Shown here: in pieces, positions 1 to 64,000 of the stretch
How the letters are laid out: each line of letters starts with the position of its first letter
Position numbering within the stretch: position 1 is the stretch's first letter
Origin: Ginglymostoma cirratum
Lineage: Eukaryota
Assembly (NCBI GenBank): GCA_024137785.1
Contig: JAHRHZ010000004.1
Location: 11,313,676-11,377,675, forward strand
Length of the DNA: 64,000 nucleotides
Direction: 5' to 3'
Made by a program: the position numbers and the translations under genes
Notes under the pieces: generated by a model
What the model saw: only the letters and a program-made list of their open reading frames with translations
Told to the model about the DNA's origin: nothing
Database searches by the model: none

Positions 1-43
1 GCTTGGCCTGCTGTGTTCATCCAGCTCTACACCTTGATATCTC
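1..43 (+). mobile_element. 3' end of a Penelope-derived terminal repeat (pLTR) arm; the element continues off the left edge
   Basis: gcttggcctgctgtgttcatccagctctacaccttgatatctc is near-identical to the arm ends at 15711-15751, 46136-46176 and 56238-56280. Confidence 0.85.
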
Positions 44-44
44 A

Positions 45-1080
45 GTAGCTAGGAAGATGTTTGTTCATATGCAGAAGATAGGGTGGGGTAGGGGGTAAGG
101 AGTAATAATAGTTTGGGTTGGAGTCCAAACAGAGAGAAGAGCAGCTAGACAAAGGAGTGAATGACGATCTGGCTAGGAGGGTGAATAGCTGTTAATGAGG
201 ACCGTTAGTGACTAATATTTGGTTGTATGTAATAGCAGGCTGTGTGATAACAAGGCCTGGTTGTGGGGGTTGGGGTAAGGACATGGGAGAGCTCAAGCCC
301 TAAAGTTATTGAATTCGATATTGAGTCTGGAAGGCTGCAGGGACCCCAGGTGGAATTTGAGGTGTTGTTCTTCCAGCTTGTGCTGAGCTTTACTGGAAGC
401 ACTGCAGCAAGCCTGAGACAGAAATGCTAGCCAGGGAACAGGGTGATGTGTTGAAGTGGCAGGCAACTGGAAGCTCAGGGTCCTTTTCTGCGAACAAAAC
501 GCAAGTGTTCTGTGAAGCAGTCACGTAGTCTTCACTTTATTCCCCCAATGTAGAGGAGACCACATTGTGAGCAGTGTATGCAACAAATTAGATTGTATGA
601 AGTGCAGGTAAAGTGCTGCTTCAGCTGAAAGGTAATTTTGGGCCCTTGGATACTGGGGAGGGAGGAAGTAAACAGACAGGCATTACACCTTCTGCGGTTG
701 CATCGGAAGGTGCCGTGAGGTGTGGTGGGAGTCAGAGATGGACCAGATTAAGGTGAGATAGAAATTGGAAGTGAAGTTGATAAACCAATTCCAGAGAGGG
801 AAGCAGCACCCATGATATCATAGATATATTGGAGAAAGAGTTGTGGGTGGGGGCTGGAATATGACTGGAACAAGGAATGTTCCATGTACCCTACAAAGAA
901 ACAGGCATAACTGGGTCCCATATGTGTACCAAAGGTCACCCTTCTGACACTAAGAAACTGAGAAGAGTTAAAAGAAATTTGTTCAGGGTGAGGAAGTGCT
1001 CGGCCAGGCAGAGGAGGCTGGTGGTGGATGGAGAAGATTCAGGTCTTTGTTCCAGAAAGAACCAGAGAGCCCAGAAACCA
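45..1080 (-). mobile_element. Degenerate Penelope-like retroelement (Neptune type): RT fragment, GIY-YIG endonuclease and 3' UTR
   Basis: Minus strand 748-939 reads GTHMGPSYACFFVGYMEHSLFQSY...QLFLQYIYDIMGAAS (PLE RT, YIDD decayed). About 490-610 reads TCTSYNLICCIHCSQCGLLYIGGIK*RLRDCFTEHLR (GIY-YIG with CxxC). The C-terminal KLEEQHL-like segment lies near 360-380. Stops are present, with an apparent internal deletion near 745. Confidence 0.9.
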
Positions 1081-1092
1081 ATTGTAAATCAA

Positions 1093-1604
1093 AAACAAAG
1101 CAGAAGTCGCTGGAAAAGCTGAGCAGGTCTGACAGCATCTGTGAAGAAAAAAATCAGAATTAATGTTTCAGCACCTCATTTTCCACCTCGGGGCCCTGAA
1201 GCCTTCCAGACTTGATATCAAATTCAATAGCTTTAAGGCATGAACTCTCCCATGTCCTTACCCCAACCGCCCACAACCAGGCCTTGTTACCACACAGCCT
1301 GCTATTCCATACCACCAATTATTAGCAACTAACAGTCCTCATTAACAGCTATTCATCCTCCTAGCCAGATCATCATCTACTGCTTTGCCTGTCTAACTGC
1401 TCTTCTCTCTCTCTGGGCTCTATTCTCACATTTTGTTCACTCCTTACCCCCTCCCACTATTCTATCTTCTGCATATGAGCTGACATTTTCCTTGTTACCA
1501 TCAGTTCTGAGGAAGGATCACTGGACCCAAAATGTTAACTCTGATTTCTCTCCACAGATGCTGCCAGACCTGTTAATCTTTTCCAGCAATTTCTATTTTT
1601 GTTA
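1093..1604 (+). mobile_element. Non-autonomous Penelope derivative: inverted pLTR arm, EN C-terminus/3'UTR, then pLTR with decayed hammerhead motif
   Basis: Arms ~1093-1171 and ~1527-1604 are inverted copies. 1172-1499 is a diverged reverse complement of 45-364. AGTT-CTGAGGA-A-GGATC-ACTG-GACCC-AAAA-TGTT-AACT lies at 1503-1540. Confidence 0.85.
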
Positions 1605-2049
1605 CAGATTCTCACATGCAGTTCTCCAATTCAGGAGGAAACAACATGAAAAAAGAGGTTCAGAGAAATTAGCAGCTAGAAATCATTTACTGAAGCTTCC
1701 ACCTCTTCTGGGACCCCAAACAGCTTCTGACTGCTGAAGCTGAAAAAAAACTACAAAGCTTGATCTGTGAGAGTGGCCAATCTTCTTCCATTGTTCCAAC
1801 TGTATTTAAAAACAAACCCAAAGGCCTCCTAAGTTAATTTCTTAAGCTGTTTTCAGTAACCAGTTGACCCCTCTGCTTTTACAACCTGTCTTCTAAAAAA
1901 AACCCAGGACAAAAATAACCTTTTTTAAAGTGGCAGCATTGTCATAATACTTAGTAAATATGTTTCATTCCAAATTATCTGGCATAGAGACTACAAAATA
2001 TAAAACATATCTATTCATCCTCATTCATATTTCCCTCAAATTCTTAACT

Positions 2050-5000
2050 TACTCTATCATTTTCGCATACTGGACAGTACATTTACATTTACATTATTTC
2101 TTCCAGCGTATGAACATCTTTCTTTTACGTTGAAATAAGAAGATCCATCTGAACAATCTAAACAACTTAGAAGAAGCTACATCTGAACTATTTAAACTTC
2201 TCAACAAAAATTAGTGAATTGTTGTCGTTTTTTTTTGGTAAATGAGTCTTCAAAATGTTGAAGAGCCAATAATAACCCTGTTTTTCTTTTCTACTGTAGA
2301 ATACTTATATTGTTTTAATTTCTGACAGAAGTACAACACCGGCTTCTTTATTCCCAATTTATCTTGCAACTCCCACAAGTCATTACCAACAAATCCCATT
2401 TAAAAGGTTTTGTAGATTCAGGAGTGGCCATCCTGTTTTATTTATTAGAGTTGTCTTTAGCTTATCGAAGGATCCTTGGCATCCTGCTGACCATACTAAT
2501 TCACATCTTCGTAACAGAATTGTGCTGAAGTTAGGCATGAATTTCCAGGGAATCCCTCACATGCCTGAAAATCTTTTAATTTTCCATTGAGTTTTAAGAG
2601 CAAAGAATCCTTTATGCATGCTATTCTTCATAGAATCACAATCCCTACAGTGTGGGAGTAAGCCATTCTGCCCTTCAAGTCCACGCCAACCCTCTGAAGA
2701 GCATCCCATCCAGATTCACACCACTGCCCTATTCCTGCATTTCCCATGGCTGATCTACCTAGCCTGCACATCCCTGGACATGGGATGGTCAATCCACCTA
2801 ATCTACACTTCTTTGGACTGTATGACGAAACCAGAGCACACAGAGAAAAACCCCCACAGGCACAGGGAGAATGTGCAAACTCCACACAGTCACCCAAGGG
2901 TGGAATTGAACCCAGCTCCCTGGCACTGTGAGCCACCAAACCTGCTGTATCCTTGGTAACTTACCTTTGAAAAGATTGATTGTAAGCCAGCTAACTTTAG
3001 TTTTCTAAACATGTCCTCTCATCTCTTTACATATACTTACCAGTGTTACAGTATCTCATAACACTATCTAAATAAATTACACAATTCAGCATTTTAGCTT
3101 TGACTTGACTCACACATCTATAGCTGGAGCTCTTTTTGAAACCCAAATGGTATCACTGATATTGAAAATAATCCATTTGGTATAATAAAGGCAGATATTT
3201 CTTTAGCTTTGAAGGCAGTGGTACTAGCCAGTAACCCTTCCTCAGATCAATGTTTGAAAAATTGAAGCACTGCCAACATTATTGATACGATGTTCCAACC
3301 AAGGAATTAATCTGCTTTTGTTACTGCGTTCACCTTTCGATAATCTATGCAGAATTCTGTTCAGCCATCTGGTTTAGGAACTAATATCATGAGTGAACTC
3401 CAACTGCTTTGGCTAGGGTCAATCAAGTATTTATCGAGCATGGATTGAATCTTCATTTCCAAGTGAGCTTGTCTTTCAAAGCTTAACAAAGAAGGATGTT
3501 GTTTCATCAATACTGGATCTCCTACGACCATATTATGTCTAGTTAACATAACACATCCAGCTATATCTCTACAGATTTCTTCGAATTTTCCGCAAAATCT
3601 TATTAAAGCTTCTATTCTCCTTCCTCTAAATATGTTAATACATCATCTAACTGTTCCATTATTCAATATTGGCTAATCAGATTGTGGCATGTTTGCTTTG
3701 TGGACTATCTACCTCTCCTTCTATCTCACTGTATTGTTGCTCTCTCCAGAGAGAGGAATAAGATCTTCCACACGTAGCTTCAGGACCCCAGCAATTGCAG
3801 AAAGCTAACACTAAAAATATTGGTTCTGTGGGAACATGACCTCACCCATTCAGGCTGCTTCTATTGTTCCAAATTAAAAAAAAAACAGAAGTCCTCACAA
3901 ACTGTTTACTTTATTGGTTTTGAGCAGACTGCCTGTCACCTCTGTCTCAACATTTCTTCATGAAAAAAAGGACAAAATGCACCTCTTGAAGCCATGGTAT
4001 CATCACACCAGTCACACTCAATTGAATATTTCTTCATAAACTGGTGTGTGTATTAAAGGTGCCAGTTTGACTATATGTTAAGGTTTCTCTACTACCTCAA
4101 AGGTATGGCATGCTTTACATAAATGCTTTATGTCCTAATGGCACTTTAGTGAAGTAAAATGCCTGTTTATTGGCGCTTAAGTTTTCTATATTGTTACGTG
4201 TTCTGCCATAAGAATTTCATGTGCAATGCATAACATCTCCTTAAGATATTTGGACAATAACACTATCTGATCAATAACCATTCATTCCTCATCTACAAAT
4301 CTGTGAAGATGTCTTCACTTCATCAGAACTCTGTTGTTAATAAAACAACACTTTGGAACTCCTTTAGTCTAAATTTCAGTGCAACCTAACTGAACTAATT
4401 TGCTTAAAAGTGATTTCAAGTAACAAAGATTTGTTGAACACTTTTCGTGAATCATCCCCATCTTTGTATACACCAACATTTGGTTTGCAGCATTAGTTTG
4501 ATCTCTGGTGATGAGTTTCGTTCAGCCATTGTGTGCCCTGATTACACACATGATGAAAAAAATAACTGGAACTTGTTCCTGTAACTCTTCCATCCTTTTA
4601 ACCTAACTTGGACTGTCTGTTATTATAGACCTAGCTATAACTTCCATTTATTCCACTTATTAGCACTTTGACGTTCATTGATCTCTCTAGAGTGAAAACT
4701 ATGTTCTTCTCCAACAAAAAAGAATTAGAGTAGTTTCTGTGTCACTTAATGTAGTTATGGATTTGGCTGCATTATTTCAGGAAATAGGAGTTACCTTTCC
4801 TTTTGGCAAAAAATATCTCTCAACTACTTGTATACCTCTCCTGTACTCGTGGCACTCTTTAGCTCCATATTCTTGATTGTAATTAAAAGCTAGAATTTGA
4901 TTTTTTGGTATTTTCCTTGCAAGTTCCTTTACTGGATTTACTTTTACAAGCCCCTAATAATCCCTTGGGCTTTGTTCATAACTTCCAGCATCTGAACAAA

Positions 5001-6000
5001 GTTGACCCCTTATATCTTAATTGGAACACAACAGTCGTCAATTTTCACCCTCAGAACACTCTTTTCTGCTTCAAGGAAGGGATCTTGGGGCATTCCCAGC
5101 TGTCTTTCCTTTACGCTGGCTGTGTTTGCCTTCCTTTCACTCTCTCATCCTCTATCCTTCTTGGATTGAAGGAAAAAAGATTTAGTTCTATGGATCAGCT
5201 CACAATCATCAGACACTACTGTTGTCTGTCTAGCAATTGCAACACTCTGGTCTTCAACATGAGCTCTTGTTACAAAAGGTAATGAGCTTTAAATTCTTCA
5301 TGAAGAATAATTTCCGAGAGCTTCATACATTGTATTTACTCCCTATGTCTACATCCATCTGTCAAAATTATTTCCCTTTATCTTTTCAAATTCAATGTAG
5401 CTTTGCTCAAGATGCTTCCTCAACTTTTGAAACTTTTGCCTGTATGCTTGAGGAACTAATGAATATGCACTGATAATAGCCTAAAATACAATGTCATAAT
5501 CCATAGAAACCTCCTCTGACAGAAATGCATAAATTTTAGGTGCTTACCTGTCTGCATGGACAATGTCCAGTTTTCATTCAGTTGTTCCATTTGTTTTGCT
5601 ATTTTCTCAAATGGCAAAAAGAATGGCTCCAAATCTGTTTCCTTATATTTTGGTCAGGCCAGTATATGTTTAAAAATTTCCCTACTACACTTTAGATTAT
5701 GATTAAGACTTTCCTCATTAGAGTCTTCTTTAGCATCCGGTCTTTTCTTAAAGTGCATCATTTTCAGCCAGTATTCCTGATCTCCTCTTCCATTTCCTTC
5801 TCCCCTTTTTTCTCTAGTTCTAGCTCTTTAAATTCTCTTTGACATGTGTTTTCTTTATTCTGAAATGTGTTTTTGTTCCTCTTCTCTCCGATGTTCAAGT
5901 TATTTTAATTTCTATCTCCTGCAGCATAAATTCCTTTCTATCTCAAGCTCCCTCAATTCTTCTTCATGTTTAAATTATTCCAAGGCAAGTGCCACTGGTA
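2050..6000 (-). mobile_element. Decayed Gypsy LTR retrotransposon, Gmr1-like domain order (gag/SCAN-like, PR, INT, RT, RNase H)
   Basis: Minus-strand translations: ~5520-5415 SEEVSMDYDIVF*AIISAYSLVPQAYRQKFQKLRK (gag); ~4250-4080 IAHEILMAEHVTI*KT*APINRHF...LCKACHTFEVVEKP (integrase H2C2); 3549-3310 [38 protein letters not shown] (RT start); ~2300-2250 YSTVEKE...LLLALQHFE (RNase H). Many stops; boundaries approximate. Confidence 0.85.
2628..2935 (-). mobile_element. HE1-like tRNA-derived shark SINE nested in the Gypsy element
   Basis: Pol III B-box on minus strand (gggttcaattcc, 2902-2913), central tgtgtggagtttgcacattctcc segment, and CR1/HER1-like 3' tail ending ...gattctat at ~2628. Confidence 0.85.
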
Positions 6001-6029
6001 GCACTGTAAACAACTTTTTGCAAAACTTT

Positions 6030-6235
6030 TCTGACGATCAAGGGTAGACTAAGAGGCCAGCTCTTGGCTGGGTTGGGAGTCAAAGTTTAAAAACAAGGGC
6101 ATGATCATTTAAAAAAGTGATGAGGAAACATTTTGTTTCTCAGATTTCAGATTAACCAGGACCTCATTGAATGACAAAATAGGCTCAAAAGATCAAATAG
6201 TCTATTGCTATACCTTGTTTGTATGTTTATGTGTT
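6030..6235 (+). mobile_element. CR1-type LINE 3' end fragment (old)
   Basis: ...aaaacaagggcatgatcatttaaaaaagtgatgaggaaacatttt... and tail aggctcaaaagatcaaatagtctattgctatacc resemble CR1 ORF2 end and 3'UTR. Confidence 0.6.
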
Positions 6236-6244
6236 TGAAATTTA

Positions 6245-7080
6245 TATCTTCTGACCTGCCCTTGAAGCCACACTGCAGTTATGGCTGGTTTGGTTGAATT
6301 TCAGGTCAATGGTAATCCTCAGTATGTATATAGTGGGGAGTTCAGAGAAGGTAATGCCATTGAACATGAAGGATTGATGGTTAAATTCTCTCTTGTTGGT
6401 GGTATTCATTGCCATGCATTTGTGTAGTGCAAGTATACCTTCCATTTATCAGACCAAAACTGGATATTGTCCAGATCCTGCTGCAAGTGATACGGATTGC
6501 TTCAGTACCCGAAGAGTTGCAAATAGTAAAGAACATTGAGAAATCATCTGTGAACATCCTGACTTCTGACCTTTATGATGGGACTGGAAGCTGATGAAGC
6601 AGCTGAAGATAATTGGGTTTAAAGCACTACCCCGAGGAAGTCCTGCATTGATGTCTTGCAGCTGAGATGATTAAACTCCAACAATCCCAAAATATGTGGC
6701 CTTTACACCACCTGAGCACCACTGCTATCTAAGCAGGACAAATGTAATCCAGCCAAGTACTGCCCTCTTAGTCTACTTTCGGTCATGAGCAAGATTATGC
6801 AAGAAGTTATTGACAGTGCTACTAAGTGGCACTTGCCAAGAAATAACTCCAGCAATCTCACCATCTTCCTTTATGCTTGGTTGACTCCAGCCTGTAGAGA
6901 ATTATCCAACTGATTCCATTTTCTTTGGGCTCTTTGATACAGTAAAAGTTGAAAGCAGCTTTGATATCTTTTACCTCATTGCTGTAATTCAACAATTTAG
7001 TCCATGTTCATTCCAAATCTGTAATCACTTCAAAACCCAAATAGTTTCAGAGGAAACCAAACTGAGTGCCAGTGAGCAGG
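6245..7080. mobile_element. Rearranged LINE (CR1/Crack-like) RT fragments
   Basis: Minus ORF 6242-6445 ALHKCMAMNTTNKR...FNGITFSELPTIYILRITIDLKFN is an RT C-terminal region, also seen on + at ~50285-50420. A + strand piece at ~6745-6850 resembles the PANYRPISLL motif. Confidence 0.7.
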
Positions 7081-7089
7081 TTGCTTTTT

Positions 7090-7355
7090 TCTTAATTCCT
7101 TAACGGGATGAGGGTGTCGCTGCCTAGGTAGTATTCATTGCCCATCCCTAATTGGCCAGAGGGCAGTTAAGAGCCAACCACATTGCTGTGGGTCTGGAGT
7201 TACATGTAGGCCAGGCCAGGTAAGGATGGCAGTTTCCTTCCCTAAATGACATTCGTGAACCAGATGGGTTTTTTCTGACAATCGACAATGGATTCATGAT
7301 CATCATTAGATTCTTAATTCTAGATATTTATTGAATTCAAATTCCACCATCTGCC
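7090..7355 (-). mobile_element. Shark SINE (family also at 44260, 57283, 62194)
   Basis: High similarity to 62194-62520 (ttgcccatccctaatt...gagggcagttaagag...ggtctggag...ccaggtaagga.ggcagtttccttccctaaa). Confidence 0.85.
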
Positions 7356-8324
7356 TTTTTAAATGGTCACCCCCTTGTTTTTAAACTATGACTCCTAGTT
7401 GCAGATTTTTCCACAAGAAGAAACGTCCATTAAATATCTAGCCTGTCAAGTCCCCTCAGGATCTTTTATATTTCAGTTAATGTACCTCCATCCCTTATAA
7501 ACTCCAACGGATACAGACTCGACTGTCTAGTCTTTTCTCATAAGGTAAACCATTCAGACCAGGTTTTAATCGAGTAAACCTTGTCAAAACTGTTTCCACC
7601 AAGTTAACATCCTTCCATATATACAGTAACCAGTACTGTATACAGTGCTCCAGACGCAGTCTCACCAATGGCCTGTTATAACTGAAGCATCACTTGTCCA
7701 CTCTTGTACCAATTCCTCTCACAATTGAACAGAAAATTTTGTTGGTTTTCCTGATTCATTTCTGTACCTACATACTGACCTGTGATTCACACACTGATCC
7801 CACTGCATCTCAGAGCTCTGCAATCTCTTGCTATTTTGATAGTATGCTTCATTTTATTCTTTCTGCTAATATGGACAATTTCCCACTTTCCTATATTAAA
7901 TTAGATCTGTCAGAACCTTGTCCACTCACTTATCCTATCCGTGTTCCTTTGTAGTCTTCTTAGAATCTCCTTTTCACAAACCACTTTCGTACCAATTATG
8001 TGTCATCAGTAAATTTAGCTACAATACCTTGAATCCCATCATCCAAATCAAATACATAATTTGTGAAGAATCGAACACCAAGCGCTGTGGCACACCACTC
8101 ATGACATCCTGTCAGCCTGAAATGAATCACTTATTCCTACTCTCTGATTCCTGTTAGCAAACCAATCTTTGATCCATGTCAATACGTTATACCCTACAGT
8201 ATGAGATTTTACTTTCTGCAATAGCCTTTGATCTGGTACCTTATTAAATGCCTTCTGGAAATCTAAATACAACACATCAACTGGTTCTCCCCTTATCTAC
8301 AGCACAAGTTATTTCTGCAACTTG

Positions 8325-8530
8325 GAGATAGCAAGAACTGCAGATGCTTGAAGTCAGAGTCAATACAGTGTTTAGTTGGAGGAACACAGTGGGACAGGCA
8401 GCATCAAAAGAGCAGGAAAGTCAACATTTCGGGTCGGGTCCTGATGAAGGGTTCCAACCCAAAATGTGGTCTTTCCTGCTCCTCTGATGCTGCCTGACCT
8501 GCTGTGTTTCTCCAGTTCCATACTATATCA
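8325..8530. mobile_element. Palindromic Penelope-derived mini-element with hammerhead-like motif
   Basis: Tail ggagatagcaagaactgcagatgct, inverted arms ~8364-8432 and ~8455-8525, and CTGATGA-A-GGGTT-CC-AACCC-AAAA at 8441-8464. Confidence 0.85.
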
Positions 8531-8539
8531 AATTTACTA

Positions 8540-9072
8540 CTTCAACTGTGTGCAGTTTTGGTCACCCTGCAATAGGAAAGATTTTGTTAAATTGGAAAGG
8601 GTGCAAAAAAAATTTACAAGGATGTTACCGAGACTGGAGAGTTTGAGTTATAAGAGAGGTTGACTAGGCTGGGACTTTTCTCCCCAGAGCGTAGGAAGTT
8701 GAGGATGGAGGTTATAGAGGTTCATAAAATCATGAGAGGCAGAGATAAGGTGAATAGAAAAGGTGAATAGGGTAGGGGAGTTCAAAACTAGAAGGCACAA
8801 TTTTAAGGTGAGAGGGGAAAGAATTCAAAGGAACCTAAAAGGCAACTTTTTCACACAGTGAGCGATTTGGATGTGGAATGAAATGCCAGAGAAAGTGATA
8901 GATGCAGGTGTAGTCACTATATTTAAAGGACATTTGGACAGGTATGTGAATAGGAAAGATTTAGAGGGACATGGGCCAAATGCATGCAAATCAGACAGGT
9001 TCAGTTTGAGAAACCTGGTCAGGATGGATGAGTTACACTGAAGTGTCTGTTTCCATGCTCTATGACTCTATC
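8540..9072 (+). mobile_element. CR1/HER1 LINE 3' fragment
   Basis: CVQFWSPCNRKDFVKLERVQKKFTRMLPRLESLSY (CR1 ORF2 C-terminus), with a 3' tail ending ctatgactctat. Confidence 0.92.
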
Positions 9073-9394
9073 AATTAGTTCAATGTGATTTCCCAGGTTG
9101 GCTCTGTCTGATTACATTGAACTTATCAGGGTGTTCTGCTATAACATTTTTAATAATAACTTCTCACATTTTCCCCATGACATATGTTAAACTAAATGGC
9201 CTGTGGTTTCCTGCTATTGTCTCCTTCCTGTTAGGATAAAGGAGGTACATTAGCTATATTCTAATCTAAAGGAAACTTCCCTGAATCTAATGAATTTTGG
9301 AAAATTAAGAGCAATGCATCAATTATTTCTGGCTATTTCTTTTAAGACCCGAGGATGAACAAATAACTTAGTTATTTCTTCTCCAATACCAGTC

Positions 9395-9900
9395 CATCAT
9401 TTACAAGGCGTAAGTCAGGAGTGTGGTGGAACACTTTCCACTTCCCTAATGGGTGCAGCTCCAGCAGCACTCAACAAGCTGAACACCATCCAGGACAAAG
9501 CAAGCCCACTTCATTCGCACCCATCCACCACCTTCGCTCTCTACACCACCACCAACTCACAGTATCAGCAGTGTGTACCATCCAAAGATGTACTGTAGGG
9601 TCCCTCAATGGCACTTGCTAAACCTGTGAGCTGTACCATCTAGAAGGATAAGGGCAGCAAATACATGAAATAAATATACCATCTGCATGTTACCCCAACA
9701 TGCACCACCCTGACTTGGAACTATATCATTAGTCCTTCATTGTGGCTGGCTCAGAATCCTGGAGCTCCCTTCCAAATAGAGGGTGTTCCCACACTCTGCA
9801 GGACTGCAGTAGTTCAAGAAGGCAGCTCACTACCTTATCCCAGGCAATGAACAATAAATGTTTGCCCAGCCGGCAATATTCACATTCCTTAAAACCATTT
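9395..9900 (+). mobile_element. LINE (CR1/Crack-like) 3' end fragment
   Basis: Homologous to 50520-51010 (tacaaggc.taagtcaggagtgtggtggaa... ccctgacttggaactatatc...tccttca). Its 3' tail resembles that of the 7090-family SINE. Confidence 0.75.
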
Positions 9901-9984
9901 TTTAAAAAATCATTCACTACCACTCTGTTCTTGTCAACGGAAGATCTCCCCCCTTGAGCGTGATATTGATTATAGGTGAAGACT

Positions 9985-10190
9985 AAAATAAAATCAGAGG
10001 ATTGCTGATGCTAGAGATCTGAAGTGAAAACAGAAAACGCTGGAGTGACTCAGCAGTTCTGGCAGCATCTATGGAGAGAAAAACAGAGTTAACGCCGGAG
10101 TGCGAAATGAACACGAACTGAGTTCCACATAAAGTCATAAGGGGCTAGAAAAGTTACCTTTGTTTCTCTCTCCACCGATGCTGCCATAGT
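9985..10190. mobile_element. Old palindromic Penelope-derived mini-element
   Basis: Arm ...ggcagcatctatggagagaaaaacagagttaacg and inverted arm ...tgtttctctctccaccgatgctgcc, with a tail at the left. Confidence 0.75.
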
Positions 10191-13100
10191 TGAAGACGCG
10201 GCATCCCCTCAACATTGGGCCAGTGAAAGTAAGCGTGAGAGTTATTATACAGAGGAAACATTATATCACGTTCAAAAAAAATGTTAAGAAACAGCAGGGA
10301 CCCCTTGGTTTCGTTAGAAAGGATGATTCTGTACAGCGATGAAGGCAATTAAGGACAACTGGCGGATCTAGCAAGAAACCAGGAAATGAACACCGGAGGG
10401 CTTCACACCTCAGTGGGTTTAAACGCACTAATTGTACAGTTTCAAGTCATGTACCCTTTACAAAGGGCAAAGAAAAAAGAAATCCATTTACAAAATAAAC
10501 AGGAAACTTTCCAAACTTGTCCAGTGCAGAAGAGAGTTAAAAAGAAAATTATACGTTTTCCTTCTCACTGATTCTGTTTGCGATATTTCTACGATGGGGA
10601 AATTTCGTCCACGACTCTGCGTTTCCGAATTAAGGGTAGAATTTGTTTTCGGACAGTTAAAGACAACAAAACAACTTGTTCTGTTTTTGTTCAAAGAAAA
10701 TCTGGAACAATTGTTCAATTTATTTCCTTAAGTATTTTGATATTGGTGGCACTCCTAATTGTGAATGGGTAAGATTAAACTTAATGCATTTACTACTTGT
10801 TAATTAATTAATTCTGATCCGAAATCCACAGGAAAGAAGTCTAAAAAAGCCAAAATACCATCTTTTAGGGTTAGTTTTACTGAGGTATAAACAAATTACC
10901 TTTAAAATATACATTCTTCAAAAATGGTCCCAGACACATTGACGATACGCCTCGAGTGCTGAACAATCAAATCCTGAATTGCACAGATAGGATAAAAAAA
11001 AGTGCATAATTTTCTGTAACGATTAAATCGCCCATCAAAGATGCCAGTTAACCCAGTTTAGTGAGCCTAATAGTGTTGACCAGATGTTATGAAATCATTT
11101 TGTGTCGTAAATCAAATGAGAATGCAGCCAGGCTAGAGCTGAAAGATTACAACTTCTAACCTACAAATTCTAACCATATGAAGACAAAGTCTAGTAAATA
11201 GCCTTCATAGAAGCCTTATTTTCTGGTATAAATCAATATCTACTTAGGTTGAACTTTTAATTATAATTCAACCTCTGCCACTTAAATGCTTGTGTCGAAC
11301 CTTTTGTTTTCCTGATCACTGAGATAAATCTGAGTCAGTTGTTTCTGGAGACAATGTCGAAATATTGTTCTAAAAGAACAAAAATTTAGAAAATATAATA
11401 ATGGAAATGTAATTTTGGACAGAAGGGTCGGTATTCAATTTTAACACGGCAATTTAGTTCAAAGAGACTTAAAATATCAATGTGTATATTTTCTGAATAG
11501 ACTATGGGGATATATCAACATATATGGCAACAAAAAGATCGAAATCTGTACATGTCGCTGATAAAATATTACTAGTGAAAACGTGACTATTTTAACTTGT
11601 AACGCACTTCATAGTGTGCCTTCCAGCCTGTTCGTCTTCAAAGATTAATCTATCAAATGGACCGAGGAGGGAAAACATTTGAATATTACTTATTCCATAA
11701 CTATCTACATTCGTGCACTTCCACTTCCATCGAAAGAATTTAAACCTAGTCCCTAGATTTGCAGCCCAAAAGTTGGTTTTCCTTTCTCTGGCTGGATTTA
11801 TTGTCTTTCAAATTCGTGTCGTTGTTTCCTCGTTTATCTCTTTTGGCAGGCGACTGCTGAATTGTGGCATTTTTTTAACCTAAAATGCACCTTATTTCCA
11901 TATAGTAAGAAACACCTCCCAGCCCCCACTTTATCGCACCCTGCCCCCACCGCTTGCGCCTTCTCTTTTCTCTGTCCATCTCACTATTGTTTGCATAGAT
12001 ACTAATTTAATCCTTTAACAATGCGAACCTGCTACAGACATAGCTGTCACAATAAATTTGAAAACATTGAAATTATTTATATTAGTTATCTTATTCCCTG
12101 CTTGAGTTTATGTGGCAGGGTCAATGTTTAAAATTAGGAATGTCTCCAATGCGCAATCTTTGCAGTCTACGAAGTTGGGTATAAATGTGCGGCACACGAG
12201 TGTGTTTCCATTGATACCCGGTACATGACTCGTCAAATGATATTTCAAGCAAGCCTTAAATGTGGTTCACATTAATTGCAACCCATCATCTAAATACAAT
12301 CAATGTAGAAATGAAACTATTTTACCTTTAACAAAATAGACATTTCCAATAAAGGAGCATCGTTTCACCATACGTGTATCTCTTGCGTAACAAAGGTGAT
12401 CTTGTTAGTGCATCTCAGTGTAGCTGAGGGATTTGCTAATAAACGCGGGTTGGGCAGATTTATTCCCGAAAATATATTTATGCAATATTGCCCCAGCTAT
12501 TTCACCCTGAAGAACAGGGCCTAGAAACATCTGTCGTAATTTGTAACTTCCAACACGTTACTATATTTCCAAATTGCAGTAGTTTTTGCTCCTCTCAATT
12601 AGAACTTAGTTTCACGAGACAAAAATATTTAAATAAACCACTACAGCAGCGGCGAAATGGCCCCGCTGTTTTGTGGTATGATTTTTAACACTAATAAACT
12701 GTTAGGCATTTCGCATTTCTGCTTCAGTGTAAGTAAATCCTACAGAAATCACCTCTAACCATCCTAAAATACAATCACTGGCGAGTGAGGCAGCATTATG
12801 CTTTATTTAATAGCACTTTTACTGAACCACATTGGTTTAATAGATGGCACGGTGTTTTGTAATACGAAAACTTTTCCTTAAACAAAATAACTGGATTTTC
12901 TTTACATTTTTCCATCCTTTCCTACTGCGCTCCTTCTGCTTTTGTTTGTTGTAGCCATGCTGTTTCTGGTTTGAGATGGCTAATTAAGAAGGTAGTTTTA
13001 CTAAACTAGCAGAATAATATGTAATAAACCAGGTACCTGATCTGGCATCTGGCCCAGGTGGAGAGACAGATGTAACTAGCCGCATCGCTATCCTATGCAG

Positions 13101-13414
13101 CAAACCAAAACAAAAGTTTGGAACTTGTAATTAACGTATTTTAACCCTACAAATTGTCATCAAGTACAAAAAGGAATGCAATCGCTTGTTAACCTGCTTC
13201 CGATACGAGATGCAAACTTCATGCAAACCTAAAACAAATTATTAGTTTCTAATCACTTTTCATGAGACATATACGGTGACGATATGCTATATAGCCCATA
13301 GTAACATGTAATTACTACGTTACATACAGTTACTATGGAACATACAGTTTCCATGGACACGAGGTGCGGCCAATGCTGCGAACATTTGGAACGTAAATAG
13401 GGAATAATTTGAGA

Positions 13415-13515
13415 GAAGTTCCGAAGAAGAGTCATGTTGGTCAATGTTTAACATTGTTTCACTCCCCATTGATCCTGCCAGACCCGCTGATTTTCTCGAG
13501 CACTTCTGTTTTATC
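13415..13515 (+). mobile_element. Solo Penelope-derived pLTR arm (old)
   Basis: agttccgaagaagagtc...gatcctgccagacccgctgattttctcgagcacttctgtttt matches the other arms. Confidence 0.7.
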
Positions 13516-13529
13516 TTTATTAGACATTT

Positions 13530-13860
13530 TGAGCGGCGTGACTTTGTTTCACGGGGTTGAGAGAATAATTCAGGGAGCTGACAGAAATTCAGCTTGCGCT
13601 GCTGTTTTAATCTCCCGAAATAAGATTCAATAATTCCACTTAATCACTTTAAACAAATTGACCGTCTGTAATTGTGGATCCTAATTGTGTGGAATTTAAA
13701 AGAGACTGCAATTAGAACTTAGTTCCTAGGAACCAGGGAAACATTTTCAGCCATTTATTTTAATGATTTTGATATTGTTAGGGGCTTTACAGCAATTTAT
13801 TCTTAATGATGGCACACCTGCTTGCTTAAATTAAATCAAGACAACACCGTGATATTTTTA
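13530..13860. promoter_or_regulatory. Candidate conserved non-coding element/enhancer
   Basis: Unique, non-repetitive block dense in TAAT/ATTA homeodomain cores, upstream of PRDM16. Conservation not verified. Confidence 0.35.
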
Positions 13861-14094
13861 ATGAACAAAACAAATTATTAAATCAACAAATAGCCGATTT
13901 TGCTCATCAACTCCAAGAACAAGAACTGATGTATACCTTTGAGTGTAAATAGTTTTAAACTGAGAAAATTGAGTCTGGACCCATGTACAAGTCTGTAAAG
14001 TACGCATACGTTTGTACAAGCGGGAGTCTTTTTATGTGCGTGTATGTTTGTTGAGTATGTATATGCATTTATGAGGCGTGTAATAATTATAAGT

Positions 14095-14305
14095 AAAACT
14101 GATGATGCTGAAGATGTGAAACAATACCAGAAATTGCTGGATACACTTAGCGGGTCTGGCAGCATATTATGAGAGAAAGCAGAGTTAAACTTTCGAGTCC
14201 AGTTTTGTTCTCAAGAAGGGTCATGGCACTCGAAAAATTAACTGTTTTCTCTCGACGGATGTTGCCAGACCTGCTGAGTTTCTACAGAAATTTCTATTTT
14301 TCTTA
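14095..14305. mobile_element. Palindromic Penelope-derived mini-element
   Basis: Arm agaaattgctgg...gtctggcagcat...gagttaaactttcgagtcc and inverted arm actcgaaaaattaactg...gttgccagacctgctgagtttc. Confidence 0.8.
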
Positions 14306-14524
14306 ATAATTCTACGTGCTACATGCTTCAATCTTTCAGTGTGTAAATGTAAGTAACAATTCTTGTGCGCTTCTCTGTAGCTAAGTTTGTATCCAGTCCG
14401 TGTTCGTCTGTGCGTGTGATGAATGTGTAGGTGTGGAGTGTAAATTTGCCTACGTAAGACTGGGTGGCGGAAAGATAGGAATTTATATGATCTATTCACA
14501 CCCCACCATCAAAATCTGCTATAT

Positions 14525-14620
14525 ACATTCTGAAGAATAGTCACTGAACTCGAAACGTTAAAGGTTCTCCATAGATGCTACTAGACCTGCTGAGCTTTTC
14601 CAGCAATTTCTTGTTTTTGC
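14525..14620 (+). mobile_element. Solo Penelope-derived arm with hammerhead core
   Basis: CTGAAGA-A-TAGTC-ACTG-AACTC-GAAA-CGTT at 14530-14559, followed by ctccatagatgctactagacctgctgagcttttccagc. Confidence 0.8.
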
Positions 14621-15255
14621 CTGTTTTACTATATATATCGTCTCTAAAATAAAGGGACTTATGGTGCAACAAAACTAAACCAATTGTCTCAAATCTGCAA
14701 TTTACGAGAGGCCTACGATCTCTGCACATTACTTGCTTGGAAATGAATACATAAAAGAAATTCGATTTTCCCTTGGCAAACACATAAACAGCTAACAGTC
14801 TGAACTGAAGCTGGTATTTAGAAGTTTGGAAAGAAAATTAAACATCACTGGCCGTTCGAGAGAGAAGATGACGCGGCATCCATGCGAAGCATGAGCCTGA
14901 ATGAATCTATTTGAACATCAGAAATTTCATTCAGAACTAAAATGACTTAGGGTGCAAGCATTGGCGGGTTCTGTTGAAGGCCTCCACGCCTTCCCTTTTA
15001 ACAAAGGTATTTTGATCGTAAAGCTAGTTCTGATAGAATATAAGTTCGATAGTTTTGAGGACTATATAAAGGGACTCATAGAATCTGAAATATCAGCGCT
15101 CACCCATAGATTCTAAAGGGCGGAAATATACAACGGGATCCATATACAACATAGGTAAGAGATAATAGGTACTGCAGATGCTGGAGAATCCGAGATAACA
15201 AGGTGTGGGGCTGGATGAACACAGCAGGCCAAGCAGCATCATAGGAGCAGGAAAG

Positions 15256-15289
15256 CTTGACGTTTCGGGCCTAGACCCTTCATCAGAAA
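15256..15289 (-). ncRNA. Minimal type I hammerhead ribozyme motif (inverted copy)
   Basis: Exact reverse complement of 15656-15689. Confidence 0.65.
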
Positions 15290-15655
15290 NNNNNNNNNNN
15301 NNNNNNNNNNNNNNNNNNNNNNNNNNNNNNNNNNNNNNNNNNNNNNNNNNNNNNNNNNNNNNNNNNNNNNNNNNNNNNNNNNNNNNNNNGTTTTTCCTCT
15401 CACCTATCCCCTCCTCCCATCTCAAGCCCCACCCCCATCTCCTATCTACTAACATCATCCCGCCCCCTTGACCTGTCCGTCCTCCCTGGACTGACCTATC
15501 TCCTCCCTACCCCCACACCTACACTCACCTTTACTGGCTCCATCCCCGCCTCTTCGACCTGTCTGCCTCCTCTCCACCTATCCTCTCCTCTATCCATCCT
15601 CTATCCGCCTCCCCCTCTCTCCCTATTTATTTCAGAACCCCGTTCCCCTCCCCCA

Positions 15656-15689
15656 TTTCTGATGAAGGGTCTAGGCCCGAAACGTCAAG
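15656..15689 (+). ncRNA. Minimal type I hammerhead ribozyme motif (predicted)
   Basis: UUU-CUGAUGA-A-GGGUCUAGGCCC-GAAA-CGUC-AAG: complete core, stem II, palindromic ACGU stem III and GUC cleavage triplet. Stem I is only ~3 bp and activity is not shown. Confidence 0.65.
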
Positions 15690-16074
15690 CTTTCCTGCTC
15701 CTATGATGCTGCTTGGCCTGCTGTGTTCATCCAGCCCCACACCTTGTTATCCCATATACAACATAATTCAGTTCTAGTGTGGACAATTGCAAACATTCGC
15801 GAAATATAATCATTCGTTGGGGATGTGCGAGGGAAGTCTTCAAATTTGAATAATCATCATGATTTTATTAATAAAACGTGATATCTAGCAACACACTATA
15901 GCATTTACTTGGGTTAAATTCAAAGATTCTGCCTCTGTCAAGCACATTGACATTGACCGATCAATATCAGTTGGAAGAATTTGTGTCTCTCAAACTGAAG
16001 TAGGTGAATGGGCGGAGATTGGTCAATGTGGCCGAGCCACAGGAAGAGAGGTCCACCCAAATTTTCGGGTATCG

Positions 16075-16155
16075 AGACTCAAACGTTAGCTTGCTTTCTC
16101 TCCATAGATGCTGCCTGACCCGCTGTGATCTCCAACGTTTTGTTTTGCTTTCAGT
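16075..16155 (+). mobile_element. Solo Penelope-derived arm
   Basis: gactcaaacgttagcttgctttctctccatagatgctgcctgacccgctgtgatctcc. Confidence 0.7.
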
Positions 16156-16185
16156 CAAGTCAACTAAGAAGCGAGAACATGTTTT

Positions 16186-16207
16186 GTGTGTGTGTGTGTG
16201 TGTGTGT
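16186..16207. repeat. (GT)n microsatellite
   Basis: Direct reading. Confidence 0.95.
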
Positions 16208-19200
16208 GGGTGCCTTGTTTGTTTTAACGCCCCTGGTGAGATTGTAGTGAAAGCAATAGCGCACTCTGTGAAGTGAAAAGGGTAACGCTGTTTGTATGAG
16301 TTGTTCCAATGTCAATTACTTGGTAGGCAAGGATGCAAAAAGTATAGAAATGGCTTCGATTAGCGCGATGAACCTGAGAGTTCCCGAATTTATCGAAGGG
16401 AGACGCGGTGATATAGTGGAGTTATACAATGACCCCTTTTAAGGATTCCTCCTTCAGTGGGATAATGGAACTTATTCCAAGATATTCTATAGAACTCAGG
16501 TGCAGATCTCAAAGGGTTAATGCGACCCCTCTAGGCATGAGCAAGCTATTAATCCTAGAGTTTCTTTTTTCTTGAGGCAAGACGTTTTTAATCAACAACC
16601 GGGGTATACCTGTCAGTGAAATAGGATTATATTTATATCAGGAGACTGTTGTAAATGGGAAGGGACATGTATCGTTTCATCTAATATGTCAATGGGTTCC
16701 GAAATGTGTTGTCCAAAATATTCACACATTTAGAATCTTATTAACTTGCTGTTGAGTGGCACTGTTTCACTGACAAGTGAATTCCTTGTTAGCCTTCGCA
16801 GAAAATAGGTCGGGCTGAATTCTGTTGCTTAAAAATTAAATAACTCATCCTATCTAATCGGTTTACCCCGATATCGGATAGTTTAGGGAAACTGCACCCC
16901 TAAGACAATCCTATTTTCTGAACTTATTGTCTTGTCCTTAATCCAAACAATGGTGGTGGTTTGTTCAGGTATGTTCCACTAAGTTGGGCAGCAGTGTCTC
17001 CTGACACTTGTCAAATGATGTGCTTCCCTCCATTAGGACATGACCGCCAGCATCCTCATTGAGCCATTCTCTATTGCTTGCTTAATTTCAACTTGAGAAT
17101 CTGATCATTAGTGGCCTTGTTTTAGTGCAAAATGTTTGTGTGTGTTTGGTTTGTGTCAACATCTATAGTTTTTTTCTGGTAGAATACTGAGAAGATCTGA
17201 CTAAATAATTGAGAAACTAATTTCGAATGAGATTCTGAATCACGGGGATGAGGGAGATATCACAAAAGGTACGTACAACCCTTAATCATTTGAAGAATTA
17301 TTTCAAGCCTGCTTTAACTCAGCGCCTATTACTGATGATCGATATCTCAGTCAAGGAAGTTTCCCCAAGATTATCAGAATCTATTACTTCATTAACAATA
17401 ATTAAAATAAAATCCACAGAGATAAACGAAAGGATTCTGATATTAAATTATAATCTTTTATATAATTATGTTAAGGGACTCTTTATGGAAGAGTCTATAT
17501 TTGGAGAAAGGCAGGTTTCAATCCATGGACAATCATTCTGGTTATGGATTAATAGAGATGGTGAACTGCCCATTGTGCCCAAAAAATTACTCACCAGTAC
17601 TCTTCAACCGCCCTATTTTAGTATGTACACCTTCTGCCCACAAATGGTGTAAATCTGTTGCACGACCTTTGTAACGCGATTGAAATGCACTCCGGTGCGG
17701 TTATGATTGAGAAGAGGGAGTTGCGAATCCCATTCATCGTTTCACGTAAATAGATTAATAGTGACGATCATTTCAACAGGCAACTGGGAGATAACAGTTT
17801 ACGTTTAAATAATCCCACTTTAGAATCAGTCTGTTTAACCTAGAATCGGAACTAAAAAGGAATTGGAGTTGGAGGAAATCCTCAAGTGTCCAAAAACTTT
17901 CCCTATAAGTGTCCAGGTGGGAAATGGACTTCAATAAATTCTCTTTATGAATACCATCCAACATTTTACATATCATCGTGTTAAGATTTAATATTCTACG
18001 CGAGCATTTTAATTTATAAAATGCTGGAATTCCATTTTCTTTTTTTGCAACTGCAAACAGTTAAGACCCCCGTTTGTTTGGCAATTTGGCCAGAGTCACT
18101 CGAAATGCGAATCCAAAGTCCTGGAATTCAACTGCAGTTAAACCATATACGGATTAATTCAGTCCCTGTAAAATATAGGCCCGGAACATGAATTGACAAG
18201 GAGGTAGGGCGTAGCCTCCAGAACACCTCCCAACCAATTCCTGACATTGGCTTGCTACACTCACTTTGGGTCCTCTTGTAGAAAAAAGACAAGAATTATT
18301 GCGACAGAGAAAACTGTGATTAGAAAATAATCCACCAGAAGACGTTTACCCCTTTAATCGGAATTTTACAGATTACGGATTTCGACAGTTTACGAAGGAG
18401 TACTGAAATATTACAATACACGCTGTTTCCATTTTCTAAATACCTAGAATATTTCGGGGACAGTATGTGAAATAACTCCGGAAACTTGATTCAAGAAGCC
18501 GATTTGGTGAGAGATCGCAAGAGAGAAAACAAAAACTTGTTTATTTGTACCTTGCTATGTCCTGGTTTATGAACGCCACCATACCATAGCGGGTACAAAG
18601 TAACATCCTCGAGTTGAAGTAGACGCCACTTTGCATTTCAATTTTGGAGTAAATAGCTTGACTGCTTTCCAACCCATTCACCACCACACCCCCCCCCCCC
18701 CAACCACCACCACCAAACTCCCTCTCAAAAGCAGCGTAGTGGTTTTAAATAACACATTTCCTGACCACGGGCATATTAGAGTAAATTAAATATTTGTCAT
18801 CCCGTTTACAGCGGAAAAAACGAGCACAAATATGACCCAGCTCCCAGTGTCCCTGTGCTAAGGGCTTTATTCACTCCAATATTATTCTTTCATAAAAGAT
18901 TTATGCAGCTCTCCCCAGCTATTCTCTAACTCCCGTGCCCGAGGTAACAATATTTTAAAGGGGTAAAAAGAGGTTTTTTTTAAAAAAGATCACATGACTT
19001 TCTCATCTAGCCTCCCTTGAAAGATTAAGACTGTGATACGTGTCCCTACGGGTCGTTTGATTGATTACATCATCCTAAGGTCACTTCTACTTCTGGTAAT
19101 TTTCTTCTTGCCCCGGGGCTCTGCATTCGCGCATTTTTATTGCACGCTTTGGAGACGTGCAGCTTCGTTGTTTTAGTCGTATGGATTAATGACTTCAGTG

Positions 19201-19802
19201 CAATGAAGTGAAACAGGGATTGCAATGGTGAGCTGCCTATACAGCCAATACATGGATCTTAAAGTGGTAACAGTCACCCATTTTCTCCATCTCTGGATCT
19301 GCAGTATTAGTAACGGTTTAAAGCTCGCGTTTAATACAGGGGACAAACTCTCCTGACACACTCACACACCTTTACGGTTCATTGTCTTTTATCCACATTG
19401 AAATATTAATGTAATTTCAAATTTCCGAAATGTTTCCTGCAAATGCAACCAGAAAAAAATATAATAGTCAAAGCTATAAAATTAACATATGTTATTACGT
19501 GGCAAAGTGCAACCCAATAGTGATGTATCATATTAATTTAGTCAAATAACTACATAACATATGACATATTTGTTTCTATATTTGTGGTCCGCAATCGTTA
19601 AAAGGTGAGGAAATGCGATGTTTGTAAAACGGAAGAAGATGTACGGTCTTTATATACATTCTAATCTTGGTCACCAAATATGTTGTGTCTTTAAGGGAAA
19701 AAAAAGAGGATTCTTTGTAAGGTTTCAAACACAAACGTGCTTATACTGTCACAGTTGAAACGATCGCTTAAATACAGAAGTTCAAATCAAATATCGCTTC
19801 CT

Positions 19803-19902
19803 ACACACACATTTATATGCATGTATATGCATATACCACACATACACACATACACATACACGCACAAACACACACACATGCACACACACGCGCGCGCACA
19901 CA
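19803..19902. repeat. Imperfect (CA)/(TA)/(CG) alternating purine-pyrimidine tract
   Basis: Direct reading: acacacac...acacacacgcgcgcgcacaca. Confidence 0.85.
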
Positions 19903-21479
19903 TAACTGCTTGTAGAAGAATCTATCAGCATTGTTAACAGTTATGCCTTGGTCACAATCCCCAAGCAAAAACAGAAGTAGCACAAAAACATTGACGGAGA
20001 TGCAGCCTGGTTAATGTTAGCTGCTGGTAAACACCTCCGAAAGGGGAGCTCTCGGAATCCTCCCTCTACAGGATTTGATGCGTTTACAACGGTGGCCGCG
20101 TCCAAGTATGATAAAGAAAACGTGTCTCTGAAGTGCTCCCTTCATAAATGTACATCCAGGTCTTAAAAAGTGACTAGAGACAGATCTTCGTAATTTTTTT
20201 TGTAAAAACATTACTCAAAAGTTCAACGCCAGCTTGCAGTTATTTAAAATGTCTTTTTCACATCAAGCCATTTGACGACAAATACAGTTGGGGATCTGGG
20301 TGGAGAAGGTAACACCACTGTGTAGTCCTTGGCTCAGTTGTTTCCCAGATAGTTAATCTAACTACAAGGAAACAGAGGCAAACGTGTGCATTTAACAACT
20401 TCGGGGCAATAGCACAAACTTCACAATAAAGCATTCTAGAATTGTTTAAATCTGACTGTTTACATCCAACATATTTCAATCCCACGCGAGGAAACGTGCT
20501 TCTGTTGAAACCAAAGTTCAGGGACGGCTTTTAGAGGCGGTCTGAGAACGGTTGTCATTTTCAAAAATTCTGAAATCGTCTCAGGACCTCTCGCTCGAAA
20601 GTATTTGAGCGAAAACTTATAATCCCCCCGAGGGAATAGACAACATGTGAACACTCTCTGTCAAAGGCAGCAAAGAGCTCATCTCGCTATGGCACTTGGT
20701 CGTGTCGCTCCGTCTTTATGCCTGCACCTCTAGCTCTGCCCCTTTCCGTGTGCCTTTCCCTCTGTTAATCCATAGGTAATTTTATTTTTATGTGAATTTA
20801 GCTTCCCTTTGTTTTCTCCCTGTGCGTTTCTCTATCCGTTTATGTCTTCCCCTTTATTTTCCAGCTATGAAATATGTGTGTTTCCGGAAACATTCGAGAA
20901 TCAGTTAAATACTGGAAAAGCACAAGTCCTGGTGTAAATAAAAGCCTGGTGTGGTCCAGAGCTAGGTGGCGTGGACCACGGTGATTAGGTTGGTAAACTC
21001 AAATAAATGCTGAGGCACATTTCATTGAGATGCCTGAGGCTTTTTTTTATATCAAAGGCGGCGCCAACACACACGACATTCCACTCCCTAGTCTCGAGCC
21101 AGGCGCTATCCAGTAGATTGGGTACCCGGTAGGGAAGGGATGCCTGCTCTTAAGTGCTCAAACTCTTCAACAGAATCAGTTTTGGTCACCATTGTGAACG
21201 ACGCCTTCTCCATTAGGGCGAGGGTGCTTTCGGATTGAACAAGTTTGCAACACTGTGATAGGGTGAGCGATGCGAGTGAAAGAGCATTGGAAGGGGGATA
21301 CTACTGCGACTTCAGAAATAAGAGCCTTGAGCCGCTGGCAGCAATCCATCACTACTTAAATGTGATTACCACATATCCCCTACCCTATATTGGATGTTGC
21401 AGTGTGAGGTAATTCTACTACCGCCTTGTCCCTCCCTATCTTGCACTGTTCTCTAGCCCCAAAACCCTCCGAAACATCT

Positions 21480-21765
21480 GCGATCTTGTCATTCTGACCT
21501 CTAGATTAAAGTACTCTAGCGTCAGCAGCCACGCTTTCAGTTACCAGGCTCCTAGGCTCTGGGATCTCCCTTCTTCAGTCTGCTCTGTGCCTCTAACAGG
21601 TTCCTTAAAACCCACCTCTTTAATCAAAGCTCATATCAGCTACCCTAAAATCTCCCGTTGCTCAGTGCCAAATTTTCTTTCACGACTTCAGTGAAGAATC
21701 TGAGAACATTTCACTGAGTTGAGGCGCTATATTTTAATAATATTTTATCGTACATTTTGTTGTAT
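21480..21765 (+). mobile_element. L2-type LINE 3' end (old)
   Basis: gctttcagttaccaggctcctaggctctgggatctccct...ccttaaaacccacctctt...gtgaagaatctgagaacatttcactgagttgaggcgctatatt; homologous to 55490-55610/56296-56425. Confidence 0.7.
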
Positions 21766-22889
21766 ATCCAGAGTCTTAATCACTTGCAGTAGACTTTATT
21801 TTCTGACATAGGCAAAAAAAAAACAAGCCAGATCGATCTGGTCTACATCAACTTTAAAATAGTCAATGTGTATTAGAGATCATTGCCCTGTTTCATAACA
21901 TATAATGTGCATATAATTTGCAACTTCGTTTTATTATTCCAGAAAACAACCGATTATTTAAACGTTTATTTGTATTAGGGATACCTGTCCATTTTAAATG
22001 TACGTTGATCATGTTAATGGGACTCCAGTTTGTCTCGATGGTCTTAATAACAATGGATCACCAGAATTACACTGAATTTGGAACAAAATATGAACTTCTT
22101 AGTAGTGAATTTTATCAGAAGTGACACCTTCACTACTCAGCGGAGAGCTGTAATCTCCAATGCGTGCCGTCAGGAATATATAAAAAAAAACAGAATTAAG
22201 TTTAAAATAAGTAAGGAAGAATTTGGATATGCTGCTATCATGGACTATCATTTATTTCTTTTCGAAAGTACTTTCTGCTAAATTAAATGAATCTTTGGTA
22301 TCTCACTCAGAATTCATTCAGTGTCTTTCCAAGAGTGAACAACTCAAGTCCGGTGCAAATAAAACTGACGAATTGAGTCTTAATTTCGTAAAGCCCAGAG
22401 CTGCTGCATTTCAGAGTGGGTCTACTTAATTCCAATGAACTAGCAACACTGGAACAACATTGTATTCCACCTTCCCTTATTTTCGCTGGCAAGTTTTTTT
22501 TTGAAAGCACATTTTATAAATGGAACGAGATATATGGTCCATTGTAACCAATAGGATTTTAAATCCTAACAATACTAACCCATTTGTTGAGCTTTATAAT
22601 GACTGACATTCGAAGGAAATGCAAAGTAAGGATTAATTTGAAAATAATCAACTAAATAGTAAACGAACCTCCTGAGTATCAAGTATATTTGTTCACAATT
22701 ACAGCATTCAATAACCCATCAGTAATGGAGAGATAGATCTGGGGGCTTTGAGAGTCACCAGTGCGAGTGTGTAACAGTTTGTATTGATTCCCTGCTCCTG
22801 CCTTCCACGATCATTTTGCCATCTATGTCGCAATTAATTGTTTTGCAAAACCTATAACGGAGTTTAGGTAAAACAGAACCAGGTGAACG

Positions 22890-23250
22890 TACTGTAAATA
22901 GTTGAGCATTTATTGCATCCCTGGCGCCTGCTTTCCCGTCTCACCCATAAAGCTATACCTAATCATTACATTCCCCTCAAATAAAGTTTGCCCCATTGAA
23001 ATACAGATCTAAATATGTCGAATAGCTTGTGTTTTCTCATGCCCCCTTTGCCATTTTGTTCTGGCTTACGGCTTGGATGTGGCTGTTATCTGTGTGCTTG
23101 ACCCCCTGGAGTTTTGCAGGCTGAGTCCAACCAGTCCCGCTCTCTCTAGCCCCCAGCTGTATATCCTGATTGGGATTAGCGGTCAGACTTCTCATTTACC
23201 ACAACCACAAAGGTCCTGAACCCAATTAATGGCTAATAATTACACTCTAA
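22890..23250. promoter_or_regulatory. Candidate conserved non-coding element/enhancer
   Basis: Unique block with paired TAATCATTA, GGATTA, tandem RUNX-type ACCACA sites (~23198-23210) and CAATTAAT/TAATAATTA. Conservation not verified. Confidence 0.4.
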
Positions 23251-24299
23251 ACTCCTCCACAATCCCTCCCTGCATCATTAGTTGGAGCTCCGGATATGAG
23301 CGTGATCCACTGTGATCCAGCTCCTGACTGACTTGGTCCGTCTACCGTTCTCATTATGCTGTTTGGGGGTGGGAGCGGTAGGTGACACGTTGGTCTAACT
23401 GAGCTTTTATAGCTGTGAGGTGTTTGCAAATAGGACTAAGGTAACCAGTTGGGCAGAATTTTTATTACAAAGAGGGCCGTGGATAGTAACCAACTACATT
23501 CTAAAGTAACCTGAGATTTTATTTTTCCCATGTATGAAATACTTGTTTAGTATAAAATGATGTTATTTTACGTAGCTATTTTATGCTATTTTATTATTAA
23601 ATGTAGCTCAATTATACAGAACAAAAATACAGAGTGGTACTATACTCAAATACACAAAATAAACAGGTACATGTAGAAATCATGAATTAACTGGAAATGT
23701 GCATTTAAGACCTGGAAGACTCAGGGATCTGAGAAAAATTTAAAGTATTGAGATTTACATAAGCTATTAAATATTGGATGTGGCGTACATTTTTGGAAAA
23801 CAAATATCGGCTTGACAGCTACCAGTTAATGAGGAAACGTGCAGAGCCTGCTAATTCGATGAGATTAGCTGTTAGCCAGCGATAGCTGTGGTTTACCTGT
23901 AACGTTCTGCAAGTCTCCGAGAAACCAGCGACGCCCAAAATTCGTCCTGAACAGGTTCAGTAAACTTCAGGAGTGTTCAAGGTTACTAAGGATACGGAAA
24001 AAAGGTAAAGGCAATTGAGAACGATTTTAATTGAATTCCCAAAACGTGTCACTATTGCTCTGAACTCGTTTCAGATGTGTTCATAGAGTTTCTTCTAGCA
24101 TCCACCTAAATTCAAATATTATTGAAAAGTGATCATCTGGAATCCCTTGACTACAGATCAGGATTTATTGAATTAGTGGCCATTTGCTCTGTTTTTCCGG
24201 ATTAATCCAAATTGTCTTTTCATCAACTGATTGTCCCAATAACAATTATCATTCAGAAACTATGCATCTACTGACAGTCTTGCCATTAGTTTTCATTCA

Positions 24300-24780
24300 T
24301 AATACCTGTATTTACTGACCACCCTATAATCAATCATCATCCACACACTTTCATCCAGTAACCATACAAATAATTATTGGTCATTCATAACCACTGCCTC
24401 CACAGATTATCTCACTATTAATGACTATCCAAACAGTGTTTATACTAACCACACCACCAACAGCTATCCCAAAACTTTGCTTTGACTGACCTCCCATCTT
24501 CAATGGGCACCTAGACATCCTGCATCATCTGTCCATTCCACCATCAACTCATACCCAGAAACCTTGCTTTGGCTGACCATACCACCATCAACAAGGATCC
24601 AGAAAATATGCCTTAGCTGACCATTTCACTATTGATAGCTGACCAAGCTCACCATTCTACCTGTAGTGATCATAGCCAAATTGGTCATTGTAGCTGTGCT
24701 GACCACTTACAAAAATTACACGCACTCACTGTTCCATTAGTGAACACAATTATATTCTAACTATACTGATCATCACTGCT
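24300..24780. repeat. Degenerate ~40-45 bp minisatellite-like array
   Basis: Recurrent ctgacca...caccatcaac...ccagaaa...tgcttt/tgcctt units, clearest at 24445-24650. Confidence 0.6.
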
Positions 24781-25419
24781 TTATATCAGGATCAACACAC
24801 CTTGCTTATGGTAAAAATTGCAGTAATTTCCTGAAAACTGTAGATATAAGATGATGTGGCCTAGGATGAAATCTGGTTCTAAATCTATCACATTTTACTT
24901 CATAATTACTTACAGAAAGTTATATTTTTCATACAGAGTAGAAAGGATGAATGTTGAAGAAACTAAAATAGATCATAAAGCACAAGGGATCAAATTATGA
25001 CACAAAAATTGTAAGCATTTTGAAACATAACATGTAGATTTCAATGAGTAGGACATAAATTTTAAAGTTGTCAATAAAAATTATTTGTCAATTTCACATC
25101 TTGTAGTTTACACAAGTCCAAAATGCTTCAATCAAAAACAATTTATTTGAACATCACCTCCTTATCCCCCCCAGTATTGGCTACTACTTTTCGACCAATA
25201 TTGCCTTGTGATACTCATGTTTGATTATATCCCCACAGTTTGACAATATGAGAATAACATGCTGAGGCCAGCACAAGTGAAAGAAGAAACTGTATCAAAT
25301 TTCAAATAAAACAGGGACTTTTCAGCTTTGGATAGAATTGGTTGCAGCCCAAGTCTATCAACATGTCCTGGTTCCTCTCTCTGTTTCGCAAATGGAAGCA
25401 TATAATTGAAAAGTGGCTT

Positions 25420-26170
25420 TGATAGCTTAACTGAGTGGGCAAAATAGTGGCAGCTGGAGTTCAATGTATAAAAGTGAATGAAGTGCTTTCTCAATATTGA
25501 ACTGCACAGTAGCAGAAAAATGTAAGTATAGAAATCAATTTCTTAAAGCTATTTAAAAGGGTGATAGAATTTTAAACTCTATATAAAATGAGTGAGAATA
25601 TGAAGAGATAAAACTTATGTTGGAATTGTACAAGGCTTTGTTTAGAATGCATGTGAAACATTGAGTTTACTTCTAACACTGCACATCAGGAAGAAAAATA
25701 TGCCCTTAGTGATAGATTCAGCAGAATTATACTGGAGCTTAAAATTGTATATTATAGAACAGATTACAGAGGCTAGACTTGTACTCCTTAAACCAAGATT
25801 AAGGGATGATCTAAATGATATATTTAATGTAAGTAAAGGATTTGATAGAGTGAGTGGAGAAAACTTATTTCCTCTGTTACAAGAATCCAAAATATGAGTT
25901 CCTAACCTGAAAAAAAGTTAGGCCTTTCAAGGCTGATATTAAAGAGAAAATAATCCCATCTTTACACAAAATAAATACGGATTTTGTTTTTCCCTTCAGA
26001 AGACCTTGCAGCAAGTCAATTGGAAATTTCAAACTGTGATTGCTAGGTATGTTTTAGATAAGAGGATAAGGAACTCGTGGGTAAATGGAGTTGAGGTACA
26101 AGTTGAATGGCAGAGCACTGGCTGAAGGTTCACTCGTATTCCTATGTTTATTTTTTGTTCCTATGTTTAG
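25420..26170 (+). mobile_element. Old CR1 LINE 3' fragment
   Basis: LRDDLNDIFNVSKGFDRVSGENLFPL (CR1 ORF2 C-terminus); tail attcctatgtt...ttcctatgtt. Confidence 0.8.
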
Positions 26171-29100
26171 TGTATCCCTTTGATTCGGGCATTTTTAAAA
26201 TGAACTTTCCTTTATCAATAAATAGTTCACAAATGTAACTGAAAGTTGACAGCGGGGATTAAAAAGAATGTGGGGTTAGGACAGCGGAAGAGAAACAAAG
26301 GACTCCAAGGTTTTCCTGGGATTTTGGAACTGAATCTGTGGTAAGAGGAAGAGTGGGGGCACACTCGCTGACTACTACTGGCAACTAGTCTCCACTGCAT
26401 GGTCTGGCTCCCATTTTATACCTGTTTTAATCTTCAGATGGATATAGCATCACGTTGGTGAAACTGTTCCAGGATGACCACATATCCCTTGGGGGTATTG
26501 GAATAGGCTTAGTCGTGGAAACATGGGGACTAATATGGATGAGTAAAATGAGATTTCACAGGGCTTTAGGCTGGTGACAGATTGTCTGTAATTTCACTCA
26601 ATTCAATTTAAAATCATTTTTCAATCTGAGCTGTTTTGTTCTCAGATTGTGATCCCTTGTCTACAGCAGGTTAGATTATGTGTATTATTTCAGAATCTCC
26701 TAAGGATGTTCTTCATTTCTCTATTGAATGCGTTTGTTACACGTTATCGCCAAGGCATGCTTTTGGCAAATGTCTGTGTGGAAAGTTTACTTTTGCAAAT
26801 AAATTGAATTCCAAACGAGGCAGTAAAAAAAACACAAAGTAATTAATAAAATGGAAATACTGGTGTAGAGAATCGGTAGCAAGTCGCATCTGATAGCTGA
26901 ACAGGCAAAGCACAAGTTTCCAGCGGGTCTGAATTCATGCGTTTCGGCTCATGCTCTAGCTCCAGTGTATATGCGGCAATTTCAATACCTAAACCGATTT
27001 GTAGTATTTTAGATATCTACATCATTATTTCGAAACACCTTTCATTTTGAAAACATGGCTGTTCAAATGGAGCAGAAAAATATCCCCCGAAGACCTTCAT
27101 CAGCCACTGTTTAACGCAATTTAATTACCAGTTGACACAATTAGGGACTGTATGAGTGGAACTTATAAATGTCAGACACGGTTTTCTAATTAATAACCCT
27201 AACCCGATTAGAATCTTGCATTCTCAACCCTTATTACCAAACCATAATCTCAACCCGACAGAGGTCTCTCATACTCAACGCTTTGTTTTTAATTCTGAAC
27301 TATGAAGTTTGCCTCGCAATTAAGGGGAATGTACGAATTGAATTGTAAGTGCGGTTATTGCTTGGGTTCCATTCTGACCATTTGGTTGCTACAGAGGAGA
27401 ACTGATTCTCAATTAGATTTCCATTGCGTGTTTGTATAAACGGGATGTCAGGATCCCAAGCGATGTAATCCATGTTGGCAATACACCTGCATAGGCCTTC
27501 CTTCTTTCTAAAAACAAACCTTATTTTCTCTATCTCATGTAGCACGTAGCGTGTTCATTAATACATTCAAACACGGATGATAATATTACTTAAATATTAC
27601 CAGGGGCCTCTGTAAGTAGCGTGTCATATTACTTCCGCAGGTTTGTCCACAATTAAAACACAAGAGAGTTGAAACAGATTCTCGAGGTATTTTATATGAG
27701 GCGAGCGACAGTCAGATTGCTGCGTCAGGTGAGGAGGTCATGCGTTCTATACATTCCATATCTTGCTTCCACAGAGAGGTGCTTGGTTTCAAACTGAGCA
27801 GGTCCATCCGCAGCAAGATTTTGCACGCACTCAATTGTCCACATTAAGGGTTAATCCATTAATTGAGATCTCAAACGAAGGGACATTTCAGGGGCATATT
27901 ATTACATTCTACAGACCTGTACGCGCCGTAACTCTTAATGCTGCCGGACAAAACATTGTTTCTGACTGAAAGTAAGATAGAAATGGCCACGAATCATTGC
28001 ACGGTTGTAGTTTGAGTTGTAAATAAAATGAAAATACCTGTGCGAATGTTAGCGAATTCAAAATTACGCTATCGCGTATATTACTATCGAGATGAATTTC
28101 TTGCTTATAATCATGATTTTAAATACTGTACTAACAATAAGCCCCATGTGCTGCATTAGAAATAACGTGCGGGTTATACTGAGATCACATTATTTAAACA
28201 AGTGCTTTCTCCAACACATTTTCGACCAGAATCCATCTAACTTTCATCACTATTATGATCGTATTAATTAAATAATCTGCAGCTACCTGTTCATTCCTGA
28301 ACTTTTTATATATGTACATTTATAGAAAAGCATTGTTACTTTGAATACATCCATCAATTTTCTCCTGAGCTTTTACTGAACGAATTGACGTTTTGTAATT
28401 GCTGCCCCTCGTGATATTCCGAGTAATTGAAATTAAAATTTATCGTACATAAAAAAGTTGGGTTAATGCGTGTTATCTTTTTTGGGTTCTAACAATGAAT
28501 CGATTTGTGTCTCCCTTCACTCAAACGTGTTGCAGTGTAAAAACTAATTCGATTGCATGTTCGAGCCCAGAACATAGAGGCCTCTGTTCCTTTCCAGCGC
28601 GGCTCCGACTGCTGGAGAGCAAGTTTGGTGGTGTTTCCGACATGCCTACAATTGCAAATCGCAAACCCTCGTTTAGGTGATAAAGAGTGCGCTAAATTTA
28701 ACAATCACACCCAGCCCTACAAAATCGTGAATAATATTCAGAGAAAGGTGTTGCTATTGTGTCAGAGAGAGGGAGAATACTTTGTACATATACCACCAGA
28801 CATCTGGTGTCTACTCGTCAAAAATTAACCCTTCCCTCGGAAGTATTTGCCCCGCACTTATTCCATCTATAGTGATGCATTTCGCTGGCTTAATTTTGGC
28901 CTGTGCTGACGCTTCATTGGTTTTGCAGAGGTATTCAGCACTCTACAGAGGTTGTAACACAATTCTACTTTCGAAGACTAACGTTTTATTCTGATTTGCA
29001 GTTTCTACTTTATTTCAATCAATTGGAGTGAATCACCCAATCGTGCAGTTAGTTCACTTGGAAATACCTCCATCGCTATAAAACATAGTTCGTTTCTTCT

Positions 29101-30041
29101 CCTTCCTAAAAAAAACCTTAATTCCCCTTCCTAGATGCCAGTAAAAAAAAACTCTAATTAGACCTATACTCAAACACTGTCTCTTGTGCAAATTCCTTCA
29201 ACATTTCTCATTGTGAAACATTTCTAATTTTACAAAACAAAACATTGTATAGTAACAGTCAATCTCACCTAAAGAAGCACGGCGAAGCTAATACAGAATA
29301 TGAAATATCTGAAGGACAGCTTTGAGAACTTCATCCTCCAACCAACAACTGAGCCCACTTTGAGTATGCGTGTCATGCTATACGATTTACATTTACATTC
29401 GCTACGAAGCTTTTTGCCATGAGACGCTGTTATAACAGATGCAAACACACTCTAGCGATTCTCAGGCACTAAATTTAAAATAGACTGTTACAGTTTCTCG
29501 TCCTCTGAAACGCATGTCAGAGAGTGAAGAGGTGAACACTGATAATGTGGCAATCGTCCCAGAGATCATTGTACAGCCGAGCCCGCAATGTGTCTCTCCC
29601 CTGAAGTTCAAAGATATTTAGACTGGCAGAGGGATAGAAACATGACATTAATATAACTACCCTCCACCCTCCCCCTCCCCCAAACAATAGCCCGAGAATG
29701 TTGCCAATAAGACAGAATTATTAATATAGATTTTGTCAGTTTGCTATTTTTTAAAACCCAAGTGACTCTTGCTTTTCACGGACCATATCAATTGAACCAA
29801 CAGGAATACAGCTAAATAATTCACATTGTGTCGCGATTTCAAGTTCATCTGTTTCACTGTTGGTTAGCAAAGAATTTTTTTTAATCGTCTCCTTTTACCT
29901 GCAGTACGATTTTCAAAACATATTTCGATGAGTCTGTTAAAATATGCCCTAGTTAAATAAATTATAAACGCTGCCCAGAAGAGACGATGGTAATATATAG
30001 CACTTACTGCGTTCCGACTCCGGTGCTTTCTCCCAATCCCC

Positions 30042-30066
30042 CTCTCTCCTCTTTCTCTCTCTTTCG

Positions 30067-30114
<48 letters not shown>

Positions 30115-30125
30115 TACACACAAAC
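30042..30125. repeat. Compound (CT)n(CA)n microsatellite upstream of the promoter
   Basis: Direct reading. Confidence 0.95.
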
Positions 30126-30769
30126 ACATTCTACAGGATCCATTCATTTTGAGGGAAGAACGTGAAGACAAACGGCTGAGAAGACAATATAAAATAGCCG
30201 TTTTGTTCTTCTACTAGAACAATGCTAAATGAGATGAAATTAGTTTTGTGCTGGGCTTACGGCAGGGGGAGAAGGTGCTGAGGTTGCAGTTCAGAAACCG
30301 AGAGGGGGGGTGGAGAAAGTGTTTAAATGTCCGGTGTTAAGCGCCAATTAGTCCTAGAAAGTCCTAAACCCACTTTTATTCTTCCAACACACTAACACCG
30401 GGAGTTAAATCACTGCTGTTACACAGAACTATTCAATCAGCTCAAGCTATCGATAGCTTTAATTAATACTGTCATAACTGATGGGGGTTATTAGGGCGCA
30501 TTATTGAGTTAAGATAGCATGCCATTCTGTTCCCCGGTCACTGTCAGTTGTGTTAAAACTGTAAATCAGTGAAGTCAATTAACATGCATTTTTTCTTTAA
30601 TAATGAGCAACATGTGCACAGAATTAAAATTACCCAAACTGATCATTTTGTTCAATACGTTTCTCCGGCACATCCTCTGCAAGTGAGTTTTAATGTTTTA
30701 AAAGAAAGTAAAAGGTTGTGTGATTTCTTTTAGGTACACTGTCTTCATAGTGTGGAAACTTCCTGAGGT

Positions 30770-31016
30770 TTTAGAGGAGGGGAGCCGCGCAGTGAGCGAG
30801 GAATAATGTGTGAAATGGCGTTAGGGACGCAGAGATAATTGGTCTGATGGAGTTGAGGACAGATCGCGGCCAAATGATGAATATATTCAAACTTTTCCCT
30901 GCGTGATGGTGTCAGATTGAAGGCTCTGTGCGCATGTGCGAAGGTGTCCAAACTGACAATGCCAGGGAGATAGCGTGTGCGATTCTCTGAAATCACGACC
31001 AACGCCGACAGACAAC
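30770..31016 (+). promoter_or_regulatory. PRDM16: PRDM16 proximal promoter and 5'UTR
   Basis: CpG-rich, with an NRF1-like TGCGCATGTGCG at 30929-30940. AAGGTGTCCAAACTGACAATG (30941-30961) matches my recollection of the mammalian PRDM16 mRNA 5' end. The TSS is not directly determinable. Confidence 0.75.
30959..30973 (+). promoter_or_regulatory. Upstream ORF (ATG CCA GGG AGA TAG; MPGR*) in the PRDM16 5'UTR
   Basis: Direct reading. A at -3 (ACAATG); stop 43 nt before the main ATG. Confidence 0.6.
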
Positions 31017-31053
31017 ATGAGATCCAAGGCGAGAGCGAGAAAACTGGCCAAAA
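31017..31053 (+). CDS. PRDM16: PR/SET domain 16 (PRDM16/MEL1), coding exon 1 (37 nt, phase-1 intron follows)
   Basis: AAC-ATG AGA TCC AAG GCG AGA GCG AGA AAA CTG GCC AAA A|GTAGGT gives MRSKARARKLAK(S), the vertebrate PRDM16 N-terminus, with the known 37-nt first coding exon. The paralog MECOM/MDS1 starts MRSKGRARKLAT. Confidence 0.93.
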
Positions 31054-31338
31054 GTAGGTCCCTATTTTCTTCTCCTATCTCTCCGCACCTTTTTTTTCTA
31101 CAAAAAAAGATCCTCTGTATAGGTTTGCAAAAAGCCCCTCCATAAAACCCAACAACTCCAAACGATCCGCTATACACTCATAGTCTTTGTGAAGAGCGGT
31201 CAGGGATGTATGTTCTCCTCCAGACGATGTGTCGTTGCAGTGGGGAACGATTAGAATGATGTGCTTCAAGGTCTCGCGAAAAGGCTGGAGCGCACTAACT
31301 TACAGAGTTGAACGCTCTGGCCACAAGAGCGGCGCGGA

Positions 31339-31370
31339 GCTCTCTCTCTCTCTCTCTCTTTTTCTCTCTC
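31339..31370. repeat. (CT)n microsatellite
   Basis: Direct reading. Confidence 0.9.
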
Positions 31371-34300
31371 CCCCTTTGCAGAAGTTTTTTTTCCATACCT
31401 TGTTTATTTCTCTCATTTCAAGAGAAACTTCCATACAACCCAACCCCCCTCCCCGCGTCTCGACCCGAGAGGTTGAGAAGTTGGAAAGAAACACCGACAA
31501 AAAAAACAAATAAAATGAAAGTTACCGAAGTTGATGAAGAGATATTTAACTTTTTGTTAGAGAAAATATAACGAGAGCCATTGCAAAGTATAAACAGTTT
31601 TTTCCACAGTGTTAAATAGTGGGCGCTAGAGCACCATTGAAGAGCTCAAAGTTGCTGGCCAACTACCCGTCTCTGTTTGAAAGGGGGGCAAAATATCTGA
31701 AGGGAGTCTGTTTCACAGACTGAGTACCATTAGGAGCTGAGCCGTACCGGGGTGTCTGAGAAACCAGGCATCATATTTTTGGGGGCTGCTTCGGGGAATT
31801 AGCAATGTCGATGTAATGCGGGAGAGAATCGTGCAGGATCGGGTTGGAGAAACACAACTGACAAGTTTAAACTTTCAATTTAACAATCCCAGATCGTGAA
31901 AACGGTATTTTAAGGGGAGCTAGTCTGGAGGATTGGAGGGTGTTTTACAAAGCGTTGCCGTAAAAAAAAAGTATCTTAATCTCTAAAATGTATTTTATGT
32001 CGTTCGTGTTGTGCGAAATGTTGGGAGCAGCGCTGAATATTAATCTTTAACTCATAGCCGGAAGAAAAGCATGTATGAGCGTGTGTAAAATGAAATTATA
32101 TTCACGTGCCAGGAGTATAGGCGTTTTTGTGAGGCCGTATGAAGTTTAGATCTATCAAGGTTTCAGTAGCTTGCTGTATTTTTTTTAAGAAGATGGGCCC
32201 TGCTGTAGTTGGAAAATATCTTTTTTATTTTGCTCGCTATCTGCTTCCGCCTCTACTAACATGACCACGCTGCTCAGTCTGAATGCGTGTGAGTTTGCCC
32301 CATTCCTACTTTCACTTTGAAATCTCATCTTTCTGGTTAGTTTATTTTTCTCAAACTATACGGAAAATAGGAACTGTCTTTAACTTTACCGAGTGCTTCT
32401 GAAAAAAAAAGTTGCAAATTATGAAACTTTTTTTTAAGTGTGGACTGTCGATCTTATTAACAGTCACTGCTGTGTACAGACACAAGCCTCCACATATATG
32501 TAATAGCATCTGTGCATAGTAATGTTTCTATATTTTTTTCGACATTATATATGTATGTACTTTGAAGCTTTTAATAAAGCTCTGCTCTTTATTGATTGAC
32601 ATACCGAGTCATTTACAAAAACAAGAGGACTTTATTGTTTCTTTTCTGGTATTTAGGCCAAGTTAAATTATTCACGTTTATATCACCGTGTTGGGCGCAC
32701 GGAGAAAATACCGTTTAAGTTATTCACTGGAAAGATTTGGTATCCAGAGATCCCTGATTTCAAATCCCTAAAGAGAATAATGAATTATTTAGAGCAGATT
32801 TGAAATAGTCTGTTCATGTGCGTGATTGTATTTGAAAGTGTATACGGTGTCAAGAATGTGTGCAGGCAATTATCGTGCGTCTACTTGCGTGTATACGATG
32901 TGAAGGCATTTATAAATATTTAACAGTCGCAATTAACCATATTAATTAACAATTTGGCTAATGGATTTAAACATCATTTTTTTCCCTCTAGAAATTGCGT
33001 ATAATTTTAGACCACGATTCATTTGTGTTGCAGTAGATTTTGTCGCTTTCATGCAGCGAAGTTATTTAGTGAATGGCTGGGTCCTAGTATTTTTCCAAGT
33101 TGTTTGTAAATAAATGGATGTTTAGTCTGCGTGCTACAGTCCCCGCTGAGCTTGGGTTACTAATTATTACCATTAAAAATGATGCGTGTTAAATGCCAAC
33201 TTCAGACAGTAAGGAAAGCGCATTTATTTGAACCAGGAGTTACGATTAGATTTACGCGGGGCTCGCAGCTAGAAATGGGTTGGAAGTGATTTATTTCAAA
33301 GGTACTATTCGGTGTTGAGGATGAGGAAGAAAAAAAAACCTGTCGTCCCAAGCAACCGTATTAAACAGGGCCGAACGTTTTACAATGGGAGTACAAGATG
33401 TATAAAATATATGTATAAAAAATATAAAATAATATGTATAAAAAATATCTGCTCCCCAAACCAGACTAATAATATGTGCCTCTGCGCTATTAACATCCTC
33501 CGCTCTGATTTTCATGTTGGGCGTTGTGCAGTTGGTGGGGGTTGTGGGGGTGTGGGAGGTGGAGGTTGGGGGTTGGAATAAAAAACACAATACAACTCAG
33601 CGTACAGCTAAAAACAAACAAATAAGATTGCGAGACACCTCTGCAATTGCACTCAACTTGTATGTAACAGCATAATACTGTATGGCCACACAGTAAGGCT
33701 GACTTGGCTTTTTTTGTGTACACCTATAGATGTGTGTAATAAATGCATACAACACGTCTATATACAAACACATTTCAGACTTTGCCACATTAGAATTGTT
33801 TGTATTTCATTTCTGTTTGTTGTAAGGGGGCTTAATACTTCAATCATAGTACTCTATTTTTTAAACAAAATAGACTGATAAATTGAATGAACAGAGAGGG
33901 GTAAATCGATGCTCCATCGTTTAACTATCGTTTAAGGAGTAATTCGGTGTTTTATTTAAGCAGATATTTCACTTTCCACGTTCAGGTGAACTTGAACAGC
34001 TTTAAACATGATCATTCGGTAGGTTTAAAATGAAGGAGTTCAAGGAGTCATCAGTTGTATTTTCATGCTCCAGCACCGTGTGTTTAAAGTACACGCATAT
34101 ACAGTCAAACCCTTGCACACCTGGAAGATTTACAACAAGGGGACCTTTAAGGTTTTAATGTCCTTTTAAAACACCTACATGTTTATTAAATGGTGCACTA
34201 CCCAATTCCAACTACCAGCTAGATCAGTCCACAAAGGTATTTTCTAATCTCGGTAGGCAATGGACATTTCTCTGTAGTTTCAAGATAATTTAAAACTGGG

Positions 34301-34544
34301 ATCAGCGTTAATCTATCAAATCTCTGAAGGTATTTGTGCAGACTTAAAGGCCCGAGTGAAACAAATATCATAGGTGTTGTAATTACAACGTGCCAATGGC
34401 TTATTGTAGATTGGATTGCAAATTCAGTAAGAATCAGGACTGTTCTGCACCAAGCGGCCCCTTGTAAATTTCTTCCATCAGATGTGGGAATTTTTAAATA
34501 GCAGATGGAAGTGCTAATTGCCAGCGTTTTATGATTCGATGTTT

Positions 34545-34925
34545 AGAAGATAATGAATTGTTTATTAAAACCAAGTAATTGAAACAGTAAACAAAGAAGT
34601 TGTGAAAGATTTGGATGTTTAACTGCTGCACGGGGGAAAGTGGCCACGGTAATGGGTTTCCAATAAAGCAATTACTGCACCCGGGGGCTGTGGGGCCGGA
34701 ATCAATGCGGACAGGACAGATTTCACATACAGGGGAGGGAGCTAATGATTAGAATGCTCTTAACTTGAAATCGAGTTGTTTGTCACAATAAGAGAAACTG
34801 ACAAAACAGAATGGGAGCTGGGAAAACAACAGTTCTCGATAATTAAGGGAAATTGGAATAGCACATCTGATCAATGTGAAAATTGACGGTTTCAATAAAA
34901 GTTGTCGAAAACTTTATTTCCACCC
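34545..34925. promoter_or_regulatory. Candidate intronic conserved non-coding element/enhancer
   Basis: Unique block with FOX (GTAAACA, TGTTTAT), SOX (AACAAAG) and paired homeodomain (TAATGATTA, TAATTA) motifs. Conservation not verified. Confidence 0.45.
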
Positions 34926-37900
34926 TCCCGACCTTCGAAGTGATGACAATGTCCGAATTCATGGGGAACCTTTTTGTTTGTGTACTCACAAGATGACAAT
35001 TCAATCCCGTCACTCATTAAAACAGGTTTTTATTCACACATGGAGGAGATTAATACCATATAAATGTTTGTTTCTGGAGTTCACGAGGATATTAGATTAG
35101 GAGAATTAGTCATTTCAATTAATGTAATTTTTTAAAGAAGTCCAGTATTCAAATGTTACATCTCTTCATCTACACAGACATTTTATACTCAATTAGCTGC
35201 GAACGCTTCGTCATATTTGTCTGCGTTTGAGTTTTATGTGTGAACTTTTAACGCGTCCTAGACAGGTTTAAAAGCATATTAATTTTCTTGACACAGTCAA
35301 TCCTCGTTGATAGGGTAACCATGATTTCACTACGCCTGACAGAGAGTAAACCGAACTGTGTAGATGTTGCTGCGGCGTGAGGCTCAATGAAATCAAAATG
35401 CGCTGGAAACATTGTTTTGAGTGTGGGAATGTCTAGTTGAGAGGAAAGCAGCTAACGTGAGAAGCTGTGTTTGCTAGGCTTGTAGAATTCACTGTCAGAA
35501 TTGAACGTTGCTCTGTCCCTGGCTGTATTCTTGTGTTTTCCCACTCCTGCCCGTGCCAATGTTGCTCCCCCCACCCCCTCACCCTACACACAGACCGGCC
35601 CTCCCCTCACCCCCTCACTACACCCCATCACCTTGCTTGATTTCCTTACAATAATCTGACTTGGCAATCAGACATTTTTCCGAGTTACAAGCGAGGAAAT
35701 ATGCTGCTATAGTAATCGGGTCAGAGTGCAGGGGGCACAGAGTGGAGCTAGGGCGCACTTTCTCTTTGCTTTCCTGCACTCGTCCGGCGTTTCACTCAAG
35801 GTTTCTCTTCCACCTCTCGCACTTTATCTCCCCGCCTCTCTTGCTTTCTCACTATTTCGCTCATGTTTGCTTTCTCTCCATTTCCCCTTCCTCTGCTTTT
35901 CCTCCCCATTTAATCCATTTTATCTTTATCAATAGCTGTCCATCTTCCCCACATTTCGCACACCATCTTTCCACTCATTTTTCTCTCAATCGTTGCGTCA
36001 AGTCGTTTATTGTCGGTAACGCTCCTTTATTTACACATATTTGTTGTCTCTGCCCATACCTCCACCTTGACAGTTTCTTTCATTCTCTCTCTCTCTTCGC
36101 TAGCAGAAACAGCTCATTAATTGTCCCGCCGTCTCACACACAAAAAAATCACCACGAATTTACTGCACATCACAGCGACAATTCCAGTTTTCACCCTTCA
36201 GTTTTCACGTTGACTCGTGTAATCTTTCGCACTCTGAATACATCACAATCTTTCTCATACACACAGCGACTGACGTGTGTGTGTGTGTAGTTTGTCAGGC
36301 AGTGGGTTGCAAATTAAAGGTAATCGTTTTCTGCTTGCGAGACTACCTTACTTCTGGATAGATCAGGAATGTCTAAGACCGCTACCAAATGCATTCAGTA
36401 CGATTTTGATATAAGTTGATGCGATTTGTGTGTAGAAGCTGAACTCATGCCGGACTGTTCACTAGACAAATGAGATATAGTGCTTGCCTGAACATTTTCA
36501 CTCACAGATCCACACTGTTGCAGCCCTATTCACGAAATCACCGGCAGAAAGGCGCAGTTGTACAGGCATGCGCTCTCACAGGCGCACTAAATGGACTACG
36601 CACTTACACTCACCCCCAAACATATATTAGTACACACACACACACGCATATACGCAGAATCGTGCACATAGAATCACATCAAATGCTGAACACATGTATG
36701 GAAATTCTCACATTCACTGAAGTATTCAAACTCACACAATCCCGGAGACACTCTGTAACACAGGTTCAGATATAACTTTGTAACACACTTTTAAGCTTGC
36801 TTCAATTTAACACTTCCCTTTCTGAGAAAATGCTCAGATCAAATTTCAGGTGTGAGCTTCCCGTATGAAAGCTGGTGGTTTTGGTTTGAACTCACACACC
36901 TCTAACTTCATAACTATTCCAGTTCGTGTAACAGAAGGTGTTGGCTTTTCGTTCTATGTATATGTACTAAATAGTATTCAGGCATAATTGATGCTAGAGA
37001 TTATTATAAATTACACCCATACCATACACGATACGTACTAAAACCTACAAATAATGGATAATTGCCCACTAATCTTTTTCATTTATAAAAGTTTAAAACA
37101 CGATAAGGAGGTAGGAAATGGAAATTGCATAAACATCAAATACAAAATTACAAATTCAAGCAAAACGCCACCATAAAAACATTTTTAGGCGATACCTATC
37201 CTTCTGCTTGCCGTGCGAGTGCTGTGATTTTACCACAGCGATCTGAACTTTCAAAAGGTATTCATTCCCAAATTGGACTATTTTCGGAATTTCCTCAAAT
37301 ACCTTTAAGGCACCAGGTCCCAGTTGTGCAGCGTCTTCTCACGTTTGATACATTTTATTAGATTTTTTTCCTCCATTTTATGAAACACGTCTCCACATTG
37401 TTGAAAGTCCATTTCCAACAAGAATCCTGATATGTGACATCCTAATGATCTTTGAATGAAAAGCAAGTTTTTTTTGAAAACGGTGATGCCACTTGTAAAC
37501 AGAGTCTGTAATGTCAGAAGTAATTTATTTTCCGCAATGTTGTGTAATTTTTATTCGTTTTTTTGAGGAGTGGTCGGTGGGTTGTAATGCCAGTGAAATG
37601 CAATTTTCATTGTAAAGATTAAGGTGAGTTTTCTGTCGGATGCTGCGGGAAATAAGCAGGTTTTATACGTACACCGAAACATACAGGATACTCAGACTTG
37701 CTTTGCTCCTTCCTTTAGGAATACTCTTTTTCAACTCAGCCCAAGGTTAACCCCCTGGTCTCTGCACCCCTTCACATGTGTTAGTGAATGTGATCAACTC
37801 ATGTTGGTTTGTGTAATTTTTTTTTGGAATTTGGGAGCAAGTTTTGTTGATCATTAAATGCACCTGCTAAAGTCTTAACATTCCCAACAACAGACATTTC

Positions 37901-40074
37901 CCAATGCTCCAACCGTAACTATATACAAGCATTGGAGGGTAATGTCTATCTAAAACACATCCTGTATGTGTATATATAGAGCAATACATTAAATCGCACG
38001 CACATTTCATTATCCAAGCCATCTTATTCTACTACTTTGCTCTTGAAACTGCTAAAGAACTGGTAGGTGTTACTTTAAATTTAGACTTTGAATTTTTTTG
38101 CCTTCGTCATGATTACATTTTGAGGTCAAGCATGTGTAGAAGTCACTTCATGATACAATAGGCATTGCGAACGCAATAGCCAGTCATTTTATGGAGTGTT
38201 TATTTCCCCAGCATTTCCGCTAAACAAAAGTTATACCCGTTAAATGTTGTAAGACTTGTTCTATATCACTTCCCAATCACCTTCAGACAACACGTTAAAG
38301 TTATAAAATAGACTGCATGTGTGGTGTATTATTTTTGCACTTACATATTGAGTGCTGATGCAGCTTTATGTTTTCATTCTCTCTCTCTCCCTTAGTCGCC
38401 TAACTTATTTTTTAATAATTCAGAAGTACCCATTTTGTTAGTAACACTGGGGGTAGTCCGGTGGACATTAAAGATATGTCGGAGCTGGAAGCACCTGATT
38501 CAAGCTAGCTTGCGTAGCAAAGTTCAAAATTCGAAGTCTACTTCTGAATTTTCACTAAATTAACTAAATGGAAATCGTCTGAATTGTAACGAGTGACTGA
38601 TCCTGTTCTTTTCTCCCCTCTGTTCCTGCCTATTTGCAGTCTTGTGTACAAAACATACAGAAATCGTATGGAGATTATGTTAATTTTTTGAGGTTATTTC
38701 GGGAGGTAGATTTGCAAACTGTTGCCCTTCCACATATTAATGGACATTGAGTTCATTGCACAATTTATGCATTCGAACATTGGTTCAGGAATGACATTGT
38801 ATCATAAAAAAATATAGATATCGAGGCTGCAGTTGTGTTTTGAGGCTGAGAGCCGATACTTCGGTTTGCATGCTTGTGGCCTCCAATCTGTACATTATTC
38901 ATTTTTCCCTGCAATGTCCCAATGTGAAGTGAGCTGGGTCATAAGCTACCGTCTTCGGCGAGAGTACGTGTGCTGGCATTACAGCGTGGAACGCAGGCTT
39001 TCGAAATGCATTCAGCAAAACGATTTCTATAGTCATCCCACAACCTAATGGATAAGCAGAGGAGCTGTCATTGCAGTACAAGACTGACCAACAAATTACA
39101 ACGTAACCTTCTAAATATAGGATATAAGATGCTGTGTTCAGTTGGAAGGCTTAGTTAAGAAATATATTTAAACATATGAAGCCTATTTAAAAATTGGGAA
39201 AACTAATCTATTCGGGCCTTGGCAGAACAAACACTGTTTTAATTAGTGTCCTATTCGATACTTTGTCCGTTTTTAATGGTCTTCGAACTTTTTACCCCCT
39301 TCGAATATATGGATTACCTGAGCAACCTATCGATTTCAGGCAGCATTTTGACAATTTCAGATCTAACCCCGATCCCCCAACTCCAGACGCCCGTCGTGGT
39401 ATCTCCGTGTTGGGGCCTCGTTTAACTTAATACATCTTAAAACAATGATATTTTACTATAAGTAGAACGGATAGATTTTAAAATGCTGAGCACCAATTTA
39501 AAAGAAACGACACCTAGCATACCCACTTCTCACGTGAATGCATAATAATCGTGCAATTATTCTGGCCAGAATTTTTAAAAAATAAATACCCTCACGATGA
39601 ATTCCGGGCCAGCTTGAGTCTGGATAATGAAGCTGAAAAGAAAATGTTATGTCTGCAGCCGTGTTTACAAGTTGAGTACTAGTGGATGAGATGTTTTAAC
39701 AATCGGTACACCAGTCTGAGTACTTGATTTGAGGATCTCATTCTCTCAACCCCAAAGCAACCACTAAGTTATCACTCTTTATCAACTGCCTACTATTTCC
39801 CCAACTTCCATTTATTTTTCTTTGCATTTCATCCGCCATTATTTGGACAGTTGCCTGTTGAGCGTCAGAGTTAAATTCATAATTGAGACTTGAAGACTTC
39901 CATTAGACATTAACCTAATAAATTGTGAGCAATACAGCAATCATCCTAAATCACAGATCCTTTGGGGGTGGGGCAGGGGAAATAAAGTGGGCTCACTGGG
40001 TTAGATTTGGACTAAATATTGATATTGCCAGCCATTTTTAATTCATTGTGTTTTTATGCATTACAAGACATTGC

Positions 40075-40395
40075 AGAACAGGGTGGACAGTGAGAGTCTT
40101 TTTCCTCGGATGATGATGTCGGCTAGTACGAGGGGGCATAGCTGCAAATTGAGGGGTGATAGATTTAAGACAGATGTCAGACTCAGGTTCTTTACTCAGA
40201 GAGTGGTAAAGGCGTGGAATGCCCTGCCTGCCAATGTAGTTAACTCAGCCGCATTAGGGGCATTTAAACAGTCCTTGGATAAGCATATGGATGATGATGG
40301 GATAGTGTAGGGGGTGGGCTTAGATTAGTTCACAGGTCAGCGCAACATCGAGGGCCGAAGGGCCTGTTCTGCGCTGTATTGTTCTATGTTCTATG
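40075..40395 (+). mobile_element. Relatively young CR1/HER1 LINE 3' end
   Basis: RVDSESLFPRMMMSASTRGHSCKLRGDRFKTDVRLRFFTQRVVKAWNALP...FKQSLDKHMD; 3'UTR ending ttctatgttctatg. Confidence 0.93.
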
Positions 40396-40633
40396 AACTA
40401 ATGCATGGGACCTGTGTTGCCAAGTCCCGGTATTTCACTGACCTGTATCTCCCTGACCCTGCACATTTAAACTTTCCTGAAAGATTGAAATGACCTTGAC
40501 ACCCAAGTTTTCGAATTGCCCAAAAATCTTGGAATGGCTTATGGACAGAAGGAACTTTCATGATGGTCTACAATTGATATTTTCCAGTAATATCTTAGTG
40601 TGTTTTGGTAAAAAGCTATCACTAATATCTAGT

Positions 40634-40705
40634 TAACAAGCATGGGGCTGGGTGAGCACAGCAAGTCAAGCAGCATCATAGGAGCAGGAATCTCTGATCC
40701 AACAT
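40634..40705 (-). mobile_element. 72-bp Penelope pLTR-derived micro-insertion with 17-bp TSD
   Basis: taacaagcatggggctgggtgagcacagcaagtcaagcagcatcataggagcaggaa matches 15196-15253. TATCACTAATATCTAGT occurs at 40617-40633 and 40706-40722. Confidence 0.85.
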
Positions 40706-43700
40706 TATCACTAATATCTAGTAACAGTTTCTCAATGCAGTGGCAAGATTCTCTTACAAGGTTACTATCCAATTTTCCTTTAAATAAATCAGTGTAGCAT
40801 AAAGTAATTTACTTGAAACTAATCAAAAATGCTATGGAAATGGACAAATGTACCTTTAGACTATCAATCTACACAATGATCTTATAAAATTGGTTTATCT
40901 TGTTTGTGACAATTACACAGATTTCAAGCTACCGGTTGACATTGCAAAATAATGCCTCACCAACAGCATCCTTCTGCATTTAAGACACTGATCCACAACC
41001 CTCAGGGATATTGTATCATGTGTTTACTCAAACATTTTAGTCAGCACCTGGATGAAGAATCATTGGCCTATCCTACAGGTCAGCACTGTAGTTAGAGCAG
41101 GGTTGAAATGAGAAAAGAAATTATTATGTGGGTGCCTAGTTTGGAGTTTTAAAGCAATTGATTTTAATCAGCATCTTTAACCAAAAATTACTTTCAAAAA
41201 TTGGGGCAAAACTCAGAAGTCATCCTTGAGGAAGTTGGGTGACCAAACTAAACACTCATCTAACCATAGAAGGTGTTTTACCTTAATTGAGATGATAAAG
41301 AAAATTGGGAGATTGTGTAAAAATGCCTATTTCTGAGTCATAATCACTGCTATATCAGGTAGGCAGAACCAAAAATCAGGGAGACAAAGATGCCAAATAA
41401 CCAATATTCCTGGTAGCAGTCTTAGAGGCGTATTGGCAGATCCCTAGATTCAGAAACATGCCGAATATGCAGACACTAGGGGACTGGAGGAAAGAAGCAA
41501 AAATAGCATTTGGCCAAATATTTAATCAGTTTAACTGAGAGTTTTCTGATCAAATCTTTCATTCTACAGATCGAATTGAGGGCAATTTACAAATCTTAAA
41601 TAATCTGTAAAAATTTTGACACTGACAAAATGAGTGACTTAATTTACAGTTAAATGCTTCATTTGCAACAGCCATTTGTTAATGAGAATGCTTTTAGAAT
41701 ATTCAGATATACTCAAATTTCTGTGTAACATTTTGTAAACCTGATACCAGTTGAGTGCTGATCTCCTTCCTGCTCCCACCTTCTATATTTCAACATTGGG
41801 CTTGAATGTAAGTTGAAATCTGAAGATGACTTGATGCAGAGAGTCAAATGCCCCGGACTAATTTTAACCACATATGTTTTACATATATGTAAATAAAAAG
41901 TGGTTCTTGATAGTTTACAAAATAGGAGAACATTGCACAGTTCAATCAGAATCAGAGCATGTTGCACTTCTTAGACTTGTTGTTTCTCATATAAAAAGGT
42001 CCACATGCTATATTAAATATTCCTCTTACACCAGTGAAAAAAAGACCCAATCTGGAGAGTCTCTTATGAAGCCATTCAGCTGTTAGTGTGGCCTTCCCAT
42101 GTATGCATTATTGAGCCTTGAAATGTTGAAGGAATAGAGGAAGGTTTGAAAGGCTTGGGACTCCGCTGCCTTGTGTATGACTGTATAATGGTATGAATTT
42201 CGGTAATTGAGACTAATAACAGCTGCAATGTCTCAGCTCTCTCAATAAAAATTGACAAAGTGTTAGGATGTCAGTAAAATTAGTGGTATTAAATTTGAGA
42301 TCCAGGAATACCAGCAATTAGCAAAGGGGTAAGAAAATATTACTATTGAAATGTTTTGCTGTAGCTGCAGTTTAATGGTACAGACCAAAGCAATGGTCAT
42401 TATAGTTGGACCCAAGTTGAGCTTCTTTAGTTGTACTCTTCTGAATAGGATTGTTCTACATTCAGTGGTAAAAAGCAATGTTATTTCCCAACAAATTTTT
42501 AATAAGGTCATCATGCATTAACTAAGTGCAACATTTCAGTATCAGCACTGGCTGTAACACTCACCAAATGGAGAAGTACGGACCTTTAAATGACAATTTT
42601 TCAGAAAAAAAATGTTAGAGCTCCCTCAATTTCAGTTGGTAAAGATCAATTATACCAATCAGGAAGTCCCAGCATTAATTCCTTATATGTGGTGAAATGA
42701 CAGTAATGGCACAACATTTGACCATGGGTGCTCGGGAAGGAAATCTCCGGGTTGAAACTATTGGATGCTTTATCCATTACTAATGCCGGAAAGCTTGCAT
42801 TTATTGTTGTTTGATTGGTAAAATGTTGAGCTTAGTTTCATTTTAATGAACAGCTTTCTGCGTGCTCACTGTCTTGCATTTGAAGAATGTTTATATGGGT
42901 GAAACATCTGCATGTAATCATAATCTATGGAAATATACAATTAATAATATCATCCTCAGACCATTGGAACAGATAAAATCATATAAATCAAAATTATAAG
43001 CGGCTCAACTTTCATACTTAGGCTTCATTAAGTATCAGTGAGGTTATCCAAAGAGTAGCTCAGCTGTACAGACTAGGAATATCCCAGGTTCAATTTGCAA
43101 TCCAGCTAGATAAGCAGCTTGAAATGCCGATTGACCTAAACGTTCCTTGTATTACACTAATAGAAATTGGTTAGGTTTCTCACAACTCATTTGGAAGAGC
43201 ATATGTAAGGTGCTGGGCTAGCTTAGATGATTCCTTTTTGAACCTCATCCTCATCATACATAGATGATGGCCACTTAGGTAACAGGAGCTACACCGCATT
43301 TGGAGAGCCATAATCCTTGCAAGGAGATAAACCCCACAGGATGGGATAAAAATAGCAAGATTTGTTTTTTTTTCAAATGCCTCTTGTAAGTTTAGTGCCA
43401 TTAGAATTCCTCAGTGAGTTATTAAGTTTTAATATCTAGAACAAAGAAGGAAATTGTTATTTTAACTACACAGAAAAGGGCTGATAACACCATATGTTCT
43501 ACCACATGAGGCTCTGTCCAAGACAAGATGCATTATTATGATACAATATCTAGCACTTTGTTTTTTTACTAAATACAAGGGCTGGAGGTTTGGTGTGGAG
43601 TGAACCAAATGTCTCTGTCTGGGAGTAATTAATAGTGAAGCTTGGCTGAAGTCAATTTAATTCTATATTTTTCAAAATATTCTTGGCTGGATGTGATATT

Positions 43701-44259
43701 TCCAGCTTTGGTGATGGAGGGATTGCAAACTCAATTGTTTTGGTGCTCAGCTTCCAACCTAAAGGCTTTAGACTTGACGTTGTCAGCTATTTTGATTTTG
43801 AGCCTTAAAGCAATTTAGGAAGTCAGTCGTAAGCAGATAATGTCAATCAAAGTTCTTTCACTCAACAGTATTTAAAGTTTTGCTCAAGAGTTGCCATGGA
43901 AGCTAATTGAAGTAAACATTTTAAAATTAGTTCAGGAGCTATTAGGTTGTACCTTTGGATATAGAATGTATTGAAGATCCTGTTGAGAACCTTCAAAAAG
44001 GGACACACTTATTAGACCTATTGACTGTTGTGAAAAAGTCTTCATGTTATTGTTTCATGTCAACAAATAGAAATCTCTCTATTAGCAGGGTGGCTGCATT
44101 AAGTGAAAGCAAAGGACATAAAAGAATTGTGGAATACATATCTGAAGGGAAATTCAAGTTTGTCTGCTTTGTCCTGCTTCATTTTCATATCATCATGGTT
44201 GAAAAATGATTTTTTTGATGATAGTTACCGGGAAGACTATCATTTGTTGTACATTGCAT

Positions 44260-44550
44260 AATTGCCCTTGAAAACAGTTAAGTTCCAATACATTGGTATG
44301 GGTCTGAAGTGACATGTAGATCAGACCACTTAAGGACAGCAGATTTCCTTTATTAAAGGACATTAGTGAATGCAACAGAGTTTTTGGAACAATCAATAAT
44401 AGTTTCATGGGACTATTACTGGGACTAACTGTCAATTCCATACAATTACAGACTGAATTTAAATTCCACCAGCCTCAATGGTGGCAGTCCCCAAAACATT
44501 AGCCAGGTCTTTTTGATGAGTAATCTAGTCACATTTCACTGTGTCACCAT
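44260..44550 (-). mobile_element. Shark SINE (7090 family, older copy)
   Basis: ttgcccttgaaaacagttaag...gggtctgaagtgacatgtag...aaggacagcagatttcctt...gaatttaaattccacca. Confidence 0.75.
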
Positions 44551-46079
44551 TGTTTTTATATGATAGGTACTAGGCTGTAAAATGCATAGAATACGAAACT
44601 ATGGAGTTCAATAAATGTAATTACCTATTTGGGTGAAGAGTGCAATCATTTATTCTGGGGTGCCTACATTGTCAGTGAGATCTGATTAGCATGAATTATA
44701 TTTGGGTGGACTGATATTAGCATTGCATTGGTGGCCTGACGAGCATTTTGACCTTGCCACTCTTTTTTTTCTGGAAAAAGAATAAAGTTGGTAACAAAAA
44801 TAAAATGTAGGTCAGTCAAACTTAGGCATTCAAAATATGATCCTCTGAATTTAGAGTTACCACAGTCATTAGAATTCTATCTGCCTGTTATTAAATTTAT
44901 GCGGTATTTGTTCTGCGTTCATTGACTTCTTAACATTATTTTTATGGCTGAACACTAATAAGCATAACACAATTTTCCTCTGAGTTACTGTCTCTCAGAA
45001 GTTAGGACAGATAATTCTTGGAAGCTCGGACAGATAGTCCTAAGGATTGTGTGATTACAGGCAAGATTCGAAGTGTATCAATGTTTAGAGAAACACGTCT
45101 GATTCATCCCCTGCACTGCCACAATTCCGTACATACACATGCATGTATGCATAAAAATGTTTGAAAGTCAATTCTGTTGAAGGTTTCACAGGCAAATATC
45201 ATTATTATTAAAGGGACACAAGTTTTCATTGAACTTGCTAAACACATGATGCAATGATGACTATTAAACTATATCAAATTGTGAACTTCTTGACTTCCTC
45301 AGTCTTTCTTCCTTTTTTAATTGTTGAGGTTCAAATACCCAGTGGATCAGGACTGGATTTGCATTGATTTCCCTCAATATTTTCAACCCTTTGTGTTATT
45401 CTACACTATGGCTAATGGTTTTTCAATTAGGCTTGTGGTTTTTTTAAAGCAAACGAAGTGTTAAAATTCTGAAGTGGTGCATTTTCTGACTCCCTTTCTG
45501 ACACTTGAATGCATTCCTCTTCCTTTTATTTTTGGACAGTCTTTTCTTTTCTGAGATGATAATAGTTTGGCTTTTAGTATGCTTCCATTTTACATAATTC
45601 CATAATTAATATCCTTGCGAATACCACCCCTCTCTCCTCAGCAAGGAAATCATTTCATGTTATTGCGCGTTATTAACATTTGTCCCGTTGTAGGCAGATA
45701 TGTGCTACTGTGTGATTGGAACATTAAAACAAGGAACGCACAATGTTGTATTGTGCTATTGAAATAAATTCTTACTTCATTAAAAGTGATTTGTTTTATC
45801 AAGCATACAAAGTGTAGCTGTTGTAAACTGGAACATCTTACTGTTGGTGAGAAGAGTTGTAGGTTAGTGGGTGATTATAGATTCCTGGCTTCAGGTCAGG
45901 AGAAAACAGCCTGAGATTTAATGTTTCTTCTCTTTCTCCACTATCCCACACCACTAATCCTCTCTCACTTTTTTAAAGTATAATGGTATATATGCAAAAT
46001 ATTTTAAAATTATATTTACACTGATTATTTGAATGTTTTTAAAGAAAATGAGCCCAGAACAAATGCCATCTAACATTGA

Positions 46080-46176
46080 GTTTTCTGAAGAAGGGTCCAG
46101 ACCCGAAAAGTCAGCTTTCCGACTCCTCTGATGCTGCTTGGCCTGCTGTGTTCATCCAGCTCTACACCTTGTTATC
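46080..46176 (+). mobile_element. 97-bp solo Penelope pLTR insertion (hammerhead motif plus arm) with 14-bp TSD
   Basis: CTGAAGA-A-GGGTC-CA-GACCC-GAAA-AGTC at 46085-46112. TSD CCATCTAACATTGA is at 46066-46079 and 46177-46190. Confidence 0.9.
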
Positions 46177-46812
46177 CCATCTAACATTGATACTTGTCTG
46201 ACTTGATTTGGTCCATTTTAACAGGTGTTAATATAGAAGTTATGTTGATTTAATTGTAATATTTGCATTTGAGTGTGACCCGTGGAGTTCTCTCGGTTAT
46301 GAGGATATTTGTGAGTATGTAACGCTAATTGTAATGTAGCAATTGACTTGTTACTGTTGTGATAATTGTTTCTACACTTTTAGCTGGACCAATCTTTTAA
46401 AGGAGCTGAGACTTTTTAATATGCCAATCTTTGCCAAATCTCTCTTTTATTTCAAGTGTGTCTAATTATTGCCATGGTAGTAGCTTTTTATAACTTATAT
46501 TGTAAAGCCATCTAACTGAAATAATTTACCTTCATTTGTAAATGTAACAATCCCCTATGGTCACTTAATGGCTTGCATTTGATTTCACTGGTGCAAGCTA
46601 CAGTGGACACTCTCTAATATAATTATATTCCATGCTCCATATGGGGCCAGTATATTCACACAATGTCTCTGCATGTTTTTTTTCTGTCTGTTTTTAGCTT
46701 CTAAAAAGCTTGCACTTTCTCCAGAAAATAGCTTTCAGATAGTTAATTTCCTCCAACCTTTGAACAATCTTCTGAAGAGCTGACCCATCTCGGTAGAGCG
46801 AGTACTTAAGTT

Positions 46813-47040
46813 CAATAAAAGCAAAGTTCTACAGGTGTTGAAAAGTGAAATAAAAGCAAAGTGCTGAAGAAACTCAACAGGTCTGGCGGCATATGTGGAG
46901 AGGGAAAGAAAGTTAACATTTTGAGTCCAATATAACTTGTGTCAGAACTTCAAAAGAGAGTCGTAGCGAATTTAGAACATTAACTCTGTTTCTCTCTCCA
47001 CACTTGTTGAGTTTCTCCAGCACTTTCTGTTCTTATCTCT
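46813..47040. mobile_element. Old palindromic Penelope-derived mini-element
   Basis: Arm aaactcaacaggtctggcggcatatgtggagaggg...gttaacattttgagtcc and inverted arm aacattaactctgtttctctctccac...gttgagtttctccagcacttt. Confidence 0.75.
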
Positions 47041-48049
47041 TGCTCAATATCTCTGCCCGTTCTTTTGCCAGACTTGACTAGGGCAATAGGAAGCTAAGCT
47101 CGATTGCAGATGGAGGAAGCGTGATAAAGGAAAAATGTTAGTTTGAGTTCCCATGTTGGAAATTGCATGTGGGAGAACAAGAGTCAGTAGAGTTTGTTGA
47201 ATAATCTGCCTGTGGTCCCAGGGAAGGAACAGAGGGTTATTACAGACGGCCCTTACAAACATGCCCAACTATGAGGCAGCACCATTCGGATACGCAAGGC
47301 GGAATAGATTGTGGAATTAAAGTTGGAATTTGTTTTCGTCCAGGCACTTGTGAAGGTTTTTTTTACTCCCTTCTTAGCTTGGTCTCTTTGCTGGCAAAAA
47401 GCTCCGTTCCCAATTATGTGCAAATCAGCAATGAAAACACGTTACATATTTATTGCTAGCAACATCAAGAAACCATCTCCCAACTTCTTTTGTCTGCACA
47501 GACGCTGTTGAGTGATGTTAGCCAAATGTGGTCTCGGCACTTAAAAATGTCAAGAAGTATTTGTAGCCAGAGGGGCAATACGTTCAACAAAAATAAAACA
47601 CACTTCCAAATGTTTTCTATGGTTTGGATTTTTATTTCCTGCAAGCACTAAAAAGACACATTATTATTTCAATAGTGTGCAACCTATAGTTTTTAATGTT
47701 GTTTTGCGTCTGTTGTTTTTTTGGTGTTCTGTTTTATTGTATGGCTGACTCAGTCTGTTATTAGAGCATCGATATGCATTAGATTGACTGTAGTTAGCTT
47801 TACTTGTGTAGATTAACATTGGCGCTGGGAATTTTGCATAATGAGTAGCTGAGACATTGGGAACATGAAGGCTGCAGGTTTGATCCTGGGCCTGCACTGA
47901 GTTAGCTGATCGTTAGGTGAGCGTTGATCATGGCATTCTTAAATTGATTGAGAAAATGTAAGTCCGTTGAATTGGATCCAACATAATCTTTTAGTGAAGC
48001 ACTGTTTTCTCCAAGGCCTGAATTGACAAATAAGCAATTAATTTGTTAG

Positions 48050-48430
48050 TATTCTTGTCTGAAAGCAGTTGCTTTCAGTCCCACTTCAGAATTTGAGGCC
48101 ATGATTTAGGCTGACACCAGCTATTGCATTGTCAGGTCATCTTTAGATGAGACGTTAAATCAAGATTCAATCAGATCTGTCTTATTGGGCAAAATGAAAT
48201 CCCAGGAGAAAACCTAGTACCCAATGTCTCAGTCAACATTCCTCCATCTGTCAATGCCATCAAAAAACAGATTAACTGGTTGCTTGCTTCCTTGCTGTTT
48301 TCAGGATCTCGCTGTACATTATATAGCTGTGACATTTGTCTCCTTAACCGTAATCAACTTTAGTTCAGCGTCACTCGTTGTATCTGAAGCTCTAGGAGAT
48401 GTTTCTGAAAAATATGTTTAAGCGCTGACT
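48050..48430 (+). mobile_element. Deu-domain SINE (SacSINE1/AmnSINE-like), old
   Basis: aggctgacacc...tgcattgtcagg..atctttagatgagacgttaaatc...aaaacagattaactgg...ttgctgttttcaggatctcgctgt resembles the DeuSINE central domain. Confidence 0.65.
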
Positions 48431-50089
48431 AATGAATGTCTCTTCATAATTTAGAAATTATGGTCTGATCAGCACTGCATCATCTGCTGCATAAGGAAGG
48501 GATATGTTGTGTCATCCACTTAGCAACAGCAAATACAACCTGTGAGCTGGCACCATACAAGTGAGACTGAGGTCTGCTCCATTTCTGTAATAAGAAGAAC
48601 CCCAGACAGTTTTACTAGTGTCTTTCATGGATGAGAACTTGTTATCTCTTTCCAGTTTCACCTTCATGTGACTCACAGTCCACCATTTGTATATGGTTCA
48701 GTGCCCTCTAAGTGATTATAAATACATACTCTGCCAGCATTATCCAAGTTTAAAGATTAAAATTTTTATCAACTGCCCATCTTGTTCAAATAACTACAAT
48801 AGTAGCCCTTCAAGTTTGAATGTCTCACAGGGTTCAGTTGGTAACTCCACAAATTAATACAGCAGTGGGCTCCATTGAATGTGTCACAAGTACTAAGCAC
48901 AGTCTTGACTCACCTAAGGCACTTGCAACCAGCTGTGATGACATTGTACTTGGTCGAGCAATGTTCAACCAGTGGTCTTCTTGATCATTGTGTCATGCCT
49001 TGCAGCTAGAACGAATGTGTGTGTGGATGTTGTGCAATGACAAAATTGACCTTGGCTGTGATATCGCCATCAGCCCACATTCAAAAGGTCTGTCAACATC
49101 CTACCGTTTCATGCTCCCAATGGCTGCCAGTATCATTTTGAGGAAGAATGTCAAAAATGTCTTAGAAGCTGAAAATGGACTCTCCTCAGTTTTGTACTGA
49201 CGAGGGTTAACTCTTTAATATCCGACCTTCCTGGATGAATTCAGTTCAATATTAAATCACTGCAAGTCTGTTGCACAGCAAAGACAAATATGTTTTGTAA
49301 TTTACAATGTTTGCATTGCTTGTTAATTCTATCTACTACTGTATTGTGGATTGTTTTTAATATAGATTGGCAAGTACTTTCAAGTGGCCTGAAAATGCCC
49401 CAAATTCATTCTCTTAGGTCTCTTGGAATTGTGAAAAGATACTTGCACTGTGAAACTTAAACCTAGATCACAGACAGCAGAAACCCTTTGCCCGATATGT
49501 TTGGTTGATGGAAGGATATGTTGGAGAATTGCCCCTGATGAATTTCTCCTGAATTTGAAATATGTTTTTGGGCAACATGCAGCACTATAACATGCTGTCA
49601 CACAGACTGTTAGAAAAAGTGTCAAGATGGAACCTTAACTTATTCTGGAGGACTATCTTACACATTCTAACAGCTGGTTGTATTACAGAAAAGTGGGAGT
49701 CTGTGCTATCTCGCCACTCCCCTACCCACAGCTTCTTCCTCCAACTGAATAACAATATGTGAAAGGTTTGAAAAATAAATGCATTTAACTTTTCATTTTC
49801 ATTCTAATGTTGACAAAGTAGAAAGTTAATGTGACATTCATTGTAATAAGACATCACATATCCTTAGACTATCCACTTAAACAGGTAAAACCATATCTTC
49901 TGGCCCCATAATGGTCTTGGTTAAATATGAAAAAAGAGCTGATCTCAAAAGGAGAGATAGGAGTAACTGCCCATCAAGGCAACATTTGACTAAGTCATCA
50001 AAGAGTCCTGGCAAGAATCAAGTCAACAAATATCAGGAGGAGAGCTCTTCATTGTTTGGCGACATACCAAGCAGAAAGGTAAATAGTAA

Positions 50090-51010
50090 TTGTTGGAAAC
50101 CAATTACAGTGTGTGCTGGATGAAACCACATTCAGTGGCTTCATCAATGACCTTTCTACCACCTTATAGTCAGAAGTGGGGATTTTCAATACCATCCACA
50201 ACTCCTCAGATACTGAAACACTCCATATCCATATGCAGCAAGACATCCTCAGCTTTAAGGCTTGGGAGGATATGTCGTAAGCAACATTTGTGCCACACAA
50301 GTGCCAGGCAGTGATCACCTCAGACAAGGGAAATTCAACCTTCTCAGCTTGACATTCAATGGCATCACATCATGAATTCTCTGCCAACAATATCCAGGGG
50401 CTAGTCACTGATCAGATACAGTATTTGTACAGTTGGGTCCAGCTTTACTAATGACAAGAGTTGATCAGAAGCTGGATATTCTGATGCAATAATTCACCTG
50501 ATGACTCCACAAAACCTGTTTACTATCTATAAAGGCACACATCTGAAATGGAATGGAATACTACACACTTGCCTGGATGAGTGGAGTTTCAATAATTGTC
50601 AAGAAGGTCAATATCATGCAGCTTACATGGTCAGCAATCACCAGCTTAAACATTCTCTCCTTCCATTTCCAATGCACTGCTGCAGAGGTGTGTATTATGT
50701 ATGAGAAATATAACACCAACATGCCAAGAGTCCATCTACAGTGCCTTCCAAAACAGCCATCTCTACCAGCTGGAAGGACAAGGGTAGCTGATGTATGGGA
50801 TCACTACCCACCTGTCAGTACCTCTCCAACCCACACACTGTCCTCTGTCCTGACCTGGAACTGTATCACTGCTCCTTCAATGTTACTGGAACTCCCTTAT
50901 TAACAGTTCTATGGACTACCCAGGCCAGATGAACTGCAGCAGGTTGAGAAGGTGACTCAGTATGAGCTTCTCAAGGACACTTCAACACGGACAAAAATCG
51001 TTGGCCAAAA
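50090..51010 (+). mobile_element. LINE (CR1/Crack-like) RT C-terminus and 3' region, decayed
   Basis: TFVPHKCQAVITSDK...LTFNGI (~50285-50365) and TPQNLFTIYK; homologous to 6245-6600 (-) and 9395-9900. Confidence 0.8.
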
Positions 51011-53345
51011 ATTTGTATGTGCTGCCTAATGATACAACCACAGTCTCCTGGAACTTGAAAACATTAGTTCCTAGCATTGGAGGATTCGCAACATTCCCTC
51101 CAACTTTTAGTCTATTCTTTTAAGTGCTTTTGAGACCATTATTATTTTTCTTTTGTTTTTTCTCATTTTTGGTTGGAACTGTGAGTTGCAACTGAGAATT
51201 TAACATTGAACAGCAGCAGGTTTCAAAAAGAAAGAGATGTTTGCTGTTGGGATCTGGCCTGGAAAGATGAAGTAAGTCAATTACTGCTCTGAGGACACTG
51301 TAGATGAACTGGCACCCAGATGTCATTATGCTCAGGGACTGGTAGCTGATTGGGTGTTGAATTGATCAATCAAAGGAGGACTGGTGCTGGCCAGCCAATC
51401 ACAGACAGTGTTGAGAAAGAAAAAGAAAAACTAAAGGTGAACTGGCTTTGACTGGGCTTTTGGGCAGGAAGTCAAGTACTGCTTTGGAAGCTTCAGCACT
51501 GGGCCTTTTGGTTTTTCTCTATTTATTCTCCGGTAGTAAAATTGTTCAAAGTCCTGGGAAAGAATCTCACTCTATAAGAAATCAAGAAATGTCTTTGTAG
51601 GTCTACAGAAGATGTCTATTTTGACTGGCGACTTTGGAATTCTTTAAGATACAATTCTAGGTGCCTCTAATACAACCCATCGGATTTCATGAAGGCTTAG
51701 TATTCATCGTGAAATGGCTAATGAACTGGCAACTTCTGATTTTGTTTTTATTTATTGCTTAACTATGTCTGTCAGTGTGTAAGTAGGGGCCGGTAAGAAG
51801 ATTGGGCTTAGTTTGTAGTTATTTATTAGGTTGCCTTGTTGTTCATCTGTGTTCTGCTAAAGTCACATTATTAATAGTAAATTGTTACTTTTGTTTGAGT
51901 TATGAACTCAAACAAGTCTAAGATATTCTACTTGTAAAGGCTGATTAGGAACAATTGAACAATTTTGAGGGTCATTGAATGGTTAAATTTCACTGTGTTG
52001 TGCATCCAGTGGTAATGAGTCAGATTTGGTCTGGCATTCTGTACCTGTGTCATAACAGTGTGCGAGACCTTTAAATACTTTTGTTTGACCAGATTTGTGC
52101 AGTGAATTAAAGGAGCTGACTTGTGCTTGGCCTATGCATGAATTTCCATGTTTTTGTCCTGCTGCACTGTTTAAAGGGATAAAGAATGGCTCCCATGCAC
52201 ATACAATGTGTCCTTTTGTAACCCAGGCAACAATAAAAAGAATGGTGGATGTAGTGGGCTCAATGTTGGGTTCCCATAATTTAAGAGTACAGCTTCCTTC
52301 AGTGCCTCTTTTGGCATGTTCTATAAGGTCCATTGATGTATTCTTCACTGCCTACTTAAAAGCAGCAACCCTGACAATCCCATTCAATTCTTTCTGTAAG
52401 CTTCCTTTCCAATAAACATGCTAGGTGCTAACGTTACCAATCTCCTTCCTAAATAACTCATCACTTCAAGTACTGACACAGTGAATTCTGTCCCACCATA
52501 TATCTCCCTTCAGCATGTCCATTTCGTAATGGACAAAGATCTTGCCCTCCATGAGGTTATTATGGGTGGTTGCATTGACATCATGGCATTGATTGAAAAT
52601 GGGCTGAAGGGTGATAACGCATTCCTCTGAGATGGAGCCTTCCCATCTGGCTCCACCTCCAACCATTGCTCCACCAGACCATAACAATTTTTCTCATCAC
52701 TAAATCAGACCTTTTTCACTATTTGTGACACCTTCTCTTCCTTTGAGCATCTTGATATACGTCACCTCTCATTTGAAAACTTTAATCCATCCAAGTACCA
52801 TGACAGCTTTCTTGGTGATATCATCACGACTTTCTGTTGTGTATTGCATTGAGAAGAAACGTACCATGTGGATTTCCTGTAAGCACTCATTATTGATCTA
52901 ACTTTACTGTACACATTCCTGACAGAAACAGAGAGGGCAGCGAAGAGGCCACTATGATATACCACACTCCCTCCCCACTTAAGCAACTTAAACATGAAAA
53001 TACAAAATGACATGTGCATAAATTTGCAGAATAAAATATGAATGAACCAACATCAGCAATATCTTAAATTTAAAGGTTAGGTTGCAAATTTAGTATTACT
53101 GTATCACAACTAAAGTATATATGATCAATATTACCAGAATAACTTGCATGTGAAAAATATTTGTTTAACTTTAGTTTGTGTTTAACAAAATATCATAACG
53201 TGATTAAAAAAATGAAAAGAAGTATGTTTTCATGTTTTCTTCCCACATACTTTCATTTAAATAATCTAACTCTTTCAGTCTGGGTACCTTCTTTCAATTC
53301 CAGCTCCATTAGCTTGATTGCTCTCTCAACATTGTAAAAGATTAA

Positions 53346-53577
53346 CAAAAACAGAAGTTGCTGGAAAAGCTCAGCAGGCCTGGCAGCATCTGTGAAGAAA
53401 AATCAGAGTTAATGTTTTGGACCCTGTGAGAAAGGGTCTGTTCTGAAGATAGGTCACTGGACCTGAAACATTAACTCTGATTTTTCTTCGCAGACGCTGC
53501 CAGACCAGTTGAGATTTTCCAGCAACTTCTGTTTTTCGTCCTGATTTCCAGCATTCGCAGCTCTTTCATTTTTTTTG
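53346..53577. mobile_element. Palindromic Penelope-derived mini-element nested in the Gypsy remnant
   Basis: Inverted arms ~53346-53420 and ~53460-53537. GTT-CTGAAGA-T-AGGTC-ACTG-GACCT-GAAA-CATT-AAC lies at 53440-53475, with the tail on the right. Possible 14-bp TSD TTGTAAAAgaTTAA (53332-53345) / TTGTAAAAttTTAA (53578-53591). Confidence 0.88.
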
Positions 53578-53911
53578 TTGTAAAATTTTAATTTTGTTTT
53601 GGACTATCAATTCTAGTTAATGGTTGAAACTCTGATATTAATTGAACTGTCTTAACTGAAGACCATGGCTCATGTTGCTCTACCAGTGAATTTTATCATA
53701 TTAGCAAACTTCAGTTTCTTTGTGATGATCATTTTCTTTTTGACTTTCAGTTCAAGTGTACGAGCTCAGATTACAGGGTTTTTCATGCTCTCTCTTTGTC
53801 AAAATACTGCTTTTAAAAAATCATTCACATGATACAAATAGAGTTTTTTTCAAATCATCACTAAGTTTGTGAACACAACTAGTTTCTTTACAATAGCACT
53901 AGGTCAGACTC

Positions 53912-53980
53912 GCATGTCTGGTTGGCACGGATGAGTTGGATCAAAGGGTCTGTTTCCGTGTTGTATGACTTTATGACTCG
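53912..53980 (+). mobile_element. CR1/HE1 3' tail fragment
   Basis: tggttggcacggatgagttggatcaaagggtctgtttccgtgttgtatgactttatgactc, similar to 9015-9070. Confidence 0.75.
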
Positions 53981-55164
53981 TTTAACAATTCAAAAAAAAA
54001 CCTCTCCTTATTACAATGTTTTCTGGCCACGGACCATGACCAGCAATGAACTCTTTATGTTTGAGAATCATGAATGATGGCTTCCCATTGTCTTGCTTTT
54101 CTCTTACTTTGTAATTGAGGTCCAGCTTAAATAAACTAAATCTAGTCTTAGGAGCATGTTTAAACTCCAAATTATAAGTTGAGAAACTTGGTGTATACTC
54201 TTAAGTTATCCTTTAAGAAAACACAAAAAAAGTCTATCGGATAGAACTTGGAAATTATTGCCTAGCTTGTCAATTAGCTATTATTTCTGTGTAGATCTTT
54301 TCACAATGATTTCTTTCTGTAGCATCATTTGATGTTAGGTGATGTGATGATACAGGAGTGCATTTGATTCATTCTTACTCAGAAAAATGTCAAATTCTTC
54401 TGACATAAACTGTAGACTATTAATAGACACCAACATCTCTAGAAGTACATAAATTGCAAACTGACTCTCAAAACCAGAAAAAATTTTGGCACTTGTGGCA
54501 TTGGGCATAGATTCAATGTTTATCCATTTGTTATAGTTAGCGACTAAAATAAGATATTTTTTCCTTTCCACTTCAGAGGAATCGACGTGCAGTCATTGCT
54601 ATGGTTTCTTTTCTGTTTGACCATGGAATGAAAGAAACCTTGGGTAGATCACTTCTCATTTTGAGACATGCTTCACAACCCTTCACCGTCATTTTACTTC
54701 CTACTTCTAACTTTGACACTGCCTGGCCTCCCAAAATTTCAATGGGTCAAATCTTGACTCAATCTTTTGATCCACTTGTCCTGCTTGCTAAAAGATGACT
54801 TTGTGCACTCTTAGCACTTTCTAAATGTCACATGTCTGATGCCTGCTGTAACTAGCTCAGCCTAGCTTAAGTGCTCATTATTGGTCTAACTTCTTACCGT
54901 CAGACTCTCTGTTCCTCCTACTATTGATGACAAGAAATGGAATGCATAATCAGTTCCACCCTGATACTAACTTGATCAATCACTGGAATACTATTATTGG
55001 AATAATTTACTAGTTTCTTAATAGACCACACACACACACACACACCTCTCAATCTTATATCTGTGCCGTCACTAAGGTAACCTTGTTCTATCTCCATATC
55101 ATGACTAACTCTATTCATGGTTCAGGGCATCTGTTGCGAATTACTCATTCATGTCTTTCTTACA

Positions 55165-56430
55165 TTGAGGCTTGGCTATTGCAATGCAGTCCTAAATAAC
55201 CTTCCATGTTCTACCCATCATGAACATCAAAGCGACCAAAACACTGCTGCCCCTACCCTAACTCATATCTAGTTCTTTTGCACTCAACACCTTCCTGCTC
55301 ACTGAACTACACTGGCTCCCAGCTAAGCAATACATCAATTTTGAAATTTTCATCCTTGTTTTCAAATCCCTCTATAGCCTCACCCATCCCATCTCACTGT
55401 AATCTCCTCCAGCCCTATAACACTCCAAGATTTCTACACTTTCAGTTCTGATGCCTCAAGCGTCCCCAGTTATAACTGTTACCCCTTCGGTGGTCATGTC
55501 CTTAGCTGCTAGGGCCCAAAGCTTTGCAATTCCTTCTCCAAACCTTTCCACATTGCCTAGCTCCCTTTCCTCCTCTAAGATGTTCCTTTTTTGAAAAACT
55601 ACTTATTTGGGTCAGAGATAAAAGGTACTGCAGATGCTGGAGAATCCGAGAAAGCAAGTTGTGGGGCTGGATGAACACAGCAGGCCAAGCAGCATCATAG
55701 GAGCAGGNNNNNNNNNNNNNNNNNNNNNNNNNNNNNNNNNNNNNNNNNNNNNNNNNNNNNNNNNNNNNNNNNNNNNNNNNNNNNNNNNNNNNNNNNNNNN
55801 NNNNNNNNNNNNNNNNNNNNNNNNNNNNNNNNNNNNNNNNNNNNNNNNNNNNNNNNNNNNNNNNNNNNNNNNNNNNNNNNNNNNNNNNNNNNNNNNNNNN
55901 NNNNNNNNNNNNNNNNNNNNNNNNNNNNNNNNNNNNNNNNNNNNNNNNNNNNNNNNNNNNNNNNNNNNNNNNNNNNNNNNNNNNNNNNNNNNNNNNNNNN
56001 NNNNNNNNNNNNNNNNNNNNNNNNNNNNNNNNNNNNNNNNNNNNNNNNNNNNNNNNNNNNNNNNNNNNNNNNNNNNNNNNNNNNNNNNNNNNNNNNNNNN
56101 NNNNNNNGAAAATGAGGTGTTGTTCTTCCAGCTTGCATTGAGCTTCACTGGAATGCTGCAACAAGACAGAGACAGAGATGTTGGCCAGGGAATGGGGTGG
56201 TGTGTTAAAGTGGCAGGTTTCCTGCTCCTATGATGCTGCTTGGCCTGCTGTGTTCATCCAGCCCCACAACTTGTTATCTCTAACTAATTATTTGGCCCTG
56301 CTTTTAGCTATCTGCACTACTATCTTGTTGTGTTTTTTTTAATATTTTGTTTGAGAACGCAATTGTGAAGTGCCTCAGGATGTTTTATTATGTTAATGGG
56401 TCTAAATAAATGCAAATTGTTTTTGTTATT
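55165..56430 (+). mobile_element. L2-type LINE 3' fragment interrupted by a Penelope derivative
   Basis: RLGYCNAVL...LTELHWLPAKQYINFEIFILVFKSLYSLTHP (L2 ORF2 C-terminus). The tail gtgaagtgcctcaggatgttttattatgttaatgggtctaaataaatgcaaattgtt resumes after 56296. Confidence 0.85.
55611..56281. mobile_element. Young Penelope derivative with inverted arms, EN remnant and 14-bp TSD (gap inside)
   Basis: Tail plus arm at 55615-55707 and inverted arm at 56218-56280. Minus strand LQHSSEAQCKLEEQHLIF (EN C-terminus) at 56108-56164. TSD AACTACTTATTTGG (55597-55610) / AACTAATTATTTGG (56282-56295). Confidence 0.9.
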
Positions 56431-57282
56431 TTCCGGTCTTGACAAAGGGAAGACTAAACGTAATGCACAAAATTTCTTTTATTAATATTAATTTTGAAAG
56501 GATACTTGTATTAAAAGTGACACAGATTGCTTTCTGAATGCAACTTGTGACGCTCACTTCACACCCGCAGATCAGAAAAGAATTTTTCTTAGAACAACTG
56601 AACTTTGTCGTTTTTTTTTGAAAGCTAAGTTTCCTTGGAGGGCTCTGCAGTGCTGTGAAAGGCTGTCGTCAGCATTGAATCATCTCTGCTAATTGCAAGG
56701 GATGACTGTTCAGGGTCAGCTCTACAGCACCACCTGGACCTACTCTGTTAGCAGCCTTTGATAATGAATCACTCTTACCGTTCCTGAAGCTTTGCTTGGC
56801 TGGCAGGAGTTTTAAATTGCTTCCACCTCTGCCACACTATCCTGATACAAACAGACCAGAGGCTAAAGTAGGTATTACCAGTCCATTACCGACAGCCTAA
56901 ACTCTGAATGGTCTATAGGGAATTCCCTGTATTAGACAGAATATTACATTGTGAGAAAAGGATCCTGATGTAGGGATGTAGTCTCACTCTCTCTCTGAGA
57001 TTGTCCATAATGCTCAATTGTATGCTTTACATTAACCTCTTTGACTGTCAGAATTGTAACGTTTTTGCCATTATGAGATACTAACCTGAGCTTAGCGCCT
57101 CTCTCAAGGTATCTGTAGGCAGTAGTAATGCTCCTTTCAAATATTAAATGATATTTAAACAGATTTTAATATTAAAGTGATAAACTTCAAATCTGTGTAA
57201 TGTTTCTTCTATGATGTCTGAACTTTGCATAAATGCTTTTTAATGGAAAATTTTATTCACCTTCCTACCTGTGATTTCTTTT

Positions 57283-57580
57283 TTATTCATTCACAAGATG
57301 TAATTGCCCAGTTAAGAGTCGGCCATATTGATAGGGGTCCAGAACGATATATAGGCCAGACCAGGTACGGTTGGCAGCTTTCTTCCTGAAAAGACATTAG
57401 CAAACCAGATGGGTTTTTCTGACAATCAGCAATGGATCTAGGGTCGTTGTTAGACTCTTAATTGCAGATTTTTATTGAATGTAACTACCACCATCTGCCA
57501 TGTGCGATTTGAACCCCAGTTGCAAGAATATTTCCTGGGTCTCTATACTACTGTGACAATACCAATCAGCCATCACCTTC
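57283..57580 (-). mobile_element. Shark SINE (7090 family)
   Basis: ttattcattcac...gttaagagtc...ggccagaccaggta...ccagatgggtttttctgacaatc. Confidence 0.8.
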
Positions 57581-60500
57581 CCATAGGAGCTTCTCTTTTA
57601 TCCCCTTGGCCCCACTCAGGGCAACATCTGTCCCCATCCCACAAATTGTCATCTCTTTGCTCCTCTTGCTAGAAAGAAGACTTTCAACTTGCAGTTGCTG
57701 TGTGTGTGTTTAGAATCCTTAAATTGGCTTGCAGGCATTGTGCTTTCTCAGAATCAGAGTGAGGTTTTGGATTTATTGGTGTGGAATTCCATTGTAAATA
57801 AAAGCCACATATTGATTCCTGTGATTTAGGTGCTGCCAAAGGAAAAGCTAAATTTACTGACTAAAGTTTCCTTTTACATGTACATTGTCTTCCTGCCCTT
57901 CAACCTGGGTTCCAATGCAAAATACAGATACTTCGCTTTGCTCTTTCTCCTCGCTATTTTTCTTTTATCCTCTCCTTTTCTTCCATGCATGCTCTTTTCT
58001 CTATTGCACTCTTAATCCCTTTTGCTTTCTCTCACACTTTTCTAATCTGTTGGCAGTCCAAATCAAATAATTGCAAACTAACTCGTAGCTTTAGGTTTCA
58101 TCTTCATAGCTAAATTGGATTTCCTTGTTGTTTGTTAATTAAAACATTCAGTCAAGTCTTGCAGAGCAAGGATTAAGTCAGAAATTCACTTTCCACATGG
58201 GTGCAGTATGAGGCTAGAACTGAGTTATGTTGGTAGACTAGCACAGAGGAGTTTTGCACTTCACCTGTGCTGCACATTCCCAAATATGTCTGAGGCAGCT
58301 TTACTCCACATTAACCCAACTTGCGGTATATTAGGAGATAATATGGGACAGTGTTAGTTTTTAACTGAGCTACTGTGAATTTTTCTAATGAACCCATGAT
58401 GCCAGTTTGTCAATTTTGTCCAAGAAAGGATAGTTATTTGCATAAGCAGCAAACAACAGGAATCAAGCAACCTCTCTCGAATTCTCAGAGGACTTTCATT
58501 GGCAATCTTAAGGATACAGAGATATTGCTGTCAAATGAATCTTTTCCCTTGCTTTATTTTCTTTTCCACCTTCCGAAATGTGGAATAGCTACCATAAAGA
58601 AGCACACAAAAATGCATCAGCTGGTACAATGGAGATTTTTTTTCTTCTTATTGCTAAAACTTCATTAATGCCATCCAAGAAAGAAACCTTTTACTTCTGA
58701 CTTACTTTTGACTCCAATCCAACATTACATTGTTGAATGAATGTTTTCTGAGCAGGTGGGAGATGAAATGATCTCCCCATTGAGTAAACAGGTAGGCTAC
58801 AGGCTTCCTTCAAATATCTAATGCTTCAATAATGGCTATTCCAGCAATTTGTTCCACATGTATTAGAAAAGAAAGCATGAGTTCCCTGGTTTGGAGGACT
58901 TTCTCTGATGTTTGTGTGCATCTTGGAAATTGATCAGTGCATAATTAATCAGACAGAAGCTGTAAGTTGCATTGATATTGGACTTCAGTGCTCCTCCTGT
59001 ACAGCCTAGCTTGAACCTTCTCTCTCAGATAATGTTTATAAACAAGCCCTGTAGGTTTAATAGGATGTTATGACCGGCTATACATTCTTAAAGCAACATT
59101 AGCAAAATGGTGGATCCAAAACAGCTGAGACTCCAACACGGAAAACTCTTTCCAGGCTTCTAATATTAGCCAGAAGTGACAATTGGAGAAGCACAAGGAT
59201 TTGCATTACGAAACTCTAACACAAAGTCCCAGTATGTAGCGTTTATTTGAAAGTCAGTGATACAAATAATTCTACACTCACACAGCCTATGAATATGGGC
59301 TGGTAAGGTTTGCACTTGGTTGTCCTTTTGCAAGTGTGAAGAATTTTTAAAAGCGCATCATGTGGCCTGACTGAAATATAGGTCAGTTTTTAATGTTGAC
59401 TATGTTTATTGGCTGGTAATCAACCGTGTGGAAGAGAGCAGCGATATTATGGTGCTTCAAAGCAGATCTTTAATTCATCATTACTGTATTAAAGTTACTT
59501 CTGTGACCTACTACTGCCACATTCATTGAGAGGAAGTGGGGTTTCAATATCATAGTTGATAAAGTGAATTGGCTGGACCCAAGATTCCTGAATTTCACTG
59601 AACTACCCACCATCTAAAGTAACTTTGTTTTTAATGTTCTACAAATGTTAACTTTCTTAATCAAGTGTAAGGAGTTGCTTAAAATTGTTTACTTTGTGTT
59701 TATAATTCTGGTTTCCTGCTTCAGTGGAAAGAGAAAATGTATTCCATTTGAGTTAACAGTATTGCCTAAAGCAGCCAGGTCTCATCAGTGCCAGCTTCTG
59801 CCCATTCTAATTAGAGGAGTTCCATTTATCATCAGTTTGTAAAATGTCCTTCAAATTGTATGCAATCCACATTTAGTGCTAAATGTGTTTTCTTTCCTAT
59901 CTCCTACATTTTCTTAAGAGTCTTGAATTATGCAGGAGACAGGTTTTAAGTTGAACAATAGTCAATACTCACCAACTAGTCCGCCTTATCCTAGGATACC
60001 ATCCAGGAAAATATACTCTAAAATGAGCCAATGCCTTCAGAAGAAAGACAGAAATTTGCTCTGGCAAATTAGATGAGCTTACATTTTTGTTTGAGTGATT
60101 ACATCTCACAATTATTGTGTGTAATTGTATCCTATGCTGAATTATAACATATTTCCATCAGTTTGGAACACTTGTTAATTTGCACCATCCCAATGATCCA
60201 GATGTGAGATGGTCCTTCTGCAACATATTAATTGACCATGACGTGCTAAAAATTCAACAAATGTTTTATGTACATCTTTTTCTCCTTTGCGCCTACACAG
60301 CATTTACTTGGATACACAAAGCTTGTGCTGACAATGATTAGGGGAATCAGAATGAAGTAGGTTTTTTTTACAAAGAGCTCTGTTTGAGGTGAAAGGCTTA
60401 CACATCTGAGTTAACTTTACTGAAATAACACCAGATGTTTATCTTCTATTGCATGGCAACATTACTAACACCAGTTGCTCGTTCAACTTCATAGGCAGCC

Positions 60501-62193
60501 TATTTGTAGTACATCTCCTCTTTGCTTCTTTCTCCATGATGATTCTCTCCACTTCCCCTCCTCCCAGTGCCTTTTCTAATATAGCTCAGTGAACAACGTA
60601 ATTCAGTGGAGTATATGACAATAAATGAAATTTGCATCCTACACTCCAAAGACTACCTTTTGCCCATTGCTCTACTTTTCACTTTCCAGAGGTATTTAAC
60701 TTCACCCAGTGACTCGGTGAGTAAATGCACCAATCAATGCAATGATTAAGGAGACCAGGGAGGTTTTGGCATCAATCTAAAGTCTGTACTGGTTTACCTG
60801 ATCTCATTGATGACTCTGAGGCACTATAATTAGCCTTAATGTTTCTGGTTTAGGGGTTGGCTTAACACCGTTGAGTAGGGAACAAGATACTTGGCCTTTC
60901 ATCTAATCTATGCTTCACAAGTAACATTTACAATGCACTCCACACAGAAATGGGGAGAAAAAAAGAATACTAAACCTTGAAAAAAAATGAATATCAAAAA
61001 CTTAGATGAAAACCTTTTTTAGCAAGCACTTATGGGTAGAGGGAGATAGGAATACAAAATAGCTTTGGAAGAGCCAGAGGAGGCAGCAATATGGTAGCTC
61101 AACACTTGGCCTCAATGACTGAGCAGAGAATGGGGAAGTGAGCAATGATCCTGAGAGAGAAATCAAGGGTGTAATGACAAAAGAGAAGATGTCCCAGAGC
61201 AGAGCATGGGAAAATTGATAATGGCAATGGATGATCTTGAAAACGGTTTACTGGAGATTGCCAATGTTCAGGGTGATCAATATTGGAGATCTTGGGCTGA
61301 ATTTCCAACCCAGGCCAATTAACAGGAATGGGGATTGTTTCTGGGTCAAATTCACTTGGGAGAAATCGTGATCTGGAATAATGACCAGGGAATTATCTAT
61401 TTGGCAAGAAAGTACGTTAATTGTCCAAATAAGGGAAGCATGTCAGCTCTCAAGACTGGAGGAGCAATCAGAGACTTTCCAAGGAGCACTCAACTGAAGT
61501 GCAACATAGGAAATTGGAAATGTGCTTCATTAAGAAGGTACCTATTTAACCATCTTTTAAAAAACTACAGATTGGAAACAATGTGGAATAGGTGGGCATT
61601 GGCATGGATTGCAATGATGGGTGGTGACGTTGCTGGTAGAGTTGTGAGGAAGAAGTTACTGGGGGAGGAAGGACAGTGAGGAGGCTGCCTTTATACAGGG
61701 TGGCTTTTGCTTGCACCCCAATATCCAAAGAGGACTACCTGGTGTTGAAAATGCAGCTACCATGCAAAGCCCATTACAAGGTGGTTGGTCTGCACCAACT
61801 AGCCCCCACCCCCCGTCTTGTTGGGAAACTATTGGAAAATCTAAGCTGGCTTCCTTTAATGACTGACGTTAGGAACTAGCTTGGGAAGCTGGACCATCCG
61901 TTGGCAGGCAACATTTGGGTTCCATCTTCCTCTATTCCTAATGTAAATGGAACCTGAAAAGTCAGCCCCTTAAGTAGGAGGGGCAAAATGTGACAGTATC
62001 TTGGATTAGTTGAGTTTGGAAAATGGATATCTAAGGCTGAGATATTCGTGGCTTGGATGCCAAAAATAGAGGGCAAGATGTAATCAAATCAACCATGATC
62101 TTATTGAACAGCGGAGCAGGCTGAAGGGGTGAAGTGGACTACTGCTTTTCATATAATTGTTCAGGCCTGAAATCAATCCAATTTTATCTAAGA

Positions 62194-62520
62194 TTTTTAA
62201 AATTCATTCATGGGATGAGGGCATCACTAGCTAGGCCAGCATTTATTGCCCATCCCTAATTGCACAGAGGGCAGTTAAGAGAAAACCACATTGGCGTGGG
62301 TCTGGAGACACATGTAGGACGGACCAGGTAAGGACGGCAGTTTCCTTCCCTAAAGGAAATGAGTGAGCCACATGGGTTTTTCCCGGCAACTGACGACAGA
62401 TTCATGGTCAAGCTTACACTTTTAATTCCAGATTTCTAAAAAATGAAATCAAATTCCATCATCTGCAATGGGGGGCAGATTAACTGTCCAGTGATAATAC
62501 CACTGAACCATCACCTACCC
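62194..62520 (-). mobile_element. Shark SINE (7090 family, near full length)
   Basis: attcattcatgggatgagggcatcactagctaggccagcatttattgcccatccctaatt...gtgataataccactgaaccatcacct (tRNA-like head at the right end). Confidence 0.85.
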
Positions 62521-64000
62521 TGAAAATTCAAGCCCTTACGTAGCGGGTTGGGGGGGTGTGGGTGAAATTTGAAACGTTTTATCTGGTTTTATTCATTTCA
62601 AATGCAATTTAATCCCTCATTATAAGAAGTCTGTTGTGTATAGATGGCTATTAAAAATGAAAAATAAGCAGCAGGTCGCTTGGAAGCTTTGTGAAAAAAG
62701 AGAAAGGGTTAAAATTTCAGCTCCAGGTTTGTTTTCCCATGCAACAATTCCTTTAACGGAAATTAACTTTATTTAGTTCTCACTTTCCACATCGAAATCA
62801 AACTTCTAATGAAAGAAAAATCCAAGATCTCCCAACAGAAAGCAGTTCCTGTGAAGATGAAAGCTGAAGAAATAAGACCACAGAACAATGAAGATAGAAA
62901 TGCAACTCTTACCACTTAGGAAAACATGGGATAGATACAGGATGATTCATGTGGCTCTAGTATCCATATCCATAACGATTCTATCTTCTACCAGTTAAGC
63001 ATAAGATTTGTTTTATGCACATTCAACCAAATTCTCATCAAATCTTCCAATAATGTTTGGATAGAATGGTGAGAATTGGGAAACACAAAAAGTGACTAAG
63101 TTGATCTGGTGCCAGCCTATAAGCGGATCTAATGTAGTTGCTTAGCAATGATCTCAGGCCCCTTTCAACTAGTGATTTATTTGTACTGTGTTTATGCATT
63201 ATTTTTGAAAGAACAAATAAGAATAATAGAACATTCAATTTCCGTCTTAAATATTGCCTGAAATGTTTCTGTCAGCCTTATTCTGTAAATATTGATTGCC
63301 AGCTTCCTTTAGCTTGGCAGTTGAGTGTGGTTAATGTGTGAGGAACTCTGTTGACAGAAGTGGTTTAAGTGGAATAACCTGGCAGCTCTGTCTTGGTTCA
63401 TGGGTACAGTTGTTGCCTTGTCTCTGAACCAGTCCTGGCAAACTGGATTATAATTGGAACACCATATATTGGTACCCAGTTTGGCAGGTAAGTATACAGG
63501 CAGAATGTTTAATCCTGGGTTTGTGCTGAATTAGCTGGTTTTAACCAAGCCAGCTACAAATTTGCCATTATTGATCTCCACATCACTGAATAAGCAAGTA
63601 AGCTCCTGTCTGACCTTCCAGAAAGTGGGGGTGAGTCAATGTCCTGTAGACCAAGTTTACGGTGTGATGTTCCCTTTGGCAAAATGATCTGCTGAGACTC
63701 ACCTTCAAGGCTCACAATACAAAGGATTCTCACTCAGATCAGATATGCCAGGGAATCTACTACCTTTAGAAACAAAAGGCAAACATTGAAATCTGCTTCG
63801 ATTCTGTGCATCTACTTTCCGACTGCCCATAACACTACACTAAATGCACCGTAGCACCTTGTATCAGACCAGTTAACCGCAGGTAAGGAAGCAGAACTCT
63901 GACAGCATGAAAATGCCCCTCTCCCTTTCTCTCTAGCATGTTCTCACATTAAACTCTCCTACCTCATGAATTCTTTATAAAGTTAATCAGTAAAGATGAA

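Follow-up and report, generated by a model that had tools for sequence, protein, structure and literature searches.

Minimal hammerheads (min-HHR) with covariation at the level of families were described in the terminal repeats (pLTRs) of metazoan Penelope-like elements (PLEs) by Cervera and De la Pena in 2014 (PMC4209133), and the class to which the motif discussed here belongs, PLE terminal-repeat minimal hammerheads with family-level covariation, is therefore already published. As far as the accessible part of that paper goes, these ribozymes cleave weakly and as dimers, other functions are left possible, and no cartilaginous fish is named. According to the accessible part of Frangieh et al. 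(2024; PMC11167929), cleavage by the hammerhead of the Poseidon element of Anolis carolinensis is core-dependent and occurs only with protein. For the same element, that text reports that cleavage is not needed for insertion in vitro, as catalytic mutants insert normally, that no RNA-seq reads end at the cut, that uncut RNA is the main insertion template, and that reverse transcription begins at an internal site, about 110 bases into the RNA. Vertebrate non-LTR retrozymes (Li et al., bioRxiv 10.64898/2026.07.22.740005, accessible part), including those of one chondrichthyan, also carry type I hammerheads that derive from PLEs, and they are organized as head-to-tail tandem arrays.

The window (the whole stretch of DNA analyzed here, 64,000 nucleotides) contains 22 pieces of PLE pLTRs with minimal type I hammerheads, as found by profile searches, and many of these are present as inverted pairs. 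All four sequence hallmarks of min-HHR given in the accessible part of PMC4209133 were found: the core, the extra base together with G10.1-C11.1, the palindromic helix III, and compensatory changes. The architecture was the same, with an extra base after A9, G10.1-C11.1, a loopless palindromic helix III and a short helix I. Helix II was 4-5 bp in the families that we call A-E and 6-7 bp in family G, compared to the 7-8 bp given there for Schistosoma, and there were >100,000 copies, compared to about 4,000-9,000 given for coelacanth and Xenopus. In contrast to the retrozyme arrays, the pieces in the window were solitary or inverted, and none of the 8 Tandem Repeats Finder rows for the window was a head-to-tail hammerhead array. 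By every sequence test that we ran, the window motif is a PLE minimal hammerhead.

We found no publication on these Penelope families in sharks in a search that covered the subscription literature thinly, and the supplements of PMC4209133 may list them. What the locus adds is of modest value: true source-element covariation is cleanly separated from CpG decay, and the preserved copy starts, which form a very large fossil record, bear on what the PLE hammerhead is for.

Penelope-like end-pieces and their families

The window motifs are end-pieces (5'-truncated, inverted) of several Penelope-like retrotransposon families. We defined the families by tail, loop length and N7, as follows.

Family A: N7 is T, 2-base spacer
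Family B (with variant F): N7 is mostly A, 2-base spacer
Family C: N7 is G or A, 4-base spacer
Family D: N7 is T, 5-base spacer
Family E: N7 is A, 6-base spacer

The pieces in the window, with their strands, are listed below.

1..50, plus strand: family B pLTR, tail only (nhmmer)
300..975 (lower bound approximate), minus strand: decayed, internally deleted family C PLE body, with an RT fragment (793-975; tblastn, 64% to the family A RT), then the Cys linker and a GIY-YIG remnant (translation)
1087..1175, minus strand: family C pLTR piece beginning with the hammerhead's 3' half and located upstream of the RT remnant
1497..1610, plus strand: family C pLTR; stem I AGTT 1503-1506 / AACT 1537-1540, core 1507-1513, stem II GGATC/GACCC, GAAA changed to AAAA
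8350..8533, both strands: inverted pair of B-like (F) pLTR pieces; plus copy with core at 8441, GGGTT/AACCC and AAAA; minus arm with G at 11.5
10016..10192, both strands: inverted pair of family E tail pieces
13412..13512, plus strand: family E copy with a broken core and the GAGTC 5' strand only
14113..14303, both strands: inverted pair of family E pieces; minus arm with GACTC; plus arm with a broken core and GGGTC/CACTC
14527..14622, plus strand: C/E-type copy, core at 14530, TAGTC/AACTC, broken stem I
15179..15292, minus strand: family A pLTR with an intact hammerhead core at 15286, the inverted partner of the 15659 copy, running into an N stretch
15390..15764, plus strand: family A 3' end, preceded by ~270 bases of native sequence, with a TATA-like word ~35 bases before the core, an intact core at 15659 and a predicted cut after 15686
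16071..16160, plus strand: family D piece with the GACTC 3' strand and the AGCT stem I strand only
40625..40690, minus strand: family A tail only
46078..46183, plus strand: family B pLTR, core at 46085, GGGTC/GACCC, broken stem III palindrome
46847..47038, both strands: decayed family E pieces forming an inverted pair, each with a broken core
53341..53549, both strands: inverted pair of family C pieces; plus copy with core at 53443 and AGGTC/GACCT
55634..56287, both strands: inverted A/B tail pieces that flank an N stretch

Upstream of family A ends are frames with matches to RVT_1 (E=9e-8) and to GIY-YIG (E=2.7e-4, at 21.6 bits against a cut-off of 22.6); six other ORFs in the window had no Pfam match. 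The layout of an EN+ PLE, a single ORF with RT plus, at its C terminus, GIY-YIG, followed by the pLTR, was recognizable in copies that are broken. A CX2-5CxxC linker between RT and EN was seen in A and D pieces and was decayed in C, and no coding piece was found for family E. Direct pLTRs were present at both ends of one copy (L250), in addition to the inverted pairs in the window and clusters of 3' ends. The description of EN+ PLEs in the accessible part of Craig et al. (bioRxiv 10.1101/2021.04.23.441226) suggests that families A-E are of the Neptune type, a likeness by description only in that the Cys linker is found in both Neptune and Nematis.

Identity between endonuclease remnants was 87% for A and B, about 51% for A and C, and 55-62% for A and D, and this divergence places C and D in source lineages of their own, so that no fewer than three are represented among A-D. 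Searching for other stems yielded a further family, G, with 2,749 matches in the genome compared to 35 in the control, and its stem and tail are unrelated to the others. Family G was absent from the window in the profile search. An endonuclease piece of this family (L148) had no Cys linker and was 34% identical to the family A endonuclease (E=0.002), and two family G pieces had no Pfam match. From its motifs, we tentatively take family G to belong to the Poseidon clade.

We scored hammerheads in an unselected sample of 1.264 Mb, made up of the window, 400 kb around it and four 200 kb blocks, which held 336 copies, 206 of them core-aligned. At the level of families, the catalytic core (CUGANGA ... 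GAAA ... UH, in type I order) was the majority state in all of them, as was the G10.1-C11.1 pair in all six, and helix III was a loopless ACGT palindrome in all six. The extra base between A9 and G10.1 was A in families A-E and T in G. Loops differed in length and sequence in every family. The core was intact in 46/54 A, 32/49 B, 15/54 C, 0/5 D, 5/31 E and 6/13 G copies of this sample.

Decay of inserted copies

The motif is not in the window by chance, as the first-pass annotation of this DNA had argued. A full minimal-hammerhead descriptor matched the window four times, whereas 200 dinucleotide-type shuffles had 0.02 matches on average and 1 at most, and a pattern that fixed only the core and the tail word matched 107,096 core-intact copies in the 4.36-Gb genome and had 0 matches in the reversed control. 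The 18 matches of an Rfam scan of the window, at E up to 10, included no hammerhead family, which would be expected for hammerhead forms that do not have helix III. The miRNA-like Rfam matches at 8402-8489 and 46889-47007 are a mere reflection of the inverted arms.

The letters cited in the first-pass annotation were present where it had placed them, although it overstated how intact the copies are. The only fully intact copies in the window (core, stem II, GAAA, palindrome and cut triplet) were at 15659(+) and its inverted twin at 15286(-). In the copy cited at 15667, the core CTGATGA, GAAA and the cut triplet were all intact, but the stem given as GGGTCT/AGGCCC would be loopless as written; the foldable stem II is GGGU/GCCC, a 4-bp stem with a 4-base loop (RNAfold). 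GGGTC/GACCC at 46093 and AGGTC/GACCT at 53451 were each found with GAAA, in copies whose stem III palindrome is broken (AGTC for CGTC in the former, CATT in the latter). GGGTT/AACCC was present at 8449, but the GAAA said to be retained there reads AAAA. Stem I AGTT/AACT at 1503/1537 was verified, in a copy that has AAAA in place of GAAA and an A-C mismatch in stem II. N7 was T, A or G across the window copies, as had been noted.

A GAGTC/GACTC stem had also been proposed, pieced together from decayed copies, and no copy in the window has it whole. GAGTC at 14195 and 46925 is the reverse complement of the 3' strand GACTC and belongs to the minus-strand inverted arm, the 13432 copy has a broken core and 3' strand, and the 14538 copy reads TAGTC/AACTC. 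Genome-wide, the type is real and is not CpG decay; there were 284 exact GAGTC/GACTC copies.

Two of the stem II variants that had been taken for source-element types were due to mutation of single copies together with CpG decay. C11.1 precedes G12 and forms a CpG with it, and 3,901 family C copies had T at 11.1 with G10.1 still opposite. Family C had 562 copies with A at 10.1, and the 100 of these that were listed had C (56), T (39), A (4) or G (1) at 11.1. The proportion with T was no different in copies with A at the non-partner position 10.2 (31 of 100 listed; Fisher p=0.30 compared to A at 10.1) or in unselected family C copies (14/45; p=0.46 compared to A at 10.1). Because the T rate was the same with a non-partner change, we conclude that AGGTC/GACCT (53451) is a G-to-A change plus CpG decay.

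The results were similar for GGGTT/AACCC (8449). T at 10.5 in the B/F context was found in 161 copies, and among the 100 listed, 79 had G and 19 had A at 11.5. In those 100 matches, A at 11.5 was present in 16/46 copies in which it followed C and in 3/54 otherwise (p=0.0002). The sister arm of the 8449 insertion still has G at 11.5, and the variant is again a single-copy mutation with CpG decay. Neither variant is a subfamily: AGGTC/GACCT was found in 1/54 C copies and GGGTT/AACCC in 1/48 B copies of the unselected sample, the window included.

Family C copies with A at 10.2 had T at 11.2 in 4 of the 100 listed, equal to the background (3/45). One-strand changes in family C were thus matched on the partner strand no more often than background, indicating that inserted copies decay blind to pairing. 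C11.1 and C15.2-G16.2 lie in CpGs, and for this reason single copies mimic A-U pairs.

Paired changes between families

Stem II pair 2 was a different base pair in different families. In the unselected sample it was G-C in 52/54 A, 44/48 B and 40/54 C copies, A-T in 5/5 D and 13/28 E copies (the other E copies had 6 G-T, 5 A-C, 1 G-C and 3 other states), and T-A in 13/13 family G copies. Among 100 listed of 469 matches to the D tail, with stem II left free, G-C at pair 2 occurred in 0, and family E copies selected by length alone had mostly A-T at this pair, with 23/30 in another set.

Stem I pair 2 changed on both strands as well. It was T-A in families C (38/53 listed) and E (20/29) in the unselected sample and C-G in family D, in 4/4 unselected copies and in 23/28 of a larger set that includes loci first picked by their stem II letters. 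The first-pass annotation did not mention this double change and listed the AGTT/AACT form only.

Other stem II pairs changed with pairing kept. Family G pair 3 was T-A in 51 copies, T-G in 28, C-G in 16 and C-A in 1, as counted by eye in the 96 usable of 100 listed matches (of 2,749), after 3 rows of other families and 1 deleted row were dropped; these states trace a path from U-A through U-G to C-G. Pair 4 (U-A or U-G) and pair 5 (C-G or U-G in family A) each had a one-sided change that kept the pairing. A candidate family among A-E with a changed pair 3 (239 matches compared to 37 in the control) was rejected, as the 100 listed were scattered, doubly decayed A, B, C and E copies.

CpG decay or random mutation after insertion, which accounts for the 8449 and 53451 variants, does not account for these pairs. 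Neither base of stem II pair 2 or of stem I pair 2 sits in a CpG, and the A-U and C-G states held the majority within families whose definition used only tail or loop length. In simulations, the chance of the pattern in families A-E was 0.4-1.5% for stem II and 0.05-0.15% for both stems, rough values from a simplified tree and a design made after the data were seen. The decay-only account is refuted for pairs II.2, I.2 and family G II.3, and we give next to no credence to its general form, in which all stem differences arose by decay.

Could the paired changes have come from correction of DNA or cDNA palindromes, by hairpin template switching, rather than from selection on RNA? Template switching does occur near the hammerhead, in that inverted arms often switch strand inside it. 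However, one-strand changes in family C were matched on the other strand no more often than by chance. A U-G wobble is fixed in large subfamilies (54/54 at pair 4 in A and 28/96 at pair 3 in G), which suits RNA pairing and not DNA correction, and at least 30 bases, with the unpaired core among them, separate the two strands of stem I. We therefore consider palindrome correction very unlikely.

Coding constraint does not explain the family A stems. In a 5'-complete family A copy, 166 bases with in-frame stops lie between C3 and the ORF start, and the hammerhead is therefore untranslated, a difference from the Anolis element (PMC11167929, accessible part). For family G, whose stem II opens with an ATG, such a constraint is possible.

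Based on the pairing of whole families, we believe that pairing was likely selected in the source elements, on very few independent events. Among A-E these were one double change in stem II, one in stem I, and two single changes tolerated as wobble pairs. Pairing was imperfect at some positions, with a U-C mismatch at stem I pair 3 in 29/34 family B copies and A-C at stem I pair 4 in 15/37 family A copies. In an alignment of 16 hand-picked copies, 91% of cells were paired, and shuffles were as high in 0/500 on four measures and 7/500 on a fifth, a weak count in that the rows are related and chosen, many of the changes come from family G, and a gap column holds the fourth pair of stem I. The claim that RNA structure was selected in several source elements thus holds for the families genome-wide, although half of the evidence first cited for it was the CpG or random decay that the first-pass annotation had itself named as grounds against it.

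We consider it very probable that these are PLE end-pieces carrying a minimal type I hammerhead whose cleavage is predicted to require a dimer or help from protein, the stems likely having been selected in source elements and the inserted copies decaying randomly. Selection would have acted on the RNA of transposing elements only. Because stem III is a loopless 4-base palindrome, two hammerheads, either the two pLTRs of one transcript or those of two RNAs, would have to pair to form an active site. If transcription proceeds from one pLTR across the ORF and into the second pLTR, the RNA would carry two hammerheads, and their palindromes can pair.

Copy starts and the function of the fold

The covariation supports a conserved fold and does not show cleavage. 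With RNAfold, the hammerhead was not the best structure of monomers or self-dimers, and for families A and B an intermolecular stem II duplex was preferred. RNA read ends did not accumulate at the predicted cut in two raw-read runs, from libraries that are poor at showing ends and that were taken by species label and may not be from the window's own species. Poly(A) reads covered family A ends equally in both orientations and had no shared molecule start or end, and we read this coverage as passive transcription inside host RNAs, uninformative on cleavage. We also considered an intron ending just after the hammerhead, where families C and E have TTAAC, a pyrimidine run and CAG. This arrangement is absent from A, B and D, and no canonical splice joint was present among the 15 joints listed (of 200) in a check that covered one family A copy; the idea was rejected.

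Many copies began just before the core. The 5' ends fell 1-8 bases before C3 in 21/60 A, 19/88 B, 28/77 C and 5/9 D copies, compared to 0 A, 2 B, 2 C and 1 D in the preceding 42 bases, and 1 A, 6 B, 3 C and 0 D within 3 bases of the cut. This count covers families A-D, with 25 copies beside N stretches dropped, and the boundaries of the old families are less sure. Family G had no such start peak among 9 copies. The boundaries agree with most copies having been reverse-transcribed from uncut RNA, as we infer would be the case for these elements.

These starts bear on whether the fold is conserved for cutting. It might instead be a signal by which the protein of the element binds or packages the RNA, or a structure close to the promoter, cleavage then being weak or incidental. 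Consistent with this, starts of copies are far more frequent before the core than at the cut, and family B has spread widely with an imperfect stem I. Likewise, in the accessible parts of the papers, catalytic mutants of the Anolis element insert normally in vitro and no RNA-seq ends lie at its cut (PMC11167929), and the activity of min-HHR is low, with other functions left possible (PMC4209133). However, a signal for binding alone would not have to retain the catalytic consensus, whereas families whose endonucleases are about 34-60% identical share the letters of the catalytic core, the G10.1-C11.1 pair, the cut triplet and the palindrome of stem III, and the Poseidon element does have core-dependent, protein-assisted cleavage (PMC11167929, accessible part). 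Taken together, a role in binding or at the promoter in place of cutting is possible and, in our view, rather doubtful, and we favor a hammerhead that would cut as a dimer or with protein.

Several features upstream of the core point to a start of transcription. In all, 1,728 RNA reads leave family A sequence 3 bases before the core and enter mixed flanks. A TATA-like word was present 35 bases before C3 in 19/38 A copies and 30-38 bases before C3 at 15 places among 28 D copies; C had 5, E had 3 and B had 0, and many B copies have no native upstream sequence. The six bases before the core are CCATTT in A, TCAGTT in C and E, and TCAGCT in D. CCATTT and TCAGTT fit the initiator consensus. It is a fair inference that the first base of stem I lies at or close to the start of transcription. 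Alternatively, the copy starts before the core could be due to reverse transcription stalling at the fold. In a search with thin coverage of the subscription literature, we found no publication on a pLTR start site at stem I.

Opinion could go either way on a more specific form of the start at stem I. Neptune-type RNA would begin there, with the 5' strand of the stem serving as a polymerase II initiator (TCAGTT/CCATTT, with a TATA-like box 33-35 bases before the core). The ribozyme would then lie directly under the cap, the cut would uncap the RNA, and the short copies, tens of thousands of them, would be cDNAs of uncut 5' ends. If the RNA does start at stem I and is copied uncut, then the cut is more likely to be regulatory, or to uncap, than to make templates. 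Double duty of the stem I strand as an initiator would account for the short length of stem I, just 4 bp, and for family B having kept an initiator-like strand at the price of a mismatch.

Family A copies in the window and elsewhere

Two family A loci were noted, one in the window and one elsewhere in the same genome (L250):

window 15179-15764: inverted pair of family A hammerheads, both intact, flanking a 100-base N stretch
L250 (G000:C25:22741500-22749500), minus strand: family A copy with a complete 5' end

The inverted pair is a young insertion, and its two hammerheads matched at 100% across the 96 bases compared. At L250, the upstream terminal repeat (pLTR) begins 2 bases before the hammerhead core and adjoins an inverted B-like arm. 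The endonuclease part of this copy has been deleted, and what follows is a piece of sequence from family G, a further hammerhead-bearing family.

Family A stems and predicted dimer folding

Stem II of family A, together with its loop (e.g., window 15667-15678), is nearly self-complementary. Self-dimer folding favoured a predicted 12-bp duplex between two RNAs, and such an intermolecular duplex may either help or hinder the double-hammerhead form.

The 3' strand of stem I has one additional base after the cut triplet in family A compared to B and its variant F, and with this base A has a U-G pair where B has a U-C mismatch. In one family A subfamily, the fourth stem I pair is A-U.

Predicted cut in families C and E, and other features

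In families C and E (window 1533-1563 and 53471-53500), the predicted cut falls inside a TTAAC word, after which come a pyrimidine run and CAG; as sequence, this arrangement resembles a 3' splice site with its branch point. It was absent at the predicted cut in families A, B, and D.

Other features were as follows:

window 24529-24624, 19837-19889, 30042-30099, 33398-33448: ordinary small tandem repeats (44-base unit repeated 2.2 times, CA, CT, and AT-rich runs)
L003 (another locus) 418-987, minus strand: open frame beside a family E copy

Judging by its motifs, the L003 frame resembles a C-type lectin exon.

Follow-up and report, generated by a model that had tools for sequence, protein, structure and literature searches.

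The 64,000-nt window, the whole stretch of DNA analysed here, contains at 15154-15751 what is very probably a single insertion of an EN-bearing Penelope-like retrotransposon (PLE), most likely of the Neptune clade, whose 3' end is seen twice, head to head. It is a PLE insertion by its pLTR, tail, TSD and ribozyme, and it is laid out as follows.

15140-15153, no strand: left TSD copy, identical at 14/14 positions to 15752-15765.
15154-15193, minus strand: PLE tail of 40 nt, a 3' extension of the pLTR carried by the left arm only; the same tail occurs at 55610-55649 (to +40) and at 8325 (to +35).
15194-15289, minus strand: pLTR arm of the left side, whose sense strand is the minus strand and whose 5' end meets the gap; complementary to the right arm.
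15256-15289, minus strand: left-arm minimal type I hammerhead, a descriptor match that mirrors the right-arm motif, with C3 at 15286 and a predicted cut after 15259.
15290-15389, no strand: 100-N assembly gap, which contains the inversion junction.
15390-15655, plus strand: C/T-rich stretch, by position and composition the likely PLE 3' UTR upstream of the pLTR.
15656-15751, plus strand: right pLTR arm, tailless, ending at the proximal 3' terminus of the family.
15656-15689, plus strand: right-arm minimal type I hammerhead, with 13/13 core letters.
15752-15765, no strand: right TSD copy.

The perfect 96-bp inverted arms described in an earlier, sequence-only reading are borne out, 15194-15289 and 15656-15751 being complementary at 96/96 positions. 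This length is a minimum, since the left arm stops exactly at the 100-N gap. The 14-bp TSD of that reading is also exact, and the 14-mer occurs exactly twice in the window; such a match has a chance probability of 1e-8 per site, or 2.5e-5 when 50x50 choices of boundary are allowed. The tail had been given as 35 nt on one arm. It is indeed one-sided, and its length is corrected to 40 nt: the sibling insertion at 55610 agrees with the focal tail to +40, and only the older copy at 8325 stops at +35. The two focal arms have in common a private extra A after the cut site, absent from the copy at 46082. An assembly artefact, in which unrelated repeat copies were scaffolded over the gap or the arm identity came from repeat collapse, would suit a left arm that ends at a gap, a high-copy family and perfect identity. 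It is nevertheless extremely unlikely, given the unique 14-mer duplicated exactly at both outer ends, the variants in both arms that are not found together in other copies, and the gap-free inverted copies of the same design elsewhere in the window.

The arms belong to the first of two pLTR families, A and B, for which profiles were built from window copies (six family-A and eight family-B seeds, which match by construction). The profiles gave 20 and 21 matches, corresponding to 22 segments and 1805 bases, so that the pLTR family and its relatives make up about 2.8% of the window (1805/64000 bases); on the reversed window there were 0 matches. The two profiles cross-match with E down to 2e-6; the A and B pLTRs share only about 61% of positions, and between the UTRs of the two families there is no alignment. 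Three further insertions are needed for the comparison.

46080-46176, plus strand: solo family-A pLTR with a 14-bp TSD, starting at the hammerhead 5' edge.
55610-56281, minus strand: sibling insertion with a 13/14-bp TSD, a 40-nt tail, an inverted tailless arm, a gap of 400 N and, at 56108-56212, a C-terminal fragment of GIY-YIG.
45-1630, minus strand: older, decayed family-B PLE, with RT motifs, a CX4CxxC linker and GIY-YIG at 299-1079 (minus strand).

Family A comprises nine arms in six insertions (1, 8325, 15154, 40631, 46082 and 55610). TSDs of 14-17 bp are present at 4 of 12 candidate insertions, all of family A (14 bp at the focal copy; 14, 14 and 17 bp at siblings), and the other eight, mostly older, show no TSD above chance. 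Three of the four TSDs (15140, 46066 and 55597-55610) start with CCA when read from one element end, a possible target preference in a sample too small to judge. The 3' termini of the nine arms are placed at 0 to +2 in five cases and at +35 to +40 in three, with one old arm aligned to -9. Both termini lie in or just after a TTATCTC-like motif that is repeated 35 nt apart and may define RT start sites (15751, 46176, 56281, 44, 15154, 55610 and 8325). Inside, the six insertions differ wherever they are visible, being variously a solo pLTR, a truncated arm, a hairpin, an EN fragment or UTR; in two of them a gap or the edge of the window conceals part of the sequence. Because the visible interiors differ, no repeated MITE-like unit is seen in the window. 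Two fixed end points 35-40 nt apart, combined with varied interiors, fit truncation and inversion at integration and not a MITE-like unit. The earlier description of inverted pLTRs with a one-sided tail is upheld by the focal arms, by the sibling at 55610 and by published PLE anatomy.

These observations also bear on a DNA-transposon MITE with long terminal inverted repeats, whose likeness to a hammerhead would be due to chance. Such an element would account for the length and perfection of the inverted arms, for the TSD and for the non-coding interior; it is scarcely credible here, being already contradicted by solo and truncated single arms with TSDs of their own. Moreover, the arms are asymmetric by 40 nt, the TSDs measure 14-17 bp, the arm family is homologous to an EN-linked pLTR, and the chance rate of the hammerhead descriptor is 1/200 windows.

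The window also holds five older head-to-head pLTR hairpins of 170-210 nt with differing junctions (8325-8530, 10020-10190, 14114-14305, 46830-47040 and 53343-53545). Two of them were compared with Rfam and resemble miRNA precursors at scores under the cut-off (mir-5879, E 3e-7, a likeness seen also by sequence); such hairpins could be small-RNA sources or annotation traps. Two copies other than the focal one gave only generic miRNA-hairpin and weak matches in Rfam.

The link to PLE proteins comes through family B. The element at 299-1079 (minus strand) has an internal deletion that fuses RT motif C to the EN linker, and an inverted copy of the end of this PLE lies at 1169-1630 (plus strand), with the EN stop, a 263-nt UTR and a hammerhead pLTR; the arms are identical at 275/323 positions. 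A family-A pLTR end at 1-44 abuts the family-B UTR and was apparently inserted into it. The family-B EN linker finds 586 proteins at E<=0.001, and the element matches five proteins of 816-927 aa over RT and EN, in which Pfam recognizes GIY-YIG (5/5) and RVT_1 (4/5), mostly below gathering cut-offs. When 153 fetched PLE-related proteins were compared with the window by tblastn, matches were confined to the 299-1079 element and the EN fragment of the sibling. This fragment (56108-56212) is 54% identical to P0002, is matched by 2/153 proteins and is 84% identical in DNA to the family-B EN. It may be captured family-B sequence, because this identity far exceeds the roughly 61% of the A and B pLTRs, whose UTRs are unalignable; the insertion at 55610-56281 would then be a possible cross-family template switch or capture of an EN fragment. 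Its 400-N gap is about the size expected for the remaining pLTR, UTR and EN end (about 360).

The family-B pLTR thus lies 263 nt behind a GIY-YIG stop, and the focal pLTR is homologous to it through the cross-matches of the profiles. No protein tied to family A itself was found in the visible window sequence. The CX2-5CxxC linker and the cysteines within the GIY-YIG core are present in the family-B element at 535-747 (minus strand); family A shows none in visible sequence. The probable assignment of the focal insertion to Neptune comes from the neighbouring family B rather than from a tree, and Nematis shares the linker. A search of the ESM Atlas with the EN linker returned eukaryotic PLE-like clusters without a useful taxon. 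The earlier proposal of a PLE origin, with mobilisation by a PLE RT/GIY-YIG, is sustained by the homologues in the window together with the published anatomy. Pfam found nothing significant in five short fragments and 0 families in 148 further ORFs of at least 68 aa (of 153 listed, four others being covered by the scan of the fragments), so no host gene was identified. ARAGORN found 0 tRNAs in the window, an exact 29-nt pLTR pattern had 0 matches in bacterial and archaeal genomes, and a bacterial promoter/terminator scan, irrelevant to a eukaryote, also gave 0.

The visible part of the focal insertion has no coding capacity, as had been stated: 0/153 PLE-related proteins match 15154-15751 by tblastn. 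The wider description of the element as non-coding and non-autonomous stands for this visible part and is not established for the whole, because the gap at 15290-15389 starts 269 nt upstream of C3, approximately where the EN stop is expected (263 nt in family B). The intervening stretch (15390-15655) has 135 C and 76 T among its 266 nt. The spacer between EN stop and C3 in family B consists of 263 pyrimidine-rich nt, and the focal copy shows 269 such nt before the gap. From position and composition only, we infer that 15390-15655 is a 3' UTR, which would place the start of the gap near the expected start of coding sequence. Beyond composition the stretch does not align with the family-B spacer (119/500 shuffles score as high), and profile and repeat comparison found no second copy of it in the 64-kb window. 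Protein searches with two translations of it gave 0 matches, so that the UTR could not be tied to an EN.

The gap may hide a long or complete ORF, in which case the insertion would be a near full-length young PLE (an inverted pLTR followed by pLTR-ORF-pLTR) collapsed in a short-read assembly. Its layout would be the 'typical Penelope structure' (PMC3846280), which the old element at 45-1630 also has. The gap starts at the expected EN stop, and the two gaps in the window, at the focal copy and at the sibling at 55610, are both round numbers (100 and 400 N). PLE copies are mostly 5'-truncated, however (PMC8557442), and we regard a hidden ORF as rather unlikely.

The hammerhead motif reported earlier is present in both arms, with C3 at 15659 (plus) and 15286 (minus). 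In the right arm the 5' strand of helix I (15656-58) is followed by C3-A9 (15659-65), an extra A (15666), helix II (15667-70/15675-78, 4 bp, G-C closed), G12-A14 (GAA, 15679-81), a palindromic ACGU (15682-85) that replaces helix III, C17 (15686) and the 3' strand of helix I (15687-89). The GUC cleavage site occupies 15684-15686, with predicted cuts after 15686 (plus) and 15259 (minus). All 13/13 letters of the core (C3-A9, G12-A14, A15.1-U16.1 and the NUH site, here GUC) are found in the focal motif, as are the extra base after A9, the G10.1-C11.1 pair and the palindromic 15.2-16.2 without helix III. Helix I has only 3 bp (U-A, U-A, U-G), and helix III lacks a loop. By sequence, this is a true PLE minimal hammerhead. 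The claim that it is of the minimal type I found in pLTRs is confirmed by its fit to the published metazoan PLE motif and by the relation of the arms to an EN-linked pLTR.

Our own minimal-hammerhead descriptor has two sites in 64 kb on both strands, namely the two focal arms, and 1 match in 200 mononucleotide shuffles, whereas the Rfam hammerhead families gave none: Rfam had 0 matches in the whole window at gathering score, and at E<=10 on 15100-15800 only RMST_8 (E 1.5, 16.8 of 80 bits) and sR36. The RMST_8 match (15145-15274), which did not recur at two other copies, was treated as chance.

Conservation of the core across the window copies, which the sequence-only reading had expected to be in excess, is seen between the families and not within them. 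The majority letters of A and B agree at 12/13 core and 48/79 non-core positions (one-sided Fisher p=0.022). Core matches number 13, 12 and 11 of 13 in three family-A copies and 11, 12, 13, 10, 6, 9 and 7 of 13 in seven family-B copies; within families there is little or no excess over other positions (36/39 vs 209/235 in A, 69/90 vs 440/560 in B), as is expected because copies decay after insertion. Covariation was examined in eight of the ten full-span copies, the two most decayed or misaligned being left out. In these eight related rows, helices I and II are 86% paired and two-sided changes occur at 4/7 pairs; 1-5/500 shuffles score as high on four of five measures and 191/500 on the fifth.

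The predicted activity is low. In nearest-neighbour folding, the probability of helix I in a single arm is near 0, and the active dimer has an energy of -3.5 against a dimer MFE of -33.8 kcal/mol, tertiary contacts being ignored. The ribozyme of the source element would work weakly, and would need either a same-sense partner with which to dimerise or the PLE protein. Helix II (15667-15678) is a near-palindrome, two RNA copies of which can pair as a 12-bp duplex, a possible dimer contact or trap. The fold of the tailed arm is no stronger than that of shuffles (z -0.35), and the consensus fold downstream of the ribozyme contains one 4-bp helix with no covariation. No publication devoted to the ribozyme of this pLTR family was found; repeat databases may already catalogue the family, and PMC4209133 may list it.

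It had further been suggested that each transcript carries one hammerhead and its antisense as a folding switch. Modelling does not support this. Whichever strand is read, transcription reaches the antisense arm before the sense hammerhead, and the arms pair fully. With the gap treated as unpaired, the MFE of the whole element is -224/-234 kcal/mol and the mean probability of arm pairing is 0.995, and in the full transcript that of hammerhead helix II is 1e-17 to 1e-21. The arm duplex has -205 kcal/mol, compared with -23/-26 for single arms, and the models offer no near-isoenergetic alternative fold to switch into. Hammerheads on opposite strands cannot form a same-sense dimer in cis. Read-through transcription of the focal locus would thus be predicted to give one long hairpin, double-stranded, in which the ribozyme is held inactive.

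The switch had been part of a broader proposal, in which the element is a non-autonomous PLE derivative in its own right, MITE-like and spreading as a unit, with its hammerhead present in sense and antisense. In favour of this, no coding sequence is visible, the window has several short pLTR hairpins of head-to-head design (near 8325, 10020, 14114, 46830 and 53343), non-autonomous PLE derivatives have been published (PMC8557442; preprint 10.64898/2026.07.22.740005), and pLTRs alone can mobilise DNA in trans (PMC3846280). Such a derivative is nonetheless highly unlikely. No other of the six family-A insertions shows the focal interior where visible, the C-rich interior occurring once in the window, the order and pairing of the arms are as described above, and the animal retrozymes described in the preprint (10.64898/2026.07.22.740005) are tandem same-sense repeats. 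A self-propagating hairpin subfamily is possible. The focal element as such is read here as one insertion of an EN-bearing PLE.

The formation of this insertion may be pictured from the TSDs and from the Anolis PLE. The GIY-YIG domain would nick both target strands about 14 nt apart, as the TSDs suggest, and each 3'-OH would prime reverse transcription on the element RNA, as it does for the Anolis PLE in vitro. A distal start site would yield the arm with the 40-nt tail and a proximal one the tailless arm. Both cDNAs would pass the pLTR and the hammerhead, stop at variable upstream points and be joined into an inverted repeat with a TSD on each side. The two hammerheads would then be one pLTR motif copied twice, because both cDNAs run through it. 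The right arm continues 269 nt upstream of the hammerhead, and both arms keep the whole ribozyme and the private extra A, which argues that one uncleaved template or source was copied twice.

Purified protein of the Anolis PLE cleaves both strands of the target and extends them, and its reverse transcription begins at two sites, one on each side of the tail; unprocessed RNA is its substrate, and the hammerhead cuts only in the presence of the protein (PMC11167929). By analogy, the two fixed 3' termini of family A match these two RT start sites flanking the tail and the cleavage and extension of both strands, in a model of two-sided priming that was derived in vitro with a protein of the Poseidon clade and leaves aside how inversions form in vivo.

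In the same element the inversion may have arisen not from two nicks but by fold-back self-priming at a palindrome on the antisense template, or by a template jump. PLE inversions of the head-to-head kind that have palindromes at their junctions have been explained in this way (PMC3846280, a proposal). Helix II is nearly palindromic and forms the 12-bp self-duplex, and the hairpin junctions at 8440 and in family B lie in or near it. By itself, however, this route does not explain two fixed 3' termini 35-40 nt apart, and the focal right arm extends past the hammerhead by 269 nt or more. It is a possible, though doubtful, origin of the focal inversion.

Among five family-A arms with a visible 5' end, two start at the ribozyme 5' edge, one inside helix II and two past the predicted cut. 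The latter, at 56218 and 40690, start 2 and 6 nt past it, a post-hoc pattern in few copies; by eye, 5' ends just past the cut are not seen in family B. That the insertion ends of this high-copy pLTR family record hammerhead cleavage in vivo is improbable. If true, and visible as a peak at the cut site over thousands of genomic copies, it would be direct evidence that a PLE hammerhead processes its template in vivo, something that the Anolis study could not detect (PMC11167929).

The earlier description of the element as recently active holds relative to its neighbours and not in absolute terms. With 96/96 identical positions, the focal pair is the least diverged of nine inverted pairs compared, the other eight having 56/58, 59/75, 72/83, 58/77, 32/37, 29/34, 275/323 and 64/80. 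Zero differences at 110 sites allow up to 2.7% divergence. The repeat suggests a cartilaginous fish as host; if the host is a shark, this bound corresponds to about 19 million generations at a rate of 7e-10 per generation (PMC10587355). Gene conversion between the arms could also keep them alike.

Other repeats are present in the window. A dispersed repeat of about 260 nt has three copies that are 67-79% alike (7094-7354, 57309-57502 and 62201-62470), with no tRNA found. The inverted pair 5975-6074/6746-6846 is 78% alike over 100 nt and is unrelated to the pLTR families. By eye, 8550-8900 resembles a CR1/L2-type LINE at its RT end and 3' portion.

As a single locus the focal insertion matters little: it displays known PLE anatomy cleanly, and it might be annotated as a MITE by mistake. 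A family with young intact and old decayed copies makes a good data set for the origin of head-to-head inversions and for pLTR hammerhead cutting in vivo.

Among known systems, the closest comparison is with the EN+ PLEs of the Neptune clade. Inverted pLTRs, a one-sided tail of 30-40 nt, a TSD and trouble in assembly form a published PLE pattern (PMC3846280, PMC8557442). The focal insertion shares with these elements the pLTR, the inverted 5'-truncated copy, the one-sided tail of that length, the variable-length TSD and the gaps in short-read assembly (PMC8557442, PMC3846280). Its relative in the window has the RT followed by the CX2-5CxxC linker and GIY-YIG; the focal copy differs in having no visible ORF. 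The Anolis PAc element, of the Poseidon clade, is alike in that the tail fits two RT start sites and unprocessed RNA is copied; it belongs to another clade, and the PAc ORF starts inside the hammerhead (PMC11167929).

MITEs resemble the focal insertion in being short, with inverted ends and a TSD. The focal insertion differs from them by its asymmetric ends, 14-17-bp TSDs, solo arms with TSDs, varied interiors and the absence of a transposase link. The non-LTR retrozymes of animals (preprint 10.64898/2026.07.22.740005) are alike in the non-coding visible part, the relation to PLEs and the type I hammerhead. They are head-to-tail tandem arrays with same-sense ribozymes, whereas the focal copy is a head-to-head pair with a TSD and a tail. 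A retrozyme was rejected, as the two hammerheads lie on opposite strands and not in head-to-tail same-sense units.

The hammerheads of metazoan PLEs are of type I, with an extra base between positions 9 and 10.1, a G10.1-C11.1 pair, a palindromic 15.2-16.2 and no helix III, and they have no activity as monomers and low activity as dimers (PMC4209133). The focal motif shares the type, the full core and the listed traits. Its helix II (4 bp and a 4-nt loop) does not reach the 7-8 bp described for the Schistosoma families, and its helix I, at 3 bp, is intermediate between Schistosoma (4-5 bp) and D. virilis (2 bp) (PMC4209133). Dual motifs on opposite strands, 100-700 bp apart, were described by Cervera and de la Pena in 2014 (PMC4209133). 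A self-cutting motif in each end is normal for PLEs, and the feature is real but ordinary.
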